64,000 bases of DNA from an uncultured virus (IMG/VR IMGVR_UViG_3300043438_001049) (lineage: Duplodnaviria; Heunggongvirae; Uroviricota; Caudoviricetes). This document shows, one piece after another, positions 1 to 64,000 of this stretch (positions within the stretch are counted from its first letter, which is position 1; each line of letters starts with the position of its first letter). The translations under genes and the position numbers were made by a program. Below the pieces are notes generated by a model that was not told the origin of the DNA, ran no database searches, and worked only from the letters and a program-made list of their open reading frames with translations. The stretch is from IMG/VR virus record IMGVR_UViG_3300043438_001049, one strand, 5' to 3'.

Positions 1-628
1 TAACCGTAGTTCCACCAACACAACCAGAGATATACCAAGTTGTTGCAACAGGTGTTGGAGTAGGTGTTGTACAAGTTACTGATGGATATCCTGAAGAACT
101 TGCTGCAGTAATATTGGTTGCAGTTGGGTGAACTTCTAGAAGATTATCAAGGGCTCTTCCTGATGTTGGACCTTCTCCATAAACAGGACTTCCATTAACG
201 CAACCAGAGATGTACCAAGTAACAGGTGTTGGTGTTGGTGTTGGTACACATTCTGCAGGAATTCCCAATAAAGTAACAATTTCAGCACTTGACAAGTTTG
301 ATATTGTAGTTGTTCCTGTAATGTTTGTAATTCCTGATCCTGTAGGAGGTGTTCCATAAGCGCCTGAATAAGCAGTCGTTGATCCGTTACATGTTACATA
401 AATATCATAAATTGTAACCTCTGGTGTTGGTGTTACAGGAGTTACAGGAGTTACAGGAGTTACAGGAGTTACAGGAGTTACAGGAGTTACAGGAGTTACA
501 GGAGTTACAGGAGTTACAGGAGTAACTGGAGTTACAGGAGTAGGTGCTACAGGAGTAGGTGCTACAGGAGTAGGTGTTGCTGCTAAAAATATTCCTATAC
601 CACTTGGGCCACGAAATAATGGACTCAT
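1..628 (-). CDS. Pro/Thr-rich repeat protein with Cys-containing modules (probable virion/adhesin protein), runs off window start
   Basis: Not in ORF track; ATG at 628 opens a stop-free frame to position 1: [31 protein letters not shown](VTP)n...TWYISGCV (module seen twice). Confidence 0.75.
432..539. repeat. 9-bp tandem repeat (GTTACAGGA) x10 plus 1 variant plus 1 copy, encoding (PVT)n
   Basis: Read directly from sequence. Confidence 0.95.
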
Positions 629-646
629 GATTCTACCTGTTTACTA

Positions 647-1405
647 CTAAGCAAACTTGTTCTGTGATGCAAGAGCAGTAAATGTTGCTGCACCTGTTTT
701 CCTAATTGTATAAACATAAACATCTGTTGAGTTAATGTTTCCTGAAGAAGGGGCTATTCCACCTAACCATTTAGGAGTTACTGATGCACCATCAACAGTA
801 AGTGCTGTTGGGTAATATGCAGTTCCACTTTGAGGAGATTCAAATACAACAGAGATTTGCTGACCTGTTGCCATTAATGAATTAAGAGTAGTTGTTGCAT
901 TGCCACGAATATTTATTGTCCAATTTGCGACGGCATTGGAAGTACGAATATCAATAGAAGAAGTAGCAACATCAATATCAATTGCTCCAGTTGCTGCTGT
1001 TGCAGAAATAGTTGTTAATTCTTTTGGTGATACAAGTGAAGATTGATCAACTCCGTCTACATAAGACTTTGTTGCTAAAAGAGAAGTATCTGCTATACCA
1101 TGGACATTTGTTGTAGATAAATTATGTGTTGTAATTGCAGCATTTCTGGCTAATACTTCTGCTGCATCTGCTGCAGTTCTATTTACTACTTCAAGAGCAT
1201 CTGCATCTACAAGATTCTGTAAATGTTTTGCAATAGATGGGGTTAAAAGGTTTGCGGTATTTGTATTTGAACCGTCATAGGCATAAGATCCATAGTGGTA
1301 AAGTCTTAACGCTGCTTGAATATCGGCTGCATCTGAAAGACCAGGAATTTTGGCATTGAATAGCCCAGTACCACCAACGGTATTGTCAATATTCTCTGCT
1401 GCCAC
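647..1405 (-). CDS. Putative tail fiber/virion structural protein
   Basis: Ala/Thr/Asn-rich; VHGIADTS repeat motif and C-terminal '[21 protein letters not shown]' typical of phage tail accessory proteins. Confidence 0.6.
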
Positions 1406-1424
1406 TATAAATCACCCTTTTTCA

Positions 1425-2021
1425 TTATACCACCGTAATAAATAGGTGGACACGCTTAGGGCCAGTTATAGGTCCCCAAGTTGTTCCATCATATTCTACA
1501 CCCTCTATTTCAAGTGGTAATGCTCTAATGCTTCCATCATCTACAACATCTTTTACTATAAGGTTTGTTGCCAAGGCTCCTGCAGTATCTGGAGATGAAA
1601 TTGAATACTGAATACTAAAACTTGCAGATGTAAGATTTACGTCGCTTGCAATTTCTGTTACATTAATTGGCGGAATAGTGAGTTTTCCATTTGCAGCAGT
1701 TACATCTTTTACAGCAGAATAAAAATTTGTCTTTAAACTAAGCATTTCAGTCCACTGTGTTCCAGTTGTTGTTGCTATTCTTTGAAATACTGTTTTATAT
1801 GTATCTGAGTATGGATTATAGTCAATTGCAATATCTAACGCTTCAATTCCTGTTGGAAGGTTAAGTATATCTGCATGAACATTTGCATCTTGAGGGTTTC
1901 CGTTTGATCCTACAATAATACTTCCACGATCACCCTGTGGTCCTATGTCTAAATCAAGACTTATACTTTCTGGTCCACCAAAAACTGTAAGGTCATCATT
2001 AGATAATAAAATATCTGCCAT
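1425..2021 (-). CDS. Hypothetical virion protein
   Basis: 198-aa ORF in structural cluster, coupled to upstream ORF. Confidence 0.55.
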   Translation of the reverse strand: MADILLSNDDLTVFGGPESISLDLDIGPQGDRGSIIVGSNGNPQDANVHADILNLPTGIEALDIAIDYNPYSDTYKTVFQRIATTTGTQWTEMLSLKTNFYSAVKDVTAANGKLTIPPINVTEIASDVNLTSASFSIQYSISSPDTAGALATNLIVKDVVDDGSIRALPLEIEGVEYDGTTWGPITGPKRVHLFITVV

Positions 2022-2473
2022 TAAGCACCTGTAACTTGATCCGTAATTGTTATTTTACCAGTTAAAAGTGTATGAACAAGGTCATATGTTCCGCTTCCTG
2101 ATGCTCCTGCTGGCTTTCTTACCTCAACGTCATAAATATATTCTACGCCTGCAACTAAAACTGAAGAATCACTTGATCGGATTGCACATTGGACAAAAGT
2201 GTTGTCATCTGAAATTCTTGCAAAGCATGTAACTCTTTGAGCCAGTTGTGCAGTAGTTAAAGTTCCTCTTGCTGGTGCAATAGTAAATCTTGCGCTTTCA
2301 TATGGCAAAACTGATGGAGAAACATTATCTATTGGGTCTGAATTATAGTTTGAGTTTGTATCATAAAATGCACTTAGGTCAAAAACCGTTCCATCGTTCT
2401 TTTTCGGGTAGATACGAAACTCAAAGGTGTCACCCTTATAGTAATTAAAGTCGTAGGTTGCTGGAAATGCCAT
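2021..2473 (-). CDS. BppU-N-like/baseplate-associated virion protein
   Basis: GDTF...YIYDVEV...LLTGKITI pattern; leaderless promoter TGGTATAAT 6 nt upstream. Confidence 0.5.
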   Translation of the reverse strand: MAFPATYDFNYYKGDTFEFRIYPKKNDGTVFDLSAFYDTNSNYNSDPIDNVSPSVLPYESARFTIAPARGTLTTAQLAQRVTCFARISDDNTFVQCAIRSSDSSVLVAGVEYIYDVEVRKPAGASGSGTYDLVHTLLTGKITITDQVTGA

Positions 2474-2480
2474 GGTTTTA

Positions 2481-3212
2481 TTATACCACGCTGACGTAGA
2501 CAGAATTGAATATTACAGATGAATCAAAGTCTGTTCTAATTTGTGGAACAGCGCCATTGCCCCACATTGCTTGGTTTTCAATAAATATTTGTTGAGTGAC
2601 TGAAAGATTATAAGTATTCTGATATTTAAATGATCCTACTAATTGTACAAACTCCTGATCATTGCTTGCAAAATAGGTTCTTAGCCAAACCTCTGTATTT
2701 GAGGTATATGTGGTTAGTTCAAAGTTATATGTTACGGATATTTGGGAGCCTTCTTTTATACCGTGAAAGTTTAAGGCTCTCTGGTGGCTATTCCAAAGAC
2801 TGGTACAGCCTGCTGGAAGGTATTTTTCATTTTGACTCTTATCTTTTGTGTCTAATAAAAGAGTTACCCAACCATCGTCTCCTTGAGAGATACCAAGTTT
2901 GATTGGTTTTTCAATAGTGTTTGTATATGAGGCCCAACCTGCTTGTTGTCCAGATGATGACAATGAACTTTGGCCATTGACTCCTGCTGGACCACGATCT
3001 CCTTTAGGGCCAGGATTTCCCTGTGCTCCTTGCAATCCTTGTTCGCCATTTCTGCCATCTCTACCTGCAGGTCCTTGTGGTCCGACTGGGCCAGGGACTG
3101 GAAGAAATGAAATAGCATTATCTACAGTAGGATATGTTTGACTTTGTTCTACTTGTGCAGCATAAGAAGATTTTTTTGCACCTGGGAAATCCATAGATTT
3201 AGAAACAGCCAT
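2481..3212 (-). CDS. Collagen-like (Gly-X-Y) repeat tail fiber protein
   Basis: GPVGPQGPAGRDGRNGEQGLQGAQGNPGPKGDRGPAG. Confidence 0.75.
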   Translation of the reverse strand: MAVSKSMDFPGAKKSSYAAQVEQSQTYPTVDNAISFLPVPGPVGPQGPAGRDGRNGEQGLQGAQGNPGPKGDRGPAGVNGQSSLSSSGQQAGWASYTNTIEKPIKLGISQGDDGWVTLLLDTKDKSQNEKYLPAGCTSLWNSHQRALNFHGIKEGSQISVTYNFELTTYTSNTEVWLRTYFASNDQEFVQLVGSFKYQNTYNLSVTQQIFIENQAMWGNGAVPQIRTDFDSSVIFNSVYVSVV

Positions 3213-3232
3213 GGAGTTATTATCTCACTATA

Positions 3233-4057
3233 TTAAGTCAGTGACTCTATAGATGTAATGATTCCGTTGGTAACTGTAACCATCTTGCTATCTGAGGTTT
3301 GGAATGTTCCTGTTGCTCCCGTTGGTAAATCACCAATAGTTGCAATTTGATTATCAGCAACAGTTGGATCATCTAAGAATTCTCCACCATCTCCAGATAT
3401 AACAACAGTGTCAGGAGCAAGTAAAAATAAAGGATCTGCATCTTTACCATAAAGTCCATTAACTTTTATTAAACTGTCTGGTGCTGGGCCAGTTAATAAT
3501 CCATCAGATCCAAATACCCATTGGTTTTCAGATACTTCTTCTCCAGGCGGTCTTGTGCTTACCAATACTAATCTTTCTTCATCAGAAACAAGAACTTTAT
3601 TTCTTTCTCCACCAATAACAAAAGTGCTGTTTTTAGAGAAAATGTCCCACTCGGCAGTGTTACCAACTGGATCTGCTAAACCACCATTTGCTTTTGCAAT
3701 GTATAGATTGTTATCGCTTCCTCTTACAACTGCAAGATCTGTAATGTATCCATTACCTGAAATATAGTTTCCTAAGTATACAAGTCCGCTAGAACCATTT
3801 GTTCCATCTGCACCTTTTGCTGCAAGCAAGTTCCAGATAAATCCTTGTGCAGGTGTGTCTCCAACGTTTCCACCATTTGCATTAGCACGGTACCAAAGTT
3901 GTCCATCGTATGTTGCTAAATCTCCAACAGCATATGCTGCGCCACCACTGTATTCTCCAGTGTAATTCCAAATAGCATCTGCCCCATCTTCTCCTGGTGT
4001 ACCAGGTGCTCCTGGAGTCCCGTCTCCGCTACCACCTGTTGTAGTAAAACGTGCCAT
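3233..4057 (-). CDS. Tail fiber-like protein with short collagen repeat and carbohydrate-binding-module-like repeats
   Basis: GTPGAPGTPGEDG; YAVGDLATYDGQLWY motif repeated in degenerate form. Confidence 0.6.
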   Translation of the reverse strand: MARFTTTGGSGDGTPGAPGTPGEDGADAIWNYTGEYSGGAAYAVGDLATYDGQLWYRANANGGNVGDTPAQGFIWNLLAAKGADGTNGSSGLVYLGNYISGNGYITDLAVVRGSDNNLYIAKANGGLADPVGNTAEWDIFSKNSTFVIGGERNKVLVSDEERLVLVSTRPPGEEVSENQWVFGSDGLLTGPAPDSLIKVNGLYGKDADPLFLLAPDTVVISGDGGEFLDDPTVADNQIATIGDLPTGATGTFQTSDSKMVTVTNGIITSIESLT

Positions 4058-4059
4058 GA

Positions 4060-4332
4060 TTAATCAAGTCCCATTTTAAATAATGCAACTTTAGAGTTGT
4101 TGGTATCTGTGATTGCATATAGCGCATCTAGTCCAGGTAGTTCTACAGACCATGCTGAGCCAGGGGCAAGACGGTATCCGTAATCAGATGCTGTCACTCC
4201 TTCTCCTCCAAGGTATACATATGCAGAAGCATCTACATTTTGAATTGTAATATCCATTCCAGAATGCATTCCGTTTGGAGTTAGTCTGGTAGCAGAAGCG
4301 CTACTAAGAGTTGTAAGGGCATGAGTTGTCAT
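4060..4332 (-). CDS. Hypothetical virion protein
   Basis: 90-aa beta-rich ORF; leaderless promoter. Confidence 0.55.
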   Translation of the reverse strand: MTTHALTTLSSASATRLTPNGMHSGMDITIQNVDASAYVYLGGEGVTASDYGYRLAPGSAWSVELPGLDALYAITDTNNSKVALFKMGLD

Positions 4333-4430
4333 GCCTAGATTATATCACCTATTTACTTTGAAAGTTTTATCTTTAATTCTAACCAGCGTGGGCAACTCAG
4401 GTCTTGGAGTTGATATTTTAACTACTGCCA

Positions 4431-4811
4431 TTAGAGACTACCTGTTACATCTCCAATTACTGAGATGGTTCCAATCAAAGGTGTCCAAATTGTTTCTACG
4501 TCAATAGTTACTTGAAGGTCAAAAGTTAATTCTGTTACAACTGATTTATAACCAGTACCCCATAATTCAGTAATAGATGCTGGAGCCATAATGTCTACAT
4601 ATCCACTTCCTGCCGTAACTTCCAGGGTATCAAGAGCATCAGACTGAGGATCATAAGTAGTAGCCTCAAAGGTCCAATCAGAAGTATCAAAATATGTTAC
4701 TTCGTCATCTTCTAAAAATTCAACACGAAGCGGGGAGGTATCTCCTCTAACGATTTGCCATTTAATTCTGGCTGGATCTGCTCCAAAAACTTCTGGTCCA
4801 TGCATAGTCAT
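4431..4811 (-). CDS. Virion protein (LtfC/BppU-like fold)
   Basis: IVRGDT...FDLQVT...GTISV pattern. Confidence 0.45.
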   Translation of the reverse strand: MTMHGPEVFGADPARIKWQIVRGDTSPLRVEFLEDDEVTYFDTSDWTFEATTYDPQSDALDTLEVTAGSGYVDIMAPASITELWGTGYKSVVTELTFDLQVTIDVETIWTPLIGTISVIGDVTGSL

Positions 4812-4835
4812 AATGTGATTATACCATAAAAAAGA

Positions 4836-4878
4836 CTAATACCTTGATTGGTGGGTATAGGACAAACCAAGGTATTAG
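4836..4878 (-). terminator. Long hairpin followed by U-tract, preceded by its own extended -10 promoter (terminator or small RNA)
   Basis: CTAATACCTTG / CAAGGTATTAG inverted repeat; TCTTTTTT downstream on minus strand. Confidence 0.55.
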
Positions 4879-5077
4879 CCAGTAATAAAAGTATACCATA
4901 ATAGACAAAACGGACATAACATTTAAAGTTATCAAATTGTTATAATAGACAATGTCCGATTTGTTACCATATGTCTTTTATGCCAGGTATTGAATAGTGT
5001 ATACTAAATATATATAAGAAAAAAAAGAACTATCTTTATAGTTTTACAAACTATCTTTATATATAGTATATAGCAAA

Positions 5078-5362
5078 TTATTTATCATTAGCAGCAATGT
5101 GCTTAATTAGAATTTCGTACATTTCGTCAAGTTTCTTTTCTTGGCGATCTCTAGATTTGATAGAGTCAATTCTCTGTTCGTCAACAGCACTTTCTAATCT
5201 ATTAATTTGATCTTTTACCGATGATCCGCCATTAGTTTTAAGTTCGTAAAGATAATGCTTTACAAGCCACTTGATTCCAAAGGCAATTGATGATACAATT
5301 GTAAGTATTGCTACTATTAAGGAAGCCCAGTCTTGAATTGTCATAACTATATTATTATACAT
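5078..5362 (-). CDS. Small membrane protein with coiled coil (holin-like); probable start at 5344
   Basis: N-terminal TM helix, NGGSS motif, coiled coil. Confidence 0.55.
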   Translation of the reverse strand: MYNNIVMTIQDWASLIVAILTIVSSIAFGIKWLVKHYLYELKTNGGSSVKDQINRLESAVDEQRIDSIKSRDRQEKKLDEMYEILIKHIAANDK

Positions 5363-5376
5363 GGAGTTTATTAAAA

Positions 5377-6147
5377 ATGAAGACAGACATACTCAATACA
5401 TTAGAGCATTCGACGAATCTTATTATATCCCCTGACATGGATGGCTTTATGACCGCAAAATTATTAGAGCGTTTTAACGGTTCGCAAATAGTAGGCTCAT
5501 ATGACAAAAATATTTTATGTCTCGCCGACGGGATCAATCCAGAAGAATGTCTGTTCGTCGACTGCGATATGAATCGGCAAGAGTATGTATCTCTCGGCAA
5601 TCATATGCGACTCTTGGAAGATAATATGTCCGTCGAGTCGTTTAATCCAAATGTTCACTTTGGCGTCACGACATATAGCGACAAGTTTCCTTTCGCAACC
5701 GCCTTTTTGATAAGTTTCGCAACAGAGGTTCAAACCTCCAATCTTGACCTCATACGCATGGCTTTCGCTGACTCAACTCTCAAGAACATGGAGAAATACA
5801 GCGAGAACATGCGAAACTGGTCAACACGGATGGATCATCCTGCAGTACAGTACATAATGGACAATTCGGACATTGCAAGAAAAAATGATGCACAGGCAAG
5901 GTTTGATTATGTTGATCAATCATTTACTTCTAAACGATACGGCAAGCAACGATACCTGGATACCCTTAATAACGCCCTAGAAGGTCAGGGTATGAAGTTT
6001 AAACCACTAACTATGGGTAGTAAGTACATATGCGACAAAGTTGGCAAAGAAACCGTTATAAGGTATAATAGAGATATCATCTCTTATGCAGAGATATTTA
6101 CAGGAGAGTATTCTGTAACTTACAACCAAGAAAAGGAATGGGTATGA
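5377..6147 (+). CDS. Divergent DHH-phosphoesterase-like protein
   Basis: SPDMDG, FVDCD and GNH motifs resemble DHH motifs I-III. Confidence 0.45.
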   Translation: MKTDILNTLEHSTNLIISPDMDGFMTAKLLERFNGSQIVGSYDKNILCLADGINPEECLFVDCDMNRQEYVSLGNHMRLLEDNMSVESFNPNVHFGVTTYSDKFPFATAFLISFATEVQTSNLDLIRMAFADSTLKNMEKYSENMRNWSTRMDHPAVQYIMDNSDIARKNDAQARFDYVDQSFTSKRYGKQRYLDTLNNALEGQGMKFKPLTMGSKYICDKVGKETVIRYNRDIISYAEIFTGEYSVTYNQEKEWV

Positions 6148-6329
6148 ATAAAGAAGAAATTATTGACATGATGGTAGAGAGTATTACTGCTGATAACAGA
6201 GAACTTTGCAAGCAAAACAATATGAGCGATGAAGAAGCAGAAGCGCAAATTTCACAAGTACATCCAACGTTAGTATACATGGCTTCAAATATTTACGCAA
6301 AATTGAAAGAAGGTGGCGCACTTGCCTAA
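6138..6329 (+). CDS. Hypothetical protein
   Basis: Coupled small ORF. Confidence 0.5.
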   Translation: MGMNKEEIIDMMVESITADNRELCKQNNMSDEEAEAQISQVHPTLVYMASNIYAKLKEGGALA

Positions 6330-6525
6330 ATATTATTACAAACCAATTTTTGAAAAAGTCCAAGAAGCATATCTGGCAAATGCCAAAAAAGACTACGAGC
6401 CAGGAATTTATATTGAGTCTAATGTGGATATTGTTGTAAATGCAGATTCAGAAGAGCATGCAAATATGATTTGCTATGGGTTTATTGATGTAGGTATGTG
6501 GAAATTATATCAAATTAAGGATTAA
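6313..6525 (+). CDS. Hypothetical protein
   Basis: Coupled small ORF. Confidence 0.45.
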   Translation: MAHLPKYYYKPIFEKVQEAYLANAKKDYEPGIYIESNVDIVVNADSEEHANMICYGFIDVGMWKLYQIKD

Positions 6526-6975
6526 GGTTTAGGCCATATTTTTTACAAATTGGGCTATCTCATGTGCTGCTTCATGATGTGTACCGTGAAATTTTAACTC
6601 GATCTGGTTTGCAATATGTTGTCTAAGTCTTTGCTCGATATTAAATAGCAAAACCGCTTGTTTTTGTTCTGGAGTTAACTCTTGATGATCACTATTCATT
6701 TTTGCAAGAACATCCTGAGCAACAAGTTTCTGAAAATATTTTTACAGCCAACGAAGAGTCGTCTGTAGGTCTGCCCATATTGTCTGTTGATTGCATGGGT
6801 TTGGATTCGAATAAGAAATCGTTATCCCAGGCATTTTCTAGATTGTCCAGAATTCCCATTTAATTATTCCTGTGGTGCACTCATATGAGGATTAGTGCAT
6901 GTGCATGCTTTGCAGCAGTTATCACCATCATAATTTGTTTCGGTCATAGATATATTATAGCACCATTCTGAAAAA

Positions 6976-7572
6976 TTATTTTTTTAAGTAATCTATCATT
7001 CTTTGAAGGATCTCTACGCTGTCTTTGGCATTACCTAGCGCAGCATTACAGTGATGACACAACAAACCTCTAATACAATTACCACAGGCCCTAGTTCCAG
7101 GACAGCAGGAATGATTATGGTCTACAGATAGGCGCTTTCTAAATGTACTTTCTTTTAAACCACAAATCCTACAACTATAGTCTTGATCTTCTAGCATTTT
7201 ATGATATTGCTCCATTGTCAAACCATATCTTTCAATATTTCTTGTATGTCTAAGTATGGGAGCACAAGTAATACAATATGATAATTCTTTATATTTAACG
7301 TTTTTAGATTGCTTCATTTCCTCTTGAGGAAAATACTCTCCACAGTTTCGACAATGAATATTGCCAGAAGAGTCTAATTTTCTAGGAAATATACGTGTGG
7401 CATCATTTTCTTTAATGTCATATGCCTTTACACAAACCTTGCACCAAGGCTTTAGTTTATCTTGTGCTTTAGAGTACTTGTGAAAATGTAAGGGTTTTTT
7501 ATATTCCCTGCAATTTGTACATTGCTTTTGGCCTTTGTCATTGTATTGAACTTTTGTGTATTCTTTTCTCAT
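6976..7572 (-). CDS. Endonuclease VII-family (HNH) nuclease with N-terminal Zn fingers
   Basis: RYGLT...QDYSCRICG...LSVDHNH...IRGLLCHHCNAALG. Confidence 0.85.
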   Translation of the reverse strand: MRKEYTKVQYNDKGQKQCTNCREYKKPLHFHKYSKAQDKLKPWCKVCVKAYDIKENDATRIFPRKLDSSGNIHCRNCGEYFPQEEMKQSKNVKYKELSYCITCAPILRHTRNIERYGLTMEQYHKMLEDQDYSCRICGLKESTFRKRLSVDHNHSCCPGTRACGNCIRGLLCHHCNAALGNAKDSVEILQRMIDYLKK

Positions 7573-7726
7573 ACTATAAGTATATCATAAAATTCAGATT
7601 TATTCAGATTTCTATATTGACACTTTTTGGAATATTTTATTCAGATGTACGATACACACTATACAGAAAATGCACACAAAAAAATAGTGCGCCCATAACA
7701 GACGCACTAGATCTTGGGAAAACCTT

Positions 7727-7909
7727 CTACTTCATTCTACCCTGTATCCATCCATTGTGTATACCTATGATGGGTGCATCAATACATACCGCCACACCTT
7801 GGTGTAGGGTGCTTCCCATCAATTCAATGAACTCGTGTACATGCTCCTTGGTATCGAATTCCATACCCCGCGTTGTACCGCTTGTTGTTGTTAGTGTTAA
7901 TTTAATCAT
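7727..7909 (-). CDS. Hypothetical early protein
   Basis: Small ORF with SD-like GAAAGG. Confidence 0.5.
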   Translation of the reverse strand: MIKLTLTTTSGTTRGMEFDTKEHVHEFIELMGSTLHQGVAVCIDAPIIGIHNGWIQGRMK

Positions 7910-8051
7910 TGTGTTACCTTTCGCATGTGTGCTACTACATTGACAGAAACCTTTTGTAGGTCTGCTACTACCTTGTTCATTTCATCTGCTGAGTTAGCAG
8001 TAAGCCCTGCGCCTAGTAATTGTGCGCCGTCCCATAGTGAGTAAGTGATAG

Positions 8052-8237
8052 TCATTTGATAAGCCCTCTTTTCTTTAGCAATTCTTGAGCCTTAGCGATT
8101 TGCTCAGGTGTAGCGTTGCGATAAGCGTTAATTGTTTCTCTTATCCATGGTGACTTAGCCATAGCCTTTTCATGGGCTTCATGGCGAGCAATAGCCTGCT
8201 CTGCTTGTATTCTATTTAGTGTATTCATCTTGAACAC
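8052..8237 (-). CDS. Hypothetical early protein
   Basis: Downstream of TTGACT-17-TATACT promoter; SD GAAAGG. Confidence 0.5.
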   Translation of the reverse strand: MFKMNTLNRIQAEQAIARHEAHEKAMAKSPWIRETINAYRNATPEQIAKAQELLKKRGLIK

Positions 8238-8251
8238 CTTTCTTTATTTTG

Positions 8252-8483
8252 TATACTGCAAGTATAACAGAGAAATGTCAAAAAGTCAAGTCCTAGCACG
8301 GCGTGTCGCATGTGATGTCCGTCACACGGCACGTGTCAAATCGACACACCGATAACCTCACTATTGTTACGCAATCGTTATAATTCTCCCTAATAATGTG
8401 ACCTACCTCTCATGTGATACACCTCACAATGTCCTTAATGTCCGTTTTGCACCCCTCAATTTGTCAGACCCCCCTGCTATACT
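8252..8483. promoter_or_regulatory. Divergent promoter hub with CRP-type sites, CACGTG and GACAC boxes
   Basis: Minus promoter 8252-8289; TGTGA-N6-TCACA at 8311 and 8413 (near match at 8397); CACGTG 8330; plus promoter TGTCAG-N10-TATACT 8462-8483. Confidence 0.75.
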
Positions 8484-8529
8484 TACAGTATAAAGAAACA
8501 CAAGCGGTAAAGAAATCCGCTAAAGAAAG

Positions 8530-8721
8530 GTGGTCAATATGACTACATTAGATAAAACAACAGTATGCGTAGAGCATAACCCTTATTTCACCGCTATCTC
8601 AGAGGTCGGAGATGTGCAATACACATTCTGCCAAGATTGCGAACAGAATATAGACCGCTTTTGGCTAGACTATGGAATGGAACGACTACCAGAGTGGTCA
8701 GATTGGTCGGTTACTAAATGA
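8530..8721 (+). CDS. Small Cys/His Zn-finger-like early protein
   Basis: CxxH...CxxC. Confidence 0.55.
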   Translation: MVNMTTLDKTTVCVEHNPYFTAISEVGDVQYTFCQDCEQNIDRFWLDYGMERLPEWSDWSVTK

Positions 8722-8918
8722 ACGACACTAATCAATTCTTAGACACTATGCAATTCATAGATGAGCAAGGCTTATGCGCTATGGATAACATCTGCGCTTT
8801 TTGCATAACACTATTTGACGGGTGGAATAGATTTTGCCCAGCATGTAAGGACTACAAGGGCGTTATGGCTCTCCCTGATTTTATCAACACTTATGGAAAG
8901 GAAGGACTCAAGAGATGA
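8718..8918 (+). CDS. Small Zn-ribbon early protein
   Basis: CAFC...CPAC. Confidence 0.55.
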   Translation: MNDTNQFLDTMQFIDEQGLCAMDNICAFCITLFDGWNRFCPACKDYKGVMALPDFINTYGKEGLKR

Positions 8919-9407
8919 GTACCTATGTACCAATTAAATCCGTATGTGGTGCGGTAACTACCACAATCGACCAGTATGACTATGACCTAAACCCTCATGG
9001 TGTTATCTGTTGCGATAACTGTAACTCTATCGTGTTATGCCGTAAGGCTTGGGATTTCCTATACAAGGAGGTTAAGTAATGAATAACTATGAGTTTAATG
9101 TCTATGTAACAGTAGAGGCAGAGTCCTATGATGAGGCCATTGATGTATTCGAGTTTCAATTAAAATACGGAATAAATAAAGATAATGTTTATTGTGCAGA
9201 TATAAAAGATTTGGGGATAAGCGAATGAAAACACTTCAAGAAAAACTTGACGCAGTAGCGTTAGAATTAGAGCCAGTACTTTGGGAATTACTAAATGAAA
9301 TCGAGGATAAATAAATTGTTATTAGTTTTAATTGCAATGATTGTGTTTGGCTTTTTGTATTCACTCTAGTAGTAAAGATCGCATGGATAAATACCCTGCG
9401 ATTTTTG

Positions 9408-9640
9408 CACGTGGCGGTTATCCACAAGGGGTGTGTATAACTAATGTGTTTAAGGTCACACCTTTATTTCCCCCATTTACGGCGTGTCGATTTGACTTTT
9501 TGACATTTCTTTGCTATACTTCTAGTATAACAATTAAATAATGACTAATTAAGCAATGAGCCTTAGCAAATAAATGTGACCAGTATCACAATGAGCCTAA
9601 GCAAATAAGTGCCCAATTTGTCAGACCCCCCTGTTATACT
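9408..9640 (+). promoter_or_regulatory. Cassette header: CACGTG, inverted DnaA-box pair, CRP-type sites, two promoters
   Basis: CACGTG 9408; TTATCCACA 9418; TGTGTATAA 9432; TGTGT-N6-TCACA 9445; TTGACT-17-TATACT 9492-9520; TGTGA-N6-TCACA 9575; TGTCAG-N10-TATACT 9619-9640. Confidence 0.8.
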
Positions 9641-9673
9641 TATATTAACAAACAAACGAAAGGTAGTCACTAA

Positions 9674-9859
9674 ATGACTTACACTGTAAAACTCGAAACC
9701 TATTCAGGTTCCGTAAAAAATATCCCCCTATCAACTAAAGGACAGGTTGCAGATTTTATCTCTAACTATCCTAATGCGTTACCTGTTGGCGTATCTGTTA
9801 AAGTATCTTGCGACATGCTAGGTATTCGTGGAACACTTAGAGGAAAGGCACTTATCTAA
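9674..9859 (+). CDS. Hypothetical early protein
   Basis: SD GAAAGG; downstream of promoter. Confidence 0.55.
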   Translation: MTYTVKLETYSGSVKNIPLSTKGQVADFISNYPNALPVGVSVKVSCDMLGIRGTLRGKALI

Positions 9860-10032
9860 TGATAAACTCAGTACTCTCTATCCCTTGCGAAGAATGCCAC
9901 GCAACAGGTTTAATCTTTTTTGGCGATGAAGATAATTTCGATGTAGAATCTTGCGTATGCGATTTTGGCATGGAGCAAGACCTTAATTTATTCAATACAC
10001 CCGAATCAAACTAAAGAATAGGAAATAAAAAA

Positions 10033-10242
10033 ATGACAGTATCAATCGAACACAACCTAAAGTTTATCACAGAGGTAGACGAGACTCACCCCGTAGGAAT
10101 GCAACTGCTTAGACTTTCAGAGTCAATGCAAATTGTAATGCTTGAAGGAATGCTAAAAGAGTTACTTGCTCCCCGCATTCAACCCGCCATTGATGAATTA
10201 AATGCTAATGGTTCATATGCAATTCTTAAGGTGGTCAAATAA
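10033..10242 (+). CDS. Hypothetical early protein
   Basis: ORF track, SD. Confidence 0.55.
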   Translation: MTVSIEHNLKFITEVDETHPVGMQLLRLSESMQIVMLEGMLKELLAPRIQPAIDELNANGSYAILKVVK

Positions 10243-10427
10243 TGATGACACGCAAAGACTATGTAGCAACCGCAGAAATCCTGCACGGATTTAAAGATTT
10301 AATCGGTGACCAATTAGTTTTTGAAGATTTGGTCGATGAGTTTTCGCTAATGTTTGAAAGCGATAACGAAAGATTTGACCATGTAAAGTTTTTCAATGCT
10401 TGCCATAAGGAAATGGAGTTAGTGTAA
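10242..10427 (+). CDS. Hypothetical early protein (MTRKDY family)
   Basis: MTRKDY...DNERFD..KF..AC pattern common in phage early genes. Confidence 0.6.
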   Translation: MMTRKDYVATAEILHGFKDLIGDQLVFEDLVDEFSLMFESDNERFDHVKFFNACHKEMELV

Positions 10428-10723
10428 TGACAACAACAACAACAACGACAACTACATCAACAAACCCAGCAACAGTTACAACTACTGCAACTGCAACTCT
10501 CTTGCCATGGAATGGATTTGCAATTTCGGGCTTTGTTCTTTCACTTACTATTTGGCCAATGGCTTTTATCTTTAGTCCAATAGCACTTAGCCAATTTAAA
10601 AGAAATGGTGAAAACTGGAACAGAGGTAAAGGTCTTGCAACTGCAGGTTTAATTATTGCAATAGTGCAAGCAGTTTTTACTGTTTTGTTTTGGGATTATC
10701 TTCTTAGCGATATGGAATACTAA
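10427..10723 (+). CDS. DUF4190-like membrane protein with poly-Thr N-terminus
   Basis: NGFAISGFVLSL...IALSQ..R.GE..RGKGLATAGLII. Confidence 0.65.
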   Translation: MTTTTTTTTTSTNPATVTTTATATLLPWNGFAISGFVLSLTIWPMAFIFSPIALSQFKRNGENWNRGKGLATAGLIIAIVQAVFTVLFWDYLLSDMEY

Positions 10724-10737
10724 TCCTATAATAAATT

Positions 10738-10763
10738 ATCCTGAGCATGATTTAAAACTGCTC
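10738..10763 (+). ncRNA. Pseudoknot motif copy 1
   Basis: ATC-C-TGAGCA-T-GAT-TTAAAAC-TGCTC. Confidence 0.6.
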
Positions 10764-10784
10764 GATCTTTTAACAAAAAAAATG

Positions 10785-10967
10785 CACGTGTGACTTATCC
10801 ACAGGCTGTGTATAACTTTAAGTAGCATGTGATTTTTTTCACACTCTCTGAGCGTCTCATTATTTAAGACTACTCGCTAGTAGGTTGATAATTTATGACT
10901 AATAGGCTAGACTTACATAGTAAGAAAAAATAAATAAGCAAGATTTGTCAGACCCCTATGGTAGGAT
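10785..10967 (+). promoter_or_regulatory. Cassette header: CACGTG, inverted DnaA-box pair, CRP-type site, TGTCAG promoter
   Basis: CACGTG 10785; TTATCCACA 10795; TGTGTATAA 10807; TGTGA-N6-TCACA 10828; TGTCAG-N10-TAGGAT 10946-10967. Confidence 0.8.
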
Positions 10968-11001
10968 AAAGTTAATAACAAAAAAAGAAAGAGGTTGCCC
11001 A

Positions 11002-11208
11002 ATGGCTACTAAACTATACACAATACAGGATTTACTAATTGGTAAAAACTATCGTTCCCGTAATCGTCACTTTGAGGGAGAAATTATTTCTGCCTCTCCC
11101 CGCCCTGCAATTTGGTATGGAGAAAATACCGAAGCATATGTCATTGAAATCTATGACCGCACTTTGCGAAGTAAGTTTGCAACAGTAGCAGTAAAGGTTG
11201 GTGAGTAA
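11002..11208 (+). CDS. Hypothetical early protein
   Basis: ATG at 11002 with SD GAGG. Confidence 0.55.
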   Translation: MATKLYTIQDLLIGKNYRSRNRHFEGEIISASPRPAIWYGENTEAYVIEIYDRTLRSKFATVAVKVGE

Positions 11209-11429
11209 TGAATAACGAATACCTATACGCAGTAACAGTATCGTATGATAGTAACCCCGTTCATTGGACGGGTCGTTACTCTGATGCACTAAGTGCAGTT
11301 AATGCTTTCAACGAAATTGTTGATTGGGGATTTGCTGATGAATATTCAACAGTTAATTTATCTGAACCAAGTGGAAAGATGCACACCCGCACTTTCTATC
11401 GTGAAGGACGAAAGGTCGTAACAAAATAA
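11208..11429 (+). CDS. Hypothetical early protein
   Basis: Coupled ORF. Confidence 0.55.
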   Translation: MNNEYLYAVTVSYDSNPVHWTGRYSDALSAVNAFNEIVDWGFADEYSTVNLSEPSGKMHTRTFYREGRKVVTK

Positions 11430-11698
11430 TGGGAAGCGTAACTGCACTCGGTATTCAAGATACCGTACTTGATTTAGAAACACAATTAGCCTATCACTTA
11501 CAGGGTAATCACTATCCTCCAGTACCGCTATCTATGGTGCAACCTTGCATAGATGCTATTGACGCATACTATGATGAGGACTACCGCAGAGAGATAGATT
11601 TGCCTCAAGGAGTGTTGTGGCGTGGGCAGGTTACTGCACCAGCAGATGCAATAATTGAGCAACACCATTTATCTTTTTGGCTACCAGAGGAGGACTAA
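11429..11698 (+). CDS. Hypothetical early protein (NHYPPVP family)
   Basis: HLQGNHYPPVP...IIEQHHL. Confidence 0.6.
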   Translation: MGSVTALGIQDTVLDLETQLAYHLQGNHYPPVPLSMVQPCIDAIDAYYDEDYRREIDLPQGVLWRGQVTAPADAIIEQHHLSFWLPEED

Positions 11699-11932
11699 AT
11701 GTCTGATACAATAAACAATATGGAACTTAGATTTGCTGATAACTTAAAACCATCTCAACTTATAGAAGGCGATCTAATTAAGGTTGATGATGAATATGTA
11801 ACTATTGAAACCATTACAGAAAATGAAGATGGATTTAATATTTATACTAGAAATGATTTTAATGAAGAGGGTCACATTTATTTATTTGATGATGAAACTA
11901 TTGAGTGGTATGTATTCTTTGAAGAAGACTAA
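11699..11932 (+). CDS. Hypothetical acidic protein
   Basis: Adjacent ORF. Confidence 0.5.
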   Translation: MSDTINNMELRFADNLKPSQLIEGDLIKVDDEYVTIETITENEDGFNIYTRNDFNEEGHIYLFDDETIEWYVFFEED

Positions 11933-11971
11933 TCACTAAAGTATTTTTATGTGCTTCCCCGCATAAAAATG

Positions 11972-12040
11972 CACGTGGCGCCTGTGTGAGATTTATCACA
12001 TTTTAAGAATTTGACATTTATTCCCCCTGTATGCTAAGAT
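11972..12040 (+). promoter_or_regulatory. Cassette header: CACGTG, CRP-type site, TTGACA-18-TAAGAT promoter
   Basis: CACGTG 11972; TGTGAGATTTATCACA 11985-12000. Confidence 0.75.
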
Positions 12041-12353
12041 TAATTATGAAGAAAAATCCAGAGGAATTACGCAGGCTTATGGAATTACGCCGTAGCAATG
12101 CGGCCTCTGCCGTGCCCTCTAAGAAATCCTATAACCGTAGGAAATGTCAGTCCGAAATGCTACAATTAAAACAACAAGAAGGAGAATAGCCCCATGGGAA
12201 ATATCGCAGATGAATTCTATGATGAATACTATGCAACAACCTGCCCTGAATGTAAAGAAAATGCGGTAGACGCATATGAAGAAAAATGCACTCATTGTTT
12301 ACTAGAAGAAATGTCCGCAACCTATAACGAAGACATTGCTCTAGAAATGAGTC

Positions 12354-13094
12354 TTGGCCTTGACTACTAATACACTTAAACTAAAACGCTCTAAAGATAG
12401 AAAGGTTGCTAATGCCGTCACACCTAATGGAAAACAAGCAAGTATCGCAAATACCTTTGGCCTCCCTGCTGGAAAGGCTTTCTCGTGTCCTGGTGCCACG
12501 AGTGTATGTGAATCCGTATGCTATGCAGGAAAACTCGAAAAGATCTTCCCAACCGTAAAAGTTAACCTGCTACACAATTGGGCCCTGCTAAAAGACGCAG
12601 ACTATTTAACTATGCTTAATCTCATTGCTGAGATGATTGCTGATTTCAAGGCAGACTGTATCAAGAAAGACGCTCCTATGCTATTCCGTATCCACTGGGA
12701 CGGAGATTTCTTTAACGATACTTATACTACCGCATGGTCTGATGTAATCAAACTTAATCCTGATGTACAATTTTGGGTATACACTCGTGTTAAGTCTGCA
12801 GCACTAATCTTAAAAGACATTGATAATCTTAGTCTTTATTTTTCTGCTGATAGTGAGAATGTAAAAACTGCCGTTGATTTAAAAATTAACAGTGGTGTAC
12901 GCATGGCATACCTTGCTAAGAATTTTGCAATTGGTAAGGCAGACATAAAAGAAATGATTGGTAAGCCTGCTGCTAAGTGTCCTGAGAATAATAAACAGAT
13001 TCCACTTATCTCAACAAATGGAAGCGCTTGCGTTTCTTGCTCACTTTGTGTATACTCTAAGAGTGACATAATTTTTTCATCGAGTAAGAAATGA
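12354..13094 (+). CDS. Phage gp88-like Cys-rich protein
   Basis: FGLPAG..CPGA...C...CYA...FRIHWDGDF...FWVYTR...CP...C..C..C. Confidence 0.7.
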   Translation: MALTTNTLKLKRSKDRKVANAVTPNGKQASIANTFGLPAGKAFSCPGATSVCESVCYAGKLEKIFPTVKVNLLHNWALLKDADYLTMLNLIAEMIADFKADCIKKDAPMLFRIHWDGDFFNDTYTTAWSDVIKLNPDVQFWVYTRVKSAALILKDIDNLSLYFSADSENVKTAVDLKINSGVRMAYLAKNFAIGKADIKEMIGKPAAKCPENNKQIPLISTNGSACVSCSLCVYSKSDIIFSSSKK

Positions 13095-13333
13095 GATAAC
13101 ATGCGTAGTACTCAAGTTATACTTTTATTTTGGTTGTTGCTTCTTTTATTTTTCCACCAATAAAATAAAAGGGGCCACGTCGCCAAGATCGAGGTTTGTC
13201 AAGTTTATGATAGGCTTTTAAGATGTGATTAAGGACACACCGCAAATCCTCCGCTGGATTGGTATTTATGACATTTTTATGCTAAAATTATACTATAAGC
13301 AATTAACCCCCACAACAGAAAGGCAAGACCCAA

Positions 13334-13504
13334 ATGACACTACACGGATACACTTACCAAATTGGTGATTTATTCACAACAAGCAAGACAGGCGTTACAG
13401 GTCGTATTGCAGGATTTACACCAATGTCTAATAAGGTTACTAGAGTTAGTTTAATCCTAGCCAATGGCGCACAACGCCTTGCTATGGTCAAGACCTCTAA
13501 GTAA
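13334..13504 (+). CDS. Small SH3/KOW-like protein (paralog 1)
   Basis: 56 aa, below ORF-track cutoff: MTLHGYTYQIGDLFTTSKTGVTGRIAGFTPMSNKVTRVSL... Confidence 0.6.
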   Translation: MTLHGYTYQIGDLFTTSKTGVTGRIAGFTPMSNKVTRVSLILANGAQRLAMVKTSK

Positions 13505-13610
13505 TCTCACAATGTGAGAAATGTTAAGTTTCGATTTGACATTTTTATCTGCAAAATGTTATACTTAGGTATAACCAAATAACAACCCCTAAACAGAAAA
13601 GAGAAAAACA

Positions 13611-13775
13611 ATGTCAGTAGCAACAGCAACATACAAGGTAGGCGATACCTACACAACACAGAAGTCAAAAGTTAGCGGAGTAATTCAAGAAATTAACCCA
13701 CTACCAAATGGTAATGTGCGAGTTAAGTTAGATGTAGATGGAAAGCCACGCTACACAACTTGGACGGCTAAGTAA
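13611..13775 (+). CDS. Small SH3/KOW-like protein (paralog 2)
   Basis: 54 aa: MSVATATYKVGDTYTTQKSKVSGVIQEINPLPNGNVRVKL... Confidence 0.6.
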   Translation: MSVATATYKVGDTYTTQKSKVSGVIQEINPLPNGNVRVKLDVDGKPRYTTWTAK

Positions 13776-13786
13776 TACAAAACTAA

Positions 13787-13817
13787 CGACCTGAGTATGT
13801 CGGTGCAAAACTACTCA
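13787..13817 (+). ncRNA. Pseudoknot motif copy 2
   Basis: CGAC-C-TGAGTA-T-GTCG-GTGCAAAAC-TACTCA. Confidence 0.6.
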
Positions 13818-13860
13818 ACCACCCCCTAACAAATACCCCACAAAAGAAAAGAGAAAACAA

Positions 13861-14283
13861 ATGGCTAGAGGAAAAGCAATTTCGGTTAAAATCGCAACAC
13901 CAAAAATCATCAAGGCACTAGAGCAATCACTTGCTAAGTTAGAAGCAGACTACTCATCACAAGAAGCAAATGAAGCAAAGTACGAGAAGGCTCGCAAAGT
14001 ATGGCAGAAAGAAATTATTGACTATGCCGTAGCAAACATCAAGAAGGCAGAAAACTTCCGTACTAACTATCGTCATTGGTCAAACACTCTTAACATTGAC
14101 TTTGACTTAACAGTTACAGAAAAAGACATGCCTAAAGAGCCTGAGAAGGACTTTGTTACAATGCACCAACACTCATACAATGAGCAGAAAGCAGAAATCT
14201 CTAACGCAATCCGTATTCTGAAAATGACAGATGAGGAAACAGTAAATACTAGCACCTACAATGCGGTTGCTCAATACCTATAA
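13861..14283 (+). CDS. Hypothetical early protein
   Basis: 140-aa ORF with A-rich leader. Confidence 0.65.
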   Translation: MARGKAISVKIATPKIIKALEQSLAKLEADYSSQEANEAKYEKARKVWQKEIIDYAVANIKKAENFRTNYRHWSNTLNIDFDLTVTEKDMPKEPEKDFVTMHQHSYNEQKAEISNAIRILKMTDEETVNTSTYNAVAQYL

Positions 14284-14390
14284 ATGAAATTGGGGGAGGC
14301 GTAAAAACCTCCCTCAACTTTCGCCAGGCTGATTAGGGCGATAATAGAAATACTATAGAGCAAGGCTCCTGCAGGCCTAAAGAAGCAGAC

Positions 14391-14417
14391 ATCCTGAGCA
14401 CGATCCAAAAAGGCTCA
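14391..14417 (+). ncRNA. Pseudoknot motif copy 3
   Basis: ATC-C-TGAGCA-C-GAT-CCAAAAA-GGCTCA. Confidence 0.5.
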
Positions 14418-14491
14418 CCCTTAAGGGGACTTGACAAATGTCAGTGGCGCCCTGTACAATTAAATTAAACCAACTACAGAAAGAGGCCCCC

Positions 14492-14920
14492 ATGGACCAA
14501 ACAGAAGAATCAGTAACAGTAATACCAAACACAACGCAAGAATTCCTTTTATCTCAGATTAAAATAAAAGATGAGCGTATTGCTCAACTTGAAGAGCACA
14601 CTCAAAAGGTAACCCAGCGCTCTTATTCCGATTCAGCAGACCGTAACCGTATGGTTGAGGGAATGAAGGACTGGACCCTTAGTGAATTAAGTAATGAAGA
14701 CATCACTGAGTCTCAAGCAGAACAAATTGCTGAAATCATGGGCTTTGAATTAACAACAGAGTTTGAATTGGAAGTTACAGTTCTTTATTCAGTTACTGTT
14801 AATGCTCGTGATGAAGAGTCTGCACAGAATGTAATTCACGATATTGATTTTGATACCGTGCAATATGACTCAGATAATATTTCTTGGTTGTCTTCATCCG
14901 TTGATAGAATAGATATTTAG
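14492..14920 (+). CDS. Hypothetical acidic early protein
   Basis: ATG 14492 with SD GAGG. Confidence 0.6.
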   Translation: MDQTEESVTVIPNTTQEFLLSQIKIKDERIAQLEEHTQKVTQRSYSDSADRNRMVEGMKDWTLSELSNEDITESQAEQIAEIMGFELTTEFELEVTVLYSVTVNARDEESAQNVIHDIDFDTVQYDSDNISWLSSSVDRIDI

Positions 14921-14968
14921 TAGGGGGCTACTAATACAGACATATCGAATGTCTATAAACTAGGTAAG

Positions 14969-14997
14969 GGCCCTAAGCATGGCCATGTAAACTGCTT
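14969..14997 (+). ncRNA. Pseudoknot motif copy 4
   Basis: GGCC-C-TAAGCA-T-GGCC-ATGTAAAC-TGCTT followed by T-tract. Confidence 0.55.
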
Positions 14998-15018
14998 TTT
15001 CTTTTTTTACAAAATTTG

Positions 15019-15138
15019 CACGTGGGGTTTATCCACAGGTTTATCCACAGGCTGTGATTAAGATCACCTTTAAGAAATGTCCGAATTGCCCCATGTATAC
15101 TTATACGATTTGACTTTGTCAGTCCACCCATGTATACT
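15019..15138 (+). promoter_or_regulatory. Cassette header: CACGTG, tandem DnaA boxes, CRP-like site, promoter
   Basis: CACGTG 15019; TTATCCACA 15029 and 15041; TGTGA-N6-TCACC 15053; TTGACT-17-TATACT with TGTCAG 15110-15138. Confidence 0.8.
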
Positions 15139-15168
15139 TAGATTAACAACAACAGAAAAGAGAAACTC

Positions 15169-16185
15169 ATGGCACATGACCTAGAAACACAAAACGGCGT
15201 TGCATCATTTGCATCATTCCGTGAACCTGCTTGGCATGGATTGGGTACTGTATTCACAGAAGAAAAAACTACATCAGAAATGTTGGCGCTTGCTAATCTT
15301 TCTAATTGGAATGTTCGTCTTGAAGATTTAACAGTACCGACCCACTTATCATCAGATAAGAATTATCAATATGTATTGCGTACTAACCCTACAGATACAA
15401 CACAGACCGACATTCTTGGTGTCGTTGGTGAGCGTTACCATGTAATGCAGAATGAAGATTTATTCTCATTCGGTGACAACATTCTAGACGGCGGAGGCCG
15501 TTGGGAGACTGCTGGCTCAATTAAGGGTGGCCGTGTTGTGTTCGGTGCGTTGGCACTAGAGCGTGAGACTGTCCTAGACCCTAGCGGTGTTGCCGATAAG
15601 GTAAAGACTTATTTACTTATCAACACATCACATGATGGCTCAATCGCTATTCAAGCAAGCATCACACCTGTTCGTGTTGTGTGCGCTAACACTCTCAATC
15701 TTGCTCTTGGCTCAATCAAGAAAAAGAATGGCGTCAAGCAATCATTCAAGATTCGTCATACACAGACTGCAAGCGGTAAGGTTGCCGTTGCTCGTGAGAC
15801 TCTTGGAATGGCTAACAAGTACATGGACGCATTTGATATTATGGCTAAGGCTATGATTGAAAAAGAAGTCAATGCTAAGCAATTCAATGATATTGTATTG
15901 GCTGCATATGCAAAACCAGAAACAGATGCTAAGGGTTCGCTAAAGAAGTGGGAAAATAAAATTGATTCAATCAATGATATTTACACAGGCGAGTTTAATG
16001 GTATGATTGCTGGTAGTGCTTGGGGTGCTTTCAATGCACTAACCGAACGCCTTGACTGGTATCGTTCTGCTCGTGGTGGTTCTAACGAATCAATCCTTGC
16101 ATCAGCATCAGGATTTGACCCTGCTATCAATGCAGAAAAGAATCGTTTGCTAAAAGTTGTACAAAATGTAATGCAACTCGCATAA
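15169..16185 (+). CDS. DUF932 / TIGR03299 phage-plasmid-like protein
   Basis: REPAWHGLG...WETAGSIKGG...NTSHDGS...TPVRVVCANT...KIRHT. Confidence 0.85.
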   Translation: MAHDLETQNGVASFASFREPAWHGLGTVFTEEKTTSEMLALANLSNWNVRLEDLTVPTHLSSDKNYQYVLRTNPTDTTQTDILGVVGERYHVMQNEDLFSFGDNILDGGGRWETAGSIKGGRVVFGALALERETVLDPSGVADKVKTYLLINTSHDGSIAIQASITPVRVVCANTLNLALGSIKKKNGVKQSFKIRHTQTASGKVAVARETLGMANKYMDAFDIMAKAMIEKEVNAKQFNDIVLAAYAKPETDAKGSLKKWENKIDSINDIYTGEFNGMIAGSAWGAFNALTERLDWYRSARGGSNESILASASGFDPAINAEKNRLLKVVQNVMQLA

Positions 16186-16191
16186 CAAAAA

Positions 16192-16219
16192 AATCCTAAG
16201 CATGATTCTAAACTGCTTG
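16192..16219 (+). ncRNA. Pseudoknot motif copy 5
   Basis: AATC-C-TAAGCA-T-GATT-CTAAAC-TGCTTG. Confidence 0.6.
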
Positions 16220-16224
16220 CAATG

Positions 16225-16314
16225 TTTAATGGTCAGGCGCAGGTAAGAGTGCTAAGGGCTCGGAGGGTTGCGCGGATACAAACCCCCGAAATTAATAGTC
16301 ACACCGCCATTAAA
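16225..16314 (+). ncRNA. Candidate structured RNA upstream of tRNA-Asp
   Basis: TTTAATGGT/GCCATTAAA closing stem with internal GC-rich hairpins. Confidence 0.4.
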
Positions 16315-16321
16315 CTTAATT

Positions 16322-16395
16322 GGAGTGTTAGCATAGTTGGTTAATGCGCTACCCTGTCACGGTAGAGATCACGGGTTCAAGTCCCGTACACTTCG
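16322..16395 (+). tRNA. tRNA-Asp (GTC)
   Basis: GGAGTGT/ACACTTC acceptor, CTACC-CTGTCAC-GGTAG anticodon arm, GGTTCAAGTCC T-arm. Confidence 0.92.
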
Positions 16396-16863
16396 CAAAA
16401 TCGCCACGTGTGGAAATTAGTACAAATCGGACATAAAAATGTCAAATAAAATAAACTTTACGATAGTCAAACCTTTTCCCCAAAAATGTCAAACCTAAAA
16501 ATCTTTACGATAGAGTTGACATTTCCCCCAATCTCTGCGATAATTAATACATGACCCAAACAATGAGAACGATTGACGAATTAGTCAATGAGATGTACAT
16601 GGACAATGAGCCACATCTCGAATACATGGAGAATATGAACGGTGGGGATTGTGATTGTAACATCCACACTACCTTGAACACAATAGTCAAATACTGGTGG
16701 GATGAGGAGAACTAATGTTAGGCTATGAACTATCAGACTTAGATATGATGATTGCTAATGTAAACATTGCCTCTAAACAATTAAACAACTCAGGTATTGC
16801 TAAAGGTTTGGAAGAAGTTTCTTCATTCCTCCAGGGACTATGGGCAGAAGGGTACTTTGACTA

Positions 16864-17151
16864 ATGTGGAGCAAGTATACATTTGTTTGTGACCCTGATG
16901 AGTGTGACGCTCTTCTTGAGTTTACCGCTAGAGATGGCTTTGGCTTTCCCCTGGGATCTGTAGAGATGAAATGCCCATGTGGACGCTGGATGGCTTACAT
17001 TAGCATTGAAGAGGTTTGGTCCCCCATCATTGATACTATAGAGATGCTTAATGATTTTAAGAAGCAAGCAGGCATAGCCATAGACTCTTTGGATGTGATG
17101 AAGGTCACACCCCCACAACTTGTAAAAATCAACACCAACCCGTATAATTAA
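16864..17151 (+). CDS. Small Cys-rich protein
   Basis: CDPDEC...CPC. Confidence 0.5.
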   Translation: MWSKYTFVCDPDECDALLEFTARDGFGFPLGSVEMKCPCGRWMAYISIEEVWSPIIDTIEMLNDFKKQAGIAIDSLDVMKVTPPQLVKINTNPYN

Positions 17152-17299
17152 TATATGGACCTAAACACATTCCGAGAATATATCCGATTGCATGCCATAT
17201 CCCTTGAACAGGATTTGGAAAACGAGGACGGTGCTGATAGCATTGTTCCTTATCTTGAAGGAGCCATTAATGTATCCCGCCACTATTTGGAGGTAACCA

Positions 17300-17587
17300 A
17301 TGAACGATAACACTACCCTTGACCCATACCTAATGAAACTAGTAGAACTTGGTATGGACGGAGCAGATATCCTGCACGGTCACCTTAAAGTTTTAATGGT
17401 TGAGGCAGAGAAGCAATTAGACCTGTGCATTGAAGCAGAGGAGTATTCAGAAGAAGCAATGGACTCAATGGCTCGTACAGAGGCTTCAGGCTATTTTGAC
17501 GCACTGTGTGAGGTCTATGCCCTAACTTATGCTATCGCTTTTGCCAAGGAAGAAGTAAAGAACCGCAAGGAGATTCTTGGTGAATAA
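17300..17587 (+). CDS. Hypothetical protein
   Basis: SD GGAGG. Confidence 0.6.
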   Translation: MNDNTTLDPYLMKLVELGMDGADILHGHLKVLMVEAEKQLDLCIEAEEYSEEAMDSMARTEASGYFDALCEVYALTYAIAFAKEEVKNRKEILGE

Positions 17588-18020
17588 CGAACGCTTTATA
17601 GAAATGACTGAGGAAGAATGGTTTGAGACTTATAAGCCTGTTAAGAATCATCTTGAAACCACATCTTCATTTGACGGACACATGTTTGAGACATATGGCT
17701 CAGAGGTAGAGTTTGTTAAGTCTATCCCTGAAGACCGTATCTGGATGCTTGGAGACGGTGACGACGGTGGTATGTACATCTGGAACGGCTGGGGATTTGT
17801 AAATAGAATAGGATACTTTGTCACTGAGGTACCCTGCCCACCTGACACGACTATTCAGGTCCAAGTAGGTATACCTTGGTATTACTGTGAGGCCTGTGAC
17901 TCAGAATGGGAAGACCCTGATAATCTTATTAGAGATGCCTTCCAAGAAGAGGATTTGGAAAAATGCCCTAACTGTGCTACCATTGAAGAAATGACCCTAG
18001 TAGGATTGGATAACAAATGA
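17577..18020 (+). CDS. Hypothetical protein with C-terminal Zn ribbon
   Basis: FETYG...FVNRIGYFVTE; CEAC...CPNC. Confidence 0.6.
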   Translation: MVNNERFIEMTEEEWFETYKPVKNHLETTSSFDGHMFETYGSEVEFVKSIPEDRIWMLGDGDDGGMYIWNGWGFVNRIGYFVTEVPCPPDTTIQVQVGIPWYYCEACDSEWEDPDNLIRDAFQEEDLEKCPNCATIEEMTLVGLDNK

Positions 18021-18355
18021 CAAAATATGTAATAGATGAACTTACCTTAGTAGGAAGTTTTGCTGTTGACTCAGGCCAAGCAATGGTGGGCGACCCATGC
18101 TACCTTGACCAATGGAAAACAAATGAGGGTGAGCCATGGGATATGGAAGGCAAGATAGGAGAATACTCTTATCAAGGTGCTAGTGCTACAACGATTAACT
18201 CTAACGCAGGGGAGTTAGGAATTGGTAGCGCAATTGTATTTAACACAGGCTATGGTGACGGTTACTATCCTGTTTATATAAAGACAAATCAAGACGGACG
18301 AGTTGTAAAGGTAGTAATTGACTTCGAAGGCGACCTAGATGAGGAGCAAGACTAA
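18017..18355 (+). CDS. DUF4241-like protein
   Basis: VDSGQ..GDPCY...TGYGDGYYPVY. Confidence 0.6.
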   Translation: MTKYVIDELTLVGSFAVDSGQAMVGDPCYLDQWKTNEGEPWDMEGKIGEYSYQGASATTINSNAGELGIGSAIVFNTGYGDGYYPVYIKTNQDGRVVKVVIDFEGDLDEEQD

Positions 18356-18720
18356 TGGGTGCACGGATCAACTATGTATTTAAAGATTCATTAACTAAGC
18401 CTTCAGTTGTACTTTATAGTCACTGGGGTGAGACCGAATGGCAGCGGGACCTAGCAATGGCCCTGCAGCATTCAAAGCCTAGGTGGATAGACGCCTCATA
18501 TGGTACCCGCATGATGATTAGTTATCTTACGCAAGACTCAGTCTTGGATGAGACAGGGTTTGGTATCTATGCTATTAATAACGGTGACTATGAATTTTGG
18601 GACACCACTGTAATCATCGACTTCAATACTAAGACTATTAATGAACTGGGCTCAGACATCCATGTTGATTGGGACCTATTCATAGCAGCCTATCGACCAG
18701 TTTTAATGGAGCAAATCTAG
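18355..18720 (+). CDS. Hypothetical protein
   Basis: MGAR...LYSHWG motif; coupled. Confidence 0.6.
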   Translation: MGARINYVFKDSLTKPSVVLYSHWGETEWQRDLAMALQHSKPRWIDASYGTRMMISYLTQDSVLDETGFGIYAINNGDYEFWDTTVIIDFNTKTINELGSDIHVDWDLFIAAYRPVLMEQI

Positions 18721-18812
18721 GGAGTGGGTCCTCTAGATTATAGGGTGGAAGGGGCAGGCGTGGGGCTTGCTCTTTCCCCCACTTTTTGGTACAATAGATA
18801 CAAGGGAGAACT

Positions 18813-19019
18813 ATGCGTATAAGCAGACGGGTCACAGAGGAAGAAAAGGTAGCCATGAAGTTAGGCAACATGGTATCTGACCTCCGAGTTGATTTGGAAT
18901 TAGTCGGGGAATACCTAGCAAAGTCTCAGCCCTATGTCGTGTATAATAGATTACAGACAATAGCAGAGTCAGCCAAAGAAACTAAGGAAGGTACAAATTA
19001 TGCCATTAACGGATTTTGA
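18813..19019 (+). CDS. Hypothetical protein
   Basis: SD GGGAG. Confidence 0.55.
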   Translation: MRISRRVTEEEKVAMKLGNMVSDLRVDLELVGEYLAKSQPYVVYNRLQTIAESAKETKEGTNYAINGF

Positions 19020-19260
19020 TAGCAGGGCTTTAATTCTTGGACAGTTATGGGTCAATTATAAAAGTGATGACGAATGGACAGACTTCTTCGCTTATAGCGA
19101 TTTAGGTTTGCCACTTGCTTTCTCTTTTGCTGAAGGCATTGTCAATCACACACCATCACTTGAACAATACATAAACGAGACATGGGATTTGTTTATTGAA
19201 GGTTTGGGTATTGAAGATGAAGGTTTTGCACGACTGGAAGATATCTTCACAGAAGAGTAA
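19000..19260 (+). CDS. Hypothetical acidic protein
   Basis: YSDLGLPLA motif; SD. Confidence 0.6.
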   Translation: MPLTDFDSRALILGQLWVNYKSDDEWTDFFAYSDLGLPLAFSFAEGIVNHTPSLEQYINETWDLFIEGLGIEDEGFARLEDIFTEE

Positions 19261-19262
19261 CT

Positions 19263-19961
19263 GTGCCCCGAAAGGGCACGTGCATTATCATTCAATAACA
19301 AACCATCAAACCTTATAGCCAAAAGACATTACGAACCTCCAAATCTTTCCCCCTCCAGAACATTACGATCCAAACCTTTGTTTCCCCAAACTAGGTGTAT
19401 ACTTTATATATGAGTCCAAGACATTTTGCAAACCTTTATAAGCAAACCTCCCATCGCCATGATAGCCCAAGTGATGGTGATATATTTAATAAAGACTTTG
19501 GTGCTATATGTGGTATGTTGTATAGTGTTGTAACTCTTAAGGCTTTCTTTCCTAAGTCCCCCGCCCCAGCGATGACTGATAATCCTATCACTGACGGCAA
19601 CGGCGGGGATCAAGAAGAACAAAACAAACCCCTATAGAATAACAAACCATTATCTCCTGGTTTCTTTAAATAACATAAAGGTTTGTTAAAAAAAGATTAC
19701 GATATGTGCAAATTTCTCCCTGGTTTCTGGGGATTTTTTATAGGGTTTTAAGGTTTGACAAACCATTATATCTGTGGTACCATCCGCTGCGAGATAGTTT
19801 GTAAGGTTTGGGGTTTTAAGGTTTGAGGTTTGGGGCCCCCAAGACATTACGAACGCATCGTTAAAAGCGCCCCATTCTCCACTATCCTCCACTTCACTCC
19901 ACTTCTAGGGTGTCTAATAAGATAATCAGTAAGATTAATCTGTGGATAAACCTGTGGATAA
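19263..19961. repeat. Repeat-rich cis element (CAAACC/GGTTTG, ATTACGA, CTCCACT repeats) ending in two DnaA boxes
   Basis: CAAACC x8, GGTTTG x5, ATTACGA x4, CTCCACT x3, TGTGGATAA 19941 and 19953. Confidence 0.7.
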
Positions 19962-19963
19962 CT

Positions 19964-20512
19964 TTATGAAATAAAGCCTAGGCTATCTCTAAACCTATAT
20001 GCCTCATCAAGCATTGGATTATTTGGGACTGAAAGGTGAGAGTAATCTGACAAATTATCTGGATTTAAAAACCTTACAAACATCATCCTAATATACTCTC
20101 CTTCTTTAAAATGCTTCAAAACCCTCCAATGAATTTCTTTATTTGCATTAAAGATTAAGGCACAGTTATCCTCTAACTTATAAGTTTCTAGGTTTAACCC
20201 TATATCCCAAACGGTATTAGACTCTAACTGTATACTAACAATCAGGTCATTAGTGTCTCCATCAAAATGAGGATTTAGTTCAGGGTTTCCATATAAAAGG
20301 CTATACTCTACAGACATGGCAGAGCCCATCTCTAAAGGTTTGCCAATCTCCTTTAGTTTCTCAATAGTCTCTGGGAGTAGTAGGCTTTCTAAATCACGAA
20401 CCTGAATCCTGCCTAACTCATTATCAATAATTGTTGGGCTTTCTGATATTATTTTCTTTATATGATCTATTTCTTTTTTTGAAAAAATGTTATTTATTCT
20501 TGTTATTGACAT
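19964..20512 (-). CDS. 2OG-Fe(II) oxygenase-like protein
   Basis: PHFD (HxD)...IHWR. Confidence 0.65.
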   Translation of the reverse strand: MSITRINNIFSKKEIDHIKKIISESPTIIDNELGRIQVRDLESLLLPETIEKLKEIGKPLEMGSAMSVEYSLLYGNPELNPHFDGDTNDLIVSIQLESNTVWDIGLNLETYKLEDNCALIFNANKEIHWRVLKHFKEGEYIRMMFVRFLNPDNLSDYSHLSVPNNPMLDEAYRFRDSLGFIS

Positions 20513-20565
20513 ACAAATATTGTACCATAATTGACCTGTGGATAACTCTATGATATGATAGATAT

Positions 20566-20754
20566 ATGTTAGATATCAGAGGCATCCCAACACCTGCATG
20601 TCCTTGTTGTGGCTCTACACTCTTGAGGGTTACTGTAGAGTTTGATCCACAAACTTATGAGATTCAGATGTATCTTTTGGATGATGCCCAATGTGTAGAA
20701 TGTAAGTGTCTTATCACTGCTCCTACTCCATTAGACCATCCAGACTATGTATAA
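20566..20754 (+). CDS. Small Zn-finger protein
   Basis: CPCCG...CVEC; leaderless promoter. Confidence 0.6.
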   Translation: MLDIRGIPTPACPCCGSTLLRVTVEFDPQTYEIQMYLLDDAQCVECKCLITAPTPLDHPDYV

Positions 20755-20786
20755 CTCTGTTAACCATAATGTGATAAAATAGACCA

Positions 20787-20939
20787 ATGGACAGATTCGA
20801 ATCATCATATAACAAATTCTCTTTAGGCTATACAAACCCTATGATCAATGTCCTATGCTATGAATGTGGTGGTATGTATCAAACCCAGTATGGTAGAGAA
20901 GATGTTACAAAACAATGTCAAAAATGCGACGGTAAATAA
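20787..20939 (+). CDS. Zn-ribbon microprotein MDRFESSY family copy 1
   Basis: 50 aa, CYEC...CQKC; leaderless promoter. Confidence 0.55.
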   Translation: MDRFESSYNKFSLGYTNPMINVLCYECGGMYQTQYGREDVTKQCQKCDGK

Positions 20940-20984
20940 AGATTACGATACACCAGATACTTCCCCCTATGGTATGATATATAC

Positions 20985-21584
20985 ATGGATAAAATTATAG
21001 AAGCCTCCAACAACAAGACATATGCCCTATTTAGGGGGCTATGCAAAGATGTGCCTAACTGGTCAGATTTCATAGAAAACTTTGATTATAACTACAATAG
21101 AGACAAAGACAAAAATAAAAATAATCCAGACCGTAGATACCTTACAGACCACATTATGGTTTATAATAAGTTTGACCCCATCATCTTTAATGCTATAGAA
21201 GACAAAACCACTAGACTATTTGATAAGTCATTAGAGGCACAAAGCCTTATAAAAGGTTTGACAAAAAATAAAATCAGTTCAATTAAAAGTATTATTAACT
21301 TCCTAGGCAATGAGCAGGAATACTGGATCCATAGTGATGACCACGCTGTTATCTCCTGGCACTGTGTTGGTACCATTGAGTGGAGATTCTATAAAAATGT
21401 TAAAGAAGAGGATATGGAGAAAATAAGCATTGAAGGTGCCGAGTATGACTCCGTAGTCCTTGAACCAGGAGATGTGGTATATGTGCCTGCTGGGGTGGTA
21501 CATCAGGTTATTAATAACAAACCTAGAGCATCTTTAGTATTTCAATATTTTCCAGATTCTGACGCTATAGGGAATACTTACTAG
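20985..21584 (+). CDS. JmjC/cupin-like protein
   Basis: HSD...LEPGDVVYVPAGVVHQV. Confidence 0.8.
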   Translation: MDKIIEASNNKTYALFRGLCKDVPNWSDFIENFDYNYNRDKDKNKNNPDRRYLTDHIMVYNKFDPIIFNAIEDKTTRLFDKSLEAQSLIKGLTKNKISSIKSIINFLGNEQEYWIHSDDHAVISWHCVGTIEWRFYKNVKEEDMEKISIEGAEYDSVVLEPGDVVYVPAGVVHQVINNKPRASLVFQYFPDSDAIGNTY

Positions 21585-21640
21585 TATAGGGATTACGATC
21601 CTTTCTTGACATCCCCCGCAATTTCTGATACAATCAATAT

Positions 21641-21925
21641 ATGAACCAATTTATGCAAGACTATGCCTCATGGGTCCTCGCTGTCATTGGGGTTGCAGGT
21701 ATATATTTTGTTGGCCGTAAGAGTTTCTTCGGCTGGTATATTCTTCTATTCAATGAGACCCTATGGATGATATACGCTATTACTACTGAGCAATATGGTT
21801 TTATCTTCTCTGCTCTTGCATATGCAGCAGTATATATTCAATCACATAGGCACTGGAAGGCTTTAGACAAAGAACAGTTGTCTTGGAGGAGTTTTACCAA
21901 GTTAGTTTGGGACCGTAATGATTAA
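21641..21925 (+). CDS. Small membrane protein (PnuC-like)
   Basis: Three hydrophobic helices; GW...W..YA. Confidence 0.45.
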   Translation: MNQFMQDYASWVLAVIGVAGIYFVGRKSFFGWYILLFNETLWMIYAITTEQYGFIFSALAYAAVYIQSHRHWKALDKEQLSWRSFTKLVWDRND

Positions 21926-22124
21926 CATGGAGATACCTGATCCATTCCAAACCTTTGTAGCCAAGAAATATGCTAACGCTAAGGGCTATGTGCATGACTT
22001 CTTTACTGGAGAATGGTCTTATAGGTGTAGTACTTGTAAGGATGATATTTCTGGTCCGTCCCGCAAAATATTGACCAAGATTAGACTATACCACAGCAGG
22101 AATGAGTGTTTAAATGGTTGGTAA
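21918..22124 (+). CDS. Small Zn-finger protein
   Basis: CSTC...H...C. Confidence 0.5.
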   Translation: MINMEIPDPFQTFVAKKYANAKGYVHDFFTGEWSYRCSTCKDDISGPSRKILTKIRLYHSRNECLNGW

Positions 22125-22539
22125 ATGCGATCACACCTGGTATATGCGTGAGCCAGGGATACAGTGTACAAAATGTTTAGTTATATGGGAGAGTGATGAG
22201 GATATTAATCTGTCCGATTTGTAAGAAGGAATGGGATCTAAGATGGGGTATCTTTGCTCATGATTCCCTTGCTCGGCATATGAAGGCTACTCACCAATAG
22301 TGCCCGTGTAGGGCATAGAGAGGTTTACTACCTCTATTTTCGCCGAACTTTAAAGACTTGACAATTTTTTCGCCGAATGGTATGATGTATATATGACATG
22401 TACAAAGTATGGGTGCGACTACCAATTAGACCTTGATGGCCAGGTAACCTGTGCTGTCTGTGGGGCTATGGATGATGATAGACAGCCTGTGGATATCTTT
22501 GAAACACAAACAGACTTTGAGTAATGATATAATAGATCA

Positions 22540-22686
22540 ATGGACAGGTTTGAGTCATCATATAGTAAGTTTGCTAAGTGGGAGCCATATAAAATAGCCT
22601 GTAGCAAATGTGATCAATTATATATCAAACAAGATGACGAGCCTTTTGTATGTCTTACTTGTGCTGCTAATAAAAGATTACGATGA
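22540..22686 (+). CDS. Zn-ribbon microprotein MDRFESSY family copy 2
   Basis: 48 aa, CSKC...CLTC; leaderless promoter. Confidence 0.55.
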   Translation: MDRFESSYSKFAKWEPYKIACSKCDQLYIKQDDEPFVCLTCAANKRLR

Positions 22687-22992
22687 ATCTTTTGCTGCCT
22701 TATTAACCATACGGATCAAACCCCTACGAGTTATCTTGGATGCATCAAAGGTCTCTGTATAACCTCCTTGTGGCATATCTGCCTTATCCAGGAAAGAACC
22801 ATGCTTTGCCCTTAGTGTTCTTAGTACTAGGGTTTCTACTGTTCTTGCTTTATCCCGTTCGGAAAACCACCAATACTTAATCAATATCCAACCCTTGGTC
22901 CTATGGCTTGCAAACCTTCTTCCGCTTACATCTGATATACCTATCTTGATAGCCTTATGTCGTGGGCTATAGAGTATATAGAGTAGGGTCAT
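22678..22992 (-). CDS. GIY-YIG/T5orf172-like nuclease domain protein
   Basis: LYILY...IKIGIS..RF..H...E......GYTETF. Confidence 0.7.
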   Translation of the reverse strand: MTLLYILYSPRHKAIKIGISDVSGRRFASHRTKGWILIKYWWFSERDKARTVETLVLRTLRAKHGSFLDKADMPQGGYTETFDASKITRRGLIRMVNKAAKDSS

Positions 22993-23047
22993 AGGTCTAT
23001 TATACTTGATATGCCGTGGATAATTCTAGATATGTTATACTTAGTAT

Positions 23048-23764
23048 ATGAACAATTTTAAGTGTGCTTCTTGCGATACGATTCACTTTGACCTAGGAGA
23101 AAAAATAAATGTTATGAATCTAAAAGATAATCCGAATATGCTAGATCATTTAGATTTGCCTTTTCCTATTATAAAACAATCAATTAAAGGTAATGCAAAA
23201 ATAATTGAATACAAAGATGTTTATAGATTATATATTGGAGAAAAACAATGGATGGCTTTAGACATGAACAATAAAAATGAAGTTAATGAACTTTATTCTT
23301 CATATGATTTAAGTTATGGAGATGTCTTATTGTCTGGTTTAGGTTTTGGAGTATTGGCTCAATGGATAGCCTCTAAACCAGAAGTTAAATCTGTTACAGT
23401 AATTGAATTTAGTCAAGATGTTGTAGATATATTTTTAGAAAACAACAAATTACATGAAAAAATTAAATTAGTTGTTCAAGATATAGGACTATACAAAGAT
23501 ACAAAGACTTATGATTGGGCAATTTTTGATCATTATGAAGGTGAAACACAGCCAACCAAGCAGGAAATAGAGAAAATCTGTAATAATATAAAATTTAATA
23601 ATTTATGGTTTTGGTCATTAGAATATCGGTTAATTGAAAGATATAATTCTTGGTCAAAATTTAGAAATGATTATAGTTTAAAAATACCAGATCTAAGTCT
23701 CAAGCAGATAAACAAGTATATTATGGATTTATACAGTCCACAAAATTTTATTTTAGAAGAATAA
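23048..23764 (+). CDS. SAM-dependent methyltransferase / spermidine-synthase-like protein
   Basis: VLLSGLGFG...VTVIEFSQDV...YDWAIFD. Confidence 0.75.
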   Translation: MNNFKCASCDTIHFDLGEKINVMNLKDNPNMLDHLDLPFPIIKQSIKGNAKIIEYKDVYRLYIGEKQWMALDMNNKNEVNELYSSYDLSYGDVLLSGLGFGVLAQWIASKPEVKSVTVIEFSQDVVDIFLENNKLHEKIKLVVQDIGLYKDTKTYDWAIFDHYEGETQPTKQEIEKICNNIKFNNLWFWSLEYRLIERYNSWSKFRNDYSLKIPDLSLKQINKYIMDLYSPQNFILEE

Positions 23765-23959
23765 AAACAACTTATACCTGACTTGACACTTCAAGCCTAC
23801 TTGGATAATTCTGGATATGATATAATTATTATATGAACAATGCTAAATGTTTTTTTTGCGATAAAGACGCAACTCATTACGATGTGGTAGTAGATCACGC
23901 CGAATATATAGTTGCAGATGTCTGCTTAAATCATTTGTCTATGGGTCTTATTTCATAAT

Positions 23960-24181
23960 ATGAACAGAAGAATCCTTAAAGATGAATCAGAAGTAATTTC
24001 ATTTGAGACTCCAGTTGATTTAATTATACATACAAAAGCACCTGGAAAATGGAAACTAATTGATTTAGAAACAGGAGAAGAATACCTTGGATCTGAAGTA
24101 GAAACTGGCTTTGCAGAAATGTTAAGGGAAAAAGTTAAAAAAGGAAAGATAGGAACTTGGATAAAAACTCATGGCAAATAA
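23960..24181 (+). CDS. Hypothetical protein
   Basis: HTKAPGKWKLIDLETGEEY motif. Confidence 0.55.
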   Translation: MNRRILKDESEVISFETPVDLIIHTKAPGKWKLIDLETGEEYLGSEVETGFAEMLREKVKKGKIGTWIKTHGK

Positions 24182-24214
24182 AAAATATAATAACTATTTT
24201 GGAAGATACTAAAT

Positions 24215-24370
24215 ATGAAAGCAAATATAGAGTCATGTGACTTAAAAAAACATTTATTTGAAAATGGTGGACTGACCCTTATTTGTTCAAAATGTTCAAA
24301 AACATTTGAAGAGTATCAGGAAGACTTAGAAGTTTTTATTAAAGACTATAGAAATAACAAGAAGTCTTAG
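24215..24370 (+). CDS. C-x4-H...CxxC microprotein (copy 1, convergent with Gpx-like gene)
   Basis: 51 aa read from sequence. Confidence 0.5.
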   Translation: MKANIESCDLKKHLFENGGLTLICSKCSKTFEEYQEDLEVFIKDYRNNKKS

Positions 24371-25053
24371 AGAACTATTGCATATGGCGCTAATGTTCCA
24401 GCAGGGTGTGTGTAATAAGTTATATCTTTATCTTCTAATAATTCTTCAATTGCATTTGATATATTCTTAAAGTCTTCTCCTGAACTTGTTTCTTTAAAGC
24501 CATTTTTTGTAGCAGCATCCATCAAAGTAGAATTAGCATATCTTATAATAACCTTGCCATTTTTATTAACAAGGAATTTTTCAAAATTTCCAAACATTGG
24601 CAGACTTTTTGCAAGGTTTTGGTAAATTGGATGTACATCTTCTCCCTCTAACAGTTTTCTTGGAAAGGATTCTGTTCTACCTGGATATAATTTTTTTAAT
24701 GCTTGATTTGAGATTGATGTACCAACCATAGATGTAACTAGTTCAGAAAACCCATAGGTTACATTGTATAGTTCTTTTGCATAATCTCTTGCCTCTTCTG
24801 GACCATCAATCCCACATTCATACTGGTCATAAGTAATTCCTGGACCACAATAGTCGTTGGTTGGTATGGCAACTACTTCAAATCCTTGATCTTTGTATTT
24901 TTGATATAGCATTTCTATGATGCCGTATTGAGGGGCATTGCCACAATCTGCAGTAACATTAATAAACATTGTTACCTTGCCTTTATAGGAATTTAGCATA
25001 TTTTCTTGCCCATCCCACGATTTTAGTGGAATATCATAAATAGATGTTGTCAT
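24367..25053 (-). CDS. Glutathione peroxidase-family protein
   Basis: YKGKVTMFINVTADCG, PTNDY, NFEKFLV; SD AGGAGG before ATG 25053. Confidence 0.85.
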   Translation of the reverse strand: MTTSIYDIPLKSWDGQENMLNSYKGKVTMFINVTADCGNAPQYGIIEMLYQKYKDQGFEVVAIPTNDYCGPGITYDQYECGIDGPEEARDYAKELYNVTYGFSELVTSMVGTSISNQALKKLYPGRTESFPRKLLEGEDVHPIYQNLAKSLPMFGNFEKFLVNKNGKVIIRYANSTLMDAATKNGFKETSSGEDFKNISNAIEELLEDKDITYYTHPAGTLAPYAIVL

Positions 25054-25768
25054 ATGAGTCCTCCTAAGAATTATAGGTTTATTATACACCTTTTATATTA
25101 AATCAGCCCTACTTTCTATGCCTGACTTGACACCTCAAGACTTGTACTGTATAATAAATATATAAAGTAAAACTATTGGAGGAATTATGATACACGCACT
25201 ATTTCTTATACCAGCGCTTATTACAGGGTATATTGCTTGTTATATTGTAATGACATATAAAGTAGAGCAATAGTATGAGCGTAGATGAAATGGCATTACG
25301 AGAAGAGATTGCAAGGTCTATTGAATCAATTATGATTCAAGATTCTGTTACCAACGCTCTTGGTATGCGTATGCTTGCTGCAAAGGTAGCAAGAGGAGAA
25401 GATAACTATATGACAAATATGTTTGAAAACCAAGTTGATCTTGAGTAAAGAACCTAAGATTGCTCAAATGGATTGGCGTTCCCTAGGCTACTGGCCTATA
25501 TGGAAAGATGGAAAGAAAGTATGGGTACCTAGAGATGCTGAAGCATTCAACAAAGATACAGAGAACTAAGATATGGCCACTAAGGATTATAGGTAATTTC
25601 CTTGGTGGTTATGCTAGTAATCATTTAGTCAAGTCTCTTGATCTAGATGAAGATAATAATTTGGGATTACGCTTTAAGTACCATGCAAAAATGTGGAAGT
25701 ATCTTAATAAACCTTATGAGCGGTGGGGAACTTACTACAGCCTAGACTTAGATGCGTGGAAAAAAGAT

Positions 25769-26341
25769 TTAAATAACTAAATTCTTTGGAACCTTTATTT
25801 TTTCATATATTCCATTTGAATAAGAATATCGAACTCCCGATGTAACTTTAAGGACTTCGTGAGTGCAATGATCTTCTGCGCTATGAATAACTAAATCACC
25901 TGGCTCTGGTTTATAAGTAATTGACTGGTTTGGGTATCTAAGTTCTCCACCACCAAAATCGTTTATATAGGCAACAGTACCAAAAATGTTATTATTTTTT
26001 AATATAAACTCTTCCCCTTCTTTTAAAAGCAAACTTTGCTTTCTTATATCTAAAAAGGCACCATTGTCCGCATGTAGACCCCAGGTATCTCCTACACTTA
26101 ATATATTCATGGTGCTAGAATTTGTAATATTATATGGATCTTTTACTATTTGTTTGATTTTATTATATATAATGGTAAGACTTTTAATTTCTTTACTAGT
26201 ATTTTTAGTATCCAACAAGAATTCTTTCTTTAAATTAATTTCATCATTTATGATTAACAAATCTTTATTAGATAAAAAATTTTTACATACATATATGTCT
26301 TCACCAATTTGAGTTAAATTATTTAAATTAAAAGGTATCAT
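25769..26341 (-). CDS. 2OG-Fe(II) prolyl-4-hydroxylase-like oxygenase
   Basis: HAD...GGEL.YP...KPEPGDLVIH...HEV..V.SG.R. Confidence 0.8.
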   Translation of the reverse strand: MIPFNLNNLTQIGEDIYVCKNFLSNKDLLIINDEINLKKEFLLDTKNTSKEIKSLTIIYNKIKQIVKDPYNITNSSTMNILSVGDTWGLHADNGAFLDIRKQSLLLKEGEEFILKNNNIFGTVAYINDFGGGELRYPNQSITYKPEPGDLVIHSAEDHCTHEVLKVTSGVRYSYSNGIYEKIKVPKNLVI

Positions 26342-26416
26342 ATTTACATTATATCATTATTCGCTGTCAAAATTATCAATTTGACACAGACTTTAATTTT
26401 TGATATAATAGATAAT

Positions 26417-26866
26417 ATGAAACCAACAGCACATATATACGATGTAGACGGAACGCTTGCCAATATAGATCCCTATCTGCATCATGTTCGTGGCTCTAAT
26501 AGGGACTACGATGCCTTTCATGAGGCTTCTATAGATGCCCTGCCAAATGTAAATGTTTTAGAAATGTTAAATAATTCTGTTAGTGATGGTCATTCTATCC
26601 TTGTTGTTACTTCACGTAAAGAGAAATATCGTGGACTTACATCTATGTGGCTTGCTAAAAATAATATTAGATCTCATGGTTTATTTATGAGGGCAGATAA
26701 CGATAATAGACCAGACTATGAAGCAAAAAAAGATATACTTGATAAAATAACTTTACTATGGAATGTAACTCATGCTGTAGATGACAATCCAAATGTAATA
26801 AAACTATGGGAAGATCACAACATTGCTACAACCAAAATAGGAACATGGGATGGGCAAAAGTCTTGA
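26417..26866 (+). CDS. HAD-family phosphatase (polynucleotide kinase 3'-phosphatase-like)
   Basis: DVDGTL...TSR...LFMR...RPD..K...DD. Confidence 0.8.
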   Translation: MKPTAHIYDVDGTLANIDPYLHHVRGSNRDYDAFHEASIDALPNVNVLEMLNNSVSDGHSILVVTSRKEKYRGLTSMWLAKNNIRSHGLFMRADNDNRPDYEAKKDILDKITLLWNVTHAVDDNPNVIKLWEDHNIATTKIGTWDGQKS

Positions 26867-27202
26867 TATGTACATTTGAATATGGTATGATTAGTTTATG
26901 ACCAAAAGAGTTAAGAAAATTTATAAATGCGTTGAATGTGAGACTATGATTACTATTGTAACAAAGGTTCACGAACTACCCGAATCAATTATTTGTCCTT
27001 GTGACAAAGTAGCAGAAAGCCAGTGAGTTAATTGAAAAAATCTAATAACAAAGTATCTCAACATAAAATTAATAGAGCAACGAAAAATAAAAAAAGAATA
27101 AAGAATAAGCCCTATCTTTCTAAATTTGAAATACAACAAAATAGAATAAGAGAAGAACTCTTACTCCCTGCTTTATCATTAATGGGTAAAAGTTAAATAA
27201 TC

Positions 27203-27868
27203 ATGACATTTTTAAAAGGTTTTGCCAAAGAATTGTCAGAATCAGAAGTTAGTTTTAAAGAAATACATAGCAATATTTTTATAGTAGAAGATTTTATTCC
27301 TCAAGAAACGATAGATGCCTGTTTTGCTATCATAAATAAAACCACAGAATCAGAGTGGAGTTCTTTTTATTTAGAAAATTTAAAAACTTTCTGTATGGAA
27401 AAATTTAACAGAGATGATGTTGAAAACCTTGTTGCTGAAGGTAAATTTGAAATTACTGAAAACTGGGCCGATAAAAATCTTTATATTCCAGACTCTTTGA
27501 TTGCTAAAACAATTATAAAAAGAATAAATGATCTGATAGAAAAAACAGACCAGTCTCTTGCATTGATTGGTTGCCACACTATTCAAAGAATGTATGATGG
27601 TGTTGAACTATTTTCTCATACAGATGTACATACAGACCCTTCAATTCAGTATGCAGCGATTTTTTACCTTAATGATAATTATGAAGGTGGACAACTTTTC
27701 TTTGAAAACTTAAACATATCTTTAAAGCCAAAGGCTGGATCTCTTGTGCTTTTTCCAGGAACGGAAGAATTTAAACATGGCGTAACAGTTGTAAATCCTG
27801 GACCTACAAGATACGTTCTTGTTGGATTTATAAAAACAAAAGATTTTTACAATAAAAATAAATTTTAA
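27203..27868 (+). CDS. 2OG-Fe(II) prolyl-4-hydroxylase-like oxygenase
   Basis: HTD...YLNDNYEGG...HGV...R. Confidence 0.85.
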   Translation: MTFLKGFAKELSESEVSFKEIHSNIFIVEDFIPQETIDACFAIINKTTESEWSSFYLENLKTFCMEKFNRDDVENLVAEGKFEITENWADKNLYIPDSLIAKTIIKRINDLIEKTDQSLALIGCHTIQRMYDGVELFSHTDVHTDPSIQYAAIFYLNDNYEGGQLFFENLNISLKPKAGSLVLFPGTEEFKHGVTVVNPGPTRYVLVGFIKTKDFYNKNKF

Positions 27869-27876
27869 TTATAAAA

Positions 27877-28593
27877 TTAAGAAATGTAAGGAAGTTTTTC
27901 TCTTTCAACCATTTCGTCTGGTAATATAACCAGTTGATCATTTTTCTTTAGTGGGTCTAGCCAAGTTTCTTCTATACGAGAAGGGTCTGCTGTTTGAAGT
28001 TTATATTCTTCAGTACCATAATTGTTAAAAGTTCCTGGATTTTTAATTGCTTCTAAACAAAAGTTTGAATATGAGTATCTTGATCCAGAAAGGACTGGTT
28101 TAACTCCATGAGCATAATCTTCTAATGCGCCATGAATAACTAAATCCCCTGGCTGAACGGGTACAACTATGTCTTGTTTTGGATAAAAAACTTCTCCTCC
28201 AGTAAACTCCCCAAAGTAAACACAAACTCCAAATTCTAATAGGCAACATGTTGACCATATGTCTGGTAATGTTAGGTTTTCATGATTTCCTTCACCAGGA
28301 CTATCCCAATGAGGTTCCATTCCTGCGCCCTCTTTATAATGAAGCATGCTTAACAATGGGTGAACAACATATTGTGGAGCAAGTAGTTCAGAAACCTTTT
28401 CCCAAACAGGAAAAACTTCTGGGATAGATTCTGTGACACCGTAGTTTACCACTCCAAATGGGTGTTTTGTAGATTTATCTTCTCGCTCTTTTAATACTTT
28501 ATTTACAAAATCAACCTCTTCCTTACTAATAAAATTAGGAATGTAATAGAGTTTCTCGTCTAGCCTTTGAAGGTTTGGATGTGATATAGTCAT
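27877..28593 (-). CDS. 2OG-Fe(II) prolyl-4-hydroxylase-like oxygenase
   Basis: HWD...FTGGEVFYP...HGV..V.SGSR; leaderless start 28593. Confidence 0.8.
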   Translation of the reverse strand: MTISHPNLQRLDEKLYYIPNFISKEEVDFVNKVLKEREDKSTKHPFGVVNYGVTESIPEVFPVWEKVSELLAPQYVVHPLLSMLHYKEGAGMEPHWDSPGEGNHENLTLPDIWSTCCLLEFGVCVYFGEFTGGEVFYPKQDIVVPVQPGDLVIHGALEDYAHGVKPVLSGSRYSYSNFCLEAIKNPGTFNNYGTEEYKLQTADPSRIEETWLDPLKKNDQLVILPDEMVEREKLPYIS

Positions 28594-28667
28594 GACTTTA
28601 TTATAGCACAATTTTTAGACTATACTTCAATATATTCCCGATTTTAGGCCTATGGTATAATTGTAAT

Positions 28668-29468
28668 ATGAGACAATGCACCTGTGGTAGGTCAAAAACC
28701 TATCCCTATTGTGACAATACTCACAAAACAAAGGTAAATTCTGAAGATCTCACCCCCTCCTCAACCGACAACAACATAAGAGAAACTATATTATCAAAAA
28801 TGAAAGAATCAGATAAAACTGGCAAAGTTTTATTTTTAAAAGGTTTTATGAGTCAATCTCCTGAATGGGGTGATTTTGTTGGCTTAATAAATCATCAATA
28901 TAATAACCCAATAATTGATGAAGTAAGTGAAAATATCTATGATGAATCAAAAAAAGAAGAACATGGGGATCACGGGCCAAAGATTTTGTTAAATAATAAC
29001 AACAAAAGTACAAACATGTATTCATTAAAAAAATTAGATTTACATGTTTTACGTATAAAGCAAATAAATTTTTCCATACAGACACCTTCTTTTGAACATA
29101 GTTGGTACAACATGCCATATCTTGATAATTTTTTATCTATATTCTATAAACAGGATATGCTAAACACTGTAAAGTCTTTAATAAATTTTGCTGGAAATGA
29201 ATATGTTGGAACTGGTCATTCAGATAGGCAGTCTGTCGTTTCTTGGACATGCGCTGGAGAAGTTGAATATAGAATTTATCATATTAAAAACAGTACAGAA
29301 AGAGATTCATTAACTTATGAACAACAAAGAACTTTGACTTATGATTCATACATTATGAAACCTGGAGATGTTATGTATATACCTATTGGTGTTTTTCATA
29401 GTGCTGTTGCAAATTTTCCAAGAGCATCTTTAATTTTAGACTATGACGTTTTAAATACACAAGGATAA
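28668..29468 (+). CDS. CDGSH Fe-S finger fused to JmjC/cupin domain
   Basis: CTCGRSKTYPYCDNTH; HSD...MKPGDVMYIPIGVFH. Confidence 0.75.
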   Translation: MRQCTCGRSKTYPYCDNTHKTKVNSEDLTPSSTDNNIRETILSKMKESDKTGKVLFLKGFMSQSPEWGDFVGLINHQYNNPIIDEVSENIYDESKKEEHGDHGPKILLNNNNKSTNMYSLKKLDLHVLRIKQINFSIQTPSFEHSWYNMPYLDNFLSIFYKQDMLNTVKSLINFAGNEYVGTGHSDRQSVVSWTCAGEVEYRIYHIKNSTERDSLTYEQQRTLTYDSYIMKPGDVMYIPIGVFHSAVANFPRASLILDYDVLNTQG

Positions 29469-29472
29469 ACAT

Positions 29473-30261
29473 ATGCCAACTAGACTTACTTTAAATGGTT
29501 TTACTATAAACCCTGTGACACATCTTCCTCATTTAATAAATATTTTTAGAGGACTTACAGAATATAGCATAAAACATAAGTGCGATACAGGATCAGACGG
29601 GCCAATACATAAAAACTATTTAGGAAAGCCAATTTTTGGACCTGTAGGAACAAAAATACCAGATATAGATTCTGATAATGCTGGAAGTATTGTTCAAGGT
29701 ATCCTAGAAAATGGATACTATTCTTGTAGAATTTGGGAAAACTGTTACCCTGCAAAAATTCAATTTGATCTTTTTTTAGAAAATGATTTGCCTGATATTG
29801 ACCTAATCATAGATCATTTTTCTGCTCCTGCTATTCCTCAAGACGGTCTTGGGCTTTTTGATTATACCTATTCTATAAGTAAAACTAAAGAACATACAAC
29901 AACATTACAAAAAGATAGAGATAAAGATTCGGCATATGATGTCAATGATTTGATTGCCTTTGATAAAGATGGTGAATGGTCTGTTACTTTAAACAGATTA
30001 AAGGCCCCTGAATGTTATTTTTGTAATAAAAAACCTGAACACTGGATATCTCTAAATAAAAGGACTGACAAGAATCATACAGATTGGATTTCTGTTTTGT
30101 CTTGTTCAAATCACAAATATTTAGGAAAAACAATAGAAGATGTGTATTCTGGAAATGTTGATCAATATTATTCAAATCTAGATGATAAAATTTACGTTAT
30201 AAAAGAAATTAAAAATGAAAATAATGAAGTTATGTTTACAGTAAATGTGCTAGAAGAATAA
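29473..30261 (+). CDS. AdoMet decarboxylase-like fold (apparently inactive) plus Zn finger
   Basis: GILENGYYSCRIWENCYPAKIQFDLF aligns with SpeD IETSH..H.W.E..PA..QFD.; CYFC...C..H. Confidence 0.45.
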   Translation: MPTRLTLNGFTINPVTHLPHLINIFRGLTEYSIKHKCDTGSDGPIHKNYLGKPIFGPVGTKIPDIDSDNAGSIVQGILENGYYSCRIWENCYPAKIQFDLFLENDLPDIDLIIDHFSAPAIPQDGLGLFDYTYSISKTKEHTTTLQKDRDKDSAYDVNDLIAFDKDGEWSVTLNRLKAPECYFCNKKPEHWISLNKRTDKNHTDWISVLSCSNHKYLGKTIEDVYSGNVDQYYSNLDDKIYVIKEIKNENNEVMFTVNVLEE

Positions 30262-30314
30262 AATAAATTAATGAAGGTTGACATTTATTTGATTATTTGC
30301 TATAATTGAACTAT

Positions 30315-30388
30315 GCACCAGTAGCCAAGTTGGTTAAGGCACCGAACTCATAATTCGGCTATCGTAGGTTCAAGTCCTACCTGGTGTA
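30315..30388 (+). tRNA. tRNA with CAT anticodon (Met or Ile2)
   Basis: GCACCAG/CTGGTGT, CCGAA-CTCATAA-TTCGG, GGTTCAAGTCC. Confidence 0.9.
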
Positions 30389-30400
30389 CAATTAAGTAAT

Positions 30401-30471
30401 GAGAATATTGAATATTGGTAGCACTTCTGCCTTCCAAGAAAAAGGGGCAAGTTCAATTCTCATCATCCGCT
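30401..30471 (+). pseudogene. Decayed tRNA-Gly (TCC)
   Basis: CTTCCAA anticodon loop, GTTCAATTC T-loop and CATCCGCT 3' end retained; stems broken. Confidence 0.65.
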
Positions 30472-30490
30472 CAAAATATTTAGGAGGAGT

Positions 30491-31228
30491 ATGAAGTTTC
30501 ATTGGATGCTAAATGGGTCATACTCAACTAGCAATATATTAAAAACAGTTGTTGAAGGTCTTGGCAGTAATAGATACGAGTCAATACTTTTAACATTTCA
30601 ATTAGATCAAAATGAACCAATGGTTTCAGCAATGTTTTTAACAAACAATTTTCCAAATCAAAGGTTTATGATAGCAGTTAGACCCTACACCATTTCTTCC
30701 AGACATTTATCCATGATAGCAAAAACATTTTATGACTACTTTAATAATAAACTAATTATTAATTTTGTTTCTGGAACATATGATAATGAGTATGAACTTT
30801 TTACAAATAAAACTTCTACACGTGAAGAACGTAAAGATGAATTATCTGGGTACATCAAATCATTTGTTGAAGATTTAAAGGGTACACTATATTCTGATAT
30901 TGCGATAAGTGGTGCAAGTGATAAGTTAATCAGTTTATGCTCTGAGTTCTCTGCAATAAACATAGCACTCATTCAAGACTTAGACAAACTAAACAAAGAC
31001 AATAATATAATGCTTAGAGTATCAATAGGTATTGATGTAGATAAGTCTCAAATGACTACAGATAGAGAATTTAATAACTCTATATGTGGTACAGAAGACT
31101 ATATTATTAATAAAATAAAAGAACTTGAGGCAATGGGGATAACCGACATATTGATTTCAAATACATATGAAAACATTACAGAAATAGATAAGACAAATGC
31201 TTTAGTTGACAGATACAAGTCGCTATAG
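30491..31228 (+). CDS. Luciferase-like (LLM) flavin-dependent monooxygenase-like protein
   Basis: FMIAVRPYTIS...IINFVSG...ISGAS...ICGT...I.EL..MGITDI. Confidence 0.7.
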   Translation: MKFHWMLNGSYSTSNILKTVVEGLGSNRYESILLTFQLDQNEPMVSAMFLTNNFPNQRFMIAVRPYTISSRHLSMIAKTFYDYFNNKLIINFVSGTYDNEYELFTNKTSTREERKDELSGYIKSFVEDLKGTLYSDIAISGASDKLISLCSEFSAINIALIQDLDKLNKDNNIMLRVSIGIDVDKSQMTTDREFNNSICGTEDYIINKIKELEAMGITDILISNTYENITEIDKTNALVDRYKSL

Positions 31229-31300
31229 TATAATTATAATAAGGGTAAGATAAGAAAGTTGGTGCAAATCCAACCTACCCTACTAACAGAAAGAGAAAAA

Positions 31301-31837
31301 ATGAAAACAGTTGGAGATAAGTTAGGTAACTTTGCAGTAACTGGAGTTAAACCTGGAGCATTAACATATGATGATTCATCATTTGAAACTATAACACAAG
31401 ATTCTTTTCCAGGAAAATGGAAAATAATTATGTTTTATCCAAAAGACTTTACATTTGTATGCCCAACAGAAATTGTTGCATATGATGCTTTAGTTAATGA
31501 TTTTAATGATCGTGATACAGTCCTTATGACTGGATCAGTTGATAATGAATTTTGTAAGATTGCATGGCGTAATGCTCATGACGATCTTAAGAGAACTAAC
31601 TCATGGTCATTTGCAGACACAGCACATCAACTGGCTGGAGATCTTGGAGTTCATCACTCATCTGGAGTTGCTTATCGTGCAACCTTTATTGTTGATCCTG
31701 ACAATACTATTCAGCATGTAACTGTTAATAACCTTGATGTAGGTCGTAATGCAGATGAAGCACTTCGAGTTCTTGATGCCCTGCAAACTGGAGAACTTTG
31801 TGCATGCAATAGACCGCTAGGTGGAGACACTTTATAA
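31301..31837 (+). CDS. ahpC: Peroxiredoxin AhpC
   Basis: FYPKDFTFVCPTE...GRNADEALRVLDALQTGELCAC. Confidence 0.92.
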   Translation: MKTVGDKLGNFAVTGVKPGALTYDDSSFETITQDSFPGKWKIIMFYPKDFTFVCPTEIVAYDALVNDFNDRDTVLMTGSVDNEFCKIAWRNAHDDLKRTNSWSFADTAHQLAGDLGVHHSSGVAYRATFIVDPDNTIQHVTVNNLDVGRNADEALRVLDALQTGELCACNRPLGGDTL

Positions 31838-32349
31838 TGACTTGGGTTGAACAATTAAACGAAAACCTTCCCGAATATGCCAAAGATATTAGGCTTAATC
31901 TTGATGCTGTAATTAACAGATCTACCATTGATGCTAATGATGCATTGTATATTGCAATTGCAGCAGCATTTGCAACTGGTAATTCAAAACTACTTACATT
32001 TTTGGTATCTAATGCAACAGATGAAGTAGAAAAAAATGCTGCACTATCTGCTGGCGCTATTATGGCACAAAATAATACATGGTATCCATATGTAGAAATG
32101 GCTGGGGATGCAAACTTAAAAGGCTTACCAGCCCAACTAAGAATGAATGCTATTACTTCTCATGGTGGAACAACTAAGGGTAAGTTTGAAGCCTACTCTT
32201 TATCGTCTTCAATCATAGGAAAATGTCATTTCTGTGTTAAAGCACACTATGATACATTAAAACAAGAAGGTTACAGTGTTGATCAATTACGTGATATTGG
32301 ACGAATTTCTGCAACCATCAATGCATTAGCAAAGATACTTTCAGCATAA
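31837..32349 (+). CDS. ahpD: Alkyl hydroperoxide reductase AhpD
   Basis: LPEYAKDIRLNL...GKCHFCVKAH; coupled to ahpC. Confidence 0.9.
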   Translation: MTWVEQLNENLPEYAKDIRLNLDAVINRSTIDANDALYIAIAAAFATGNSKLLTFLVSNATDEVEKNAALSAGAIMAQNNTWYPYVEMAGDANLKGLPAQLRMNAITSHGGTTKGKFEAYSLSSSIIGKCHFCVKAHYDTLKQEGYSVDQLRDIGRISATINALAKILSA

Positions 32350-32354
32350 AAAAA

Positions 32355-32381
32355 AGTCCTGGGTATGACTAAAACTGCCTA
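32355..32381 (+). ncRNA. Pseudoknot motif copy 6
   Basis: AGTC-C-TGGGTA-T-GACT-AAAAC-TGCCTA immediately after ahpD stop. Confidence 0.6.
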
Positions 32382-32422
32382 ACAACTAACACATTAACTG
32401 TAAAGTGTAGTATAATGGTTTT

Positions 32423-32566
32423 ATGGAATCAAATATCTGTAAAGTTTATGAGCATATTTTTAGTGTAGATAAAGACAGTGTGCTCAAGTGTGAAAAATGT
32501 AACAAAACATATATGCAATATATGGATGAGATTGAAGAGCATCTTAAAGGATATAGAAAGTTTTAA
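32423..32566 (+). CDS. C-x4-H...CxxC microprotein (copy 2, convergent with Gpx-like gene)
   Basis: 47 aa read from sequence; leaderless promoter. Confidence 0.5.
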   Translation: MESNICKVYEHIFSVDKDSVLKCEKCNKTYMQYMDEIEEHLKGYRKF

Positions 32567-32573
32567 TTTAAAA

Positions 32574-33197
32574 CTATTTTGCTAATGCGTTTTCTATATC
32601 ATTACAAATTCTGATGTATGCTAAATCTGCTCTGCCAGCCTTCTCAGAATAATTTAGCAGTGCTCCATTATCATAATTTTTTAATAATTTTCCATCTTTT
32701 CCTACCAAATATTTTTCAAAATTACCGCCCAAAGTTCCTCCACCATCTGCAGATGTTGGATCCTTCTTCCAAAGTTCCTCTGACATTTTGCATAAAACAT
32801 TATAAACTTCATGAGGAGTAACCTTACCATGTTTAGATGGCAATCCTGGGATAAGTTGGTTTTCGCAAGGGTTAGATTCAATTAATTCAGTAAACTTGTA
32901 TGTGACTCCATAATTTGTTTTTGCAAATTCTCTTGCTGATTCTGCAGTGTCTGTTCCATAAACATGATCTCCATACGTTAAACCAACGCCACAATAATCA
33001 TTGGTTGGAATAGCAATTACTTCAAAACCTTTATCTTTGTATTTTCTGTATATTGTTTCAATAACTCCATATTGAGGAGCATTACCACAGTCACCAGTAA
33101 CATTAATAATCAAAGTTACTTTCCCTTTAAAGTTATTTAAAAAATCCTCTTCTTGATCTGCGGACTTAATCTTTACATCATATACAGACATATACAT
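32574..33197 (-). CDS. Glutathione peroxidase-family protein (paralog 2)
   Basis: FKGKVTLIINVTGDCG, PTNDY, NFEKYLV. Confidence 0.85.
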   Translation of the reverse strand: MYMSVYDVKIKSADQEEDFLNNFKGKVTLIINVTGDCGNAPQYGVIETIYRKYKDKGFEVIAIPTNDYCGVGLTYGDHVYGTDTAESAREFAKTNYGVTYKFTELIESNPCENQLIPGLPSKHGKVTPHEVYNVLCKMSEELWKKDPTSADGGGTLGGNFEKYLVGKDGKLLKNYDNGALLNYSEKAGRADLAYIRICNDIENALAK

Positions 33198-33280
33198 CTC
33201 CTTTTGTGTTTCTTAAGCAATTATACCTCCCTTTTTTAATTTATGATATACTATAAAAGGTGGTAAAACTGCTTAATAAT

Positions 33281-33353
33281 ACCTTTGTAGTTCAGTGGAC
33301 AGAACGATGGACTTCTAAGCCATGCGTCGCAAGTTCGATTCTTGCCAGGGGTA
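33281..33353 (+). tRNA. tRNA-Arg (TCT)
   Basis: ACCTTTG/CAGGGGT, ATGGA-CTTCTAA-GCCAT, GCAAG-TTCGATT-CTTGC. Confidence 0.85.
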
Positions 33354-33491
33354 CTTTACTTTTTAGGATGCTTTACTTCGTATGGTGCAATCTTAGACTT
33401 AATACGACCATCTTTATATAATCTAACAATCCAACCGTCTTTGATCTGAACAGGATTAAACGCTGCTGCTTTTTTCTTTGGCATTATATAA

Positions 33492-33773
33492 TTATATCAT
33501 ACCGTTAAGCCTGTTGTGTGTCCTGATCCTGTGGCAGTTAGCACAAACCACTTCACACTTTTCAATCTCTTTCTTTATAGCCCTCCATGAAAAACCATCA
33601 TGGATCATTCTCGATACATTATATTTCTTGTCTCTTATGTGATCAAAGTCTAAGATTATATGGTTACCAACCCCACAGTCTACACAGCCAGAATCCTCTT
33701 TTATCTTAGCAAGCATCTTCTTATACTGCTGCTTGTTATAATTTTCCAACTCTTTTTCAGTCATTGCTATCAT
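33492..33773 (-). CDS. HNH endonuclease
   Basis: CVDCG...LDFDH...KCEVVCANCHRIRT. Confidence 0.85.
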   Translation of the reverse strand: MIAMTEKELENYNKQQYKKMLAKIKEDSGCVDCGVGNHIILDFDHIRDKKYNVSRMIHDGFSWRAIKKEIEKCEVVCANCHRIRTHNRLNGMI

Positions 33774-33793
33774 TATACCGTGAAAATATTAAG

Positions 33794-33877
33794 GCCCCAC
33801 ACAGGCAATTCACCTGACTTGCGCCACGGTCTCTATCCAATGGGTAACTATGCCATCGCTAAGGTCCTATGTGGGAC
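33794..33877 (-). ncRNA. Candidate ~85-nt structured ncRNA
   Basis: 12-bp terminal stem; TGATATAAT 6 nt upstream of 5' G. Confidence 0.55.
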
Positions 33878-33895
33878 AATTAAATTATATCATCA

Positions 33896-34435
33896 TTACA
33901 TGTATAGGCTACTGTAACAATCTTTTGTGTATACTTTATTTGTAGTAAAACAAAATGTCATGGCATACCTGACTCCACTTGTAACTTCTTCAACATAGTG
34001 CATAGACTCATCTCCATGAGATGGAAAAGTTATTGAAACACCTTTTGATGGTTTTATTTTAACAATATTTTTTTGATTTGGAAAGACAATTTGACCACCT
34101 TCATATTCATCGTCAAAATAAACTAGCATACCAAGAATATCTTCATCACAACCTTTTTGAATATCAGAATGCAAGCACATACTATCTCCTACATTATATT
34201 TCACAATTGCTGATGAGTGAATGTATATATCTTTTTCTAATATTTTTTTTATTTTTTCAGTATAGAGTGAAACAAGAGTAAGGAAATCTAAATCATACTG
34301 ATCCTGAAATAATGTTGTATACCTATCTCCCTTATTGTTACCTCTATAAAGACCTTCTAATTTTTTAAATATTTGTAAAGCATAAACAATTTCTTCTTCT
34401 GTAGTAAAATTATAATATTGTTTTATCATTATCAA
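33896..34435 (-). CDS. 2OG-Fe(II) prolyl-4-hydroxylase-like oxygenase
   Basis: HSD...YEGGQIVFP...HYV..V.SG.R. Confidence 0.85.
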   Translation of the reverse strand: MIMIKQYYNFTTEEEIVYALQIFKKLEGLYRGNNKGDRYTTLFQDQYDLDFLTLVSLYTEKIKKILEKDIYIHSSAIVKYNVGDSMCLHSDIQKGCDEDILGMLVYFDDEYEGGQIVFPNQKNIVKIKPSKGVSITFPSHGDESMHYVEEVTSGVRYAMTFCFTTNKVYTKDCYSSLYM

Positions 34436-34557
34436 CCTTATATATTAAATCTGAAGAAGTTCCAAAATATCTAGATGGCAAAACTGACAGTCTGTTAGGG
34501 TCAAAGTCATTATTCATGTATATATTATAGCAGTTTCTAGTATGATATAATTAATAT

Positions 34558-35133
34558 ATGCATATATCGAGACCATTTAATAATGAAATTGTCGTAGTTG
34601 AAAACTTTTTGACTCAAGATGAGGCTGACTACATTCTTGATTTAGCAACAAAAGACATTTCCTTGTGGGATGCCTCAAATGATGGATCTGGACTTACAGA
34701 GCAATATGGCAATAGGCTACAAATTGACGAATACAATTTAAGAGATAGGTATCGTGACTACAATTGGTTCTTTAAAATGCTTGAAGAAAGAGCAAAGCCG
34801 ATATTTTCTAAAGAATATGGTATTTCAGATTTTTCTTTTTTACCAATAACCTCAATTTTTAGAAGAACGGGTCATGGACTGGATGTTCATACTGATGAAG
34901 TTGATAAAGATCACCCTCAATATGATGCATCTCTACCAATTATTACTCACGGTTTTGTAGTTTATATTAACAATAACTATAGTGGTGGAGAAATTTTTTA
35001 TCCAAAAAAAAATATAATTATGAAACCAAAGGCTTTGTCTTTAGTTATGCATCCTGGAAATAAAGAATACGAACATGGAGTTAATGACGTAACGAAAGAA
35101 ATAAGATATAATCTTGCTTGGTGGACTAGATAA
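34558..35133 (+). CDS. 2OG-Fe(II) prolyl-4-hydroxylase-like oxygenase
   Basis: HTD...YSGGEIFYP...HGV..V...R. Confidence 0.85.
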   Translation: MHISRPFNNEIVVVENFLTQDEADYILDLATKDISLWDASNDGSGLTEQYGNRLQIDEYNLRDRYRDYNWFFKMLEERAKPIFSKEYGISDFSFLPITSIFRRTGHGLDVHTDEVDKDHPQYDASLPIITHGFVVYINNNYSGGEIFYPKKNIIMKPKALSLVMHPGNKEYEHGVNDVTKEIRYNLAWWTR

Positions 35134-35142
35134 CACAAAGAA

Positions 35143-35248
35143 TGAGCAGTTTATAGACCTGCTCAGGTCCCCCAGGTAGCGATCCTGGGCTTATCCGTAC
35201 TCAGCAATAGGGTTGCTATAAGCAACTGCATGTATCATGACGGAATAA
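35143..35248 (-). ncRNA. Candidate ~105-nt structured ncRNA ending in pseudoknot motif copy 7 (35143-35169)
   Basis: TATAAT upstream; three stems plus GAC-C-TGAGCA-G-GTC-TATAAAC-TGCTCA. Confidence 0.55.
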
Positions 35249-35257
35249 TTTATTATA

Positions 35258-35527
35258 CTACTTCTTTTTTACTGCTGTTTTCTTTGCAGGTGCCTTCTTA
35301 ACTACCTTGGCAGTCTTGAGTGCTACTTCAATTTCCTTAACATCTGGCATCTTGCCAAAAGCCAAGTCGTTAGGATTGGCTGCTCTCAATACAACGGGAA
35401 CAAGTGCTCCAAGTAGTGAGTATGCTAGTGTCTGTGGATCTGTTACTCCAGAAGCATACATTGCTGTTGCTGCTCCAAGAACTGATCTTCCATATGATGC
35501 TAGTGCGTTTTTGATTTGTTGATTCAT
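35258..35527 (-). CDS. Putative holin / small membrane protein
   Basis: SYGRS...PVVLRAANPND.AFG; Lys-rich tail. Confidence 0.5.
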   Translation of the reverse strand: MNQQIKNALASYGRSVLGAATAMYASGVTDPQTLAYSLLGALVPVVLRAANPNDLAFGKMPDVKEIEVALKTAKVVKKAPAKKTAVKKK

Positions 35528-35537
35528 AATTTTCCTC

Positions 35538-35696
35538 CTAGGATATTATTTTTGTTAGTACTGTAAAGCCAATCCATAATCCAATAATTCCTGCGACTCC
35601 CGCAAAAACTGGTGGTGCTGGTACTGGCAATTTGAATGCAGCAAATACTACGCCACACCCAAAACCTGTTAATGTTGATAACAAAACATCTTTCAT
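35538..35696 (-). CDS. XapX/DUF1427-type small membrane protein
   Basis: 52 aa not in track: MKDVLLSTLTGFGCGVVFAAFKLPVPAPPVFAGVAGIIGLWIG. Confidence 0.7.
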   Translation of the reverse strand: MKDVLLSTLTGFGCGVVFAAFKLPVPAPPVFAGVAGIIGLWIGFTVLTKIIS

Positions 35697-35853
35697 TGAT
35701 AACCTTTTTCAATTAAGTCTTTATAGTGGATTACGCACACATCTATAATGTTAGATTCAGTAGCGTATATTTTTTCTGCTTCAAGTTCACAGCCCAATAC
35801 ATGGCATGAATAAAAAGCATCATATGCCAGATCTTCGTATGACTTGAATTTGA

Positions 35854-36252
35854 TCATGTTTCTATTTTACCATAGTCCTCTGGTAGAATGCTTTTAATTA
35901 CTTTATACCCTTCAATTATGGACAGCCTTTGCTGCTCAATCAATATTGGAGAGGCATATTTTTCTAAATAATCAATCACTGGTCCAACATCATTGATAAA
36001 ACTATTAATCTTTTCCTGTGTAGTTTCAATATAAGTATAAGCCCAGTCACGAGAATCTGAAATAAATTTTAAAAAATCCTCATTAAATTTTTCTTTATCT
36101 GTTTTTGCCTGTGCTTCTTGTGCTTCTTGGAGCATAAAGAATTCAAGAGTTTGAGCAAGTATTTGTATATTTTTTTTCTTTTGAATATAAAAAAGAAAAG
36201 CAAATGTTGTTGATAAGACTGATAATATAACTAAGGCTACCGTTTCAATCAT
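35854..36252 (-). CDS. Hypothetical membrane-anchored protein
   Basis: N-terminal TM; FLKFISDSRDWAY. Confidence 0.6.
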   Translation of the reverse strand: MIETVALVILSVLSTTFAFLFYIQKKKNIQILAQTLEFFMLQEAQEAQAKTDKEKFNEDFLKFISDSRDWAYTYIETTQEKINSFINDVGPVIDYLEKYASPILIEQQRLSIIEGYKVIKSILPEDYGKIET

Positions 36253-36494
36253 AATTCCTTTCCACCCTCTCGAACAAGAAGAACAATTGCACCATTATCT
36301 TCTAATGCTTTTTTAACACGAACCATATACTCAATTGCCTGTCTTTTTAATTCCACCGTTTCTAATGACATGAAGTCTTTTTCTTTTGCTTTTACTGTTA
36401 TAAAATGATCATTATCTATAATCTGTAAAGAAAAATTATTTGGGCAGTAAAGTTGAACAGACCTAAAGGCTCTTTTCATTGCATCTGTGTACAT
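36249..36494 (-). CDS. Hypothetical protein
   Basis: Coupled ORF. Confidence 0.6.
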   Translation of the reverse strand: MYTDAMKRAFRSVQLYCPNNFSLQIIDNDHFITVKAKEKDFMSLETVELKRQAIEYMVRVKKALEDNGAIVLLVREGGKEL

Positions 36495-36495
36495 A

Positions 36496-36777
36496 CTACT
36501 CCATTGTTAATGATTGCCAAGTCATTCCCCAATCGTCTTTGTTTTTGTGGCTGGCAAACTCTTTTGATATTTCACCATTCTCTAAAAATACTCCACCCCA
36601 AACACCCCACTCTTTGCCTGAAATCCCAACAGAAAAACAATCTTTTCTTACTGGACACGAAGAACAAAGTGCATCTATTGCTGGCCTTAACGACTCACTT
36701 TCTTCATACTTTTCAAAGAATAAATTTGTATCATAGTCTAAGCAAGAAGCATTATCTTTCCATTTAAATTTATTCAT
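36496..36777 (-). CDS. whiB: WhiB-family Fe-S transcriptional regulator
   Basis: W...A.C...FF...CSSCPVRKDC...GVWGG. Confidence 0.9.
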   Translation of the reverse strand: MNKFKWKDNASCLDYDTNLFFEKYEESESLRPAIDALCSSCPVRKDCFSVGISGKEWGVWGGVFLENGEISKEFASHKNKDDWGMTWQSLTME

Positions 36778-36990
36778 TTAGATCACATACTTGTCAGGGA
36801 TTTCCCATCCTTGATTAGAAGGAATAAATTCTTTTTTCATTTGCCATTTATTATTTTTGTATACTCCAAATTTTGAGTAGTAGGCTTTCTCTGAAGGAAA
36901 TGTCTCAACTACTGTCCATCCGTTCCAGGATAGTTGTCTGTGCTTATTCACTATTGATTCCATAGTGGATAAAGAGTTAACTATTTTCAT
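36778..36990 (-). CDS. Hypothetical protein
   Basis: LSWNGWTVV motif. Confidence 0.55.
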   Translation of the reverse strand: MKIVNSLSTMESIVNKHRQLSWNGWTVVETFPSEKAYYSKFGVYKNNKWQMKKEFIPSNQGWEIPDKYVI

Positions 36991-37073
36991 TATCTTTCCA
37001 TTCTGTTGATGTGCTAGAGCACGAGTGTCACATAATAAAGTCTATCAGTTATAACAACTTATGTCAAGGCTGA

Positions 37074-37424
37074 TTAGAAATTATATACGTTTGTATTTAT
37101 ATTATTTAATTTTGATACATGAACAATCTTTGATACTGGCTCTTTTGGATTAGACAAAAAAGCAAAATGATCAACTTGTAATATATTTTCTTGCATCCAT
37201 TCAGGAGTAACCTTAATAAACTTAATAGACTTTCCTCTTGACTTCATTCCTTTTTCTGATAAGTTTGAAAACTCCATTGCCATCATGCTAATATTGTTTG
37301 GTCCTGCAGAGTATACATGAAAAACCTTATCCTCTTCTTTTAACTCAGAAAGGGCAACGGCCATTGATCTAAGGAAGACATTGTAGTTATCAAAACTACT
37401 TGTTCCCTGAACCCCTACTATCAT
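37074..37424 (-). CDS. SLOG/YspA-like protein
   Basis: MIVGVQGTSSFDNY N-terminus. Confidence 0.45.
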   Translation of the reverse strand: MIVGVQGTSSFDNYNVFLRSMAVALSELKEEDKVFHVYSAGPNNISMMAMEFSNLSEKGMKSRGKSIKFIKVTPEWMQENILQVDHFAFLSNPKEPVSKIVHVSKLNNINTNVYNF

Positions 37425-37812
37425 CGTTAATCCCTTCTCGTAATTTGTCCATTATGAACAACATCTTATCTAATTGTACCTTATCCATACTGATTGTGTC
37501 AACTTGCTCTGCAGACTCTTTATCAATAAGTTCATTAACAAGTGGGGCTTTATAAAATATATTATCTTTAATCCAATAGGCATTATTTTCAACAATAATA
37601 ACCCTTATGTTGGTTTTATCATGATGAACTTTTGACTGAGATCTAACATTTAATTTTCTTGAATTTTTTTTGCGATTGCTATACCGATATTGAAGCATTG
37701 ATTGGCTAACAATAATAGGCTTATTATTTCTTTCTCTATTCCTTAGTACATATACATAAAAAAGCAGCACAAGAGTCACTACTGTCCCGATAGCACCATA
37801 TAAGTTATTCAT
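37396..37812 (-). CDS. Hypothetical membrane-anchored protein
   Basis: N-terminal TM. Confidence 0.55.
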   Translation of the reverse strand: MNNLYGAIGTVVTLVLLFYVYVLRNRERNNKPIIVSQSMLQYRYSNRKKNSRKLNVRSQSKVHHDKTNIRVIIVENNAYWIKDNIFYKAPLVNELIDKESAEQVDTISMDKVQLDKMLFIMDKLREGINDDSRGSGNK

Positions 37813-37836
37813 TAATACTCCCAGATATCAAGTATA

Positions 37837-38166
37837 TCAGTTTTTATTAAAAAGAACCTTGATTATTTCTTCTATGATTACTCTTTCATCACTTGGTAAA
37901 GATTTTATAGCCATGGCATCAAAAGACTTTGGTCCTAATTTTACTAAAGGATCTTTATTTGTTACGTCCATGTTAAGAAAACCCTTTTCCCAAAGTTTTA
38001 AAGTTATATCTGAAAAGTATATTGATAGTTCATCGCTAAGTTGAGCATCTATTTCCTTAAGCCTTTCTGTAGGCTTGTATAGTGACTCACCAGTTTCAGA
38101 ATCTTTTCCTGCAAACTCTAGGCCTCCATTTAAAATTAGATTATCGACAATGTCAAATTCATCCAT
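37837..38166 (-). CDS. Hypothetical protein
   Basis: Probable start MDEFDIV at 38166. Confidence 0.6.
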   Translation of the reverse strand: MDEFDIVDNLILNGGLEFAGKDSETGESLYKPTERLKEIDAQLSDELSIYFSDITLKLWEKGFLNMDVTNKDPLVKLGPKSFDAMAIKSLPSDERVIIEEIIKVLFNKN

Positions 38167-38782
38167 TAGTCCACCCAGTTTGAAATTTAACTCTATTCTC
38201 CCAAAACCCAGGAACAATATATTTTTCTCCAGATAGTATGGTGTTTGATTGATGGAAATATGGTTTTCTTGATGGGAAAACAACAATGCTTCCTGGAGTT
38301 GGTTTTACAACAATGTCATGATCTGGTAATTCTATCTCTCCGCCTGTATAATCGTCATTTAAATATAAGACCACAGACACAGTTTTGCCTTCATCATCGT
38401 CATGGGTATCCGTATGTTTGCCCATCATGCTACCAACAAAATACTTACTAATAGATAGTGGGCAGAGCATTCCAATATCTAGCCCTGGATGCATAGACTC
38501 ATAGTCTTTTGATACAGCAATAATTGAATCTGTAATTTCTTTTTCAATTTCTCGACACTCACTGTATGCTGGATGGGCTTTATTAAATAAATGCTCACGA
38601 ATCATTTTTTGTTTTCCAAATGCATAATCTGACTGATAGGCTGTCCAATCAGCCCACTTGCTTACTCCAGTATCTTCTCCCAGTAGATGATCAGTGGCTT
38701 CTATTTTTTCAAGAAGTTCTTTAGGGTTTTCAATAACATTTTCATAATAATAAACATGCTTTTCTAAAATATTTCTTTTCAT
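38159..38782 (-). CDS. 2OG-Fe(II) prolyl-4-hydroxylase-like oxygenase
   Basis: HTD...YLNDDYTGGE...FPS..PYFHQ...SGEKY. Confidence 0.85.
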   Translation of the reverse strand: MKRNILEKHVYYYENVIENPKELLEKIEATDHLLGEDTGVSKWADWTAYQSDYAFGKQKMIREHLFNKAHPAYSECREIEKEITDSIIAVSKDYESMHPGLDIGMLCPLSISKYFVGSMMGKHTDTHDDDEGKTVSVVLYLNDDYTGGEIELPDHDIVVKPTPGSIVVFPSRKPYFHQSNTILSGEKYIVPGFWENRVKFQTGWTNG

Positions 38783-39186
38783 TTTCCAGACTTCTTTCTT
38801 GCCTTAGCCAGTGCTACAAAATCTTTAACCTTAGTATCTCCAAGATATCCCCATGCATAACCATCATTGATCATCATGTCATTAAGAGATACTGTGTCTC
38901 CATTAATATATACCCAGCCTAAAATGCGACCATACTTTTCAGATGAGTCCATCTTTTCAGTCTTAATTACAACAGACTTAGCGTCCTTTAGAGACTTCTT
39001 TAGGTACTCTTTGGCTTCAAGACCAAGAGCCTTTTCTGCAAGATCCTTTGTGCGAGACTCTGGGGTATCAATACCAGCCAGTCTAACACGAGATGCAAAC
39101 AGGATATCAAACCCTAAATCAATAAGAACGTCTATGGTATCTCCATCTACGACATTCTCTACTTTTCTTACATAGTATTCATACAT
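38779..39186 (-). CDS. Thermonuclease (SNase) family nuclease
   Basis: VVDGDT...RLAGIDTPE...KYGRILG. Confidence 0.9.
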   Translation of the reverse strand: MYEYYVRKVENVVDGDTIDVLIDLGFDILFASRVRLAGIDTPESRTKDLAEKALGLEAKEYLKKSLKDAKSVVIKTEKMDSSEKYGRILGWVYINGDTVSLNDMMINDGYAWGYLGDTKVKDFVALAKARKKSGK

Positions 39187-39389
39187 TATTTTCTCCCCCA
39201 TTGTATATAGTTCCATCCACGCTCATGTGCGTAGTAGATAAATACTTTAACTACCGTTTCCCAAAATGCAATTGTCACAGAGAGAGAAGCGTTTTTTGTA
39301 ATAACATAGGCAACAGCAACAGAGGAAAGAGTTCCCCATATGCGATAACTTAATGCCTTTGCAAAAGACCTGGCCTTAGTTACTGTCAT
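39186..39389 (-). CDS. DUF2061 membrane protein
   Basis: RSFAKALSYR...YYAHER.W. Confidence 0.8.
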   Translation of the reverse strand: MTVTKARSFAKALSYRIWGTLSSVAVAYVITKNASLSVTIAFWETVVKVFIYYAHERGWNYIQWGRK

Positions 39390-39469
39390 CTTTATCTTTC
39401 TTTTTAAACATTGCTGCTACCATTCTGTCTTCGGCATCATTCATTGCTTGTCCTGACTGTTCTAATTTT

Positions 39470-40231
39470 TTAAAGACCCAACTGCTTGCGTTTTTCAGTA
39501 GCCGAAATAGCATGAATGTCTGCCCCCAAATCTACTTGCTCAATCTTATACCCTACATCACGACCATAGACAATGTTGGTAATGTTAGGTAATCTTAATA
39601 CTAATGCCCCGTCCATAAATTCATCTTTAGCAATATACTCTTTTACTTGATCAAACTTAAGAGGGTCTTTTTCGCTTGTGTTGTAGGTATTACGGACTCC
39701 AAGAAGTACTTGGTCAGTTCTCTTGCCAGCCTCCTTGTAGAGTGCGTGGTGGCCTTCGTGCCATGGCTGGTACCTACCCAGCATAAGAGTTGTAGGTGCA
39801 GACCAATCATGTAGGCCAAACTTATTAATAATGTAAGATGCCTTTGCTTCTGCATCTAATGTGTGACTAATGAATGTTATGGCATACTGGGTTGGTCGCT
39901 CAAACATTTTATTGGTGTCTTCAAATCTACCCTCAGAAATAGTATCCATAAATATTAATATGTCTGGTTTGCCAAATGCTGCACGAGTTAATTCAGTGGG
40001 GCACACAAAATCAACAATGACTGGAGCAACACCCTGCTTGGCAATAAGTCTTGCCATTTCACCCATGCGACGAGCCTGCTCAAGTCTATCTTCTGGTGCA
40101 AATCCTAAATCTGAATTTACAGTTGCACGAACCTCATCTGCATTAAGATGAATAGCGTTAATTCTTTCTTTGAGTTCTTTGGCTAACTCTGTCTTTCCTG
40201 AACCTGGAAGACCTATAATCTGAATAATCAT
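39470..40231 (-). CDS. Adenylyl-sulfate-kinase-like P-loop kinase fused to cytidylyltransferase-like domain
   Basis: GLPGSGKT...NADEVR; GRYQPWHEGH; ISAT. Confidence 0.8.
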   Translation of the reverse strand: MIIQIIGLPGSGKTELAKELKERINAIHLNADEVRATVNSDLGFAPEDRLEQARRMGEMARLIAKQGVAPVIVDFVCPTELTRAAFGKPDILIFMDTISEGRFEDTNKMFERPTQYAITFISHTLDAEAKASYIINKFGLHDWSAPTTLMLGRYQPWHEGHHALYKEAGKRTDQVLLGVRNTYNTSEKDPLKFDQVKEYIAKDEFMDGALVLRLPNITNIVYGRDVGYKIEQVDLGADIHAISATEKRKQLGL

Positions 40232-40233
40232 TT

Positions 40234-40512
40234 TTATTCCTTAACTAGTTTTTCTCGCTCATCAACAATAGTTAATGCAAAAGACATCATTTTCTTATAA
40301 CCTTCTGCATTATCCATTATCTTATTATAATGGTGACCACAAAATATCAAGTTACCAGAAATACCATTTACCTGAACTAAAGCCTCAGCAGAGCAAACAT
40401 CACACCTATCTAGTGGAGATAGTGTCCATTTCCTTGATTCTACTTCTTCATCAATCATTGTATTCATAGTATACTGCCTATTTCTTTCTGTTATCGGTGG
40501 AATAAAATCCAC
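40234..40512 (-). CDS. Small Zn-binding protein
   Basis: DRCDVC...FCGHH. Confidence 0.6.
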   Translation of the reverse strand: MDFIPPITERNRQYTMNTMIDEEVESRKWTLSPLDRCDVCSAEALVQVNGISGNLIFCGHHYNKIMDNAEGYKKMMSFALTIVDEREKLVKE

Positions 40513-40663
40513 TACCGTTGAAAACTGCTCCTACATTAGAGTATACACGAACTAAAGAAAAATTGCAAGTATCACATTTATATCCAGGGTCGTCTTCTTT
40601 AATAGAACGATCTTTGATGTATCGTTTTGCACATGGCATGCAGTCATATTCGTACAGTGCCAT
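40478..40663 (-). CDS. FmdB-family zinc ribbon protein
   Basis: YEYDC..C...C..C...F.GSGFYSTD. Confidence 0.8.
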   Translation of the reverse strand: MALYEYDCMPCAKRYIKDRSIKEDDPGYKCDTCNFSLVRVYSNVGAVFNGSGFYSTDNRKK

Positions 40664-40754
40664 ATACTACTTTTTCTTTTTTGCTTTTACTGTCCAGATT
40701 GGTGCATTAAGTAAATCTCCGCCCCACTCATAACCAAGCGCTTTTACAACAAAC

Positions 40755-41414
40755 CTAATTATTTTGATTCTCATTATTTATCCTTTCAGTTAAAAATAAT
40801 ATAATATTAACTCTGTTTCCACCAGACACTACCTCTACTTCATGTTCTAGTTCTTGTGTTCCAGAAAATGTTAAAAATGTTCCTGGCGCTGGTTTTAATT
40901 TTATTTCTAGTTGAGGAAAACTTATTAATCCACCCTCGTAAGAATCAGATAGATACAATAGTGCTGAATAGTCATTTGCATATTCTTCAGAGTAGTTGTC
41001 CAGATGCAAAGAATTTGAACCGCCCTCTTGCATATGACTATAAAAATAAGACTTTAAGACAAGATTTTTTTTAAAAATTAATGAAGCAGTTTTTTCAATA
41101 TTCGTACATATGGATGTAAAGAAATCAATTCCAACATTGTAATCTAGATCGTCTGTCCTATCTTTTATTTTATTTAAAGATGATGTTAGGTGTGCTTTAC
41201 TGTTTGCAGACCCTCCAGGACCACCAAGAATTCCAGGTTTTCCAATATTTTCTAAATTTTCTAAATTTTTTGAAAACTCTTTAATAATAAATTCACAAGT
41301 TTCTGGAAATATAAAATTCTCTACTATAAAAAGTTTGCCATCTATATCTTTAACAAGTTTGTATATTTCAGAGTCCGATTCATTTGGATCCTTTGCCCAC
41401 ATGTCAATGTTCAC
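40755..41414 (-). CDS. 2OG-Fe(II) prolyl-4-hydroxylase-like oxygenase
   Basis: HLD...YLSDSYEGG...HEV..V.GG.R. Confidence 0.85.
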   Translation of the reverse strand: MNIDMWAKDPNESDSEIYKLVKDIDGKLFIVENFIFPETCEFIIKEFSKNLENLENIGKPGILGGPGGSANSKAHLTSSLNKIKDRTDDLDYNVGIDFFTSICTNIEKTASLIFKKNLVLKSYFYSHMQEGGSNSLHLDNYSEEYANDYSALLYLSDSYEGGLISFPQLEIKLKPAPGTFLTFSGTQELEHEVEVVSGGNRVNIILFLTERINNENQNN

Positions 41415-41418
41415 TTAT

Positions 41419-41637
41419 TTAAACCTTTTTACCAAATTTAGCCCAGGCTCTTTCATGCAAGAAATAGCCAATCATCTCGCATAGAGTATAAACTATTGCA
41501 AAGGCACCAGCGTATTCCCAGTGGGCTTCGCCAGTAATAACCTTTTCAAAGAAATAGACTAAAGTGCCAACAAATCCAATATGAACCGCTGGCCAAGTAA
41601 AAGTTTTATACAGGCTTCTCTTGTTTGACTCAATCAT
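41419..41637 (-). CDS. DUF2061 membrane protein (paralog)
   Basis: ESNKRSLYKTFTW...YFLHERAW. Confidence 0.75.
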   Translation of the reverse strand: MIESNKRSLYKTFTWPAVHIGFVGTLVYFFEKVITGEAHWEYAGAFAIVYTLCEMIGYFLHERAWAKFGKKV

Positions 41638-42263
41638 GATGATACCTTTGACTTTGATCCGCCAGAAGATTTCTTTGCAGCAGGCTTTGCAGCCTTATTT
41701 GTTGCAATTGTTGACGTAGATTCTGCAATTTTATTTAGTAGTTGAGCATTTTCTTCACCAGTATAAACTGGACGACCCCAACCAACAACAGCATTAACTA
41801 ACTTTTTCTTGTTATTTTTTACATAACCACGAGTCTTCTCAACACACATTCCTCCGTTGCGTTGGTCTCCCTTTGCAGTTCCTGATGTATTTCCTTCAAT
41901 AACTTGAATTGTTCCATCTCCATTGTTTTTGATACAAATGCCAACATGTGAAATACGATTTACACCATCTTCTGGGAAATCAAAATAGATCCAATCTCCT
42001 GCTTGTGGATCATCATTACGAGCATCTGACCAACGCTCAGCCTTCTTAAACCAATCTGATGCTGCTACTGTTGATGCAGACTTGGGGAATGATTTAACTC
42101 CCGCTGTAAATGCTGACCAAGAAACAAATGATTGGCACCATGGCTGGAAGTTAACCTTAATCCATGCACCGTACTTTGTTTCGTTGTCTTTTGGGCCTTC
42201 AATTGTACCCACTTCTTTCTTTGCAACCTCAATGATTGCTTCTACTGATCCTTTTGCTGCCAT
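41634..42263 (-). CDS. CHAP-domain peptidoglycan hydrolase (endolysin)
   Basis: PWCQSFVSW...SHVGI...IEGNT. Confidence 0.85.
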   Translation of the reverse strand: MAAKGSVEAIIEVAKKEVGTIEGPKDNETKYGAWIKVNFQPWCQSFVSWSAFTAGVKSFPKSASTVAASDWFKKAERWSDARNDDPQAGDWIYFDFPEDGVNRISHVGICIKNNGDGTIQVIEGNTSGTAKGDQRNGGMCVEKTRGYVKNNKKKLVNAVVGWGRPVYTGEENAQLLNKIAESTSTIATNKAAKPAAKKSSGGSKSKVSS

Positions 42264-42276
42264 GACTTAACCCTTT

Positions 42277-42486
42277 CTACTTTTTCTTTTTTGTAGTAAT
42301 TTTTTTAATAATTTTTGCAATTGGCTTATTCCATTTTTTTGCTTCTAAAATTGCCTCTTGTCTATCATCTGGAGCATTAACAACAACTGGCTCTGCTTTA
42401 ACTTCTTTTGCTGCAGCATCTTTCCAAGCCTTGGCTCTTAAGACTGCCTCTTGTCTATCATCTGATGGATCTATTGTATTTGTCAT
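42277..42486 (-). CDS. Small repeat protein
   Basis: DDRQEA.L.AK.W x2; Lys-rich tail. Confidence 0.55.
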   Translation of the reverse strand: MTNTIDPSDDRQEAVLRAKAWKDAAAKEVKAEPVVVNAPDDRQEAILEAKKWNKPIAKIIKKITTKKKK

Positions 42487-42554
42487 AATAAACCTCCTAA
42501 GTTTATATTTAATTATACCATAATAGGGTTATAGGATATCTGACACTCTAAGCC

Positions 42555-43736
42555 TTAACTATTGAGTGTAATCATTGAGTATTCTGCAAAATTGCTATAA
42601 AAACGATTTAGGTCTATTCCAAGAATAGATTTTAAAGAAATTTCAAATGTGTCTGGGGTAGAGTAATAGTGCGCTATAAAACTATTTACTTTCTCAGCAT
42701 CGTTGTAATAATATAAAGATTCAACCGCAAGCATTCCTACACTGTACCCAGCCGAAAGACCTGTACAGTATGAAAAATCACTTGTTAATTTAATAAAATT
42801 ATTGATCCAATCCTCTTTTGAATACTGCTTATAGTTAGGAAATATTCTTGCAATATCGTGAGGCAACATCATACTTCTTTCTTTTGAGTTATCAAATGAT
42901 TTGGAAGCAAAAGCAAACCCTAAAGCATGGGCCTGTCCTTCAATAATCCAGCAATTTGGATAACCTTTTTGATCAATCTGTAATTGGAACTGATACAAGT
43001 GAGTTGCTTCATGATACCAAACCATCTCTTCTAATCCATTTGGGGAAGTAGAAGAACCTATCATTGTATAAAGACTTATGTGAGGCATCCCTCCAGGACT
43101 GTAAGCACAAAGTGCTGTAACACTTATTCTGCAAGATGAATTGTTCCACCAATTATCATTGTGTGCTGAACCATCTAATTTTCTAGAAGTTTGAAGCCAC
43201 CAATCTTTATCAGTTTCACTCATAAACACTAAGTTTATTTTTTTATTTGTTGGACTATTAAATGTTGCCAGTGCTGTCTTGTATGAATTTACAATTTTTT
43301 CTACTCTATTTTTATCAACTGATGGACTTTGTATAATTGTAAAATTTATTTCATTAATATCTTTTTTAATTTTAAAAGAATCTACTATTTTAATTTGAAG
43401 TTTTTCAATTTGTGATAATGGTTTGAATGTAGGTGTTGGAGTAGGTGTTGGCGTGGGAGTCGGAGTTGGAGTAGGTGTTGGAGTAGGTGTTGGCGTGGGT
43501 GTTGGTGTTGGTGTTGGCTTAACAACAGGTGATTTTTTTACAGCCCATCTATAAACTTTTCCATTTTTTAAACATATTGTATTGTTTTTAACTTTATTTA
43601 AGTTAGACTTAGAGCATGACTTATTAGTAAACTCATACTCTTGAATATTTTTTTGAATAGGCTTTACTTCAACTGGTACTTGGGTTGGTGCAAGCAAAGA
43701 CGCAACTGTTACTGCAGATACACAAACTATACACAT
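42555..43736 (-). CDS. Secreted PT-linker protein with HEXXH motif
   Basis: Signal-like N-terminus, (PT)n, HEATH...W..EG. Confidence 0.65.
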   Translation of the reverse strand: MCIVCVSAVTVASLLAPTQVPVEVKPIQKNIQEYEFTNKSCSKSNLNKVKNNTICLKNGKVYRWAVKKSPVVKPTPTPTPTPTPTPTPTPTPTPTPTPTPTPTFKPLSQIEKLQIKIVDSFKIKKDINEINFTIIQSPSVDKNRVEKIVNSYKTALATFNSPTNKKINLVFMSETDKDWWLQTSRKLDGSAHNDNWWNNSSCRISVTALCAYSPGGMPHISLYTMIGSSTSPNGLEEMVWYHEATHLYQFQLQIDQKGYPNCWIIEGQAHALGFAFASKSFDNSKERSMMLPHDIARIFPNYKQYSKEDWINNFIKLTSDFSYCTGLSAGYSVGMLAVESLYYYNDAEKVNSFIAHYYSTPDTFEISLKSILGIDLNRFYSNFAEYSMITLNS

Positions 43737-43741
43737 TTAAA

Positions 43742-43963
43742 TTACTGCTCCTTTATTTTAAATACTACCTGGCAAGGATCTCCGCCATCTTCCCACTCTT
43801 GTTGCTCTTCTTCACTCATATATGGATCGCCATCATGAGTATTACAGAAAGGTTCTGTTATCCATCCCCGTTCAATTCCATTGTTTAGCCAGATTTCAAA
43901 CTCATCATAATCTAACTCATTTTCTTGAATACCCTTTAGAATCTCTTCAAATTCTTCGCTCAT
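43742..43963 (-). CDS. Hypothetical acidic protein
   Basis: GW...C.THDG...GGDPC. Confidence 0.6.
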   Translation of the reverse strand: MSEEFEEILKGIQENELDYDEFEIWLNNGIERGWITEPFCNTHDGDPYMSEEEQQEWEDGGDPCQVVFKIKEQ

Positions 43964-43978
43964 ATATAAAGTATATCT

Positions 43979-44503
43979 CTAAATACTGACAATGTCAACT
44001 GGACCCATACATGATGGGTTAAATTTAATAGCAGCATTTACTGCTTGAATCACTCTATTTCTTGCATTTTTTTGTTTATCTGTTGCATATAAAACCCCGT
44101 AAGCATACTCTGCTCCTGAACCCATAGCAAGGTATGGCAGTGTGTACTTAGATAAAGACATGTCAGCGGAACTGTGCTCATAGATTTGACCACGAACTGA
44201 AATGATTAAACCAAGGTCTCCATCTTTAGATGTGTCTACCCAAAACTCATTATAAAATTCTTTTAGTTCTTTAACAAACTTTGTTTGCATAAATCTATCT
44301 GTGTCTTTAATGTTAGGAGCAGTTGGTTTAAAGTTATAGCGGATTCTTTCTCCGTCCATTGCTCCAGCATATCCAATTAGGTATGGGCCTATCTTCCAAA
44401 CCTTTGGTGCTTCAAGTGCTAGAATGGTACCATCATCTGATGCTCCACGATCTCCTGCCATATAAATTTTATCTTCATGGCGAACAACAGCAATACAAGT
44501 CAT
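43979..44503 (-). CDS. Ntn-hydrolase / HslV-proteasome beta-like protein
   Basis: MTCIA start (catalytic Thr), GDR, K, GSG...A.G. Confidence 0.75.
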   Translation of the reverse strand: MTCIAVVRHEDKIYMAGDRGASDDGTILALEAPKVWKIGPYLIGYAGAMDGERIRYNFKPTAPNIKDTDRFMQTKFVKELKEFYNEFWVDTSKDGDLGLIISVRGQIYEHSSADMSLSKYTLPYLAMGSGAEYAYGVLYATDKQKNARNRVIQAVNAAIKFNPSCMGPVDIVSI

Positions 44504-44581
44504 GGCAAAAGCCCTCTCCAGATAGGTGATACTCAAGTATACCATTGCCCAGAGAGGGCTGTCAACTACCGTCAATAATGA

Positions 44582-44866
44582 CTAATTAGCCTTTTTGTCT
44601 ACAGACTTAAAGGCATCATTTATTTCTGCTAATGATAGCCTTCCATCGTCCAAAAAAGCCCTTGCCAGTCTTTCAATAACTGTTGCTACTCCTAAGAGTC
44701 CTGCAAGCATAACTGCCTGAACTGTGTCAATTCCTACTACGGCTCCCGCTCCCAAGACTGATAGTCCTGATGCTGCAAATACCGCAAGAATTCTCATTAG
44801 AATATTTGTTATTGCTTTCTGTGGGTGCTCCTGCTTTGGGGGTTCTACTATTTTTTTAGTTGCCAT
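44582..44866 (-). CDS. Small membrane protein (holin-like)
   Basis: Two TM helices; DDGRLSLAEIN. Confidence 0.5.
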   Translation of the reverse strand: MATKKIVEPPKQEHPQKAITNILMRILAVFAASGLSVLGAGAVVGIDTVQAVMLAGLLGVATVIERLARAFLDDGRLSLAEINDAFKSVDKKAN

Positions 44867-44867
44867 T

Positions 44868-45095
44868 TTATTTCTCCTTCCTTAGCGGGATTGTGATTAA
44901 CCAGATAACTGTTGTTGCCATTACAGCAATACCAACAATGTCTCTTGCTGATCCCGTCAAAGTTAGCCATGCGATAAAGAAGCCCAGGAGGGTGAATGCT
45001 TGTGCAATTAATTCCATACCTGCGTCTTTAAACCATTTAGTTAATCCCTTTAGCATTTTGCCTACCAGGTTTGTGGCCTTATTGATTATTTTCAT
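44868..45095 (-). CDS. Small membrane protein
   Basis: Two TM helices. Confidence 0.55.
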   Translation of the reverse strand: MKIINKATNLVGKMLKGLTKWFKDAGMELIAQAFTLLGFFIAWLTLTGSARDIVGIAVMATTVIWLITIPLRKEK

Positions 45096-47236
45096 TTGTT
45101 CCTCCTTATCATTGCCCCTGCAATTTGTGATACGATGATCACTGGGACAATTACTTCTTGCGCTTTTTCTCTCTGATCGTCTGTCATATCCATACCTAAC
45201 TCAGAGAAATTAGATAATAATTCTGTAACATCCACTTCAAATACTGCTGCAAGTGGGTCTGCTAAGAATGCTTCTGTTTGTACTTCTGTTACTGCATCCG
45301 CTAATGTAAATGGCATTGGGGTTTCTCCCGCCTCTGCTTCTCTATCTGAAAACTCAACAAATGCTTCTGCAAGTGCTGGGTTAGATTTCATCTGCTGTGC
45401 AATCTGTGCAACTTCTGAAGGCTTAATACCAAGGTCTTGTGCAACCTCAGCCTTTGCTTCTTGAGTCAATGCTCTAAGTGTTTGGCTAACTGCTGTTACT
45501 TGTTCAGGGGAAAGAGTAACTAACTTATTATCACTGCTTGTAAGGTTAGCAATAACATTAGATAGATCTTCTTCTGTTCCAGTTCCTTTTTCAGGAACAA
45601 GGGCTGCTAATACCTCATCTTCAATTACTACATCTGGTTCAGTCCAAGGGTTCTCTTCTGGCTTTGGCTCTGGGCCAGGTTCTGGTGAAGGTTCTGGAGC
45701 AGGCTCTTCAGTTGTTTCTGTAGTTGGTTCTGGAGAAGGCTCAGGTGTTGGTGGTTCCTCTGGGGTAGGCTCAGGTGTAGGCTCCTCTGTAGGGTCCACT
45801 GTAGGCTCTGGAGAAGGCTCTGGCGTAGGAGGCTCTTCTGCCGTAGGCTCAGGACTTGGTTCTGGAGTTGATGGTTCCTCAGTAGTAGGTTCTGGACTTG
45901 GCTCAGGAGTAGGTGGCTCTTCAGCAGTTGGTTCAGGACTTGGCTCTGGGGTGGGTTGATTTGCTGCAGCGTTGGCTGCTGCTTGGGCAATAGCAGATTG
46001 AATTTCTCTTTGTAGTTGCTCGTCATAGCAACGCCATGCATCATCAATTGCACTATTAACATTATTAATTGCTTGATCGTATGCACTAATAGCATTATTT
46101 TTATTTTGTAATGCCGTTACAACATTTAAACTTGCATTCTCAGCCTCAGTTGTTTTATTAGTTAAGGTTTGATTGTAAGCATTTAATGTTGAAACTGCTT
46201 GGTTGTAAATATTTAATTTATCATTATATACAGCCTGTGCTGAGGCAACCGCCGCACTTGATTCTTGGCTTGGAACACTTCCTATAATAGTTTTTATAAT
46301 TACATTATCAATAATGTACCAGTCATTGTTGTCTGCCCAAAAATATATCTCATGAATTTGTTTACCAGGAAGCGCATCTAAAACCTCTTGATGGACAAAT
46401 CCTGGATAATCTGAATTAACATTGTTTTGAATTGTAAAATTATATGTTGTTCCATCTGTATGCCTGACCATAGCAGTGGCATCTCCATTTTTTGCATAAA
46501 CGGAAAATTTAACCTGAGTAACTGCTCCCTCACTCCAATTGGCAACACGAAAAGCAAGTGTTTGACTTGGGGCTTGAAGATGCAACGCTGGTGGGTTTGT
46601 ATAATCATTACTTGGAACCTGGTCGCTTCCATAAAAATATCCACCATTATTTGTTGAAGTTATTGCAACCTCAGTGCCAACAGAGTTTCCATTTGAGTCT
46701 ATTGATCCAACTATAAATATACTAAGAGCACCTGCTGGCCAATTTTGTCTACCATTATTTATACTATTATTATTAAAATCTTCTGTTGTGATATCAGTCA
46801 TTGAGCCAGACTGGGTTGAAAGGTTTATATTGGCTATATCAAGAGCATCTTGTGCATCATTCTTATCTTCTAATGCAGTTGCCACTACTACTGTTTGTTC
46901 GTCTACGGCTGTTTGGGCTGATGCTTTTTCTTCTCCCGCCGTGGCTTTTAAGACAAGAGATGCATCATATGTGGTAGAGGTTTGGGTCTGGGTTTCTTTT
47001 GCAGATACTGCAAGGGCATACTTATCTTCTGCCTCTTCAATTAAAAATATGAACTCATCCTTGTAGCCAAGGTCGTCAATGCTATCGTTAAGGTCTTGTA
47101 TTTCTTGGGCTGCTACTGTGAGGGGATCATCAGAGTGGGCACCTTCTGGGGAAATAAGAAGCCAGCCAAATGCTAATAATGTGGCTGCTGCTATTCGTAT
47201 TAGTTTTTTGATTACCTTCCCCCCTAGGACAGACAA
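45092..47236 (-). CDS. Large secreted/membrane-anchored coiled-coil protein with PEPSPEPT repeats
   Basis: Signal peptide, coiled coils flanking a beta domain, Pro/Glu linker, C-terminal hydrophobic segment. Confidence 0.7.
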   Translation of the reverse strand: MSVLGGKVIKKLIRIAAATLLAFGWLLISPEGAHSDDPLTVAAQEIQDLNDSIDDLGYKDEFIFLIEEAEDKYALAVSAKETQTQTSTTYDASLVLKATAGEEKASAQTAVDEQTVVVATALEDKNDAQDALDIANINLSTQSGSMTDITTEDFNNNSINNGRQNWPAGALSIFIVGSIDSNGNSVGTEVAITSTNNGGYFYGSDQVPSNDYTNPPALHLQAPSQTLAFRVANWSEGAVTQVKFSVYAKNGDATAMVRHTDGTTYNFTIQNNVNSDYPGFVHQEVLDALPGKQIHEIYFWADNNDWYIIDNVIIKTIIGSVPSQESSAAVASAQAVYNDKLNIYNQAVSTLNAYNQTLTNKTTEAENASLNVVTALQNKNNAISAYDQAINNVNSAIDDAWRCYDEQLQREIQSAIAQAAANAAANQPTPEPSPEPTAEEPPTPEPSPEPTTEEPSTPEPSPEPTAEEPPTPEPSPEPTVDPTEEPTPEPTPEEPPTPEPSPEPTTETTEEPAPEPSPEPGPEPKPEENPWTEPDVVIEDEVLAALVPEKGTGTEEDLSNVIANLTSSDNKLVTLSPEQVTAVSQTLRALTQEAKAEVAQDLGIKPSEVAQIAQQMKSNPALAEAFVEFSDREAEAGETPMPFTLADAVTEVQTEAFLADPLAAVFEVDVTELLSNFSELGMDMTDDQREKAQEVIVPVIIVSQIAGAMIRRNK

Positions 47237-47306
47237 TGTCTGTTAGGGTTATTATACCATTTTATTACTGCATTTTAAAGTTATAGGTCTTTCCCAGTCA
47301 CTTATA

Positions 47307-48149
47307 TCATTCTGTTTGTTTAAAAAGTGTACTATATATTGAATTTGCCATATGCATTTGTTGGTGAAATGCCCAATGACCAGGATGCCAATACTCATAG
47401 TCTGCTGCGTACTCAAAAAATTTATTATCTGAAAACTCTAAGTGACAATTATTTTCTGGCGAACTAGTCTCAAAATATGTATCTGTAAAATCTTTAAATG
47501 AGTATTGCTCTAAAGACGAATCGTTCAAGTAGGTCCACAATAATATTATATTATTTGATTTGCAATACTGAATAAACATTTTTAAAAATAACATATTATA
47601 AAAAATTGCAAATTCTTCTGGCAAAATATTTTCTACTATATGTGGTTCTTTAGAAAATTTTTCAAGTAATTTGTTAGATAGCATGGCTTTGCCTATATTT
47701 TCTCTAGACTTTACACGTTCATGATTACCTTCATTTTTTACTCTAAGGTTTATCAAAGGAACTTCCAGCCTTGTTATTGGAAATACTGCAAATATATATT
47801 TTGGATGATAAAATTCTTTAAAAAACTGAAATGCTTTAACTATTTGTGCTTGTATTCCTTCTCCTCCTTTTGCTAAATTAATATAATCCTTATTCATTTT
47901 TTGTGATATTAGATAAGGCCATGTAAGTTCTATAGGCATTCCATGTCCCTCTGTTTGAGAACATCCCAAAGTTAAAATTTCTTGATTGCTAAACTCATTG
48001 CACCTATATCCTTGAGAGTTTAGTTTATATTCAATAAAAACAGAGTCTGCTTCTGTTTTAGGCATAGCATGCTGACTCATTTCTTCTAAAGACCTATTTA
48101 CAAAAATATCTGGAATTGTTTTTAAGTTTGATTTTTTATTAATCATCAA
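47307..48149 (-). CDS. SGNH-hydrolase-like protein
   Basis: GCSQTEG...NLAKGG...GHW. Confidence 0.6.
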   Translation of the reverse strand: MMINKKSNLKTIPDIFVNRSLEEMSQHAMPKTEADSVFIEYKLNSQGYRCNEFSNQEILTLGCSQTEGHGMPIELTWPYLISQKMNKDYINLAKGGEGIQAQIVKAFQFFKEFYHPKYIFAVFPITRLEVPLINLRVKNEGNHERVKSRENIGKAMLSNKLLEKFSKEPHIVENILPEEFAIFYNMLFLKMFIQYCKSNNIILLWTYLNDSSLEQYSFKDFTDTYFETSSPENNCHLEFSDNKFFEYAADYEYWHPGHWAFHQQMHMANSIYSTLFKQTE

Positions 48150-48150
48150 A

Positions 48151-49572
48151 CTATCTTATCACTAAATTGTTATAAGTTTTTTGCCATTTTTCTATATCAT
48201 TTTCATCATTTAGTAGTGGCTGTCCTTTAATATTAAGGCTTGTATTTAATAGTATTGGAACACCAGTTTCAATATAAAACTTATTAAGAACTCTCCATAA
48301 CCCACGATGTTGATCTTTATTTACAGTTTGAACTCTTGAGGTTCCATCAGCATGAACTACAGATGGTATTTTATCTGGCTGAAGACACTTAACTGTATAT
48401 TGCATATAAGGGCTTGCAAAATCCATATCAAACCACTTAGACGCACACTCTTCCATAACTACTGGAGCAAATGGTCTAAACAACTCTCTTTGTTTAATTA
48501 AATTAACTTTATCTTTTATATTTGGATCTCTTGGGTCAGCAAGAATGCTTCGATTGCCCAATGCTCTTGGACCGTATTCTGCTCTGCCTGTTGCTACTGC
48601 TACGATTCCATCTTTTAATATACCGTCCACAATTTGCTGAACAGGATACTCTCCTCCAAGATCATAGCCAAGATACGGAGTCTTCCAGTCAAGGTGCTTT
48701 CCGTACAAGGCTGCTGCTGCACCTAAAGAACTACCAGCATCTCCTGGGTTAGGCATGATCCAAATCATATCAAAAATATTCCATAGCAATGTATTTGCTG
48801 AAGAGTTAAGGGCACAACCACCCATAAATACTAAGTTCTTTTTACCAGTAAGGGACTTTGCCATACGCATAAACTGATTTAATCTTTGCTCATACACTAC
48901 TTGTACTGCTGCAGCAATATCAAACCTATCTTGCTCTGTAATTATCATTCCCCAGTCATTAATTCCTTTATGAAAATTATATTTTTGTTTATCGTATGAA
49001 GGAAAATATTCATCAACCTCTTTGTAGTAACGCTTCCAGTCACCATAGGCAGCCATTCCCATCATAATGTATTCTTCTTGGTTTGGCATAAGTCCAATAA
49101 GTTGTGTAAAAGCAGAATAAAATAGTCCAAAACTAACTGGATAGTTTTGCTTATACTTAAGTTTAATCTTGTCGCCCTCACCAACCCAAATAGTTGAAGT
49201 GTTATATTCTCCTATTGCATCTAATACAACAATTACAGCATCGTTAAATGCGCTTGTGTAGTATCCTGCTGCTGCATGAGAGTAGTGATGCTTAAAGTAG
49301 TGTACTGGAACATCTAAAGGAATGTTTGGCTTCCAGTCTGCTGCGCCACCCTTTAACATTATTCTAGATCTTTTAAGCCAAGGCTTCTCATAGTAAGCAA
49401 TGTAGTCTGGTGTTCCATAGTTTAATGCATCTAAGATAATATCTTTGTTGTTATACCAATCATTCTTTTGTTTACTATATCTTTCTGCATGTCCCGCAAA
49501 AAGTATTTCTCCATCTTTAATTAAAGATACAGATGCGTCGTGGGAAGTTTCGTTAATTCCTAAAATTATCAT
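48151..49572 (-). CDS. Carbamoyltransferase (NodU/CmcH family)
   Basis: HDAS...ERY...HH.SHAA...GGCALN...GDAG...EYGPRALGNRS...RPFAP...LNTSLN. Confidence 0.92.
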   Translation of the reverse strand: MIILGINETSHDASVSLIKDGEILFAGHAERYSKQKNDWYNNKDIILDALNYGTPDYIAYYEKPWLKRSRIMLKGGAADWKPNIPLDVPVHYFKHHYSHAAAGYYTSAFNDAVIVVLDAIGEYNTSTIWVGEGDKIKLKYKQNYPVSFGLFYSAFTQLIGLMPNQEEYIMMGMAAYGDWKRYYKEVDEYFPSYDKQKYNFHKGINDWGMIITEQDRFDIAAAVQVVYEQRLNQFMRMAKSLTGKKNLVFMGGCALNSSANTLLWNIFDMIWIMPNPGDAGSSLGAAAALYGKHLDWKTPYLGYDLGGEYPVQQIVDGILKDGIVAVATGRAEYGPRALGNRSILADPRDPNIKDKVNLIKQRELFRPFAPVVMEECASKWFDMDFASPYMQYTVKCLQPDKIPSVVHADGTSRVQTVNKDQHRGLWRVLNKFYIETGVPILLNTSLNIKGQPLLNDENDIEKWQKTYNNLVIR

Positions 49573-50564
49573 TTATTCATTTCCTGATAAAATCCTTCTG
49601 CAATATGAATATGTTTATGAACTCCTGGGTGTGCCTGGTCAAGTCCATCTTCAACATCACCACCAATATGAAAACAGTGTTTAAAATAATTTTCATATTC
49701 TTTATGACAGTCTTCATCAAATTCTTTATTTTCTAATTCATTTATATTATTTAAATAATGACCAATAACTAAATCTTTATTAAAAACAACATCACTAAAT
49801 ATATTTTCTTTATCATTAGTTAAAGCATTTACTGTATCAACATGCCAAGATGACCAGATAAGTTTTATATTGTTTGATCTGCAGTATTGCTCTAATAAGT
49901 GTATTGCTTGCATAGAAAAAAATAGCGGAACCTCTAATGGCAATATCTCTCTATAAGTATAAGGTCTTTTAATATATTTATTTCTTTGTGAAATTGGTTC
50001 TGGATGAACATCAAGTTGTATATCTCCAAAAGTTAAATCAGGGATAGATAGATTATTCTTACTATCTTCTTTATTAAGTCTAAACTCTTTAGTTATATTT
50101 TTTTTAATTGGTAGACGTAATCTAAAAGGATCTGGAAACAAACATAACATAATTTCTGGGTTACCAAATATTTTAAAATATTCAAATGATTTAGCCACTA
50201 AGTCATTTATGGACCCTCCAGGAAATGATAGGTTTCGAATTTCTTTATTAATTCTTTCACCTAAAATATTTGTCCATCTTCCATCTACAGGAACTCCATA
50301 GCCCCAGGTATTTGAACAACCAACTGCAAGTATTTCTGCTTTTTCAATCCAGTCAACATCTCTATATCCAAAATTATTTATAGAATATTCTGTTTTTGGA
50401 TCTACCAAGATATTGTCTATCCTGTTTTGTCCAAATCTCGTTGTGTTTATATTTATATATCTTGTAAGAGTATTTTTTAAAAGTAGATTTCTATATCTTT
50501 TACTAGCCATTGAATAGTCTTCATCGGTTTCATAACCATCAATCATTGCCAATAGAGGGTTCAT
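49569..50564 (-). CDS. SGNH-hydrolase-like protein
   Basis: GCSNTWG...NLS.PGGS...D..HPG. Confidence 0.6.
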   Translation of the reverse strand: MNPLLAMIDGYETDEDYSMASKRYRNLLLKNTLTRYININTTRFGQNRIDNILVDPKTEYSINNFGYRDVDWIEKAEILAVGCSNTWGYGVPVDGRWTNILGERINKEIRNLSFPGGSINDLVAKSFEYFKIFGNPEIMLCLFPDPFRLRLPIKKNITKEFRLNKEDSKNNLSIPDLTFGDIQLDVHPEPISQRNKYIKRPYTYREILPLEVPLFFSMQAIHLLEQYCRSNNIKLIWSSWHVDTVNALTNDKENIFSDVVFNKDLVIGHYLNNINELENKEFDEDCHKEYENYFKHCFHIGGDVEDGLDQAHPGVHKHIHIAEGFYQEMNK

Positions 50565-50744
50565 TAGTATATGAACCTATTCTTATTTTTATTTTTCTTA
50601 AAAATATTTTTTATTTTAAATATAACTTTATACACAAAATATTTTATTGCCATATTATAATTATATCATATACAATTTTTATATTATTTTATTCCACAAA
50701 AAGGGGGACTAGCGTTAAGCCAATCCCCCCAATTGTTGGACTAA

Positions 50745-51923
50745 TTACTTAATGTAAGTAACCTTTGCCTTTGGATTCTTTGCATTCCACTTCTTTGCAA
50801 GTGCATTGAAAGCAGTCTTAATTGCCTTAAGTGCAGCAGCATTATCTGCTGTTAACTTAGCAATTGTTGCATCCTTAGCAAGAACAACTGCATCTGAAGC
50901 AGTCTTTGCATCAAGTGCAGCCTTATCTGAAACAGCCTTTGCATCAGCAAGTGCCTTTACAGAAGCAGCCTTCTCTGCTGCAAGAGCAGCATCTGAAGCA
51001 GCCTTAGCAGCAACAGCATCTGAAGCAGCCTTTACGACTGCAGCATCTGAAATTGCCTTAGCAGCAAGTGCAGCATCCTTAGCAGACTTTTCGGCAGCAA
51101 GTTCTGATACTAGATCACGAACTGTAATTTCTGCAAAAGGTGCTAGTGTGCGAGCAGTTAAACCAACTACATCAGCAGTTGTTGCTTCGCCAGCAGTTGT
51201 TGGAGCAAACATGATTAGTGCTCGTGTACCAGTTGTTGGAAGCGTTGCAGTAAACTTTGCAACTCCAAAATCTGAAAGTGTAATACCAGTTGTTGCTGTT
51301 GCTGAAGCAAGTGTTGCTGTTGCAGCAAATACTGTTGCAGTAATTGACGTACCAGTAGTTGGTGCAGACACCTTGTTGCCAAATACGTCTGTTGCTGTAA
51401 CTAAAATATCTTGCTTTGTTCCAGCAGCACCAGATACTGGAGCAGAAACTGTTAGGTTATTAATTAAACCAGCAGTACCCTGTACGTAGTAAGTAAGAGT
51501 TGTTCCACCGTTGGTGATTACAACTGTACCAATTGCTGTTGTCTTTGTGTAGACATAAAAAGTTGCTGTTGTTCCTGTACCAGTTGCAACTGTCAAAGAT
51601 GAAGATCCTGATGTTGCTCCTACTGGTGCAGCAGTTGTGTGTAGTGCAGACACGATTGTTGCATTTGTTGCTACTACAGAAACTACTGTTCCTGTGTCAA
51701 CTGTTGCGACAAACTTTAGTGCGTCAGCAACGTCAATTGTGTTGTCTGCAGGTACTGGCAATGAAGCAGGCGTAGCAATTGCTGAAGCAGATGACTTATC
51801 TGTGTTACTTGCTCCAAGAGTTACTGCGACTGTCATTACAGCAGCGTTTGCAGGCGTTGCCACGATTGTGCCCAGAGTCATGGCTGCAACCATGGCTAGG
51901 GCGATTTTCTTAAATGAGTTCAT
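50745..51923 (-). CDS. Secreted Ala/Thr-rich surface-type protein
   Basis: Signal peptide MNSFKKIALAMVAAMTLG...ANA; Ig-like region; Ala-Lys coiled coil. Confidence 0.7.
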   Translation of the reverse strand: MNSFKKIALAMVAAMTLGTIVATPANAAVMTVAVTLGASNTDKSSASAIATPASLPVPADNTIDVADALKFVATVDTGTVVSVVATNATIVSALHTTAAPVGATSGSSSLTVATGTGTTATFYVYTKTTAIGTVVITNGGTTLTYYVQGTAGLINNLTVSAPVSGAAGTKQDILVTATDVFGNKVSAPTTGTSITATVFAATATLASATATTGITLSDFGVAKFTATLPTTGTRALIMFAPTTAGEATTADVVGLTARTLAPFAEITVRDLVSELAAEKSAKDAALAAKAISDAAVVKAASDAVAAKAASDAALAAEKAASVKALADAKAVSDKAALDAKTASDAVVLAKDATIAKLTADNAAALKAIKTAFNALAKKWNAKNPKAKVTYIK

Positions 51924-51943
51924 TTAATGTATTCCTTTTCTAT

Positions 51944-53740
51944 TTATAGTGTTTTTAGTCCATCCAAATAATCTTCGATGTCTTTTATTTGGCTAGGTTT
52001 ATATTGTATCACATTGCGACTATCCAGGTCAAATTGCTCTTCTGGAGTCTTTGGTCTGTCTTTAAAGGTGTGAACCTCTACTTCAGTGTCTATATTTTTT
52101 GGAGTATGTGATATTGCCCCAAATATTGCTCCACACACAGCATCAGCCAAGTCCTTTGACTTTTTGCGGGGGTGGTCAACTCTGTCATTTTTCATAATCT
52201 TTAATTGTGTTAGTTCATCAAATAATAAATCAATTGCAGGCATAGCAAGTCTTTCCTCGTATACAAGCATAGCCATATCTTCATAATGTTTTTTAGCAAC
52301 AGAAACAGTATCAGTATTCATTCCTACTTGCTTTAGTTCATTTTGAATATCAAATGATTGCCAACGGTCAAAGGAAACCATTCCAATATCAAACCCTATT
52401 CTTCTAAGGTTCTGAATCCATTGTTTAACTTCTGAAAGATTAACTGGGCCTTCAATCTTTGGTTCCCACCATGCTACTGCATCTACTACTACAATTGGTG
52501 CTACTTGTTCATAGTTATTAATGACTTGTATGTTTACCCATTTTTCTACATGTGCAATAGCAACAGCACACTTATCGTGCTTCTGGGCAAGGTCAGCGTG
52601 TACATAATATTTCTTAGTTGGATCTGGTTTAAATGCTTCATCAAACCTTCTAAAGTTATCTACAGGGTTTCTAAGTGTCATACAAGATCTAACCTTTTCG
52701 TGCTGCTTAAAGAATGCATCAGAAGCAAAAGTTGGTACGCATGTAAAGCGCATCATTGCATCTCCAAGGTCAGTCATAAAAGCAATCTTAAAATCATCAA
52801 TCTGTCTTGTTGGGTTTACTTCCCATGTAGGTCTTTTTAGTGCAAAGACTCCTGGGTATTTGTATGAGATGATGTGGTCTTCATCCCAGGAAATTTCAAA
52901 CTTATTGTTTGGGTCTGTATCAGGTAGCAGTGGATTAATAATAAACTCGTGTGTTCTTTCAATTACTTCTTTCTCAGCAACAACTGCGTCGTATTTCTCT
53001 GAGATATAGTCTCCTGGGTATCTTGGGAATGAAAGCAAAACAACTTTGCCAAGGTCTGGGAAACGAGAGTCTACTGATCCACGGAAAGCCTTGTAGATAT
53101 TCTCAGCAGTTTTTCCTTGTTCGTTACCTGTTCCAACTTCAGATGCAAATCCAGAGATCTCATCAAGAACTGCAAGAAGAAGGTTTAACCCCTCATGGGA
53201 TTCTCTTTCTGAGTGTCCAGAGTAAACAGTTATAGACTTATCAAACTCAACTGAGTCTGCTTTTGCATAATACTTTCCAGCAAACCATGGGGATTTTTCA
53301 ATCTTTGATTTAAAACCTTTAAAGAAAACATTCTTAGCCTGCTGTGCGTTAATAGCCACATTGATTAAGTCAATGGCATCTCCTGACGGCTTACCAAAAT
53401 ACTTTGCTGGGTCTTTTAAACATAATAGTTTATATACAATATATGCACACGATACTGTAGATACAAAGTCTTTACCAGATCCCTTGCCAAGTTGCAGAAT
53501 AATCTCATTCTTAGTATATTTATCAAAGTATCTTATGCCTTCTTCTTCTCCCATTATATCAATGAGATCTTCTTTGCGATATATCTGACTCATTGCTTCT
53601 ACAATATCGTACTGAATATCAGAAAGTGGAGGCTGACCTAAGTATTTTTCGCCCTCAACAAATGTTCTTGCATTTACAGGTGTCTCTTGAAAATGGTTAT
53701 CTTTAAGCACTTCAAGAAAATCATTGAATGTCGTGGACAA
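51944..53740 (-). CDS. terL: Terminase large subunit
   Basis: GKGSGKD Walker A, VLDE Walker B, C-terminal nuclease (D..., DHP...KDLADA). Confidence 0.88.
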   Translation of the reverse strand: MSTTFNDFLEVLKDNHFQETPVNARTFVEGEKYLGQPPLSDIQYDIVEAMSQIYRKEDLIDIMGEEEGIRYFDKYTKNEIILQLGKGSGKDFVSTVSCAYIVYKLLCLKDPAKYFGKPSGDAIDLINVAINAQQAKNVFFKGFKSKIEKSPWFAGKYYAKADSVEFDKSITVYSGHSERESHEGLNLLLAVLDEISGFASEVGTGNEQGKTAENIYKAFRGSVDSRFPDLGKVVLLSFPRYPGDYISEKYDAVVAEKEVIERTHEFIINPLLPDTDPNNKFEISWDEDHIISYKYPGVFALKRPTWEVNPTRQIDDFKIAFMTDLGDAMMRFTCVPTFASDAFFKQHEKVRSCMTLRNPVDNFRRFDEAFKPDPTKKYYVHADLAQKHDKCAVAIAHVEKWVNIQVINNYEQVAPIVVVDAVAWWEPKIEGPVNLSEVKQWIQNLRRIGFDIGMVSFDRWQSFDIQNELKQVGMNTDTVSVAKKHYEDMAMLVYEERLAMPAIDLLFDELTQLKIMKNDRVDHPRKKSKDLADAVCGAIFGAISHTPKNIDTEVEVHTFKDRPKTPEEQFDLDSRNVIQYKPSQIKDIEDYLDGLKTL

Positions 53741-54257
53741 CCGTAATCACCTCGTTGTCTTTTGCAAACGAAGAAAGTCTACGCATTATCTCATCACGAA
53801 CCTGTGGATACTCAGATGCAATATCTTTTAATATTAAAACAAGAACCTCTTGGCGTCGCTCAATCTCCATCATTTCTTCTGCAAGTTCTTTGTTCTCAAG
53901 AAGACCAGCCTTTTGTAGCATATCAATACGCTTAGACTCAATATCCATTACAAGTTTAATTGCAGCAGTCTTTGCGCTAAGGTTATTAGTCATGGATGCT
54001 TCATCAATAACTTCGTATGTACGAGAAACCAACTTACTGTAATGTGTGTCTGCAGCAGCAAGTGCCTCTTTAGCACGGGCACGAATAGCATCATTAGCAG
54101 ATGCCATGACTTTCCATTCGTTAATTAATGTCACAACTCTTTGTCTTGGTATTGCAAGTTGTTTTGATATTACAGTTGGGTCATTGCCTTTTAGGTATTC
54201 TTCTACAACTTGATTTACTTGATCAAGGTGCTTAACTAGATCTTCTTCAGTTGACAT
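53721..54257 (-). CDS. Putative terminase small subunit (HTH, helical)
   Basis: N-terminal HTH; immediately upstream of terL. Confidence 0.55.
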   Translation of the reverse strand: MSTEEDLVKHLDQVNQVVEEYLKGNDPTVISKQLAIPRQRVVTLINEWKVMASANDAIRARAKEALAAADTHYSKLVSRTYEVIDEASMTNNLSAKTAAIKLVMDIESKRIDMLQKAGLLENKELAEEMMEIERRQEVLVLILKDIASEYPQVRDEIMRRLSSFAKDNEVITVVHDIQ

Positions 54258-54522
54258 GTTTTAACTCCCTTGCTATTTTTAATAGTATAAGATAGCCAAT
54301 CAAATCGTCAATATCATTGTCACCAATGAATGATCCACCTCTAGTAATTCTAGACAGTTTGTCATCAATTCGAACATGTAACTGTTCAATGTTATCAGAA
54401 ATAGAAAAAATACGAACTGGGTTTAGTGCTGAGTCTCCGTAGGATTTATTTTTTGTAATAAGCATGTCCTTAATCTCATCACAAACTTGACCAATGGTGA
54501 ACTGTGTCTCAGAACTCATCAT
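54247..54522 (-). CDS. Nucleotide-modification-associated (DUF1599-like) protein
   Basis: KNKSYGDS...RIDDKLSR...DLIGY. Confidence 0.7.
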   Translation of the reverse strand: MMSSETQFTIGQVCDEIKDMLITKNKSYGDSALNPVRIFSISDNIEQLHVRIDDKLSRITRGGSFIGDNDIDDLIGYLILLKIARELKHVN

Positions 54523-54642
54523 CTATCTCCTCTTCTAGATCCCAATCAAATACTTCTGGAATTCCTTTTAGCGCAGCAAACGCAAAAGCAAAACCAACAG
54601 TACCTGCTATAGCAAGTGCTATAAATGCTTTTTCAACTTTAC

Positions 54643-54798
54643 TCATCGTCTTGATTTCCTTAATCCAAATTTAGCAAGGTATACATAGATAGTTTCCAAT
54701 GAACACCCACACTCCTTTGCAATTTCCTCTGGCGTCTTTTTATCCATAAGGTAACGCTTACGCATAAAAGTTTCACTTGTATATAGTTTAGCAGCCAT
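54643..54798 (-). CDS. Small HTH protein
   Basis: 51 aa not in track: ...KKTPEEIAKECGCSLETIYVYLAKFGL. Confidence 0.7.
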   Translation of the reverse strand: MAAKLYTSETFMRKRYLMDKKTPEEIAKECGCSLETIYVYLAKFGLRKSRR

Positions 54799-54802
54799 AA
54801 TA

Positions 54803-55393
54803 TTATTTGTCAACTCCAATTGCTTTCCCCCAGTTTTTTACAGCCCAATGACCAATGCCACAAGCATCTGCAACATCGTTATCAGTAATAGTTCTATCAT
54901 AGATTGTATTAATAAATTTTATTGTTCTTTCTTTACGTAGATTTCTTTCGTAAGCCTTATACCAAGAAATAGATTTTGCTGGGTGTTGATACCTTATAAC
55001 AACCTGCTCATCTTTTGATATTTTTTTATTACCTATATAGTTTTGCCAAGTGATTGGTGAAACCGTTCCGATTACTTTAGTTCCAGATTGCCCTGCTGCG
55101 CCAAGAATTGCTCCTTGAACTAAAGCAAGGTCGGCAGCCGTTTTTGGACTATTCATAAACACTGTATGCTCAATAATAATTGCTTCAAACCCACCATAGT
55201 AATCAAAGAATGCTTTTATTTTTTTACCTGCATCCATAACTTTTTCATAGGTATTGTTTCCTTCAAAATTAATTTTACCAACAACACCAAGATCTTCACC
55301 ATTAAACAAAGAAAATGCCATGCTGTTAGTACTGGCATCAATAGCGCAAATTGTATGTGGCTTAACCTCTAGCCCCCACTTATTTTTTACCAT
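54803..55393 (-). CDS. RuvC-like Holliday junction resolvase
   Basis: AIDAST...IIEH...DVADA..I. Confidence 0.8.
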   Translation of the reverse strand: MVKNKWGLEVKPHTICAIDASTNSMAFSLFNGEDLGVVGKINFEGNNTYEKVMDAGKKIKAFFDYYGGFEAIIIEHTVFMNSPKTAADLALVQGAILGAAGQSGTKVIGTVSPITWQNYIGNKKISKDEQVVIRYQHPAKSISWYKAYERNLRKERTIKFINTIYDRTITDNDVADACGIGHWAVKNWGKAIGVDK

Positions 55394-55664
55394 TTGTTTT
55401 TCCTTTTATCTGTTTAATTGCTTTGATAACTGCATCAGGATTTATACTGCAAGATGAACAAACTAAGTCATCATTGTATATAGAAAGTGGAGTTAAACAT
55501 GACTTGCAAAGTCTTGTTTTTCCCTTTCTTTTTTGCCTTTTTGATTGCACATATCTTATTGCAATTTTTTCTTTTGTTGCGATATCTCTACAGTGTGGAG
55601 AGCAATATATCTGATAAGATACAGTGGGCTCAAACTGATTGTCGCAGCATTTACAATTGTTCAC
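55380..55664 (-). CDS. Zn-finger protein
   Basis: Multiple CxxC; YCS..C. Confidence 0.6.
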   Translation of the reverse strand: MNNCKCCDNQFEPTVSYQIYCSPHCRDIATKEKIAIRYVQSKRQKRKGKTRLCKSCLTPLSIYNDDLVCSSCSINPDAVIKAIKQIKGKTNGKK

Positions 55665-56469
55665 CGAGAATCTCCAAGGGTGCTATTTTTAACACGCCTG
55701 GACCTGCAGACTCACATGCTTTTTTAATTGGGCATGACTTGCATATCTTGGAGTTTGATCTATAGTTTTTGTTTGGCAGGGTTCTGTCTTCCCATGTCTT
55801 GCGAACTAATCTCATCCAATCAAATGCCTGGTCTACCCACCGACGGTAATGATCGTTTACATCTACAGGGATCAAAAGGAGTTCATGATTATTTTTATTT
55901 TCATAAATCATTACACCAACTGGTCTCTTTAAGATTTTCATATAGATAAGTAACTGCATTAGGTGACCATTCTTGGCCTTACCAGATGCCTTTCTATACT
56001 CGAATCCTTCGTTCATCATTGTTTTAATTTCACCAATGAGTTCTTGGCCTTGCCAATCAAACATAACATCGCCATATCCAAAGATAGGGGGATCTTGATT
56101 TATAATTTTAAACTCTGTAGTGGCTTCGTTATTCTCATCACGATAAACTTTTACCATTCCAGCGTTCAACATTGCATTTTGAATTCGTGCATGTGATAGT
56201 GTTCCTGCAGTCATGTTGGCTGCACCATAAGCATCTGCGTTGTCTTCAAACATCTGACCGTCAAAAGCAAGATACCAATATCTAGCACATTCTCCGTGCC
56301 CGTAAGCAATAGTTGATGGAGCAAAAGTCTTTTTTGTTGTATGCTTATCTACACGAGTAATCGTATAGCCTTCTTTAATCTTTGCCTCAAGCCCTGCTAT
56401 ATCTATAGGATGAATTGGCTTTTCTTCTGGCTTTATCATTACCGTATGCAATAAATTTTTTGTCATCAT
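55651..56469 (-). CDS. Cas4-like PD-(D/E)xK exonuclease
   Basis: C.R..Y...GT..H...GD...EIKT...QLLIY...C..CP...C. Confidence 0.8.
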   Translation of the reverse strand: MMTKNLLHTVMIKPEEKPIHPIDIAGLEAKIKEGYTITRVDKHTTKKTFAPSTIAYGHGECARYWYLAFDGQMFEDNADAYGAANMTAGTLSHARIQNAMLNAGMVKVYRDENNEATTEFKIINQDPPIFGYGDVMFDWQGQELIGEIKTMMNEGFEYRKASGKAKNGHLMQLLIYMKILKRPVGVMIYENKNNHELLLIPVDVNDHYRRWVDQAFDWMRLVRKTWEDRTLPNKNYRSNSKICKSCPIKKACESAGPGVLKIAPLEILGEQL

Positions 56470-56500
56470 TTCTCGTTTCTATTAGTATAAGTATAGCAGA

Positions 56501-56806
56501 TTATCGGGTTATGTACTTTAGTGCAGACACCAAGTTATTTAACGACTCTGCTGCCGTATAATAAAGATTCTTTTTGCCGCGATCTGATTTGTCAACATTA
56601 GCCATCCATGTTGCCTTAAATGCCATCTTTGCTGCTATTGCTTGAAGTCTTACAATCTCTATATGTGCTACATTTAAAGGAATGTCTGGCTTAATAATTA
56701 TCTTAGCAATAAATGTTAAAGCAGTAGTCAACTCCTCATCTTGCATGTAGTCTGCAATCTCTGCCAAACCATTTACCATATCTATAGTTGTTTGTTGTTG
56801 TTCCAT
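56501..56806 (-). CDS. Conserved hypothetical protein
   Basis: Coupled within replication cluster. Confidence 0.6.
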   Translation of the reverse strand: MEQQQTTIDMVNGLAEIADYMQDEELTTALTFIAKIIIKPDIPLNVAHIEIVRLQAIAAKMAFKATWMANVDKSDRGKKNLYYTAAESLNNLVSALKYITR

Positions 56807-57111
56807 TATTCCTCCACTAGATCTTCTAATATACTCATCTCAATTATAGCAAGTCTTACTTTAGAGTTACCCTCGCCCATTACGACTACTATGGCTGGGT
56901 CCTTTCCGTTCTTCATGGCATCGGTAGTAGCCTTTGCCCAAACCTCTTTATTTAATGTAAAAGATTTTCCGACCTCTTTAAAGTCTACAACAAAGTTTTT
57001 CCAAGATGCATCTCCTTTTTGAGTATTACGTCCAGAGTTCTTGTGCTGTTTAGCACCTATCCTCTTGGACTCACTCTTCTCTGTCATTGCCTTTGTATTT
57101 CTGCTTGCCAA
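56806..57111 (-). CDS. PD-(D/E)xK resolvase-like nuclease
   Basis: NSGR..KGDA...VDFKE. Confidence 0.6.
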   Translation of the reverse strand: MASRNTKAMTEKSESKRIGAKQHKNSGRNTQKGDASWKNFVVDFKEVGKSFTLNKEVWAKATTDAMKNGKDPAIVVVMGEGNSKVRLAIIEMSILEDLVEE

Positions 57112-57280
57112 ACTTAACTGTACTAAGATGTTTATTTGGACACATCCATGTTGCTGTTTTTGTTTCTGGGTATAGCCTTAGAGATCTAACATCATTTTTG
57201 CATTCATGACAAATAAACTTTCCATTGTAAACAGTAAAGTTAGCCACTGAGTTTTGCCTTGATTGATTCTTGCAAATCAA
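57071..57280 (-). CDS. Small Zn-ribbon protein
   Basis: CHEC...CPNKH. Confidence 0.5.
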   Translation of the reverse strand: MICKNQSRQNSVANFTVYNGKFICHECKNDVRSLRLYPETKTATWMCPNKHLSTVKFGKQKYKGNDREE

Positions 57281-58256
57281 GATCCTCTCTTACACGATTA
57301 ACAAATGCCTCTTTGCCTTGGACTTTTGATCCATCAGGAAGAATGTACCATGCACCTGTACGCTCTACGATACCATTTAATTCAGCAGTAGTAACAAGAT
57401 CACCGATGGTGTCAAGACCAATATTATTACCTCTAAAATAAAAATCATACTCGCCAGATTGAAACCCTGGGGAGGTTTTTGAGAACTGGAGTTCCCATTT
57501 AATAGTTCTACCAATTTTTTCTTCAATTAATTTGTCTCCTACCTTAATCTTTCCTTTAATCGCTTGATTGTCTGACTCGGAACTAAATAACTTAACAATG
57601 CAAGAAGAATAAAACTTAGTAGCCTGACCACCAGAAGGCTGCTGGCTAGTATACATAGCGTTAATATTATTGCGAGACTGGGAAATAAGAACAAGAAGAG
57701 TAGGCTTAACCTTGTTGTTAGCATAATTAAGCATTTTCCATGCGTTACTAAAGTCACGAGATTCTGCCCCAATCTGCTTTGTATTTTCTAATGCCTTCAT
57801 CTCATCTGTATCTTTTTCAAAATAGATTGCTGGAAGCATTGATGTAATAGAGTCTACCACGATTAAGTCAACACCAGCGTTCATTAATCCAACACCTACA
57901 TCTACCATGTCACTAATAGTTCTTGCTTGTGAGTAGATTAATTTTTCTGGATCTACCCCAAGAGTTCTAGCCCACTCTTCTGAGTATGACATTTCTGAAT
58001 CAATCCACGCACATAATTTTCCTTCTGCCTGTGCTAAAGCAATCATCTGAAGGCACATAGAGGACTTTGCAGAAGACTTAGACCCCCAAATAAGAACTTG
58101 TCTACCATATGGCAAACCTCCTCCTAGAGCACGGTTTAAACCATAACTTGGTGTTGGCTGATACTCATAACTAATACCAACCCCACTGCCTAATCTCTTT
58201 CTTAACTTAGGATCAAGTTGTGCTAAAGCCTCTTCTATACTAACCGACATGTACAT
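57240..58256 (-). CDS. recA: RecA-like recombinase
   Basis: LGGGLP.GR...GSKSSAKS...VVDS...ISQ.R...GG.A.KFY...GAWY. Confidence 0.9.
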   Translation of the reverse strand: MYMSVSIEEALAQLDPKLRKRLGSGVGISYEYQPTPSYGLNRALGGGLPYGRQVLIWGSKSSAKSSMCLQMIALAQAEGKLCAWIDSEMSYSEEWARTLGVDPEKLIYSQARTISDMVDVGVGLMNAGVDLIVVDSITSMLPAIYFEKDTDEMKALENTKQIGAESRDFSNAWKMLNYANNKVKPTLLVLISQSRNNINAMYTSQQPSGGQATKFYSSCIVKLFSSESDNQAIKGKIKVGDKLIEEKIGRTIKWELQFSKTSPGFQSGEYDFYFRGNNIGLDTIGDLVTTAELNGIVERTGAWYILPDGSKVQGKEAFVNRVREDLDLQESIKAKLSG

Positions 58257-61200
58257 CCTCCAATGTTACTGTTCCGTCTTTTGTCTTTCCAAAATCAAAC
58301 TTATAAGATTTTCCTTCTTCAATGTGCATGTATGCTTTTGCAAATGATGTAGGGAAAACTGTAATAGAATGCAAGTCTCTGCTTGTATCTGCAAGTGTCA
58401 GAGATGCCATTTTTTTTCCTGTCTTTGTAATTCTTGGTTTAAAAGAAACTACAAACATTTCATCATCTTTATATGGTAACTGCTTGTAACTTAAGAACTT
58501 TACAAGTGCGTGAGATGATTCTTTTATTTCATCTGAAGGTATGAAAGAAACAATCCTGTTGTCATTACACAAAAGCAGATAAGAACGACCTGTCTCAATA
58601 ATCGTATTTTCATCGTCAAATATACCGACACTGCCAGTTTTGTCCAAAACTTCAACTCGTGACCATCCTGTTCCTCGCTTAATTGATTTTACCATACCCA
58701 TAAAAATGTATGATCCTTTTTCTTCAAAGTCAACAATGTCCTGAATAAATGCATAGTAATGAGAAGGAATAGTAATATTAAACTCTGGAAGGTTTAAGTA
58801 TTCATATAGGTTCTCTTTAATCTCCTGATCATTTCTAGGATTATCATTAAAGGTTGCTGCGCCTATTGCTCTTAGTGCTTGGAGTGCACGACTGTTTACT
58901 CCATTTCCTTTGGTAAATGTAAATTCCTCAAGTTCTTTGTACGAATTGAATGGTCGTGCAGATATGTATCTTTCACCAATTTTGTCAGATATGAACTTGA
59001 TAGCACTGAGTCCAAACCGAATGCCTTTACCCTCAATCTTAAAATCAATATCCGAATCGTTAATGTGAGGTAACTTAACGCTAATGCCCATTCTTTTTGC
59101 TTCAATAAGGTATTCAGTTCTTGCATCTTTGTCCTTTTCATTTTTTAGCACTGAGTACATAAACTCAAGTGGGTAATAATACTTTAGCCATGCTGTCCAA
59201 TAGGATAGCGTTGAGTATGCTACTGCGTGAGACTTGTTAAATGAGTACCCTGCGTGAGCCTCAAAGTCATGCCATAAATCACGAGCAAGGTTAGGAGAGA
59301 TAAACTTTGATGCACCCTCTACGAACTTCTCTTTAAACTGATCAAATTCTTTAGCATCTTTTTTCTTTCCAATGATCTTTCTAACTTTATCTGCTTCCGA
59401 CATGGACATACCGCCAAGGTGTACGCATGCTTGCATAACTTGTTCTTGGTAAAGAATACAACCATAAGTGTCCTCCGTAAATTCTTTTAATACTTGGTGT
59501 GTATAAGATATATTTTGACGACCATGCTTACGATCAACATAGTCTTTTCCAATAGTATTCATTGCACCTGGACGAACAAGAGCATTAGACGCTGCTAGTT
59601 CATTTAGGTTCTTAACTCCCATCTTAACAAGAAGGTTTGTGTATGGTGCTGCTTCACATTGGAAGACTCCTTTTGTGTATCCATCAGAAAGCATCTGATA
59701 AACATTTGCATCGTCCATCTTAATCTTAAGAAGGTCAATCTTTTTTCCATCTCGCTCTTTAATTATGTCAATTGTATTTTTAAGAACAGACAAAGTTTTA
59801 AGACCTAAAGCATCAATTTTAATTAAACCAATTCTTTCAGCCTCTTCCATATCAACACCAACTACAGGAATTCTTTCATCAGAACCAGTAGACGATCTTG
59901 TTTCAAGTGGTGCGTATCTAAAGATTGGCTCTTTGCTTGTTACTACGCCTGCTGCGTGAATACCTGTACCACGAATGCGACCACGAAGTTGTTCTCCATA
60001 GACTTCTACTTCTGGATACTTTTGACGAAATTCATATGTTGATTTTGATGTGCAGAAATCATCCCAGGAGTCTACAGTTTTTAAAACCTTATTAACATCT
60101 GATAAAGGAATATTTAATACTCGTGAAACATCTCTAACAATTCCCTTGCCAGTAAACTCAAGGAAGGTAGCAATAGATGCAACATGTCGATACTGTCTAA
60201 CAAGATAGTCTTTAACTTCTTCACGACGAGTATCCTGAATATCTGTATCAATATCTGGGAAGTCATTACGTTCTGGATTAATAAAACGGAAAAACAAAAG
60301 ATTGTGCTCAATAGGATCAATGTCTGTAATCTTTAATGCATAACAGACAAGAGAACCAGCAGAAGAACCACGACCTGGGCCAACCATAATCTCTTCCTTC
60401 TTTGCCCAGTTGATCATGTTACTTACAACAAGGAAATATGGAGCAAACTTTTTATCCTTAATAATCTTTAACTCTTCTTCAAGTCTGTCAAGATACTCTT
60501 GGTTTTCTGACAAACCTCTTTCTACCAAACCTTCTAATGCAGCCTTTGCAAGTTCTTTATCAGGACCCTTGTACTGTACTGGTAGCAAGTCTAATCCTTC
60601 TTGAATTCCATAGTCTCCTACTGTCTCTGCTAATAGGATTGTGTTTGAGTATATGTCAGGTCTATCAATACCCTGCAATTCCATGGCTGCTTTAATCTCT
60701 TCATATGAGAGCAGATGAATATCAAACTTATTAAATGTTATCTGACGGTCTTCGCCATAAAGATAGTCAAGGCGTTCCATCATGTTGCCTTTTTTCTTTG
60801 ACTTCTCATAGGTTGCATCTTTTACAAACTTGCCGTGAGTGTTCATAAGCAATTTAAACTCTTGCACTTCTTTTTGTGATGGATCAACATGGTGGCAGTC
60901 TGGTGTTACAACAACCTTGATTCCAAACTCATCTGCAAGTTCAATTAAATATTTGTTAATCTGTGCATCATTGTGAGGCATGACTTCAATATAGTAGTCA
61001 TCTTTAAAGCGTTCCTTGAACCAAGATATATACTTCTTGGCAAGAGCAAACTCTTCTTCTTCTAATGCTTTTACAAGCACACTACTTGGACAAGCAGAAG
61101 TAACAATAATTCCTTCTTTATATTTTTCCAAAATAGTAAAATCAAATCTTGGCTTTTTAAAGAAACCATCTGTCCAAGATAGTTCACTAATCTTGTTAAG

Positions 61201-61515
61201 GTTTTCTAAACCAATTTGATTCTTGGCTAGAAGGATAATGTGGTTGTAGACAAGATCTTGCTGACCTTCTCTTTCAGACTTATCTCTTGTATCAGATATG
61301 TCTGCACACATGTATCCTTCTAGACCTAGAATTGGCTTAATGCCATTTGCTTTTGCAATACGGTGCAGTTCCCTATGCCCAGATAAAGTACCGTGGTCAG
61401 TGATGGCAATTGCTGGCATCCCTAACTCAACTGCACGGTTCACGTATTCTTCTGGAGTAGCAATCCCATCAAATAAACTAAAATGGGTATGGACATGTAA
61501 GCCTACGTAATTCAT
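58240..61515 (-). CDS. dnaE: DNA polymerase III alpha subunit
   Basis: PHP domain (HVHT.FS..DG, TDHG), GRGSSAGS, PDIDTD, YSFNKSH; no intein evident. Confidence 0.95.
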   Translation of the reverse strand: MNYVGLHVHTHFSLFDGIATPEEYVNRAVELGMPAIAITDHGTLSGHRELHRIAKANGIKPILGLEGYMCADISDTRDKSEREGQQDLVYNHIILLAKNQIGLENLNKISELSWTDGFFKKPRFDFTILEKYKEGIIVTSACPSSVLVKALEEEEFALAKKYISWFKERFKDDYYIEVMPHNDAQINKYLIELADEFGIKVVVTPDCHHVDPSQKEVQEFKLLMNTHGKFVKDATYEKSKKKGNMMERLDYLYGEDRQITFNKFDIHLLSYEEIKAAMELQGIDRPDIYSNTILLAETVGDYGIQEGLDLLPVQYKGPDKELAKAALEGLVERGLSENQEYLDRLEEELKIIKDKKFAPYFLVVSNMINWAKKEEIMVGPGRGSSAGSLVCYALKITDIDPIEHNLLFFRFINPERNDFPDIDTDIQDTRREEVKDYLVRQYRHVASIATFLEFTGKGIVRDVSRVLNIPLSDVNKVLKTVDSWDDFCTSKSTYEFRQKYPEVEVYGEQLRGRIRGTGIHAAGVVTSKEPIFRYAPLETRSSTGSDERIPVVGVDMEEAERIGLIKIDALGLKTLSVLKNTIDIIKERDGKKIDLLKIKMDDANVYQMLSDGYTKGVFQCEAAPYTNLLVKMGVKNLNELAASNALVRPGAMNTIGKDYVDRKHGRQNISYTHQVLKEFTEDTYGCILYQEQVMQACVHLGGMSMSEADKVRKIIGKKKDAKEFDQFKEKFVEGASKFISPNLARDLWHDFEAHAGYSFNKSHAVAYSTLSYWTAWLKYYYPLEFMYSVLKNEKDKDARTEYLIEAKRMGISVKLPHINDSDIDFKIEGKGIRFGLSAIKFISDKIGERYISARPFNSYKELEEFTFTKGNGVNSRALQALRAIGAATFNDNPRNDQEIKENLYEYLNLPEFNITIPSHYYAFIQDIVDFEEKGSYIFMGMVKSIKRGTGWSRVEVLDKTGSVGIFDDENTIIETGRSYLLLCNDNRIVSFIPSDEIKESSHALVKFLSYKQLPYKDDEMFVVSFKPRITKTGKKMASLTLADTSRDLHSITVFPTSFAKAYMHIEEGKSYKFDFGKTKDGTVTLEDVHVG

Positions 61516-61516
61516 A

Positions 61517-62173
61517 TTACCAATCTGCGTTGGTAGATGAAGTTACAGATGGACCATCAAAGCCCAAATAGTATGCTTCTTGCTCTGCATAAGGAATCTT
61601 CTTAAGTGCTGACTCAAGAGGATAAGGTTCAACTGTTCCCCATGCAAATGGTTCCTTATCTGGTGCTGCTGGAATAAGTGTGTAATTAGTTTCAGTTCCC
61701 TGACCATTACGCTTTAACTTCCAGAGTACGTTTGAGATGCTTCCTGTTTCAAGAGCATACTCACGAATTGTGTTGAATGATGACTGCTTGCTGATACCCA
61801 TTGACCAGATTGCAACATATGGTGCTTCAATTCCATCATCAACTAATACGTTGCAATAGAAACGAAGGCGTCCACGCCAACCTGCCTTTGGATCTTTACG
61901 ATGCATTTCTTCTGCCCAGTCACGGCCTTCAGATTCCAATGTGTCTACAGCCTTACGCTTGTAGTCCTTTGGATTTACGTGTTCTTTAACAACAAGTGCT
62001 AGTCCACGACCTTCATTATAGTTTGCTGAGTCTTCATCAAGTTCTTCGATAAATCGAATCTTAACTGATTGTCCGTCAGCGAGTTTTAGCCATTTTAACT
62101 TTGGCCCGTCGTTTTCATACTTTGGCTTGTCGAGCAGGGCATTAATGTTCTTGAGTCCCTTTACTACGCTCAT
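61517..62173 (-). CDS. Single-stranded DNA-binding protein (gp32-like)
   Basis: WLKLADGQSVKIRF...KRNGQGTET.Y; position between primase and DnaE. Confidence 0.65.
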   Translation of the reverse strand: MSVVKGLKNINALLDKPKYENDGPKLKWLKLADGQSVKIRFIEELDEDSANYNEGRGLALVVKEHVNPKDYKRKAVDTLESEGRDWAEEMHRKDPKAGWRGRLRFYCNVLVDDGIEAPYVAIWSMGISKQSSFNTIREYALETGSISNVLWKLKRNGQGTETNYTLIPAAPDKEPFAWGTVEPYPLESALKKIPYAEQEAYYLGFDGPSVTSSTNADW

Positions 62174-62196
62174 ATATTTCTCCTTTGTTTGTTATA

Positions 62197-63141
62197 TTAG
62201 TTTAGCATAAGAGATATTGATTTGTCAAACTGGAACTCTAAATTCTTAAGTTCTTCGTCTGGCATATCTCCAATATCCTTATACTGATTGTTTAGTTTAA
62301 TAACAGAAACACGAGTAGAAAGTTTTTCAACTATCCTATCTTTCATGTTTCCTCCCGCCTCATCGTTATCGGCAATAACAATAATGTTATTGAAATACTT
62401 TTGAAGCAATTCTGTTTGTATGTTTGATACGTTTGCACCCAAGGTTGCAACGGCTGGAAGACCTACTTGGTCAAGCCTTATTGCATCAAATGATGACTCC
62501 ACTACATATACTCTATCAGACTTTTTTACTCTATGCAAGTTAAATAATGTTTTACTTTTTGGAAGTCCTGGAGTATTCTTAAAATCTTTTCCTTCAATAG
62601 ATCTGCCAACAAATCCAATTGGAATCCCATCTGGGCTATGGACTGGAACGGTAACCATATCTTGCTTATCAGAATAGCCAAGTGAAAACTTTGCCCAGGA
62701 CTGCATCTCTATGTGTCTTGATTTAAAATAATTTTTTGGTCTATCTAATAAAACTAAATTGTTATAAAGTCTTTTTAATATATCTATGTCAAATTGTTTA
62801 AACTCTTCTTCAACTATTAGGCTTTTATTTATGTCATCAACAAGATTACTTAATTTTTCTTTTGATTTGATATATCTTGCTGATTCAAAATAGGTTCTTC
62901 CAGAAGTATGCATTATTAGTTCAAGAAGGTCTGCTGTTTTCTGACAAGAAAAACAAAAGAATAAACCGTTTGATTTATGTACTTCTCCTGCTGGGGTTCT
63001 GTGGTTGTTGTGAAATGGACAAAAGACTATATAGTTATCTGATAAATCAGACTCAATATCTATACCCGATCCTGTAAGGACTCTTTTAACTTGGTCTGCG
63101 GTATAAAGATTGGATTCGTTCCGTCTATTCCTGCTATCCAT
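62197..63141 (-). CDS. DNA primase (Zn finger plus Toprim)
   Basis: CPFH...CFSC; VVES.FD; DNDEAG; KDIGD. Confidence 0.9.
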   Translation of the reverse strand: MDSRNRRNESNLYTADQVKRVLTGSGIDIESDLSDNYIVFCPFHNNHRTPAGEVHKSNGLFFCFSCQKTADLLELIMHTSGRTYFESARYIKSKEKLSNLVDDINKSLIVEEEFKQFDIDILKRLYNNLVLLDRPKNYFKSRHIEMQSWAKFSLGYSDKQDMVTVPVHSPDGIPIGFVGRSIEGKDFKNTPGLPKSKTLFNLHRVKKSDRVYVVESSFDAIRLDQVGLPAVATLGANVSNIQTELLQKYFNNIIVIADNDEAGGNMKDRIVEKLSTRVSVIKLNNQYKDIGDMPDEELKNLEFQFDKSISLMLN

Positions 63142-63413
63142 TCGCTTTTCCTTTTCCCTGCGTAAACTGCCTGTATTGATAATTCAAATTCGTAAAAGTT
63201 CTTTTTATCATTATATCGTATAGTGAAGTCTGGGTCAAGGTCAAGCCTTGGCACATACCCGCTTAGTTTCATTTCTGAGACTAATAATCTTACATATTCT
63301 ATTTTAAGTCTACCAATCATAGAGTCGTCATGAATTACTCCATCAAGATAAAACTTTTTTATAGGTTTATGATGATAGAACGTAGGTGGTAAAGACTCCA
63401 TGTTTTCTGACAT
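63060..63413 (-). CDS. Conserved hypothetical protein
   Basis: GYVPRLDLDPDF motif. Confidence 0.6.
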   Translation of the reverse strand: MSENMESLPPTFYHHKPIKKFYLDGVIHDDSMIGRLKIEYVRLLVSEMKLSGYVPRLDLDPDFTIRYNDKKNFYEFELSIQAVYAGKRKSEWIAGIDGTNPIFIPQTKLKESLQDRV

Positions 63414-63425
63414 ATCATATTATAA

Positions 63426-64000
63426 CTACTTATCTTCAAAATCTTTATATCGATAGTATCCCTTGTCAAAATCACATTGAACTAGGAAATCTCCCATAAA
63501 CCCATTACGGTTTTTTCTAAAGGCGCATTCAATGATATCGCTATTAGTCCCACGGCCAAGAGCAAGCACCCAGTCTGCATCGTAAGCAATCTGTCTAGAC
63601 CATGCAGTTTGACCAAGTGTCGGGACTGAAGATAGATCATTAACATCATCTGGTGTAGCAGAAGAAATAGCAATAATTGGCACTTCTTCACCAATAGCCA
63701 TTAGTTTAAGTTCTCTTGAAAGGTTCTTCATTCGTACCGTTTCATTATCTGACTTCTGATTAGGAGCCATTAACTGAAGGTAGTCAACGATTACAAAGTC
63801 TGGTTTGTATTGATCAATCTTTCCACGAAGAACAGAGGGGTTAATTTCCCCACCCTGGTCATTTGATATGATGTGAAATTCTGGCTTGCCTTTAAGATTT
63901 TTTTCATGCCATTCTTTTAGCATGTCCATCTCAACTTCGCCATTACTTAATTTTCTATGAGACCAACGACCTTCACCCATAATTGTAAATACACGATTAC
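63426..64000 (-). CDS. dnaB: DnaB-like replicative helicase (C-terminal part; starts beyond window)
   Basis: IVDYLQLM...SRELKLMA...IAYDAD...KNRNG. Confidence 0.9.
   Translation of the reverse strand, partial: NRVFTIMGEGRWSHRKLSNGEVEMDMLKEWHEKNLKGKPEFHIISNDQGGEINPSVLRGKIDQYKPDFVIVDYLQLMAPNQKSDNETVRMKNLSRELKLMAIGEEVPIIAISSATPDDVNDLSSVPTLGQTAWSRQIAYDADWVLALGRGTNSDIIECAFRKNRNGFMGDFLVQCDFDKGYYRYKDFEDK

What the first reader, a model, noticed from the sequence alone, without database searches (positions are those of the whole stretch)
8299..19282. Early region built from cassettes delimited by CACGTG palindromes with clustered host-regulator boxes
Seen: the palindrome CACGTG sits in the major intergenic gaps of the early region at 8330, 9408, 10785, 11972, 13176 (variant CACGTC), 15019, 16405 and 19277, mostly 1.1-1.8 kb apart. 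It usually comes directly after the preceding terminator hairpin, pseudoknot or tRNA and before a block of DnaA/CRP-type boxes and a strong promoter. I noticed only one other CACGTG in the window (~30818, in a CDS). The recurring grammar is 3' end element, CACGTG, factor boxes, promoter, 1-5 small ORFs. Inference: CACGTG is a dedicated cis site. It could be a recombination or nicking site for shuffling early-gene cassettes (integron-like), a protein-anchoring site used during DNA entry, or a methylation target. I know of no described phage system with this architecture.
Basis: partly seen in the sequence, partly recalled or inferred. Interest (0 to 1): 0.88.

Follow-up and report, generated by a model that had tools for sequence, protein, structure and literature searches.

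The report
Lineage-specific restriction-like hexamers bounding phage early operons
A lake phage marks the start of each early gene unit with one six-letter, restriction-site-like word that it keeps almost nowhere else in its genome, and close relatives use a different word at the same spots, which points to an undescribed sequence-reading step in early infection.

Summary
CACGTG occurs 8 times in the window; 7 copies, plus one CACGTC variant, sit in intergenic gaps of the early region at 8.3-19.3 kb. Each follows a terminator, structured element or tRNA and precedes DnaA/CRP-type boxes and a promoter.

Relatives change the picture. In 80 related IMG/VR loci and 17 larger contigs the same gap positions carry a different hexamer in different lineages: CACGTG, CCTAGG, CCCGGG, GCCGGC, GACGTC, GGCGCC, TTCGAA, CTCGGG/CCCGAG and others. 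One word fills nearly all gaps of a genome. Of 142 copies of a contig's own word, 131 lie in that one array.

These genomes purge short palindromes. CCGG is absent from 66 of 80 loci. In the other 14 nearly every copy checked lies at a boundary-word position.

The region is homologous to the 10.7-kb terminal repeat of Streptomyces phage Samisti12. Cassette order is largely conserved, so integron-like shuffling is not supported.

Best reading (confidence 0.35): the words are addresses for a restriction-type sequence reader that cuts, nicks or binds the first-injected repeat between transcription units. No phage gene co-varying with the word, and no phage methyltransferase or restriction enzyme, was found. 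Five literature searches found no description of this.

The parts
8238..19394 (+). Early (pre-early-like) domain: about 8 transcription units of small ORFs, all on the + strand, each bounded upstream by the word
   Evidence: ORF layout. ORFs are mostly without family. Homologous to the terminal repeat of Samisti12. About 2x contig depth.
8330..8335 (.). Boundary word 1 (CACGTG), at the divergent junction with the minus-strand genes
9408..9413 (.). Boundary word 2 (CACGTG), directly after a terminator T-run and 4 nt before a DnaA box
   Evidence: The same column holds GCCGGC, CCTAGG, CCCGGG or TCCGGC in relatives.
10785..10790 (.). Boundary word 3 (CACGTG), after a pseudoknot-like element and an A-run
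11972..11977 (.). Boundary word 4 (CACGTG), after a hairpin and 7 nt before a perfect TGTGA-N6-TCACA box. A co-occurring strain reads CACGTC here.
   Evidence: variant G>C at 11977 (table 3)
13176..13181 (.). Degenerate boundary word (CACGTC). Other CACGTG lineages have CACGTG in the corresponding gap.
   Evidence: L030 7987, L040 8015, L062 8092
15019..15024 (.). Boundary word 5 (CACGTG), followed by two direct DnaA boxes and a CRP-like box, upstream of the DUF932 gene
   Evidence: alignment of 64 distinct upstream regions
16405..16410 (.). Boundary word 6 (CACGTG), 9 nt after tRNA-Asp
   Evidence: the post-tRNA site carries each lineage's own word
19277..19282 (.). Boundary word 7 (CACGTG), overlapping the 3' arm of a GC hairpin at the end of the last early unit
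30819..30824 (.). The only CACGTG outside the array, inside ORF 30491-31228; not part of the system
9418..9440 (.). Convergent pair of DnaA-type boxes (TTATCCACA, then TGTGTATAA)
10795..10815 (.). Convergent pair of DnaA-type boxes
15029..15049 (+). Two direct DnaA-type boxes (TTATCCACA x2)
11985..12000 (.). Perfect CRP-type box TGTGA-N6-TCACA. Similar boxes start at 8311, 8413, 9445, 9575, 10828, 13224, 15053 and 17094.
16322..16396 (+). tRNA-Asp serving as the 3' element of the DUF932 unit
10738..10763 (+). Pseudoknot-like 3' element (..CCTGAGCA..TGATTT..AAAACTGCTC). Similar copies lie at about 14391-14417 and 14968-14997.
   Evidence: apparent compensatory changes in relatives seen by eye; no Rfam family
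12354..13094 (+). GP88-family gene (PF17338), conserved marker of the domain
   Evidence: 49% identity to Samisti12 gp008
15169..16185 (+). DUF932-family gene (PF06067), conserved marker used to fetch relatives
   Evidence: 53% identity to Samisti12 gp002

Best explanation
The hexamers are cis-acting addresses for a restriction-enzyme-type sequence reader with a 6-bp, mostly CpG-centred palindromic or degenerate-palindromic specificity that differs between lineages. The phage removes the word, and often its 4-bp core, from the rest of its genome. It keeps exactly one copy at the upstream edge of each pre-early transcription unit in its long terminal repeat, the DNA that enters the cell first. 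The action I think most likely is programmed site-specific cutting or nicking of the injected repeat between transcription units. This resembles the published but unproven proposal that T5's A1 protein is a restriction-like nuclease that destroys host DNA, spares a phage genome lacking its sites, and cuts a palindrome in the terminal repeat.

Shown: the position, lineage-specific identity, genome-wide exclusion and restriction-like character of the words, and homology of the region to a terminal repeat.

For: 1. The same alignment column in at least three homologous gaps holds a different hexamer in different lineages while the flanks stay alignable.

2. One word per genome fills 5-10 gaps. 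Across 18 contigs (1.45 Mb), 131 of 142 copies of a contig's own word lie in one 7-13.6 kb array. This is, with G005's 5 'outside' copies re-assigned by me because a 3632-bp gap exceeded my 3600-bp cut-off. It is supported.

3. The words look like Type II recognition sites, including degenerate palindromes that appear in both orientations: CTCGGG/CCCGAG (CYCGRG) and AGCGCC (RGCGCY). The enzyme names I attach to these are recalled, not taken from a call.

4. Exclusion is lineage-specific. CACGTG has 1 true out-of-array copy in the 4 in-class contigs. One search counted 3 with a fixed 12-kb box and reported P=0.025; 2 of those are G004 array members. The expectation from the other 14 contigs is 8.8, which gives P about 0.0015 by my own Poisson arithmetic for 1 observed. 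CCTAGG has 6 against 15.6 expected (P=0.005).

5. CCGG is 0 in 66 of 80 loci. It occurs 3-8 times in the 14 loci whose word contains CCGG. In G006 and the 40 kb fetched of G007 the 8 CCGG equal the 8 words, and in G005 all 8 lie at the word position of gaps.

6. The early region shows extra depletion of GATC in 8 of the 9 contigs tested (window 10 against 35 expected). TGCA or AGCT is also depleted there in some lineages. This is what T5-like phages show for DNA exposed before anti-restriction is in place (PMC10644984, abstract and passages read).

7. The homologous DUF932 and GP88 genes lie inside the 10,666-bp direct terminal repeat of Samisti12. Exact-match contigs over 7000-19,9xx have about 1.5-2.8 times the depth of those beyond 19,934 in 4 runs.

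8. The cutting model exists in print as a hypothesis for T5 (bioRxiv 10.1101/866236, sections 4.5, 4.6, 4.9 and 4.10 read).
Against: - No nuclease or methyltransferase family was found in 124 window ORFs, in 47 ORFs of the rest of G004, or in 6 contigs G001-G006 for PF00145 and 5 contigs G001-G005 for PF01555 and PF02086.
- There is no T5 A1 or A2 homologue (best tblastn E = 5).
- No gene co-varies with the word within +/-10 kb or across 18 contigs. The best leads failed. The 68-aa protein is almost the same in a CCCGGG and an AGCGCC lineage. The 58-aa protein is absent from one CACGTG contig and present in other classes.
- Complete cutting at 8 sites in both repeat copies would delete the early genes from the replicating genome, so extra control has to be assumed.
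- Eleven own-word copies do lie outside the arrays, 5 of them in G002, so the word is not absolutely lethal elsewhere.
- For CTCGGG, exclusion is not lineage-specific: all lineages have few copies.
- No direct evidence of cutting, nicking or methylation could be obtained. All 23 runs found were stored as contigs, not reads.
Confidence: 0.35

Rival explanations
1. Operator or boundary sites for a phage-encoded DNA-binding protein that does not cut. It would act as a shut-off repressor or a roadblock/insulator that stops read-through from one early unit into the next. Its specificity would diversify between lineages as repressor-operator pairs do in heteroimmune temperate phages.
For: The word sits directly after the 3' element and a median of 6 nt before the first factor box. 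Boxes lie downstream in 70% of 128 words and upstream in 15%. Occasional doublets spaced 8-11 bp suggest cooperative binding. Orientation does not matter. Samisti12 carries a longer, operator-like palindrome (GTCSGGNCCSGAC) at the same place. The exclusion elsewhere is incomplete, as expected for a binder.
Against: No co-varying protein was found. Contiguous 6-bp palindromes and degenerate sites such as CYCGRG are typical of restriction-modification enzymes rather than repressors (recalled). This reading does not explain why words are built from sequences that are otherwise forbidden, such as CCGG. The distance from word to the -35 hexamer varies from about 39 to 111 bp.
Confidence: 0.25
2. 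The words are recognition sites of the host strain's own restriction-modification systems, kept as an epigenetic mark. The host methyltransferase methylates them in the producing cell, and the methylation state (full, hemi or none after replication) times early transcription or DNA processing. Dam sites do this at the P1 pac site and the Mu mom promoter (recalled).
For: The phage genomes carry no methyltransferase and show extreme, lineage-specific site avoidance, so host restriction-modification pressure is strong. The word class is almost randomly distributed on the DUF932 tree: 20 changes on 35 tips, minimum possible 10, shuffled mean 22.6. That fits fast-changing, mobile host systems. No phage-encoded reader was found.
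Against: Unmethylated words in first-injected DNA would be cut on any host switch, which is a heavy cost. Methylation would protect sites anywhere, so it does not explain why the word is removed elsewhere. A separate reader of the mark is still needed. Neither hosts nor methylation could be examined here.
Confidence: 0.15
3. Recombination or crossover sites that shuffle early-gene cassettes, integron-like or PeSL-like.
For: The units are self-contained, with promoter and terminator, like PeSL cassettes (PMC2839356, abstract read). One cassette, the GP88 unit, is transposed in L060/L042 with its left breakpoint 8 nt after the word. Contig joints in four lake runs have ends inside gaps, for example 10763>16317.
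Against: Gap order and spacing are conserved across word classes. Homology blocks cross words, for example L030 from 11425 to 16221 across three words. Most breakpoints lie at gene ends. The joints lie 22-88 nt from the words, have sides of about 30 nt, and may be repeat artefacts. No recombinase was found. Shuffling does not explain the lineage-specific change of the word.
Confidence: 0.08
4. No function of its own. The hexamer would be a neutral piece of a repeated promoter-regulatory module, homogenised within a genome by gene conversion, or simply tolerated in a region that escapes restriction.
For: Three window gaps share 'word, N4, TTATCCACA'. The phages encode a RecA-like recombinase and endonuclease VII.
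Against: Flanks differ between the gaps of one genome (tRNA, hairpin, pseudoknot, CRP box or DnaA box next to the word), so conversion tracts of exactly 6 bp would be needed. At least 13 different words, nearly all restriction-like and GC-rich, occupy one column. Words hold sequences that are purged everywhere else.
Confidence: 0.05

Closest known systems
T5-type first-step-transfer (pre-early) terminal repeat, including Davison's 'A1 is a restriction enzyme' model
   Same: A long terminal repeat full of small host-takeover genes. DnaA boxes in its non-coding parts. Restriction sites matter only in this first-injected DNA (PMC10644984). The proposal that a restriction-like nuclease spares a site-free phage genome but cuts a palindrome in the repeat (10.1101/866236).
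   Different: No A1 or A2 homologue. T5's DnaA boxes form one 8-box cluster at the injection stop signal; here they are spread over the unit boundaries. T5's repeat-specific 6-mers (CCGCGC, GCGCCC and others) were not placed unit by unit. No lineage-specific word swapping is described for T5. The T5 model itself is untested.
PeSL (promoter-early stem-loop) regulatory cassettes of T4-type phages
   Same: Small ORFs of unknown function, each bracketed by a sigma-70-like promoter and a terminator stem-loop, in a plastic early region (PMC2839356, abstract).
   Different: PeSLs have no separate short word between terminator and promoter and no lineage-specific specificity. They act through homologous recombination between PeSLs and make mini-circles. 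Here cassette order is largely conserved. The phage is not T4-like: it has a DnaE-type polymerase and is related to Stanwilliamsviridae.
Restriction-site avoidance in phage genomes
   Same: Complete loss of short palindromes. In the window AGCT is 0 of 214 expected, CCGG 0 of 70 and CGCG 3 of 70. In G003 TCGA is 0 of 369 expected. Avoidance is a known anti-restriction strategy (PMC6286503, listing and start of abstract seen).
   Different: Avoidance removes sites. Here the avoided sequence is kept on purpose at one fixed place per early unit and is swapped as a set between lineages.
Terminal repeat of Streptomyces phage Samisti12 (Stanwilliamsviridae)
   Same: Homologous DUF932 and GP88 genes in the same order, units separated by 100-190-nt gaps, and a GC-rich palindrome directly after each terminator.
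   Different: The genome has 53% GC. The element is a longer, degenerate palindrome (GTCSGGNCCSGAC, often with GGGCCC at its core). Its 6-mers are not excluded from the rest of the 16 kb examined (GGGCCC: 7 gaps, 19 copies in total).
Repressor-operator immunity modules of temperate phages
   Same: Cis sites repeated in a genome whose sequence differs between close relatives.
   Different: No co-varying DNA-binding gene was found. The sites are 6 bp long and restriction-like. The genomes examined showed no integrase or repressor in the scans made.

Membership tests
PeSL cassettes (T4-type phages) | Strong sigma-70-like early promoter joined to a terminator stem-loop, flanking small ORFs | tested here: inconclusive
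   Terminator-like sites are enriched, 20 against 9.7 +/- 3.7. Promoter-like matches are not significantly enriched, 46 against 38.1 +/- 6.6, although 10-11 of 12 matches lie in several gaps.
PeSL cassettes (T4-type phages) | Insertions, deletions and replacements between relatives have their breakpoints at the repeated element; mini-circles form | tested here: not met
   Homology blocks cross the words and most breakpoints lie at gene ends. Contig joints end in gaps but 22-88 nt from the word, and are weak.
T5-type pre-early terminal repeat | The region is a long direct terminal repeat | tested here: inconclusive
   Its homologue in Samisti12 is a 10,666-bp terminal repeat. Contig depth is about 1.5-2.8x up to about 19.9 kb in 4 runs. 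No reads were available to map ends, and the left boundary was not seen.
T5-type pre-early terminal repeat | A1 and A2 proteins | tested here: not met
   tblastn of T5 A1, A2 and dmp against 18 contigs: best E = 5.
T5-type pre-early terminal repeat | First-injected DNA is poorer in restriction sites than the rest of the genome | tested here: met
   GATC is about 1.6- to 3.5-fold depleted in the early region in 8 of 9 contigs (G006 not: 33 vs 34.4). TGCA or AGCT is also depleted there in some.
Type II restriction-modification recognition site | Short (4-8 bp) palindrome or degenerate palindrome | tested here: met
   CACGTG, CCTAGG, CCCGGG, GCCGGC, GACGTC, GGCGCC, TTCGAA, CYCGRG-type and RGCGCY-type. 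A few are asymmetric: CCGCCC, TCGACC, TCCGGC.
Type II restriction-modification recognition site | A cognate methyltransferase or endonuclease gene | tested here: not met
   None in the phage. Host genomes are unknown and were not tested.
Type II restriction-modification recognition site | Methylation or cleavage at the site | not testable with these tools
   All 23 runs found are stored as contigs.
Integron cassette array | Tyrosine-recombinase integrase beside the array; attC sites of about 60-140 bp with imperfect inverted repeats; promoterless cassettes | tested here: not met
   No integrase family. The site is 6 bp. Each unit has its own promoter-like site and factor boxes. The integron features listed are recalled.
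parS/ParB centromere (core CACGTG, recalled) | 16-bp palindrome around the core | tested here: not met
   Flanks of the 7 sites are not palindromic, and other lineages use unrelated words.
Repressor-operator immunity module | A DNA-binding protein gene that co-varies with the operator sequence | tested here: not met
   No such gene within +/-10 kb (35 classed lineages) or in 18 contigs. Two leads were rejected. Power is limited for genes far from the array.

The most novel reading that the evidence does not exclude
The phage has domesticated restriction sites. It keeps the recognition sequence of a restriction-type nuclease, its host's or its own, only at the borders of its pre-early units. 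After entry the first-injected terminal repeat is then diced or nicked into autonomous promoter-to-terminator cassettes. This would act as a nuclease-driven developmental switch or decoy, and its address is rewritten whenever the nuclease specificity changes. Under this reading the word would also report each phage lineage's current host restriction repertoire.
Probability: 0.25. Interest if true: 0.95.

Novelty: categorically new. Interest (0 to 1): 0.86.

Why it matters
Phages are known to delete restriction sites. A phage that deletes a site everywhere except at one fixed place per early operon, and rewrites all those places together when lineages diverge, implies positive selection for being recognised by a restriction-type reader.

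The word would also be a sequence-only read-out of which restriction system a wild, uncultured phage faces.

Either way the result gives a clear cis element to test in a large, abundant group of lake phages (354 related contigs). It also points to a cultured relative, Samisti12 and its kin, in which to do the tests.

Tried and rejected
- **Near-identity search.** A search of the early region against 50,697 phage records found nothing. The distant search found only short hits in the GP88 gene.
- **Phage-encoded methyltransferase or nuclease.** None was found. A weak 'methyltransferase' PHROG hit at 23048-23764 (E = 3.7e-6) is absent from G004, which has the same word. The endonuclease VII/HNH gene at 6976-7572 is likewise absent from G004.
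- **Co-variation screens.** Identity and presence screens found no convincing gene. Cluster 18 (18813-19019) and the 58-aa ORF 12194-12370 were followed up and rejected. The top hit among 18 contigs, 49569-50564, rests on 3 same-class pairs in 7 genomes and lies beside a carbamoyltransferase; I did not pursue it.
- **T5 proteins.** No A1 or A2 homologue.
- **A second word in one genome.** CCTAGG in L044 and L019 is at chance level and not at the gaps.
- **Host identity.** The AhpC-like gene gives 59-68% identity to many Burkholderiales and to a few small MAG contigs labelled Actinomycetota or Acidimicrobiaceae, which is not decisive. The Streptomyces-phage kinship and CHAP lysin suggest an actinobacterial host, but this is unproven.
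- **Reads.** No run with raw reads exists, so no ends, nicks or strand data could be obtained. Parts of the stretch without contig cover are not evidence.
- **Rfam.** Only the tRNA matched.
- **My automatic counts.** The gap caller undercounts words in gaps and a fixed 12-kb box miscounts array ends. I rely on the cluster-based count.
- **parS, Chi-like and E-box readings.** Considered from memory and dropped. The flanks are not conserved and the word changes between near relatives.

Full report
**1. The observation**

The single outlier at 30819 lies inside an ORF, and a CACGTC variant sits at 13176. The total count alone is not unusual: 3.99 +/- 2.06 are expected, and 7 of 100 shuffles reach 8.

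The placement is what matters. Seven copies fall in the roughly 1.9 kb of intergenic gaps of the 8.2-19.4 kb region. By my own binomial arithmetic the chance of that is about 2e-10. All 8 ACGT tetramers between 8000 and 19500 are these sites. In an unbiased scan CACGTG ties for the highest count among 6-mers that are frequent in the early region and nearly absent outside it.

The companion elements are real:
- 10 of 12 exact DnaA-type boxes and 10 of 12 CRP-type boxes in the window lie in this region.
- tRNA-Asp ends 9 nt before the 16405 site.
- Terminator-like hairpins are enriched, 20 against 9.7 +/- 3.7. Promoter-like matches are not significantly enriched.

**2. What kind of genome this is**

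The window encodes a DnaE-type polymerase that is 54% identical to those of Streptomyces phages. It also encodes a RecA-like protein, a primase, a DnaB-like helicase, a terminase, a CHAP lysin and many 2OG-Fe(II) oxygenases. No close cultured relative is in the phage collection searched.

IMG/VR holds 354 contigs encoding a close relative of the DUF932 protein (15169-16185), and I took the best 80 loci. Complete relatives are 105-118 kb, and two assemble as circles with 123- and 127-bp end overlaps. Nineteen of 23 coded public runs, listed as lake water metagenomes, hold at least half of the sampled words of the early region.

**3. The key result: the word changes, the place does not**

I aligned the 260 nt upstream of the DUF932 gene from 64 distinct sequences. 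At the column where this window has CACGTG, other lineages have CCTAGG, TTCGAA, GACGTC, CCGG-containing words, CCCGGG, GGCGCC, CTCGGG and others, while the flanks remain alignable.

The same holds directly after tRNA-Asp and after the 'GATCGCAG...CTGCGATTTTT' terminator. There, for example, L040 (CACGTG) and L053 (GCCGGC) have near-identical flanks.

Within a genome the same word fills 5-10 gaps. Asymmetric words occur in either orientation: CTCGGG/CCCGAG, TCCGGC/GCCGGA, CCGCCC/GGGCGG and TCGACC/GGTCGA. Several fit degenerate palindromes such as CYCGRG and RGCGCY.

The loci fall into 57 groups at 97% or more DUF932 nucleotide identity. No group holds two definite word classes. On a DUF932 tree of 35 classed lineages with 11 classes, parsimony needs 20 changes. 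The minimum possible is 10 and the shuffled mean is 22.6, so the word turns over about as fast as this marker can resolve, or the marker itself recombines.

**4. The word is nearly confined to the array**

I fetched 17 larger contigs, which with the window give 18 contigs and 1.45 Mb. Copies of each contig's own word that lie in the array, out of all copies in the contig:

| Contig | In array / all copies |
|---|---|
| window | 7 of 8 |
| G004 | 8 of 8 |
| G012 | 8 of 8 |
| G013 | 9 of 9 |
| G003 | 9 of 9 |
| G010 | 10 of 10 |
| G018 | 9 of 9 |
| G019 | 9 of 9 |
| G017 | 6 of 7 |
| G014 | 5 of 5 |
| G015 | 5 of 6 |
| G002 | 7 of 12 |
| G011 | 6 of 6 |
| G020 | 8 of 10 |
| G005 | 6 of 6 |
| G006 | 8 of 8 |
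| G007 (40 kb part) | 8 of 8 |
| G021 | 3 of 4 |

The total is 131 of 142. G005's split array was corrected by me.

The exclusion is partly lineage-specific:
- CACGTG has 1 true out-of-array copy in the 4 in-class contigs, against 8.8 expected from the rate in the other 14. My own Poisson arithmetic gives P about 0.0015. One search's fixed-box count of 3 gave P=0.025.
- CCTAGG has 6 against 15.6 expected (P=0.005).
- TTCGAA has 2 against 5.7 (P=0.07).
- CTCGGG is rare in all lineages, so nothing can be said for it.

**5. Link to restriction-site avoidance**

These genomes purge short palindromes almost completely. In the window AGCT is 0 of 214 expected, CCGG 0 of 70 and CGCG 3 of 70. In G003 TCGA is 0 of 369, CCGG 0 of 131 and CGCG 0 of 131. 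Lineages differ in whether AGCT, TCGA or TGCA is the one removed.

CCGG is absent from 66 of 80 loci. In the 14 loci whose word contains CCGG it occurs 3-8 times. In G006 and in the 40 kb fetched of G007 the 8 CCGG are exactly the 8 words, and in G005 all 8 lie at the word position of gaps. CTAG is depleted in CCTAGG-class loci, and TCGA is depleted in TCGA-word loci. So the words are built from sequences the genome otherwise forbids.

No DNA methyltransferase family (PF00145, PF01555, PF02086) was found in up to 6 contigs. No nuclease or methyltransferase family turned up in Pfam scans of 124 window ORFs or of 47 ORFs from the rest of G004.

**6. The region is probably the first-injected terminal repeat**

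Streptomyces phage Samisti12 has homologues of the DUF932 gene (53% identity) and the GP88 gene (49% identity). They are in the same order, in units separated by 100-190-nt gaps. The whole block is duplicated at both ends of the record, with an offset of 123,044 in a 133,710-bp genome, which gives a 10,666-bp direct repeat.

In four lake runs, exact-match contigs covering 7000 to about 19,9xx have about 1.5-2.8 times the depth of those from 19,934 on. This is only a hint. The depths are per contig and the strains are mixed.

The early region is also 1.6- to 3.5-fold poorer in GATC than the rest of the genome in 8 of 9 contigs tested. In some lineages it is poorer in TGCA or AGCT too. T5-like phages are hit by restriction systems only through sites in the first-step-transfer repeat (PMC10644984, abstract and passages). 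An NAR 2025 paper makes the same point for Autographiviridae (PMC12455610, listing and start of abstract only).

**7. Grammar**

Over 128 array words in 17 contigs:
- A DnaA or CRP-type box follows within 120 nt in 70% and precedes in 15%.
- The median distance to the first box is 6 nt.
- An A/T run of at least 6 lies within the 14 nt upstream in 50%.
- The upstream 50 nt fold to -8 kcal/mol or lower in 59%.

The word is therefore the first element of each unit's regulatory region, in the non-transcribed spacer after the previous unit's 3' end.

**8. Shuffling is not supported**

Gap positions are similar across word classes. Homology blocks between the window and ten relatives often cross the words, and most breaks lie at gene ends. 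One cassette transposition (L060/L042) begins 8 nt after a word. Contig joints in the lake runs end inside gaps but not at the words, and they are weak.

**9.

Association screens found no gene whose identity or presence tracks the word. They covered genes within +/-10 kb in 35 classed lineages and 2,055 ORFs from 18 contigs. Two leads were rejected. T5 A1 and A2 have no homologue. The early ORFs are almost all without family.

**10. Interpretation**

Any explanation must account for the following:
- one word per unit boundary;
- a set-wise change of word between near relatives;
- the restriction-like character of the words;
- exclusion from the rest of the genome;
- the use of otherwise forbidden sequence;
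- indifference to orientation.

A restriction-type reader acting on the first-injected repeat fits best. A closely similar idea has been argued for T5 without experimental proof: that A1 is a restriction-like nuclease which spares a site-free phage genome and cuts a palindrome in the repeat (10.1101/866236, sections 4.5, 4.6, 4.9 and 4.10 read).

I give this 0.35. The rivals are a non-cutting operator or roadblock protein (0.25), a host-methylation timer (0.15), recombination sites (0.08) and neutral homogenisation (0.05).

The main weaknesses are that no enzyme has been identified, no physical evidence of cutting or modification exists, and complete cutting would destroy the early region.

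**11. Novelty**

PeSL cassettes (PMC2839356, abstract read) share the promoter-terminator cassette design but not the word. T5 shares the pre-early repeat and the DnaA boxes but not the per-unit word or its lineage-specific swapping. Five full-text searches found no description of restriction-like sites kept at fixed early-operon boundaries. The enzyme names I attach to the words (PmlI, AvrII, SmaI, NaeI, AatII, NarI, BstBI, AvaI, HaeII) are recalled, not checked against any call.

Noticed in passing
window 10738-10763, about 14391-14417, about 14968-14997; homologous places in L001-L080: A roughly 26-30-nt pseudoknot-like element (..CCTGAGCA-TGTTT-TAAAAC-TGCTC..) ends several early units just before the word. 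In relatives both putative stems appear to change in a compensatory way (AAAC/GTTT, GGAC/GTCC, GGGCC/GGCC; GAGCA/TGCTC, AAGCA/TGCTT, GGCCA/TGGCC). This was seen by eye in the alignment. No Rfam family matches.
   Followed up: partly
whole window and 17 related contigs: Near-total, lineage-specific loss of 4-bp palindromes. CCGG and CGCG are absent everywhere. Either AGCT or TCGA is absent, or TGCA is depleted (mainly in the early region), and CATG is depleted in a few lineages. TGCA is about twice over-represented in most genomes.
   Followed up: partly
L240 (Samisti12, NC_042012.1) 600-10016: In this cultured relative's terminal repeat, 12 of 15 gaps contain CGGACA/TGTCCG. Many have a terminator hairpin followed at once by a palindrome of the form GTCSGGNCCSGAC(A). 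GATC is 0 of 62 expected in the 16 kb examined. The TGTCCG/CGGACA motif also recurs in the window's gaps, for example at 8315, 8438, 15077 and 16428.
   Followed up: partly
window 11977 and 11980: In three of four lake runs about a third to 60% of the contig depth reads C instead of G at 11977, which turns this word into CACGTC, and has an extra C after 11980. This suggests a co-occurring strain with a variant word at this gap (tables 3 and 4).
   Followed up: no
window 19941-19961 and 20537-20545: Three more exact DnaA-type boxes (TGTGGATAA, minus orientation) lie just beyond the last word, near the place where contig depth halves (about 19.7-19.9 kb). This is a possible repeat boundary or origin-like site.
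   Followed up: no
L238 (T5 NC_005859) 1-10219: T5's left terminal repeat holds GC-rich 6-mers that are almost absent from the next 52 kb: CCGCGC 8 against 1, AGCGCG 7 against 1, GCGCCC 7 against 0, CAGCGC 6 against 0. The record's own notes give the nick consensus as Pu-pGCGC. I did not map where in the repeat they lie.
   Followed up: no
window 20985-41414: An accessory region with at least eight 2OG-Fe(II)/JmjC-type oxygenases, two glutathione-peroxidase-like genes, an AhpC-type peroxiredoxin with a CMD-family partner, a CDGSH-JmjC fusion, and two more tRNAs (Met, Arg). Many of these genes are absent from the close relative G004.
   Followed up: no
window 12354-13094: The GP88-family protein has conserved Cys motifs (CPGAT.VCE.VCYAGK near the N-terminus and AC..C.LC near the C-terminus) that are shared with Samisti12 gp008. 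Its function is unknown.
   Followed up: no

Follow-up and report, generated by a model that had tools for sequence, protein, structure and literature searches.

What is the short motif that recurs behind genes of an uncultured lake phage, and what might it do there? In the 64,000-nucleotide stretch of DNA analysed here, which we refer to as the window (IMG/VR record IMGVR_UViG_3300043438_001049; Caudoviricetes), an initial annotation had picked out seven copies of a compact H-type pseudoknot. Using a regular expression of that consensus together with a reading of each site, we found exactly seven matches in the window, whereas 200 dinucleotide-preserving shuffles averaged 0.37 matches and never exceeded 2; this bears out all seven positions. 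The copies, and a partial match, are listed below with the distance from the nearest upstream same-strand ORF.

PK1, 10738..10764, plus strand: P1a (10738-10740), bridge C (10741), P2a (10742-10747), junction (10748), P1b (10749-10751), linker (10752-10758) and P2b (10759-10764); 14 nt past the stop of ORF 10427-10723; R1 46.6 bits.
PK2, 13787..13817, plus strand: P1 CGAC/GTCG; P2 UGAGUA/UACUCA; linker end AAAAC; 11 nt past ORF 13611-13775, with the following ATG at 13861; R1 32.8 bits.
PK3, 14391..14417, plus strand: variant with linker AAAAAG and P2b GCUCA (5 pairs); 107 nt past the stop; a small hairpin and then a sigma-70-like promoter (14431-14460) downstream; R1 33.3 bits.
PK4, 14969..14997, plus strand: P1 GGCC/GGCC; P2 AAGCA/UGCUU; 48 nt past the stop; U-run behind and a promoter-like site (15110-15138) downstream; R1 25.8 bits.
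PK5, 16192..16219, plus strand: P1 AAUC/GAUU; P2 UAAGCA/UGCUUG; 6 nt past ORF 15169-16185; tRNA-Asp 102 nt downstream; R1 39.1 bits.
PK6, 32355..32381, plus strand: P1 AGUC/GACU; P2 UGGGUA/UGCCUA (two G·U pairs); 5 nt past ORF 31837-32349; next long ORF convergent; R1 33.2 bits.
PK7, 35143..35169, minus strand: P1 GAC/GUC; P2 UGAGCA/UGCUCA; 88 nt past ORF 35258-35527 (minus strand); next long ORF convergent; R1 38.1 bits.
Weak 3'-half remnant, 33253..33280, plus strand: UAAAACUGCUUA only; adjoins tRNA-Arg; R1 14.9 bits, E 0.038.

The remnant, which is without P1 or P2a, was left out of the copy count. Five of the seven copies lie within 50 nt of a stop codon and PK3 lies at 107 nt, in keeping with the earlier description of most copies as close behind a stop. 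(Note that the PK3-type variant also occurs in three other phage loci.)

Fold and covariation

The window copies are H-type pseudoknots of 27-31 nt, in which a P1 hairpin of 3-4 bp closed by C·G carries an 8-nt loop (C, UGAGCA, W) that pairs with UGCUCA behind an NNAAAC linker. The bridge base is C in all seven window copies, each of which also closes P1 with C·G; among 62 distinct matches from multi-copy phages the closing pair is C·G in 61 and flipped in one. The two other constants that had been proposed, an 8-nt loop and an A-rich linker, hold as well; the loop length is the same in all seven copies and the linker ends in AAAC in six, with AAAAAG in PK3.

The P1 pairs first listed (ATC/GAT, CGAC/GTCG, ATC/GAT, GGCC/GGCC, AATC/GATT, AGTC/GACT and GAC/GTC) are correct as written, and covariation in this helix is strongly supported: among the matches listed, 218 unselected instances had pair 2 formed in 217, pair 3 in 214 and pair 4 in 145, by a wide range of pair types. 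The P2 pairs were likewise correct and gain support, but covariation here is less clean than had been claimed. In particular, P2 varies within the window only by transitions at R/Y positions, at which three of the four possible combinations would pair in any case, and in the wider data unpaired A·C combinations are common at the outer R/Y pairs. The support comes from the inner four pairs, for which 61-62 distinct matches from multi-copy phages gave 0 unpaired cells and 10 double-compensated cells. G·U is tolerated in the stems. The final loop base W proved to be either T or A in 186 of 218 instances among the matches listed, and G at each of the two bases behind P2 was seen in only 2/127 of the matches listed; at either place a G would base-pair with the bridge C, which would disrupt P1.

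Taken singly, the helices have energies of +1.6 to -7.0 kcal/mol (P1) and -2.0 to -5.6 kcal/mol (P2). Both are thus weak alone, which argues that the conservation reflects a tertiary fold. A descriptor of the fold without sequence was not above chance in the window, with 1217 matches compared to 1083-1242 in 10 shuffles, and specificity therefore lies in sequence plus fold.

Distribution and genomic setting

Scans of sequence collections placed the element in at least 116-134 viral loci and in at least 118 bacterial loci in many phyla, using patterns that fixed AAA-C-U, so that no variation could show at those positions. A phage carries between 1 and 8 copies; in some phages 3-8 copies cluster within 3-6 kb, and the motif also occurs as CRISPR spacer content (L181 and L182). 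Searched against Rfam 15 at the gathering threshold, the window returned three tRNAs and nothing on a knot, and neither 10 loci searched at E up to 10 nor 16 loci at E up to 1 gave a match on the knot. The initial annotation had recognised no named family and had set the Rfam search as a check; that view stands, the models without a match including preQ1, SAM-II, pistol and HDV-like RNAs. The element is a member of a very widespread family of phages and bacteria that is absent from RNA catalogues.

Same-strand ORFs stop just upstream of the knot, which argues that the element is read on the gene strand, as had been supposed. Among the matches listed, no more than 2/126 viral and 5/110 bacterial instances have the knot inside a same-strand frame and, where an upstream ORF is present, the knot begins 5-10 nt past the stop in 53 of 113 and at 0-4 nt in only seven. 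What follows the knot is often close. In relatives, a tRNA gene begins 3-13 nt behind it in 16 of the 127 instances listed, the distance to a downstream start codon has its mode at 19-30 nt, and a DUF2800 RNA begins on the very next base in eight loci; in L148 a hammerhead lies directly behind, 5 nt from knot to cleavage (41.2 bits, below the Rfam cut-off of 48.5). Knots with such neighbours must often be internal to a longer transcript, and this placement tells against the earlier phrase "at transcript 3' ends".

Likeness to coremin and to other known elements

Judged by sequence and predicted fold, the closest known counterpart of the element is coremin, an RNA of plant RNA viruses that resists Xrn1, together with its Watson-Crick variant. 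Coremin (xrRNA-C) occurs in BNYVV, cucumoviruses and other eukaryotic RNA viruses (PMC6546385, PMC10520033). Its first hairpin, hp1, has 3-5 bp and a loop-closing pair that must be C·G, U·A being tolerated and G·C not (PMC6546385); the loop follows the consensus YGAD (4 nt) or YGNNAD (6 nt), with C or U only as its first base and A-D at its end, and the spacer has essential AAA, CU and AC (UUAAACUAC) (PMC6546385, PMC10520033). One of the coremin papers reports that some heptaloops and one octaloop remain Xrn1-resistant. A second hairpin, hp2, of at least 4 bp immediately after the spacer is reported to be strictly necessary for that resistance (PMC6546385, PMC10321173), and coremin, screened in E. 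coli, causes both Xrn1 and scanning ribosomes to stall and stimulates -1 frameshifting (PMC10520033, PMC10321173).

Set beside that description, the phage P1, with 3-4 bp and a C·G closing pair, falls within what hp1 requires; the first loop base, C, is the one-base bridge, the A-D loop end is kept, and a spacer of about 5-6 bases ends in AAA and is followed by C-U-(A/G)-C, with AAA-C-U in six of the seven window copies. Many phage copies carry AAACUAC identically, among them PK2 and at least 119 viral loci; the consensus form AAACUGC has G in place of the A. Both elements occur in tandem or multiple copies outside coding sequence, and the pseudoknot register proposed for coremin (6-20, 7-19, 8-18) corresponds to phage C15-G32, A16-U31 and W17·C30. 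There are also differences. The phage loop has 8 bases (C-UGAGCA-W) and U at position 2, where coremin requires G; the four extra loop bases pair in Watson-Crick fashion with four bases past the spacer; the hosts are bacteria, without Xrn1; and the obligatory hp2 is missing, a hairpin 0-4 nt behind P2 being found, among the matches listed, in 11/126 viral (control offsets 19, 31) and 8/111 bacterial (controls 16, 19) instances.

The Watson-Crick variant, xrRNA-WCC, is represented by laboratory hits and Sanxia picorna-like virus 5 (PMC10321173). As described there, its hp1 loop forms a canonical antiparallel pseudoknot with the spacer, as the inner P2 pairs of the phage element do, the loop/spacer GGAG/CUCA of SPlV5 resembles phage GAGC/GCUC, and an essential single-base bridge matches the one-base bridge here, although the bridge is G there and C in phages and S2 has 3 pairs there compared to 5-6. 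It stimulates frameshifting without hp2, a hairpin that the phage knot also lacks, but its Xrn1 resistance still needs hp2. Of the functions offered by the initial annotation, "nuclease barrier / processing signal" is the one that gains from these likenesses.

The slots that the knot takes up, past an ORF and ahead of the next promoter or cistron, are also those of canonical intrinsic terminators and of T7-type intercistronic RNase III sites. The knot differs in having neither a G+C-rich hairpin nor a consistent U-run, in having helices too short for RNase III, and in being conserved in sequence across unrelated phages. Size and topology also resemble small pseudoknot aptamers, such as preQ1-I. 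In luteoviral -1 frameshifting pseudoknots, L3 sits in the minor groove of S1. These pseudoknots (BWYV, PLRV; discussed in PMC10321173) too are very small and H-type, with a one- or two-base L1 containing C and an A-rich L3 ending in an AAAC-like run, and 5-10 nt separate them from the upstream codon, the one in the ribosomal A site; in the phages, however, a stop codon stands in place of the slippery heptamer, no extended frame follows, and the stem lengths are reversed, with S1 short and S2 long.

Candidate functions

The knots behind genes of the lake phage probably mark and shield segments of message. As their putative function we tentatively favour a mechanical roadblock that works in one direction and sets off stretches of stable RNA. 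Such a small, tertiary-stabilised roadblock within multi-gene phage messages would stop whatever moves 5' to 3' (RNase J-type exonucleases, scanning RNase E and ribosomes that fail to leave) and would delimit and shield the RNA downstream, which could be the leader of the following cistron, a tRNA or some other folded RNA. The knot would lie just beyond the reach of a ribosome terminating on the preceding gene, so that normal translation would never need to unwind it.

The tRNAs, DUF2800 RNAs and start codons found close downstream are RNA worth keeping and were counted for a roadblock. The missing hp2 and the U at loop position 2 were counted against it, and PK6, PK7 and many bacterial copies, behind which there is nothing co-oriented or only a canonical terminator, were counted against shielding. 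RNase J turned up in 23 of the 40 genomes with a knot and in 10 of 14 named controls; the enzyme is not enriched, which argues that the element is not tied to it.

More guardedly still, the family might be the first prokaryotic one of knots that block exoribonucleases and ribosomes: a portable 27-nt "xrRNA" of many-phyla phages and some bacteria, inserted behind genes and segmenting messages by stability, whose core would be shared with plant/fungal RNA-virus coremin by descent or convergence and whose extended loop-to-tail pairing would supply the helix of hp2. If the knot blocks RNA-degrading enzymes or ribosomes, it would be a general, previously unrecognised punctuation mark in phage gene expression, carried by cyanophages, actinophages and gut phages as well as by ultra-small bacteria. 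The knot would tie bacterial mRNA decay (RNase J, scanning RNase E) to exonuclease-resistant RNAs, all known examples of which come from eukaryotic RNA viruses, and would offer a 27-nt host-independent part with which to stabilise or insulate RNA segments of engineered operons. It also makes testable whether the coremin fold is sufficient without a second hairpin, given a longer pseudoknot stem.

We consider it unlikely, though less so than the remaining alternatives, that the knot instead protects the 3' end of the upstream message, transcription reading through, the transcript being cut further on (at a tRNA by RNase P, or else by a ribozyme or endonuclease) and 3'-to-5' exonucleases trimming back to the knot, which would thereby set and stabilise that end. 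The close following of the ORF would fit, as would knots kept at unit ends without a co-oriented gene behind (PK6, PK7; bacterial copies before terminators). The window knots also fill the slot between an ORF end and the next sigma-70-like promoter, and a terminator scan found no canonical terminator at any of the seven sites. Cleavage 3-13 nt (tRNA) or 5 nt (hammerhead, L148) behind the knot would leave short tails, and 3'-to-5' exonucleases need a tail longer than those left at such cuts. Moreover, tRNA processing or hammerhead cleavage would leave the knot at the upstream RNA's 3' end, so that upstream protection fits these sites equally well. Against it, the helix energies are weak; xrRNAs of such kind are described in PMC11702639 as directional and blocking from the 5' side only; and a canonical terminator hairpin next in line, as behind many bacterial copies, would seem to make a further 3' barrier superfluous.

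It is doubtful that the knot is a protein or small-molecule binding site, that is, an operator or riboswitch-like regulator of neighbouring genes. The unpaired positions (bridge C, AAAC) are highly conserved across distant hosts and the likeness to preQ1-I would be in character, but the ligand-binding module proposed at the outset gained nothing from the flanking genes, which are heterogeneous and have no common function. Copies also precede tRNAs and other RNAs, number 1 to 8 per phage, and match no Rfam riboswitch model.

Slightly less probable again is a leaky non-canonical terminator or attenuator, in which P2 would form as its 3' strand exits polymerase and replace the terminator hairpin. 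U-rich runs follow PK1, PK4 and PK7, alone among the window copies, and some viral instances, and the position of the window knots, ahead of the next promoter and with canonical terminators absent, would suit it. However, PK2, PK3 and PK6 have no U-run, T reaches only about 40-46% at the nine positions after the knot, and a separate canonical terminator lies downstream of many bacterial copies. Note that the tRNAs, DUF2800 RNAs and start codons close behind leave no space for a promoter, so transcription must traverse the knot; the element is thus more than a mere transcript end or canonical terminator, and the annotation's "non-canonical terminator" loses ground.

We give very little credence to a minute self-cleaving ribozyme, or RNase P substrate mimic, cutting messages at gene borders. 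The fold is autonomous, its conservation is independent of host and it shares intergenic slots with ribozymes, but no natural self-cleaver as small as this (27 nt, two short helices) is known to us, and a knot able to cut itself would make the adjoining hammerhead redundant; ACCA behind P2 would be in its favour but is confined to a minority (14/127 among the matches listed). Most improbable of all is a DNA-level element, a folded single strand or protein site for replication, recombination or mobility: the motif is portable and clustered and turns up in CRISPR spacers, but no associated transposase or nuclease gene was seen among the flanking genes, a same-strand ORF almost never traverses the knot, the stems tolerate G·U, and copies are co-oriented with genes, 5-10 nt past same-strand stops.

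A sequence-constrained pseudoknot and its family

The initial annotation had counted seven copies of a compact H-type pseudoknot (the knot; 27–31 nt, with stems P1 and P2), and when both strands of the 64-kb window were searched with a regular expression for their consensus, there were exactly seven matches, as compared with a mean of 0.37 and a maximum of 2 in 200 dinucleotide-preserving shuffles. The copies, together with their distances from the end of the preceding same-strand ORF, are as follows.

PK1, 10738 (+), 14 nt
PK2, 13787 (+), 11 nt
PK3, 14391 (+), 107 nt
PK4, 14969 (+), 48 nt
PK5, 16192 (+), 6 nt
PK6, 32355 (+), 5 nt
PK7, 35169-35143 (-), 88 nt

The short distance from stop codon to knot that had been proposed thus describes most of the copies, with PK3 and PK7 lying further away. 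Each copy comprises P1a (3–4 nt, last base C), a bridging C, P2a (U-R-R-G-Y-A), a single junction base, P1b (first base G), a linker ending in AAAC, and P2b (U-R-C-Y-Y), usually followed by A. The conserved A-rich linker is borne out by this AAAC ending, save in the third copy, which has AAAAAG. A descriptor of the fold only was not specific (1217 matches vs 1083–1242 in shuffles); the signal that rises above chance is that of sequence plus fold together.

The phage carrying these copies was found in lake water, has 36% G+C and three tRNAs, and encodes a DnaE-like polymerase, a UvsX-like recombinase and a terminase. Its nearest record is the same phage with the same seven copies; megablast gave no relative in the phage collection, and distant blastn searches of it gave short gene matches only.

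In keeping with the initial remark that the knot was not recognized as a named family, no Rfam 15 model matched it at either gathering or permissive thresholds. Moreover, we found no description of the element in the literature searched on phage pseudoknots, on the motif, or on coremin (an Xrn1-resistant RNA of plant RNA viruses) in phages or bacteria, and the paper on phage Patience makes no reference to it. (Note that the supplementary tables of a catalogue of viral structured RNAs, PMC10690425, could include it among candidates without a name.)

The knot family is very large. A scan of IMG/VR for the commonest form of the motif gave at least 134 loci, with 146 instances among the matches listed; at least three consecutive P1 pairs form in 130 of these, and 103 share an identical 24-nt spacing. 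With a stricter pattern and one genome per prokaryotic species we obtained at least 118 loci, where roughly 4 would be expected by chance (an estimate from collection size), and three or more P1 pairs were present in 114 of the 119 prokaryotic instances among the matches listed. Prokaryotic carriers include Saccharibacteria, Chloroflexota, Actinomycetota, Desulfobacterota, Bacillota, Bacteroidota, Cyanobacteria and Omnitrophota, among others; of the named phages with the knot, cyanophage S-RIM4 and Mycobacterium phage Labelle each have one strong copy. Complete phage genomes of ~100 kb hold 1–7 knots, mostly clustered within 3–6 kb, and ten bacterial genomes hold a single copy each, save for one phage-like contig with four.

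Seven viral loci (L002, L003, L046, L061, L070, L086 and L102) carry a form without the junction base, in which P1b directly follows P2a and the loop is 7 nt; our P1 counter scored these as unpaired, and they are therefore among the 15 viral instances recorded as having no P1. At two bacterial loci, L181 (a Leptolyngbyaceae MAG) and L182 (a Cloacimonadota MAG), the knot sits between direct repeats that by eye resemble CRISPR repeats, and because of this placement the spacers seem to derive from phage DNA that carried the knot.

Evidence for the two stems

Covariation in P1, as originally proposed, is upheld in a set of 218 distinct instances unselected for pairing: pairs 2, 3 and 4 are formed in 217, 214 and 145 of them, and U·A, A·U, C·G and G·C are all used. 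For P2, we examined the 62 distinct matches that a covariance model encoding P1 alone picked up in multi-copy phages and in the window. The four inner pairs have no unpaired cells and ten double-changed cells (GAGUA/UACUC, AAGCA/UGCUU, GGGUA/UGCCY and GGACA/UGUCC), and a single weak match flips the otherwise invariant closing pair to G·C. Note that every change in P2 is a transition at an R/Y position, where three of the four combinations pair regardless. Furthermore, uncompensated AAGCA with UGCUC occurs at 89 loci in a complete scan (P1 intact in 66 of 67 distinct instances), and uncompensated GAGCA with UACUC at no fewer than 119 loci (P1 intact in 80 of 81). Because these "mismatch" classes proved so abundant, the variant scans weaken rather than strengthen the case for strict pairing at two P2 positions. 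P2, supported but less cleanly than first claimed, thus comes down to four firm pairs and two Y·R positions at which A·C is tolerated.

At each of the two bases 3' of P2, G is nearly absent (2/127), which favors a knot over a plain hairpin since a G there would pair with the bridging C and break P1. Nearest-neighbor energies range from +1.6 to -7.0 kcal/mol for P1 and from -2.0 to -5.6 kcal/mol for P2. With helix energies this small, any action of the element must depend on a partner or on its tertiary structure.

Placement between genes

The knot lies outside the translated part of the message, yet is often internal to a transcript. In the viral set, a same-strand frame of at least 30 codons ends upstream in 113 of 125 instances; of these 113, the end falls 5–10 nt before P1 in 53 and 0–4 nt before it in 7. 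The upstream frame ends at a UGA within the knot in 14 viral instances, and a same-strand frame runs through the knot in only 2/126 viral and 5/110 bacterial instances, four of the latter five having a poor P1. (Strand calls for flanking frames and counts of antisense frames were left out because shadow frames make such calls unreliable.) A ribosome with its A site on the stop codon holds ~5 nt of mRNA beyond that codon. The lower bound of ~5 nt matches this length, and so a terminating ribosome need not unwind the knot.

Several bacterial loci, in unrelated neighborhoods and across several phyla, share a conserved mini-gene of ~20 codons that has its own Shine-Dalgarno site and a UGA stop inside the pseudoknot, usually with an ordinary terminator next. 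Its peptide (M-K/R-K/R-F/Y-x-I/V-P-R-x-A-H-C-S/D-E/D-G-C-x-x-x-S) has no Pfam or NCBIfam family. In Saccharibacteria, the knot lies 7–12 nt after one family of secreted-looking small proteins of ~129 aa without a Pfam domain, two of which are 61% and 27% identical to the first.

L161:224-283(-), mini-gene
L168:224-283(-), mini-gene
L228:143-202(+), mini-gene
L245:143-202(+), mini-gene
L203:143-202(+), mini-gene
11 further bacterial loci, mini-gene
L260:1538-1927(-), ~129-aa protein (first)
L267:1545-1934(-), ~129-aa protein (61% identity)
L269:1096-1485(+), ~129-aa protein (27% identity)

Downstream, 79 of 127 instances have a same-strand start codon that opens a frame, at a distance from the knot that is most frequently 19–30 nt. 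A tRNA gene starts 3–13 nt 3' of the knot in 16/127 (11 of them tRNA-Asp, largely the homologue of PK5), and none of the 127 instances has a tRNA gene upstream. In eight loci, seven in Bacillota genomes (L164, L178, L214, L217, L222, L237 and L244) and one on a viral contig (L030), the DUF2800 RNA of Rfam (RF02960, 55–157 bits) starts on the very next base, and the knot may be an unrecognized 5' module of this motif's context. Many bacterial copies have an ordinary hairpin terminator within 10–20 nt behind them. In the window, terminator prediction gives no canonical terminator at the seven knots. Sigma-70-like promoters come next after PK3 (at 14431) and PK4 (at 15110), and PK6 and PK7 face convergent genes.

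A 16-kb contig binned with Polynucleobacter (L148/L259) has four knots in 1.4 kb. Directly 3' of one is a type III hammerhead (41.2 bits, below the Rfam cut-off of 48.5) with a predicted GUC cleavage site 5 nt 3' of the knot.

The + strand of the window has many near-perfect TTGACA-17/18-TATAAT promoters of the sigma-70 type, one directly before tRNA-Met, and this dense series suggests many short early transcription units. PK1 and PK4 share a downstream module, ahead of the next genes, of GCACGTG and then one or two TTATCCACA(GG) boxes, which equal the DnaA-box consensus; similar boxes also occur 3' of knots in L185, L212 and L256.

13536, 14431, 16516, 21606, 22358, 25127, 26381, 30278, 31206 (+), sigma-70-type promoters
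10784-10803, GCACGTG-plus-box module after PK1
15018-15049, GCACGTG-plus-box module after PK4

Candidate functions and likeness to coremin

Our best reading, held tentatively, is that the knot would act as a directional roadblock to machines moving 5' to 3', shielding the RNA behind it, and would be placed where translation never meets it. The main rival, which we consider unlikely, is that the same barrier would guard the message upstream from attack by 3'-to-5' exonucleases, a reading that fits both the knots at the ends of units and the processing sites just 3' of the knot. Still less likely are a leaky terminator, a ligand- or protein-binding site, a ribozyme and a DNA-level element. The suggestion of a non-canonical terminator fares poorly, since the placement of the knot relative to ORFs and the tRNA, other RNA or start codon that often follows it closely argue against both an efficient terminator and a promoter. 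Also rejected are a sigma-70 promoter (by inspection, the conserved halves are wrongly spaced), a tRNA-like acceptor mimic (just 14/127 instances have ACCA after P2) and a riboswitch (no gene association). RNase J is not distinctive of the carriers, being found in 23 of 40 genomes with the knot; the blocked nuclease, if any, is not RNase J alone. Four metatranscriptome runs gave contigs of 90–99% relatives only; these carry the knot but are uninformative on ends, strand and even transcription.

PMC6546385 and PMC10520033 describe coremin as requiring a first hairpin (hp1) of 3–5 bp whose closing pair is C·G (G·C does not work), a loop of YGAD or YGNNAD whose first base is C or U only, a spacer with essential AAA, CU and AC, and a second hairpin (hp2). 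In PMC10321173, coremin is modeled as a small H-type pseudoknot with the first loop base as a one-base bridge and loop bases 6–8 opposite spacer bases 20–18; a Watson-Crick variant is described there, and coremin stalls scanning ribosomes and stimulates -1 frameshifting, the screen having been done in E. coli. Set against these accounts, phage P1 corresponds to hp1 and the bridging C to base 5, phage C15-A16-W17 lies opposite C30-U31-R32 in the same register, and the spacer is AAAC-U-(G/A)-C, with an identical AAACUAC in PK2 and a large subfamily. In contrast to coremin, the phage loop has four extra bases, paired with four bases 3' of the spacer, and U rather than G at position 2. The phage element also lacks the second hairpin, and because these papers find hp2 necessary for Xrn1 resistance, we do not count it as a coremin. 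Consistent with this absence, hairpins directly 3' of the knot are not enriched and are in fact rarer than at two control offsets, both in viral (11/126 vs 19 and 31) and in bacterial instances (8/111 vs 16 and 19). The lengthened P2 may take the place of hp2.

A recurrent variant, in 4 of the 62 distinct matches, has AAAA-G in place of AAAC-U before GCUCA.

Window 14385-14422, AAAA-G variant
L272:2690-2727, AAAA-G variant
L277:575-612, AAAA-G variant
L274:1587-1624, AAAA-G variant

It alters both of the positions that match the essential C18-U19 of coremin.

Follow-up and report, generated by a model that had tools for sequence, protein, structure and literature searches.

A composite, repeat-rich locus with conserved DnaA boxes at the predicted boundary of a long direct terminal repeat in an uncultured lake-water phage

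The window analysed here, i.e. the whole 64,000-nucleotide stretch of DNA from an uncultured phage of the class Caudoviricetes (IMG/VR record IMGVR_UViG_3300043438_001049), carries about 700 bp at 19263-19961, at the end of an early-gene block, in which short repeats are crowded together and which ends with two DnaA boxes. This arrangement raises the question of whether the locus marks the boundary of a long terminal repeat, serves as a replication origin, or merely controls transcription between the early genes and the genes that follow.

The motif counts and positions given in the first-pass annotation were all reproduced exactly when recounted over the whole window. The stretch 19263-19961 contains 8 of the 43 copies of CAAACC in the window (19299, 19307, 19371, 19429, 19443, 19625, 19643 and 19759), 5 of 32 copies of GGTTTG (all between 19680 and 19827), 4 of 11 copies of ATTACGA (19328, 19362, 19696 and 19846), 3 of 6 copies of CTCCACT (19877, 19887 and 19897) and two of the three copies of the DnaA box TGTGGATAA (19941 and 19953), and the last CACGTG of the early region is found at 19277. 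Compared with the rest of the window, the density of these motifs is increased 10- to 100-fold or more (Poisson probabilities of 9e-9 to 6e-5). The switch from CAAACC in the left half to its complement GGTTTG in the right half is genuine, and these hexamers are read best as putative half-sites of a DNA-binding regulator placed around promoters. The statement that the ORFs in this region lack convincing features was wrong, as an ORF of 75 aa (19410-19637) is open in 32 distinct nucleotide versions from relatives, with the N-terminus and the core of the product conserved. The stretch 19263-19961 is a composite with a gene inside it, rather than one non-coding element.

Relatives of the locus were examined at three levels. 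A near-identical IMG/VR record (G001), which shares 92% of the 31-letter words sampled from the window, and a complete relative (G003) served as comparison genomes; 19 relatives, in which a flanking protein is 64-100% identical, were aligned over the junction block; and 104 distinct 540-nt versions of the locus were collected from IMG/VR contigs. The architecture is kept among these 104 versions, and conservation in relatives, one of the checks proposed in the first-pass annotation, was thus observed. The sequencing runs searched (24 runs, contigs) all came from lake-water metagenomes where an organism label was given (22 of 22). No nucleotide match of the segment 18000-21000 to cultured phages was found. 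The closest cultured relatives are Streptomyces phages of the family Stanwilliamsviridae, as judged by the DnaE-type polymerase (52-55% identical), and the DUF932 protein of the window is 53-54% identical to its counterparts in phages of the BE cluster, where it is encoded at two places per record. The features recognised in and around the locus are listed in Table 1.

Table 1. Features of the locus 19263-19961, its surroundings and the predicted repeat ends, in window coordinates.
Feature	Position	Strand	Basis or remark
G+C-rich hairpin	19263-19279		directly after ORF 19000-19260; overlaps CACGTG 19277
Promoter cassette	19284-19409	+	CAAACC x3, ACATTACGA x2, TTTCCCC(C), -10 TATACT 19398-19403
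Conserved small gene, 75 aa, probably leaderless	19410-19637	+	ORF open in 32 nucleotide versions, two allelic types
Intrinsic terminator, 7-pair stem and T run	19717-19739	+	stem and T run kept in the alignment of relatives
Sigma-70-type promoter P1 (TTGACA, 17 nt, TACCAT, with TG)	19755-19783	+	reads towards the DnaA boxes
G-rich (A/G)AGGTTTG tandem repeats, variable copy number	19797-19835	+	0-9 copies in relatives
Predicted terminus, AAGA, cut, CATTACGAAC	19841-19854		cut between 19844 and 19845; BE homology
Near-invariant junction block, predicted first 117 nt of the unique region	19845-19961		alignment of 19 relatives
CTCCACT x3, 10-nt phase	19877-19903	+	each with TCCAC, the DnaA-box core, in opposite orientation
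A+T-rich spacer, in-phase central-A triplets	19913-19940		least stable 28-mer of 19263-19961; window top 2.4%
Two perfect DnaA boxes (TTATCCACA on the - strand), 3 nt apart	19941-19961	-	motif match
182-aa cargo gene, first of the variable region	19964-20512	-	own promoter overlaps DnaA box 20537
Second DnaA-box pair, TTATCCACA GGT TTATCCACA	15029-15049	+	inverted copy of 19941-19961; upstream of the DUF932 gene
Predicted other repeat end, GATGTACG, cut, ATACACAC, 33 nt, TAGTGCGCCCATA (7685-7697)	7652-7697		BE terminus homology
Predicted direct terminal repeat, 12,193 bp, holds the early block	7652-19844		homologues of both BE termini

In the left part of the locus, the -10 hexamer of the promoter cassette ends 6 nt 5' of the ATG of the small gene. 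The same order of ATTACGA, C-run, TAnnnT, 6 nt and ATG was also found on the + strand 5' of the leaderless ORFs 20985 and 21641 (cassette ATTACGA at 20942 and 21592), and in the complete relative G003 ATTACGA recurs at 5076-7847, just to the right of the DnaA boxes. Nucleotide differences between versions of the small gene number 1407, 893 and 1314 at codon positions 1, 2 and 3, respectively (one allelic type). This pattern is only weakly coding-like, and the coding call relies on the maintenance of the ORF. The slightly longer form of the 75-aa ORF that starts with GTG (19395-19637) matched no Pfam or PHROG family. Repeated promoter cassettes (PeSL) are known from the hyperplastic regions of T4-type phages. 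The left part of the locus resembles these in that a short repeated module (CAAACC, ACATTACGA, C-run, -10 hexamer and leaderless ATG) precedes successive variable cargo genes, but the sequence is different and a stem-loop partner was not shown; the likeness concerns this part of the element only.

The promoter P1 is conserved, with its hexamers fixed and its spacer variable in 19 of 19 aligned relatives. Its -35 hexamer sits within the near-palindrome GGTTTG-A-CAAACC, and the spacers of relatives include CAAACC-N2-GGTTTTG. A promoter of the form TTGACA-N16-18-TAnnnT directed towards the boxes is present in 98 of the 104 versions, 22 of which have two or more. The same 86-aa early gene lies on the left side in 60 of the 61 loci that were found by the DNA pattern alone.

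The transcript that would start at P1 (~19790-19960) might act as a small RNA, either through pairing of GGUUUG with CAAACC in the mRNA of the small gene or by soaking up ribosomes via its Shine-Dalgarno-like GAGGU/GGAGGU repeats in a phage with leaderless mRNAs. P1 is strong and conserved, the two repeat families are complementary on one strand, and AGGAGGT-like units occur in relatives. Against this, a search of Rfam 15 over 18900-20700 gave 0 matches at E<=1, the folding z-score is -1.19 with 32 of 200 shuffled sequences folding as well, and covariation was seen in 0 of 10 predicted pairs, all of which are invariant. In addition, no terminator follows the P1 transcript and the number of repeats varies from 0 to 9. 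A role as a small RNA is thus considered highly improbable.

The right part of the locus behaves differently in the alignment of relatives. Conservation resumes exactly at ATTACGA (19846) and stops within a few bases after the second DnaA box, and the block so delimited has a constant order of TAAAAGCGC, three CTCCACT, the A+T-rich 28-mer and the two boxes. At least two perfect DnaA boxes are present in 101 of the 104 versions, separated by 3 nt in 56 and by 2 nt in 41 of them. ATTACGA is found upstream at the same distance in 97, and at least three CTCCAC-like repeats in 92. The DNA beyond the second box is variable cargo among relatives. The 182-aa cargo gene of the window was found in only 10 IMG/VR loci, and among 108 versions the first ORF beyond the boxes is encoded equally often by the + strand (53) and by the - strand (53). 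The box pair at 19941-19961 has an exact inverted match of 22 nt at 15029-15050; in relatives the upstream pair varies in orientation or is not represented by a perfect 9-mer.

The phages of the BE cluster provide termini with which this layout can be compared. They are described (PMC5764925) as siphoviruses of >130 kb with direct terminal repeats of ~11 kb and a G+C content of ~50%, whose ends were located through read pile-ups together with 2-fold coverage. For phage Jay2Jay, matching the record against itself placed the start of the second repeat copy at 122,094, which gives a repeat of 11,438 bp; the published table lists 10,778 (PMC5764925). Two window genes have counterparts in the Jay2Jay repeat as judged by tblastn, the GP88-like gene at 12354-13094 (Jay2Jay 5336-4632, 48% identity) and the DUF932 gene at 15169-16185 (Jay2Jay 2612-1620, 53% identity). 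The two are colinear with the Jay2Jay repeat (inverted), in a fixed order and transcribed towards the physical end.

In the first 1300 nt of Jay2Jay, a search for repeats found nothing, and a scan of the first 14 kb for DnaA boxes gave 5 matches versus 6 expected; the boxes sit across the junction from these segments. When the entire record was scanned, 8 perfect TTRTCCACA were identified in 133.5 kb. Only two of them lie close together (starts 22 nt apart), and they precede base 1 of the right repeat by 93 and 71 nt. The comparison was extended to the junctions of six phages of the Boydwoodruffvirinae (Jay2Jay, EGole, Braelyn, Yaboi, Wofford and Bmoc), and in all six DnaA boxes were found outside the right repeat, at 58-114 nt from its first base. 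Five of these junctions have at least two perfect boxes; in that of Bmoc, one box is perfect and another deviates by a single mismatch. When flipped, the terminus reads as the end of the repeat followed by (C/T/A)ATTACACAC in 6 of 6, and the six sequences diverge beyond the outermost box. A limited literature search returned no mention of DnaA boxes at the junctions of BE phages.

The window follows the order of the BE junction, with variable G-rich DNA, CATTACGAAC at 19845, the near-invariant block of 117 nt, the boxes at 19941-19961 and divergence after 19961. A counterpart of the opposite terminus was also found. The right physical end of the BE phages, when flipped, starts with ATACATGC, followed after 34 nt by TAGTGCGCCCATA (5 of 5 phages), and the window has the corresponding arrangement at the other end of the early block, where the spacing from ATACA to TAGTGCGCCCATA is 33 nt and is thus off by 1 nt. 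The 13-mer TAGTGCGCCCATA occurs once in the window versus 0.05 copies expected. The same layout of this terminus is seen in G003 (111157/111190), and the composite pattern of ATACA and TAGTGCGCCCATA was detected in at least 119 IMG/VR stretches. The distance from motif to motif, in the orientation that gives a repeat, is 12,193 bp in the window and 12,461 bp in G003, and was put by hand arithmetic at ~11.2-12.9 kb in three further contigs. As BE-homologous motifs lie at both ends (7652 and 19844/19845) with the colinear repeat genes between them, the suggestion of the first-pass annotation that ~7.7-20 kb may be a long terminal repeat bounded by the element is supported by homology.

Other features of the predicted repeat concern its motif content. 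Seven of the eight CACGTG sites in the window lie within it or at its edge, with one elsewhere, and all 7 sites in G003 are in the early block, when ~15 would be expected genome-wide from composition. The window has 7 perfect DnaA 9-mers, all between 9418 and 20537, and 6 of them are in the predicted repeat or at its edge.

The window also differs from the BE phages in several respects. There is no nucleotide homology beyond the short motifs, and the G+C content of the window is ~37% versus ~50%. The boxes form a tandem co-oriented pair accompanied by three weak inverted repeats in the window and a convergent pair in the BE phages, which in Jay2Jay, EGole and Braelyn is accompanied by a second co-oriented box or near-box. 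Unlike the BE repeat, the freshwater repeat has an additional small gene and tandem promoters at its end, and the ends are mapped in the BE phages but predicted here. The match at the right-hand boundary is short (CATTAC and boxes) and ATTACGA occurs 11 times in the promoter cassettes of the window; hence, the match to CATTACACAC could be due to chance. In the Loccivirinae, another subfamily whose DnaE is about as close, the repeats are 2262, 788 and 1773 bp long, indicating that repeat length is not fixed in the family, and boxes were found at the junction in 0 of 3 of these phages.

The comparisons demonstrate the anatomy of the locus, its conservation and the homology of its layout to the mapped BE termini. 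On the strength of this homology, the locus is interpreted, with modest confidence, as straddling the right-hand junction of a direct terminal repeat of ~12.2 kb (predicted 7652-19844), where a putative DnaA complex would mark the boundary.

Sequencing depth was also considered. Summed contig depth rose in the bin 7668-8334 and fell across 19674-20340 in three of four runs (X2, X3 and X5), and the depth of contigs with exact matches was 61.7 inside versus 31.2 outside the predicted repeat in X2 and 87 versus 37.6 in X5, these being depths of contigs, which do not equal copy number and are confounded by strain sharing. In X1, which may be the sample of origin, exact contigs had depths of 25-52 inside and 31-47 outside, i.e. 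there was no doubling. Contigs break at 19739 in both X2 and X5, which points to strain-level branching that could by itself produce a step in depth, and the step is taken as a weak hint of a repeat. Contig ends also cluster near the locus, with 10 of 26 left-side ends within 275 nt to the left of the box anchor (binomial 2.6e-4) and no common end base. As physical ends of the DNA they were rejected, being better explained by branching of the assembly graph at a block common to co-occurring strains, and were therefore excluded from the evidence for physical ends.

The likeness to the injection stop signal of phage T5 that the first-pass annotation had seen holds at the level of anatomy. In the T5 record, the injection stop signal (iss, 9140-10149) comes after the last of the pre-early genes on the + strand and a terminator, and precedes the end of the repeat (10219) and a convergent gene. 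In both loci the last co-directional early gene is followed by a terminator, the boxes form pairs with a gap of 3 nt and of like polarity in T5 and the window, a cluster of opposite polarity lies upstream, and a convergent gene comes next. The T5 pairs are TGGGGATAA-GTC-TGTTGATAA and TGTTGATAA-GTC-TGTGGATAA, and that of the window is TGTGGATAA-ACC-TGTGGATAA. The T5 iss region, at the inner end of a ~10 kb repeat, and the window also have in common many direct and inverted repeats. The consensus boxes of opposite polarity are 3.3 kb upstream in T5 (6121-6202) and 4.9 kb upstream in the window. However, the T5 boxes lie ~700 nt inside the repeat, whereas those of the window are predicted to lie ~100 nt outside it. 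T5 has a 131-nt inverted-repeat partner with box pairs 2-4 kb upstream, compared with only the 22-nt inverted box pair in the window, and the annotated iss has no gene, while the region in the window includes a conserved one. That membrane-bound DnaA halts the entry of T5 DNA is a hypothesis put forward in a preprint (10.1101/866236).

DnaA boxes next to A+T-rich DNA could also indicate a DnaA-dependent origin, at which host DnaA bound to the two boxes would open the A+T-rich 28-mer and recruit the phage DnaB-type helicase, and transcription from P1 (and P2 in relatives) through the G-rich DNA would aid opening or priming. The two boxes are perfect and co-oriented with a gap of 2-3 nt, a third or fourth box in phase is often present, and the A+T-rich flank is 5' of TGTGGATAA, the same polarity as that of the 13-mers and box R1 of E. 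coli oriC, the one origin against which the box-to-trio polarity was checked. The basal unwinding system is described as co-oriented boxes <=3 nt apart with at least three NAN triplets within 16 nt (PMC8287927), and the 5-8 in-phase central-A triplets located 2-5 nt from the box agree with this formal pattern (PMC8287927). The spacer 19913-19940 is the least stable 28-mer of the region, consensus promoters read into the A+T-rich element, and the phage encodes a helicase, a primase, an SSB and DnaE, with no initiator seen in the window.

Several observations nevertheless weigh against an origin. Cumulative GC skew, whose inflection the first-pass annotation had proposed as a check, shows no turn at the element in either the window or the complete G003 genome, and it tracks gene direction. 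The fit of the triplets to GAT is poor, with 4 of the 8 central A's imposed by the search anchor; the instability of the spacer is only within the top 2.4% of window 28-mers; and the replication genes are ~36-44 kb away. Other DnaA boxes (9418, 10795, 15029 and 20537) lie within promoters, a pattern that suggests a use in transcription and speaks against an origin. Furthermore, the similar box pairs of T5 fall in the stretch annotated as its injection stop signal, and the first 11.5 kb of T5 carry no annotated origin. The locus resembles the basal unwinding system of a bacterial oriC in its tandem boxes and central-A triplets, but unlike oriC it sits at a repeat boundary. Exact copies of the 21-mer that forms the box pair were found in at least 120 stretches of bacterial genomes from many phyla, including a freshwater Aquiluna genome, with flanks too varied to confirm the box-to-trio polarity or to point to a host. 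A DnaA-dependent origin is considered rather unlikely, though it could coexist with a boundary role, for example in copying the repeat.

Iteron-type origins, such as P1 oriR and those of F and pSC101, consist of several iterons of 17-22 nt beside the gene for a Rep initiator. The first-pass annotation had offered an origin of this type as its alternative, but this appears unlikely, as the repeat units here are 6-10 nt long, the neighbouring ORFs belong to no Rep or initiator family, and the skew has no inflection.

A further possibility is that the locus is purely a transcriptional control region between the early block and the variable cargo. DnaA, or a phage protein of the same specificity, would then be a repressor or roadblock with no role at DNA ends or in replication, the terminators would end early transcription, and the ATTACGA/CAAACC cassettes and P1 would start the next units. 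The conserved terminator and promoter are consistent with this, as are the ATTACGA cassettes before the + strand genes at 20942 and 21592 and their recurrence to the right of the boxes in G003, the near-palindrome GGTTTG-A-CAAACC around the -35 hexamer of P1, and the DnaA boxes that overlap the promoter at 20537 or sit upstream of early genes. However, control of transcription leaves three things unexplained: that a non-coding block of 117 nt is near-invariant while the flanking proteins are 64-70% identical, that the box cluster of the BE phages is at a fixed distance from the mapped terminus, and that conservation extends to the other BE terminus motif at a distance of 12.2 kb. A purely transcriptional role is thus judged unlikely.

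Under the favoured interpretation of the locus as a repeat junction, the left five sixths (19263-19844) would be the last part of the early-gene repeat, and the right sixth (19845-19961) would be a junction block just outside it, with CATTAC at the terminus and the two co-oriented boxes at the end. Host DnaA would bind these boxes cooperatively, possibly together with the three weaker inverted TCCAC repeats, and the resulting DnaA-DNA complex would mark the boundary of the repeat, either by stopping or positioning the terminase for its terminal cut or by halting the incoming DNA in a T5-like manner.

Long terminal repeats carrying host-takeover genes are known from T5 and the BE phages as well as from SPO1 and Twort-like phages, and the locus bears on how the boundaries of such repeats are set and why T5 has DnaA boxes there. 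A box cluster keeps a fixed distance from the mapped termini in 6 of 6 cultured BE phages and is conserved in the homologous place in more than 100 uncultured freshwater variants, and constant sites for a host protein amid the divergence of the phages are what a boundary dependent on a host factor would predict. As a tentative extension, host DnaA may act as a co-factor in setting the ends of long terminal repeats, in a lineage of phages ranging from soil Streptomyces phages to lake-water phages, the box complex ~50-115 nt outside the repeat either stopping the packaging motor at xATTAC or holding back the rest of the genome. If the complex does hold back entry, two-step DNA entry of the T5 type would exist in a different family with Gram-positive hosts, and the DnaA hypothesis for T5 would become testable in a second, genetically tractable system. 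The analysis predicts exactly, and in a form that can be checked, where the termini of an uncultured phage lie (7652 and 19844), and it provides a sequence rule for finding long terminal repeats that are collapsed in metagenomic contigs of this lineage. Streptomyces and its BE phages would offer a tractable system in which the role of DnaA in packaging or DNA entry can be studied.

Outside the early block, that is, the early genes inside the predicted repeat (7652-19844, 12,193 bp), the hexamer CACGTG occurs at one site in the window. In the complete relative G003 (118.7 kb), no site was observed outside the early block, as compared with about 15 expected. CACGTG acts as a class mark for the early block, and its scarcity elsewhere perhaps reflects restriction-site avoidance. 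Nearly all intergenic control modules of the early block begin with CACGTG. Inspection of the early intergenic regions by eye also revealed CRP/FNR-like palindromes of the form TGTGA-N6-TCACA, or near to it, located immediately past DnaA boxes; two of these boxes (9418 and 10795) were seen in the same way to form part of a near-palindrome, TTATCCACAGGCTGTGTATAA. The positions of these and other features are listed in the table.

Positions of sequence features in the window and in the relative G003
Feature	Position	Remark
CACGTG sites, early block	8330, 9408, 10785, 11972, 15019, 16405, 19277	window
CACGTG sites, G003	112212-4299	complete relative
Candidate CRP/FNR-like palindromes	8310-8325, about 9440-9460, 10828-10843, 11985-12000, 15055-15070	window; by eye
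tRNA-Asp	16322-16396	window; within predicted repeat
tRNA-Met	30315-30389	window; cargo region
tRNA-Arg	33281-33354	window; cargo region
Leaderless-type starts	19398-19412, 20970-20987, 21625-21643	window
Leaderless-type start	20512-20545	window; - strand

Positions 7592-7651, in the unique sequence flanking the predicted left boundary, hold three copies of the repeat ATTCAGAT(T/G)T, and the last copy directly adjoins the predicted terminus. Among the cultured BE-cluster Streptomyces phages, the terminal repeat of Jay2Jay (NC_029098.1) is 11,438 bp as judged by self-match of the record, and the records of four further BE phages have ends that align to the inner end of this repeat; a length of 10,778 bp is listed for Jay2Jay in Table 1 of PMC5764925. 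The repeats found in Loccivirinae, the other subfamily of Stanwilliamsviridae, are short, being 2262 bp in BillNye, 788 bp in Blueeyedbeauty and 1773 bp in Wakanda, and none of these three phages has DnaA boxes at the repeat junction. Like that of the BE phages, the unique region of Wakanda still terminates with GGTAATG.

The genes at 20985-41414 belong to a large variable cargo region that begins directly past the DnaA boxes at 19941-19961. Both strands carry dispersed 2OG-Fe(II) oxygenase or cupin-like genes, at least eight paralogues in all, accompanied by one polynucleotide kinase gene, several glutathione-peroxidase-like genes and one carbamoyltransferase gene. Two promoters overlap the perfect DnaA box at 20537 (region 20531-20559): the box falls between the two hexamers of a + strand promoter (TTGACC, 17 nt, TATGAT), and in the divergent promoter that serves the 182-aa gene (19964..20512, - strand) it occupies the -35 position. 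At the window start, a 9-nt and 15-nt tandem repeat (432-576; GTTACAGGA, 12 copies) was found within a - strand ORF that extends beyond this end and has collagen-like tail-fibre genes as neighbours.

Many genes in the window have a leaderless-looking layout, in which a TAnnnT hexamer is followed after 5-6 nt by ATG, without a ribosome-binding site, and a C-run (TTCCCC) often lies 5-12 nt before the hexamer. The large number of leaderless-looking genes fits an actinobacterial host.
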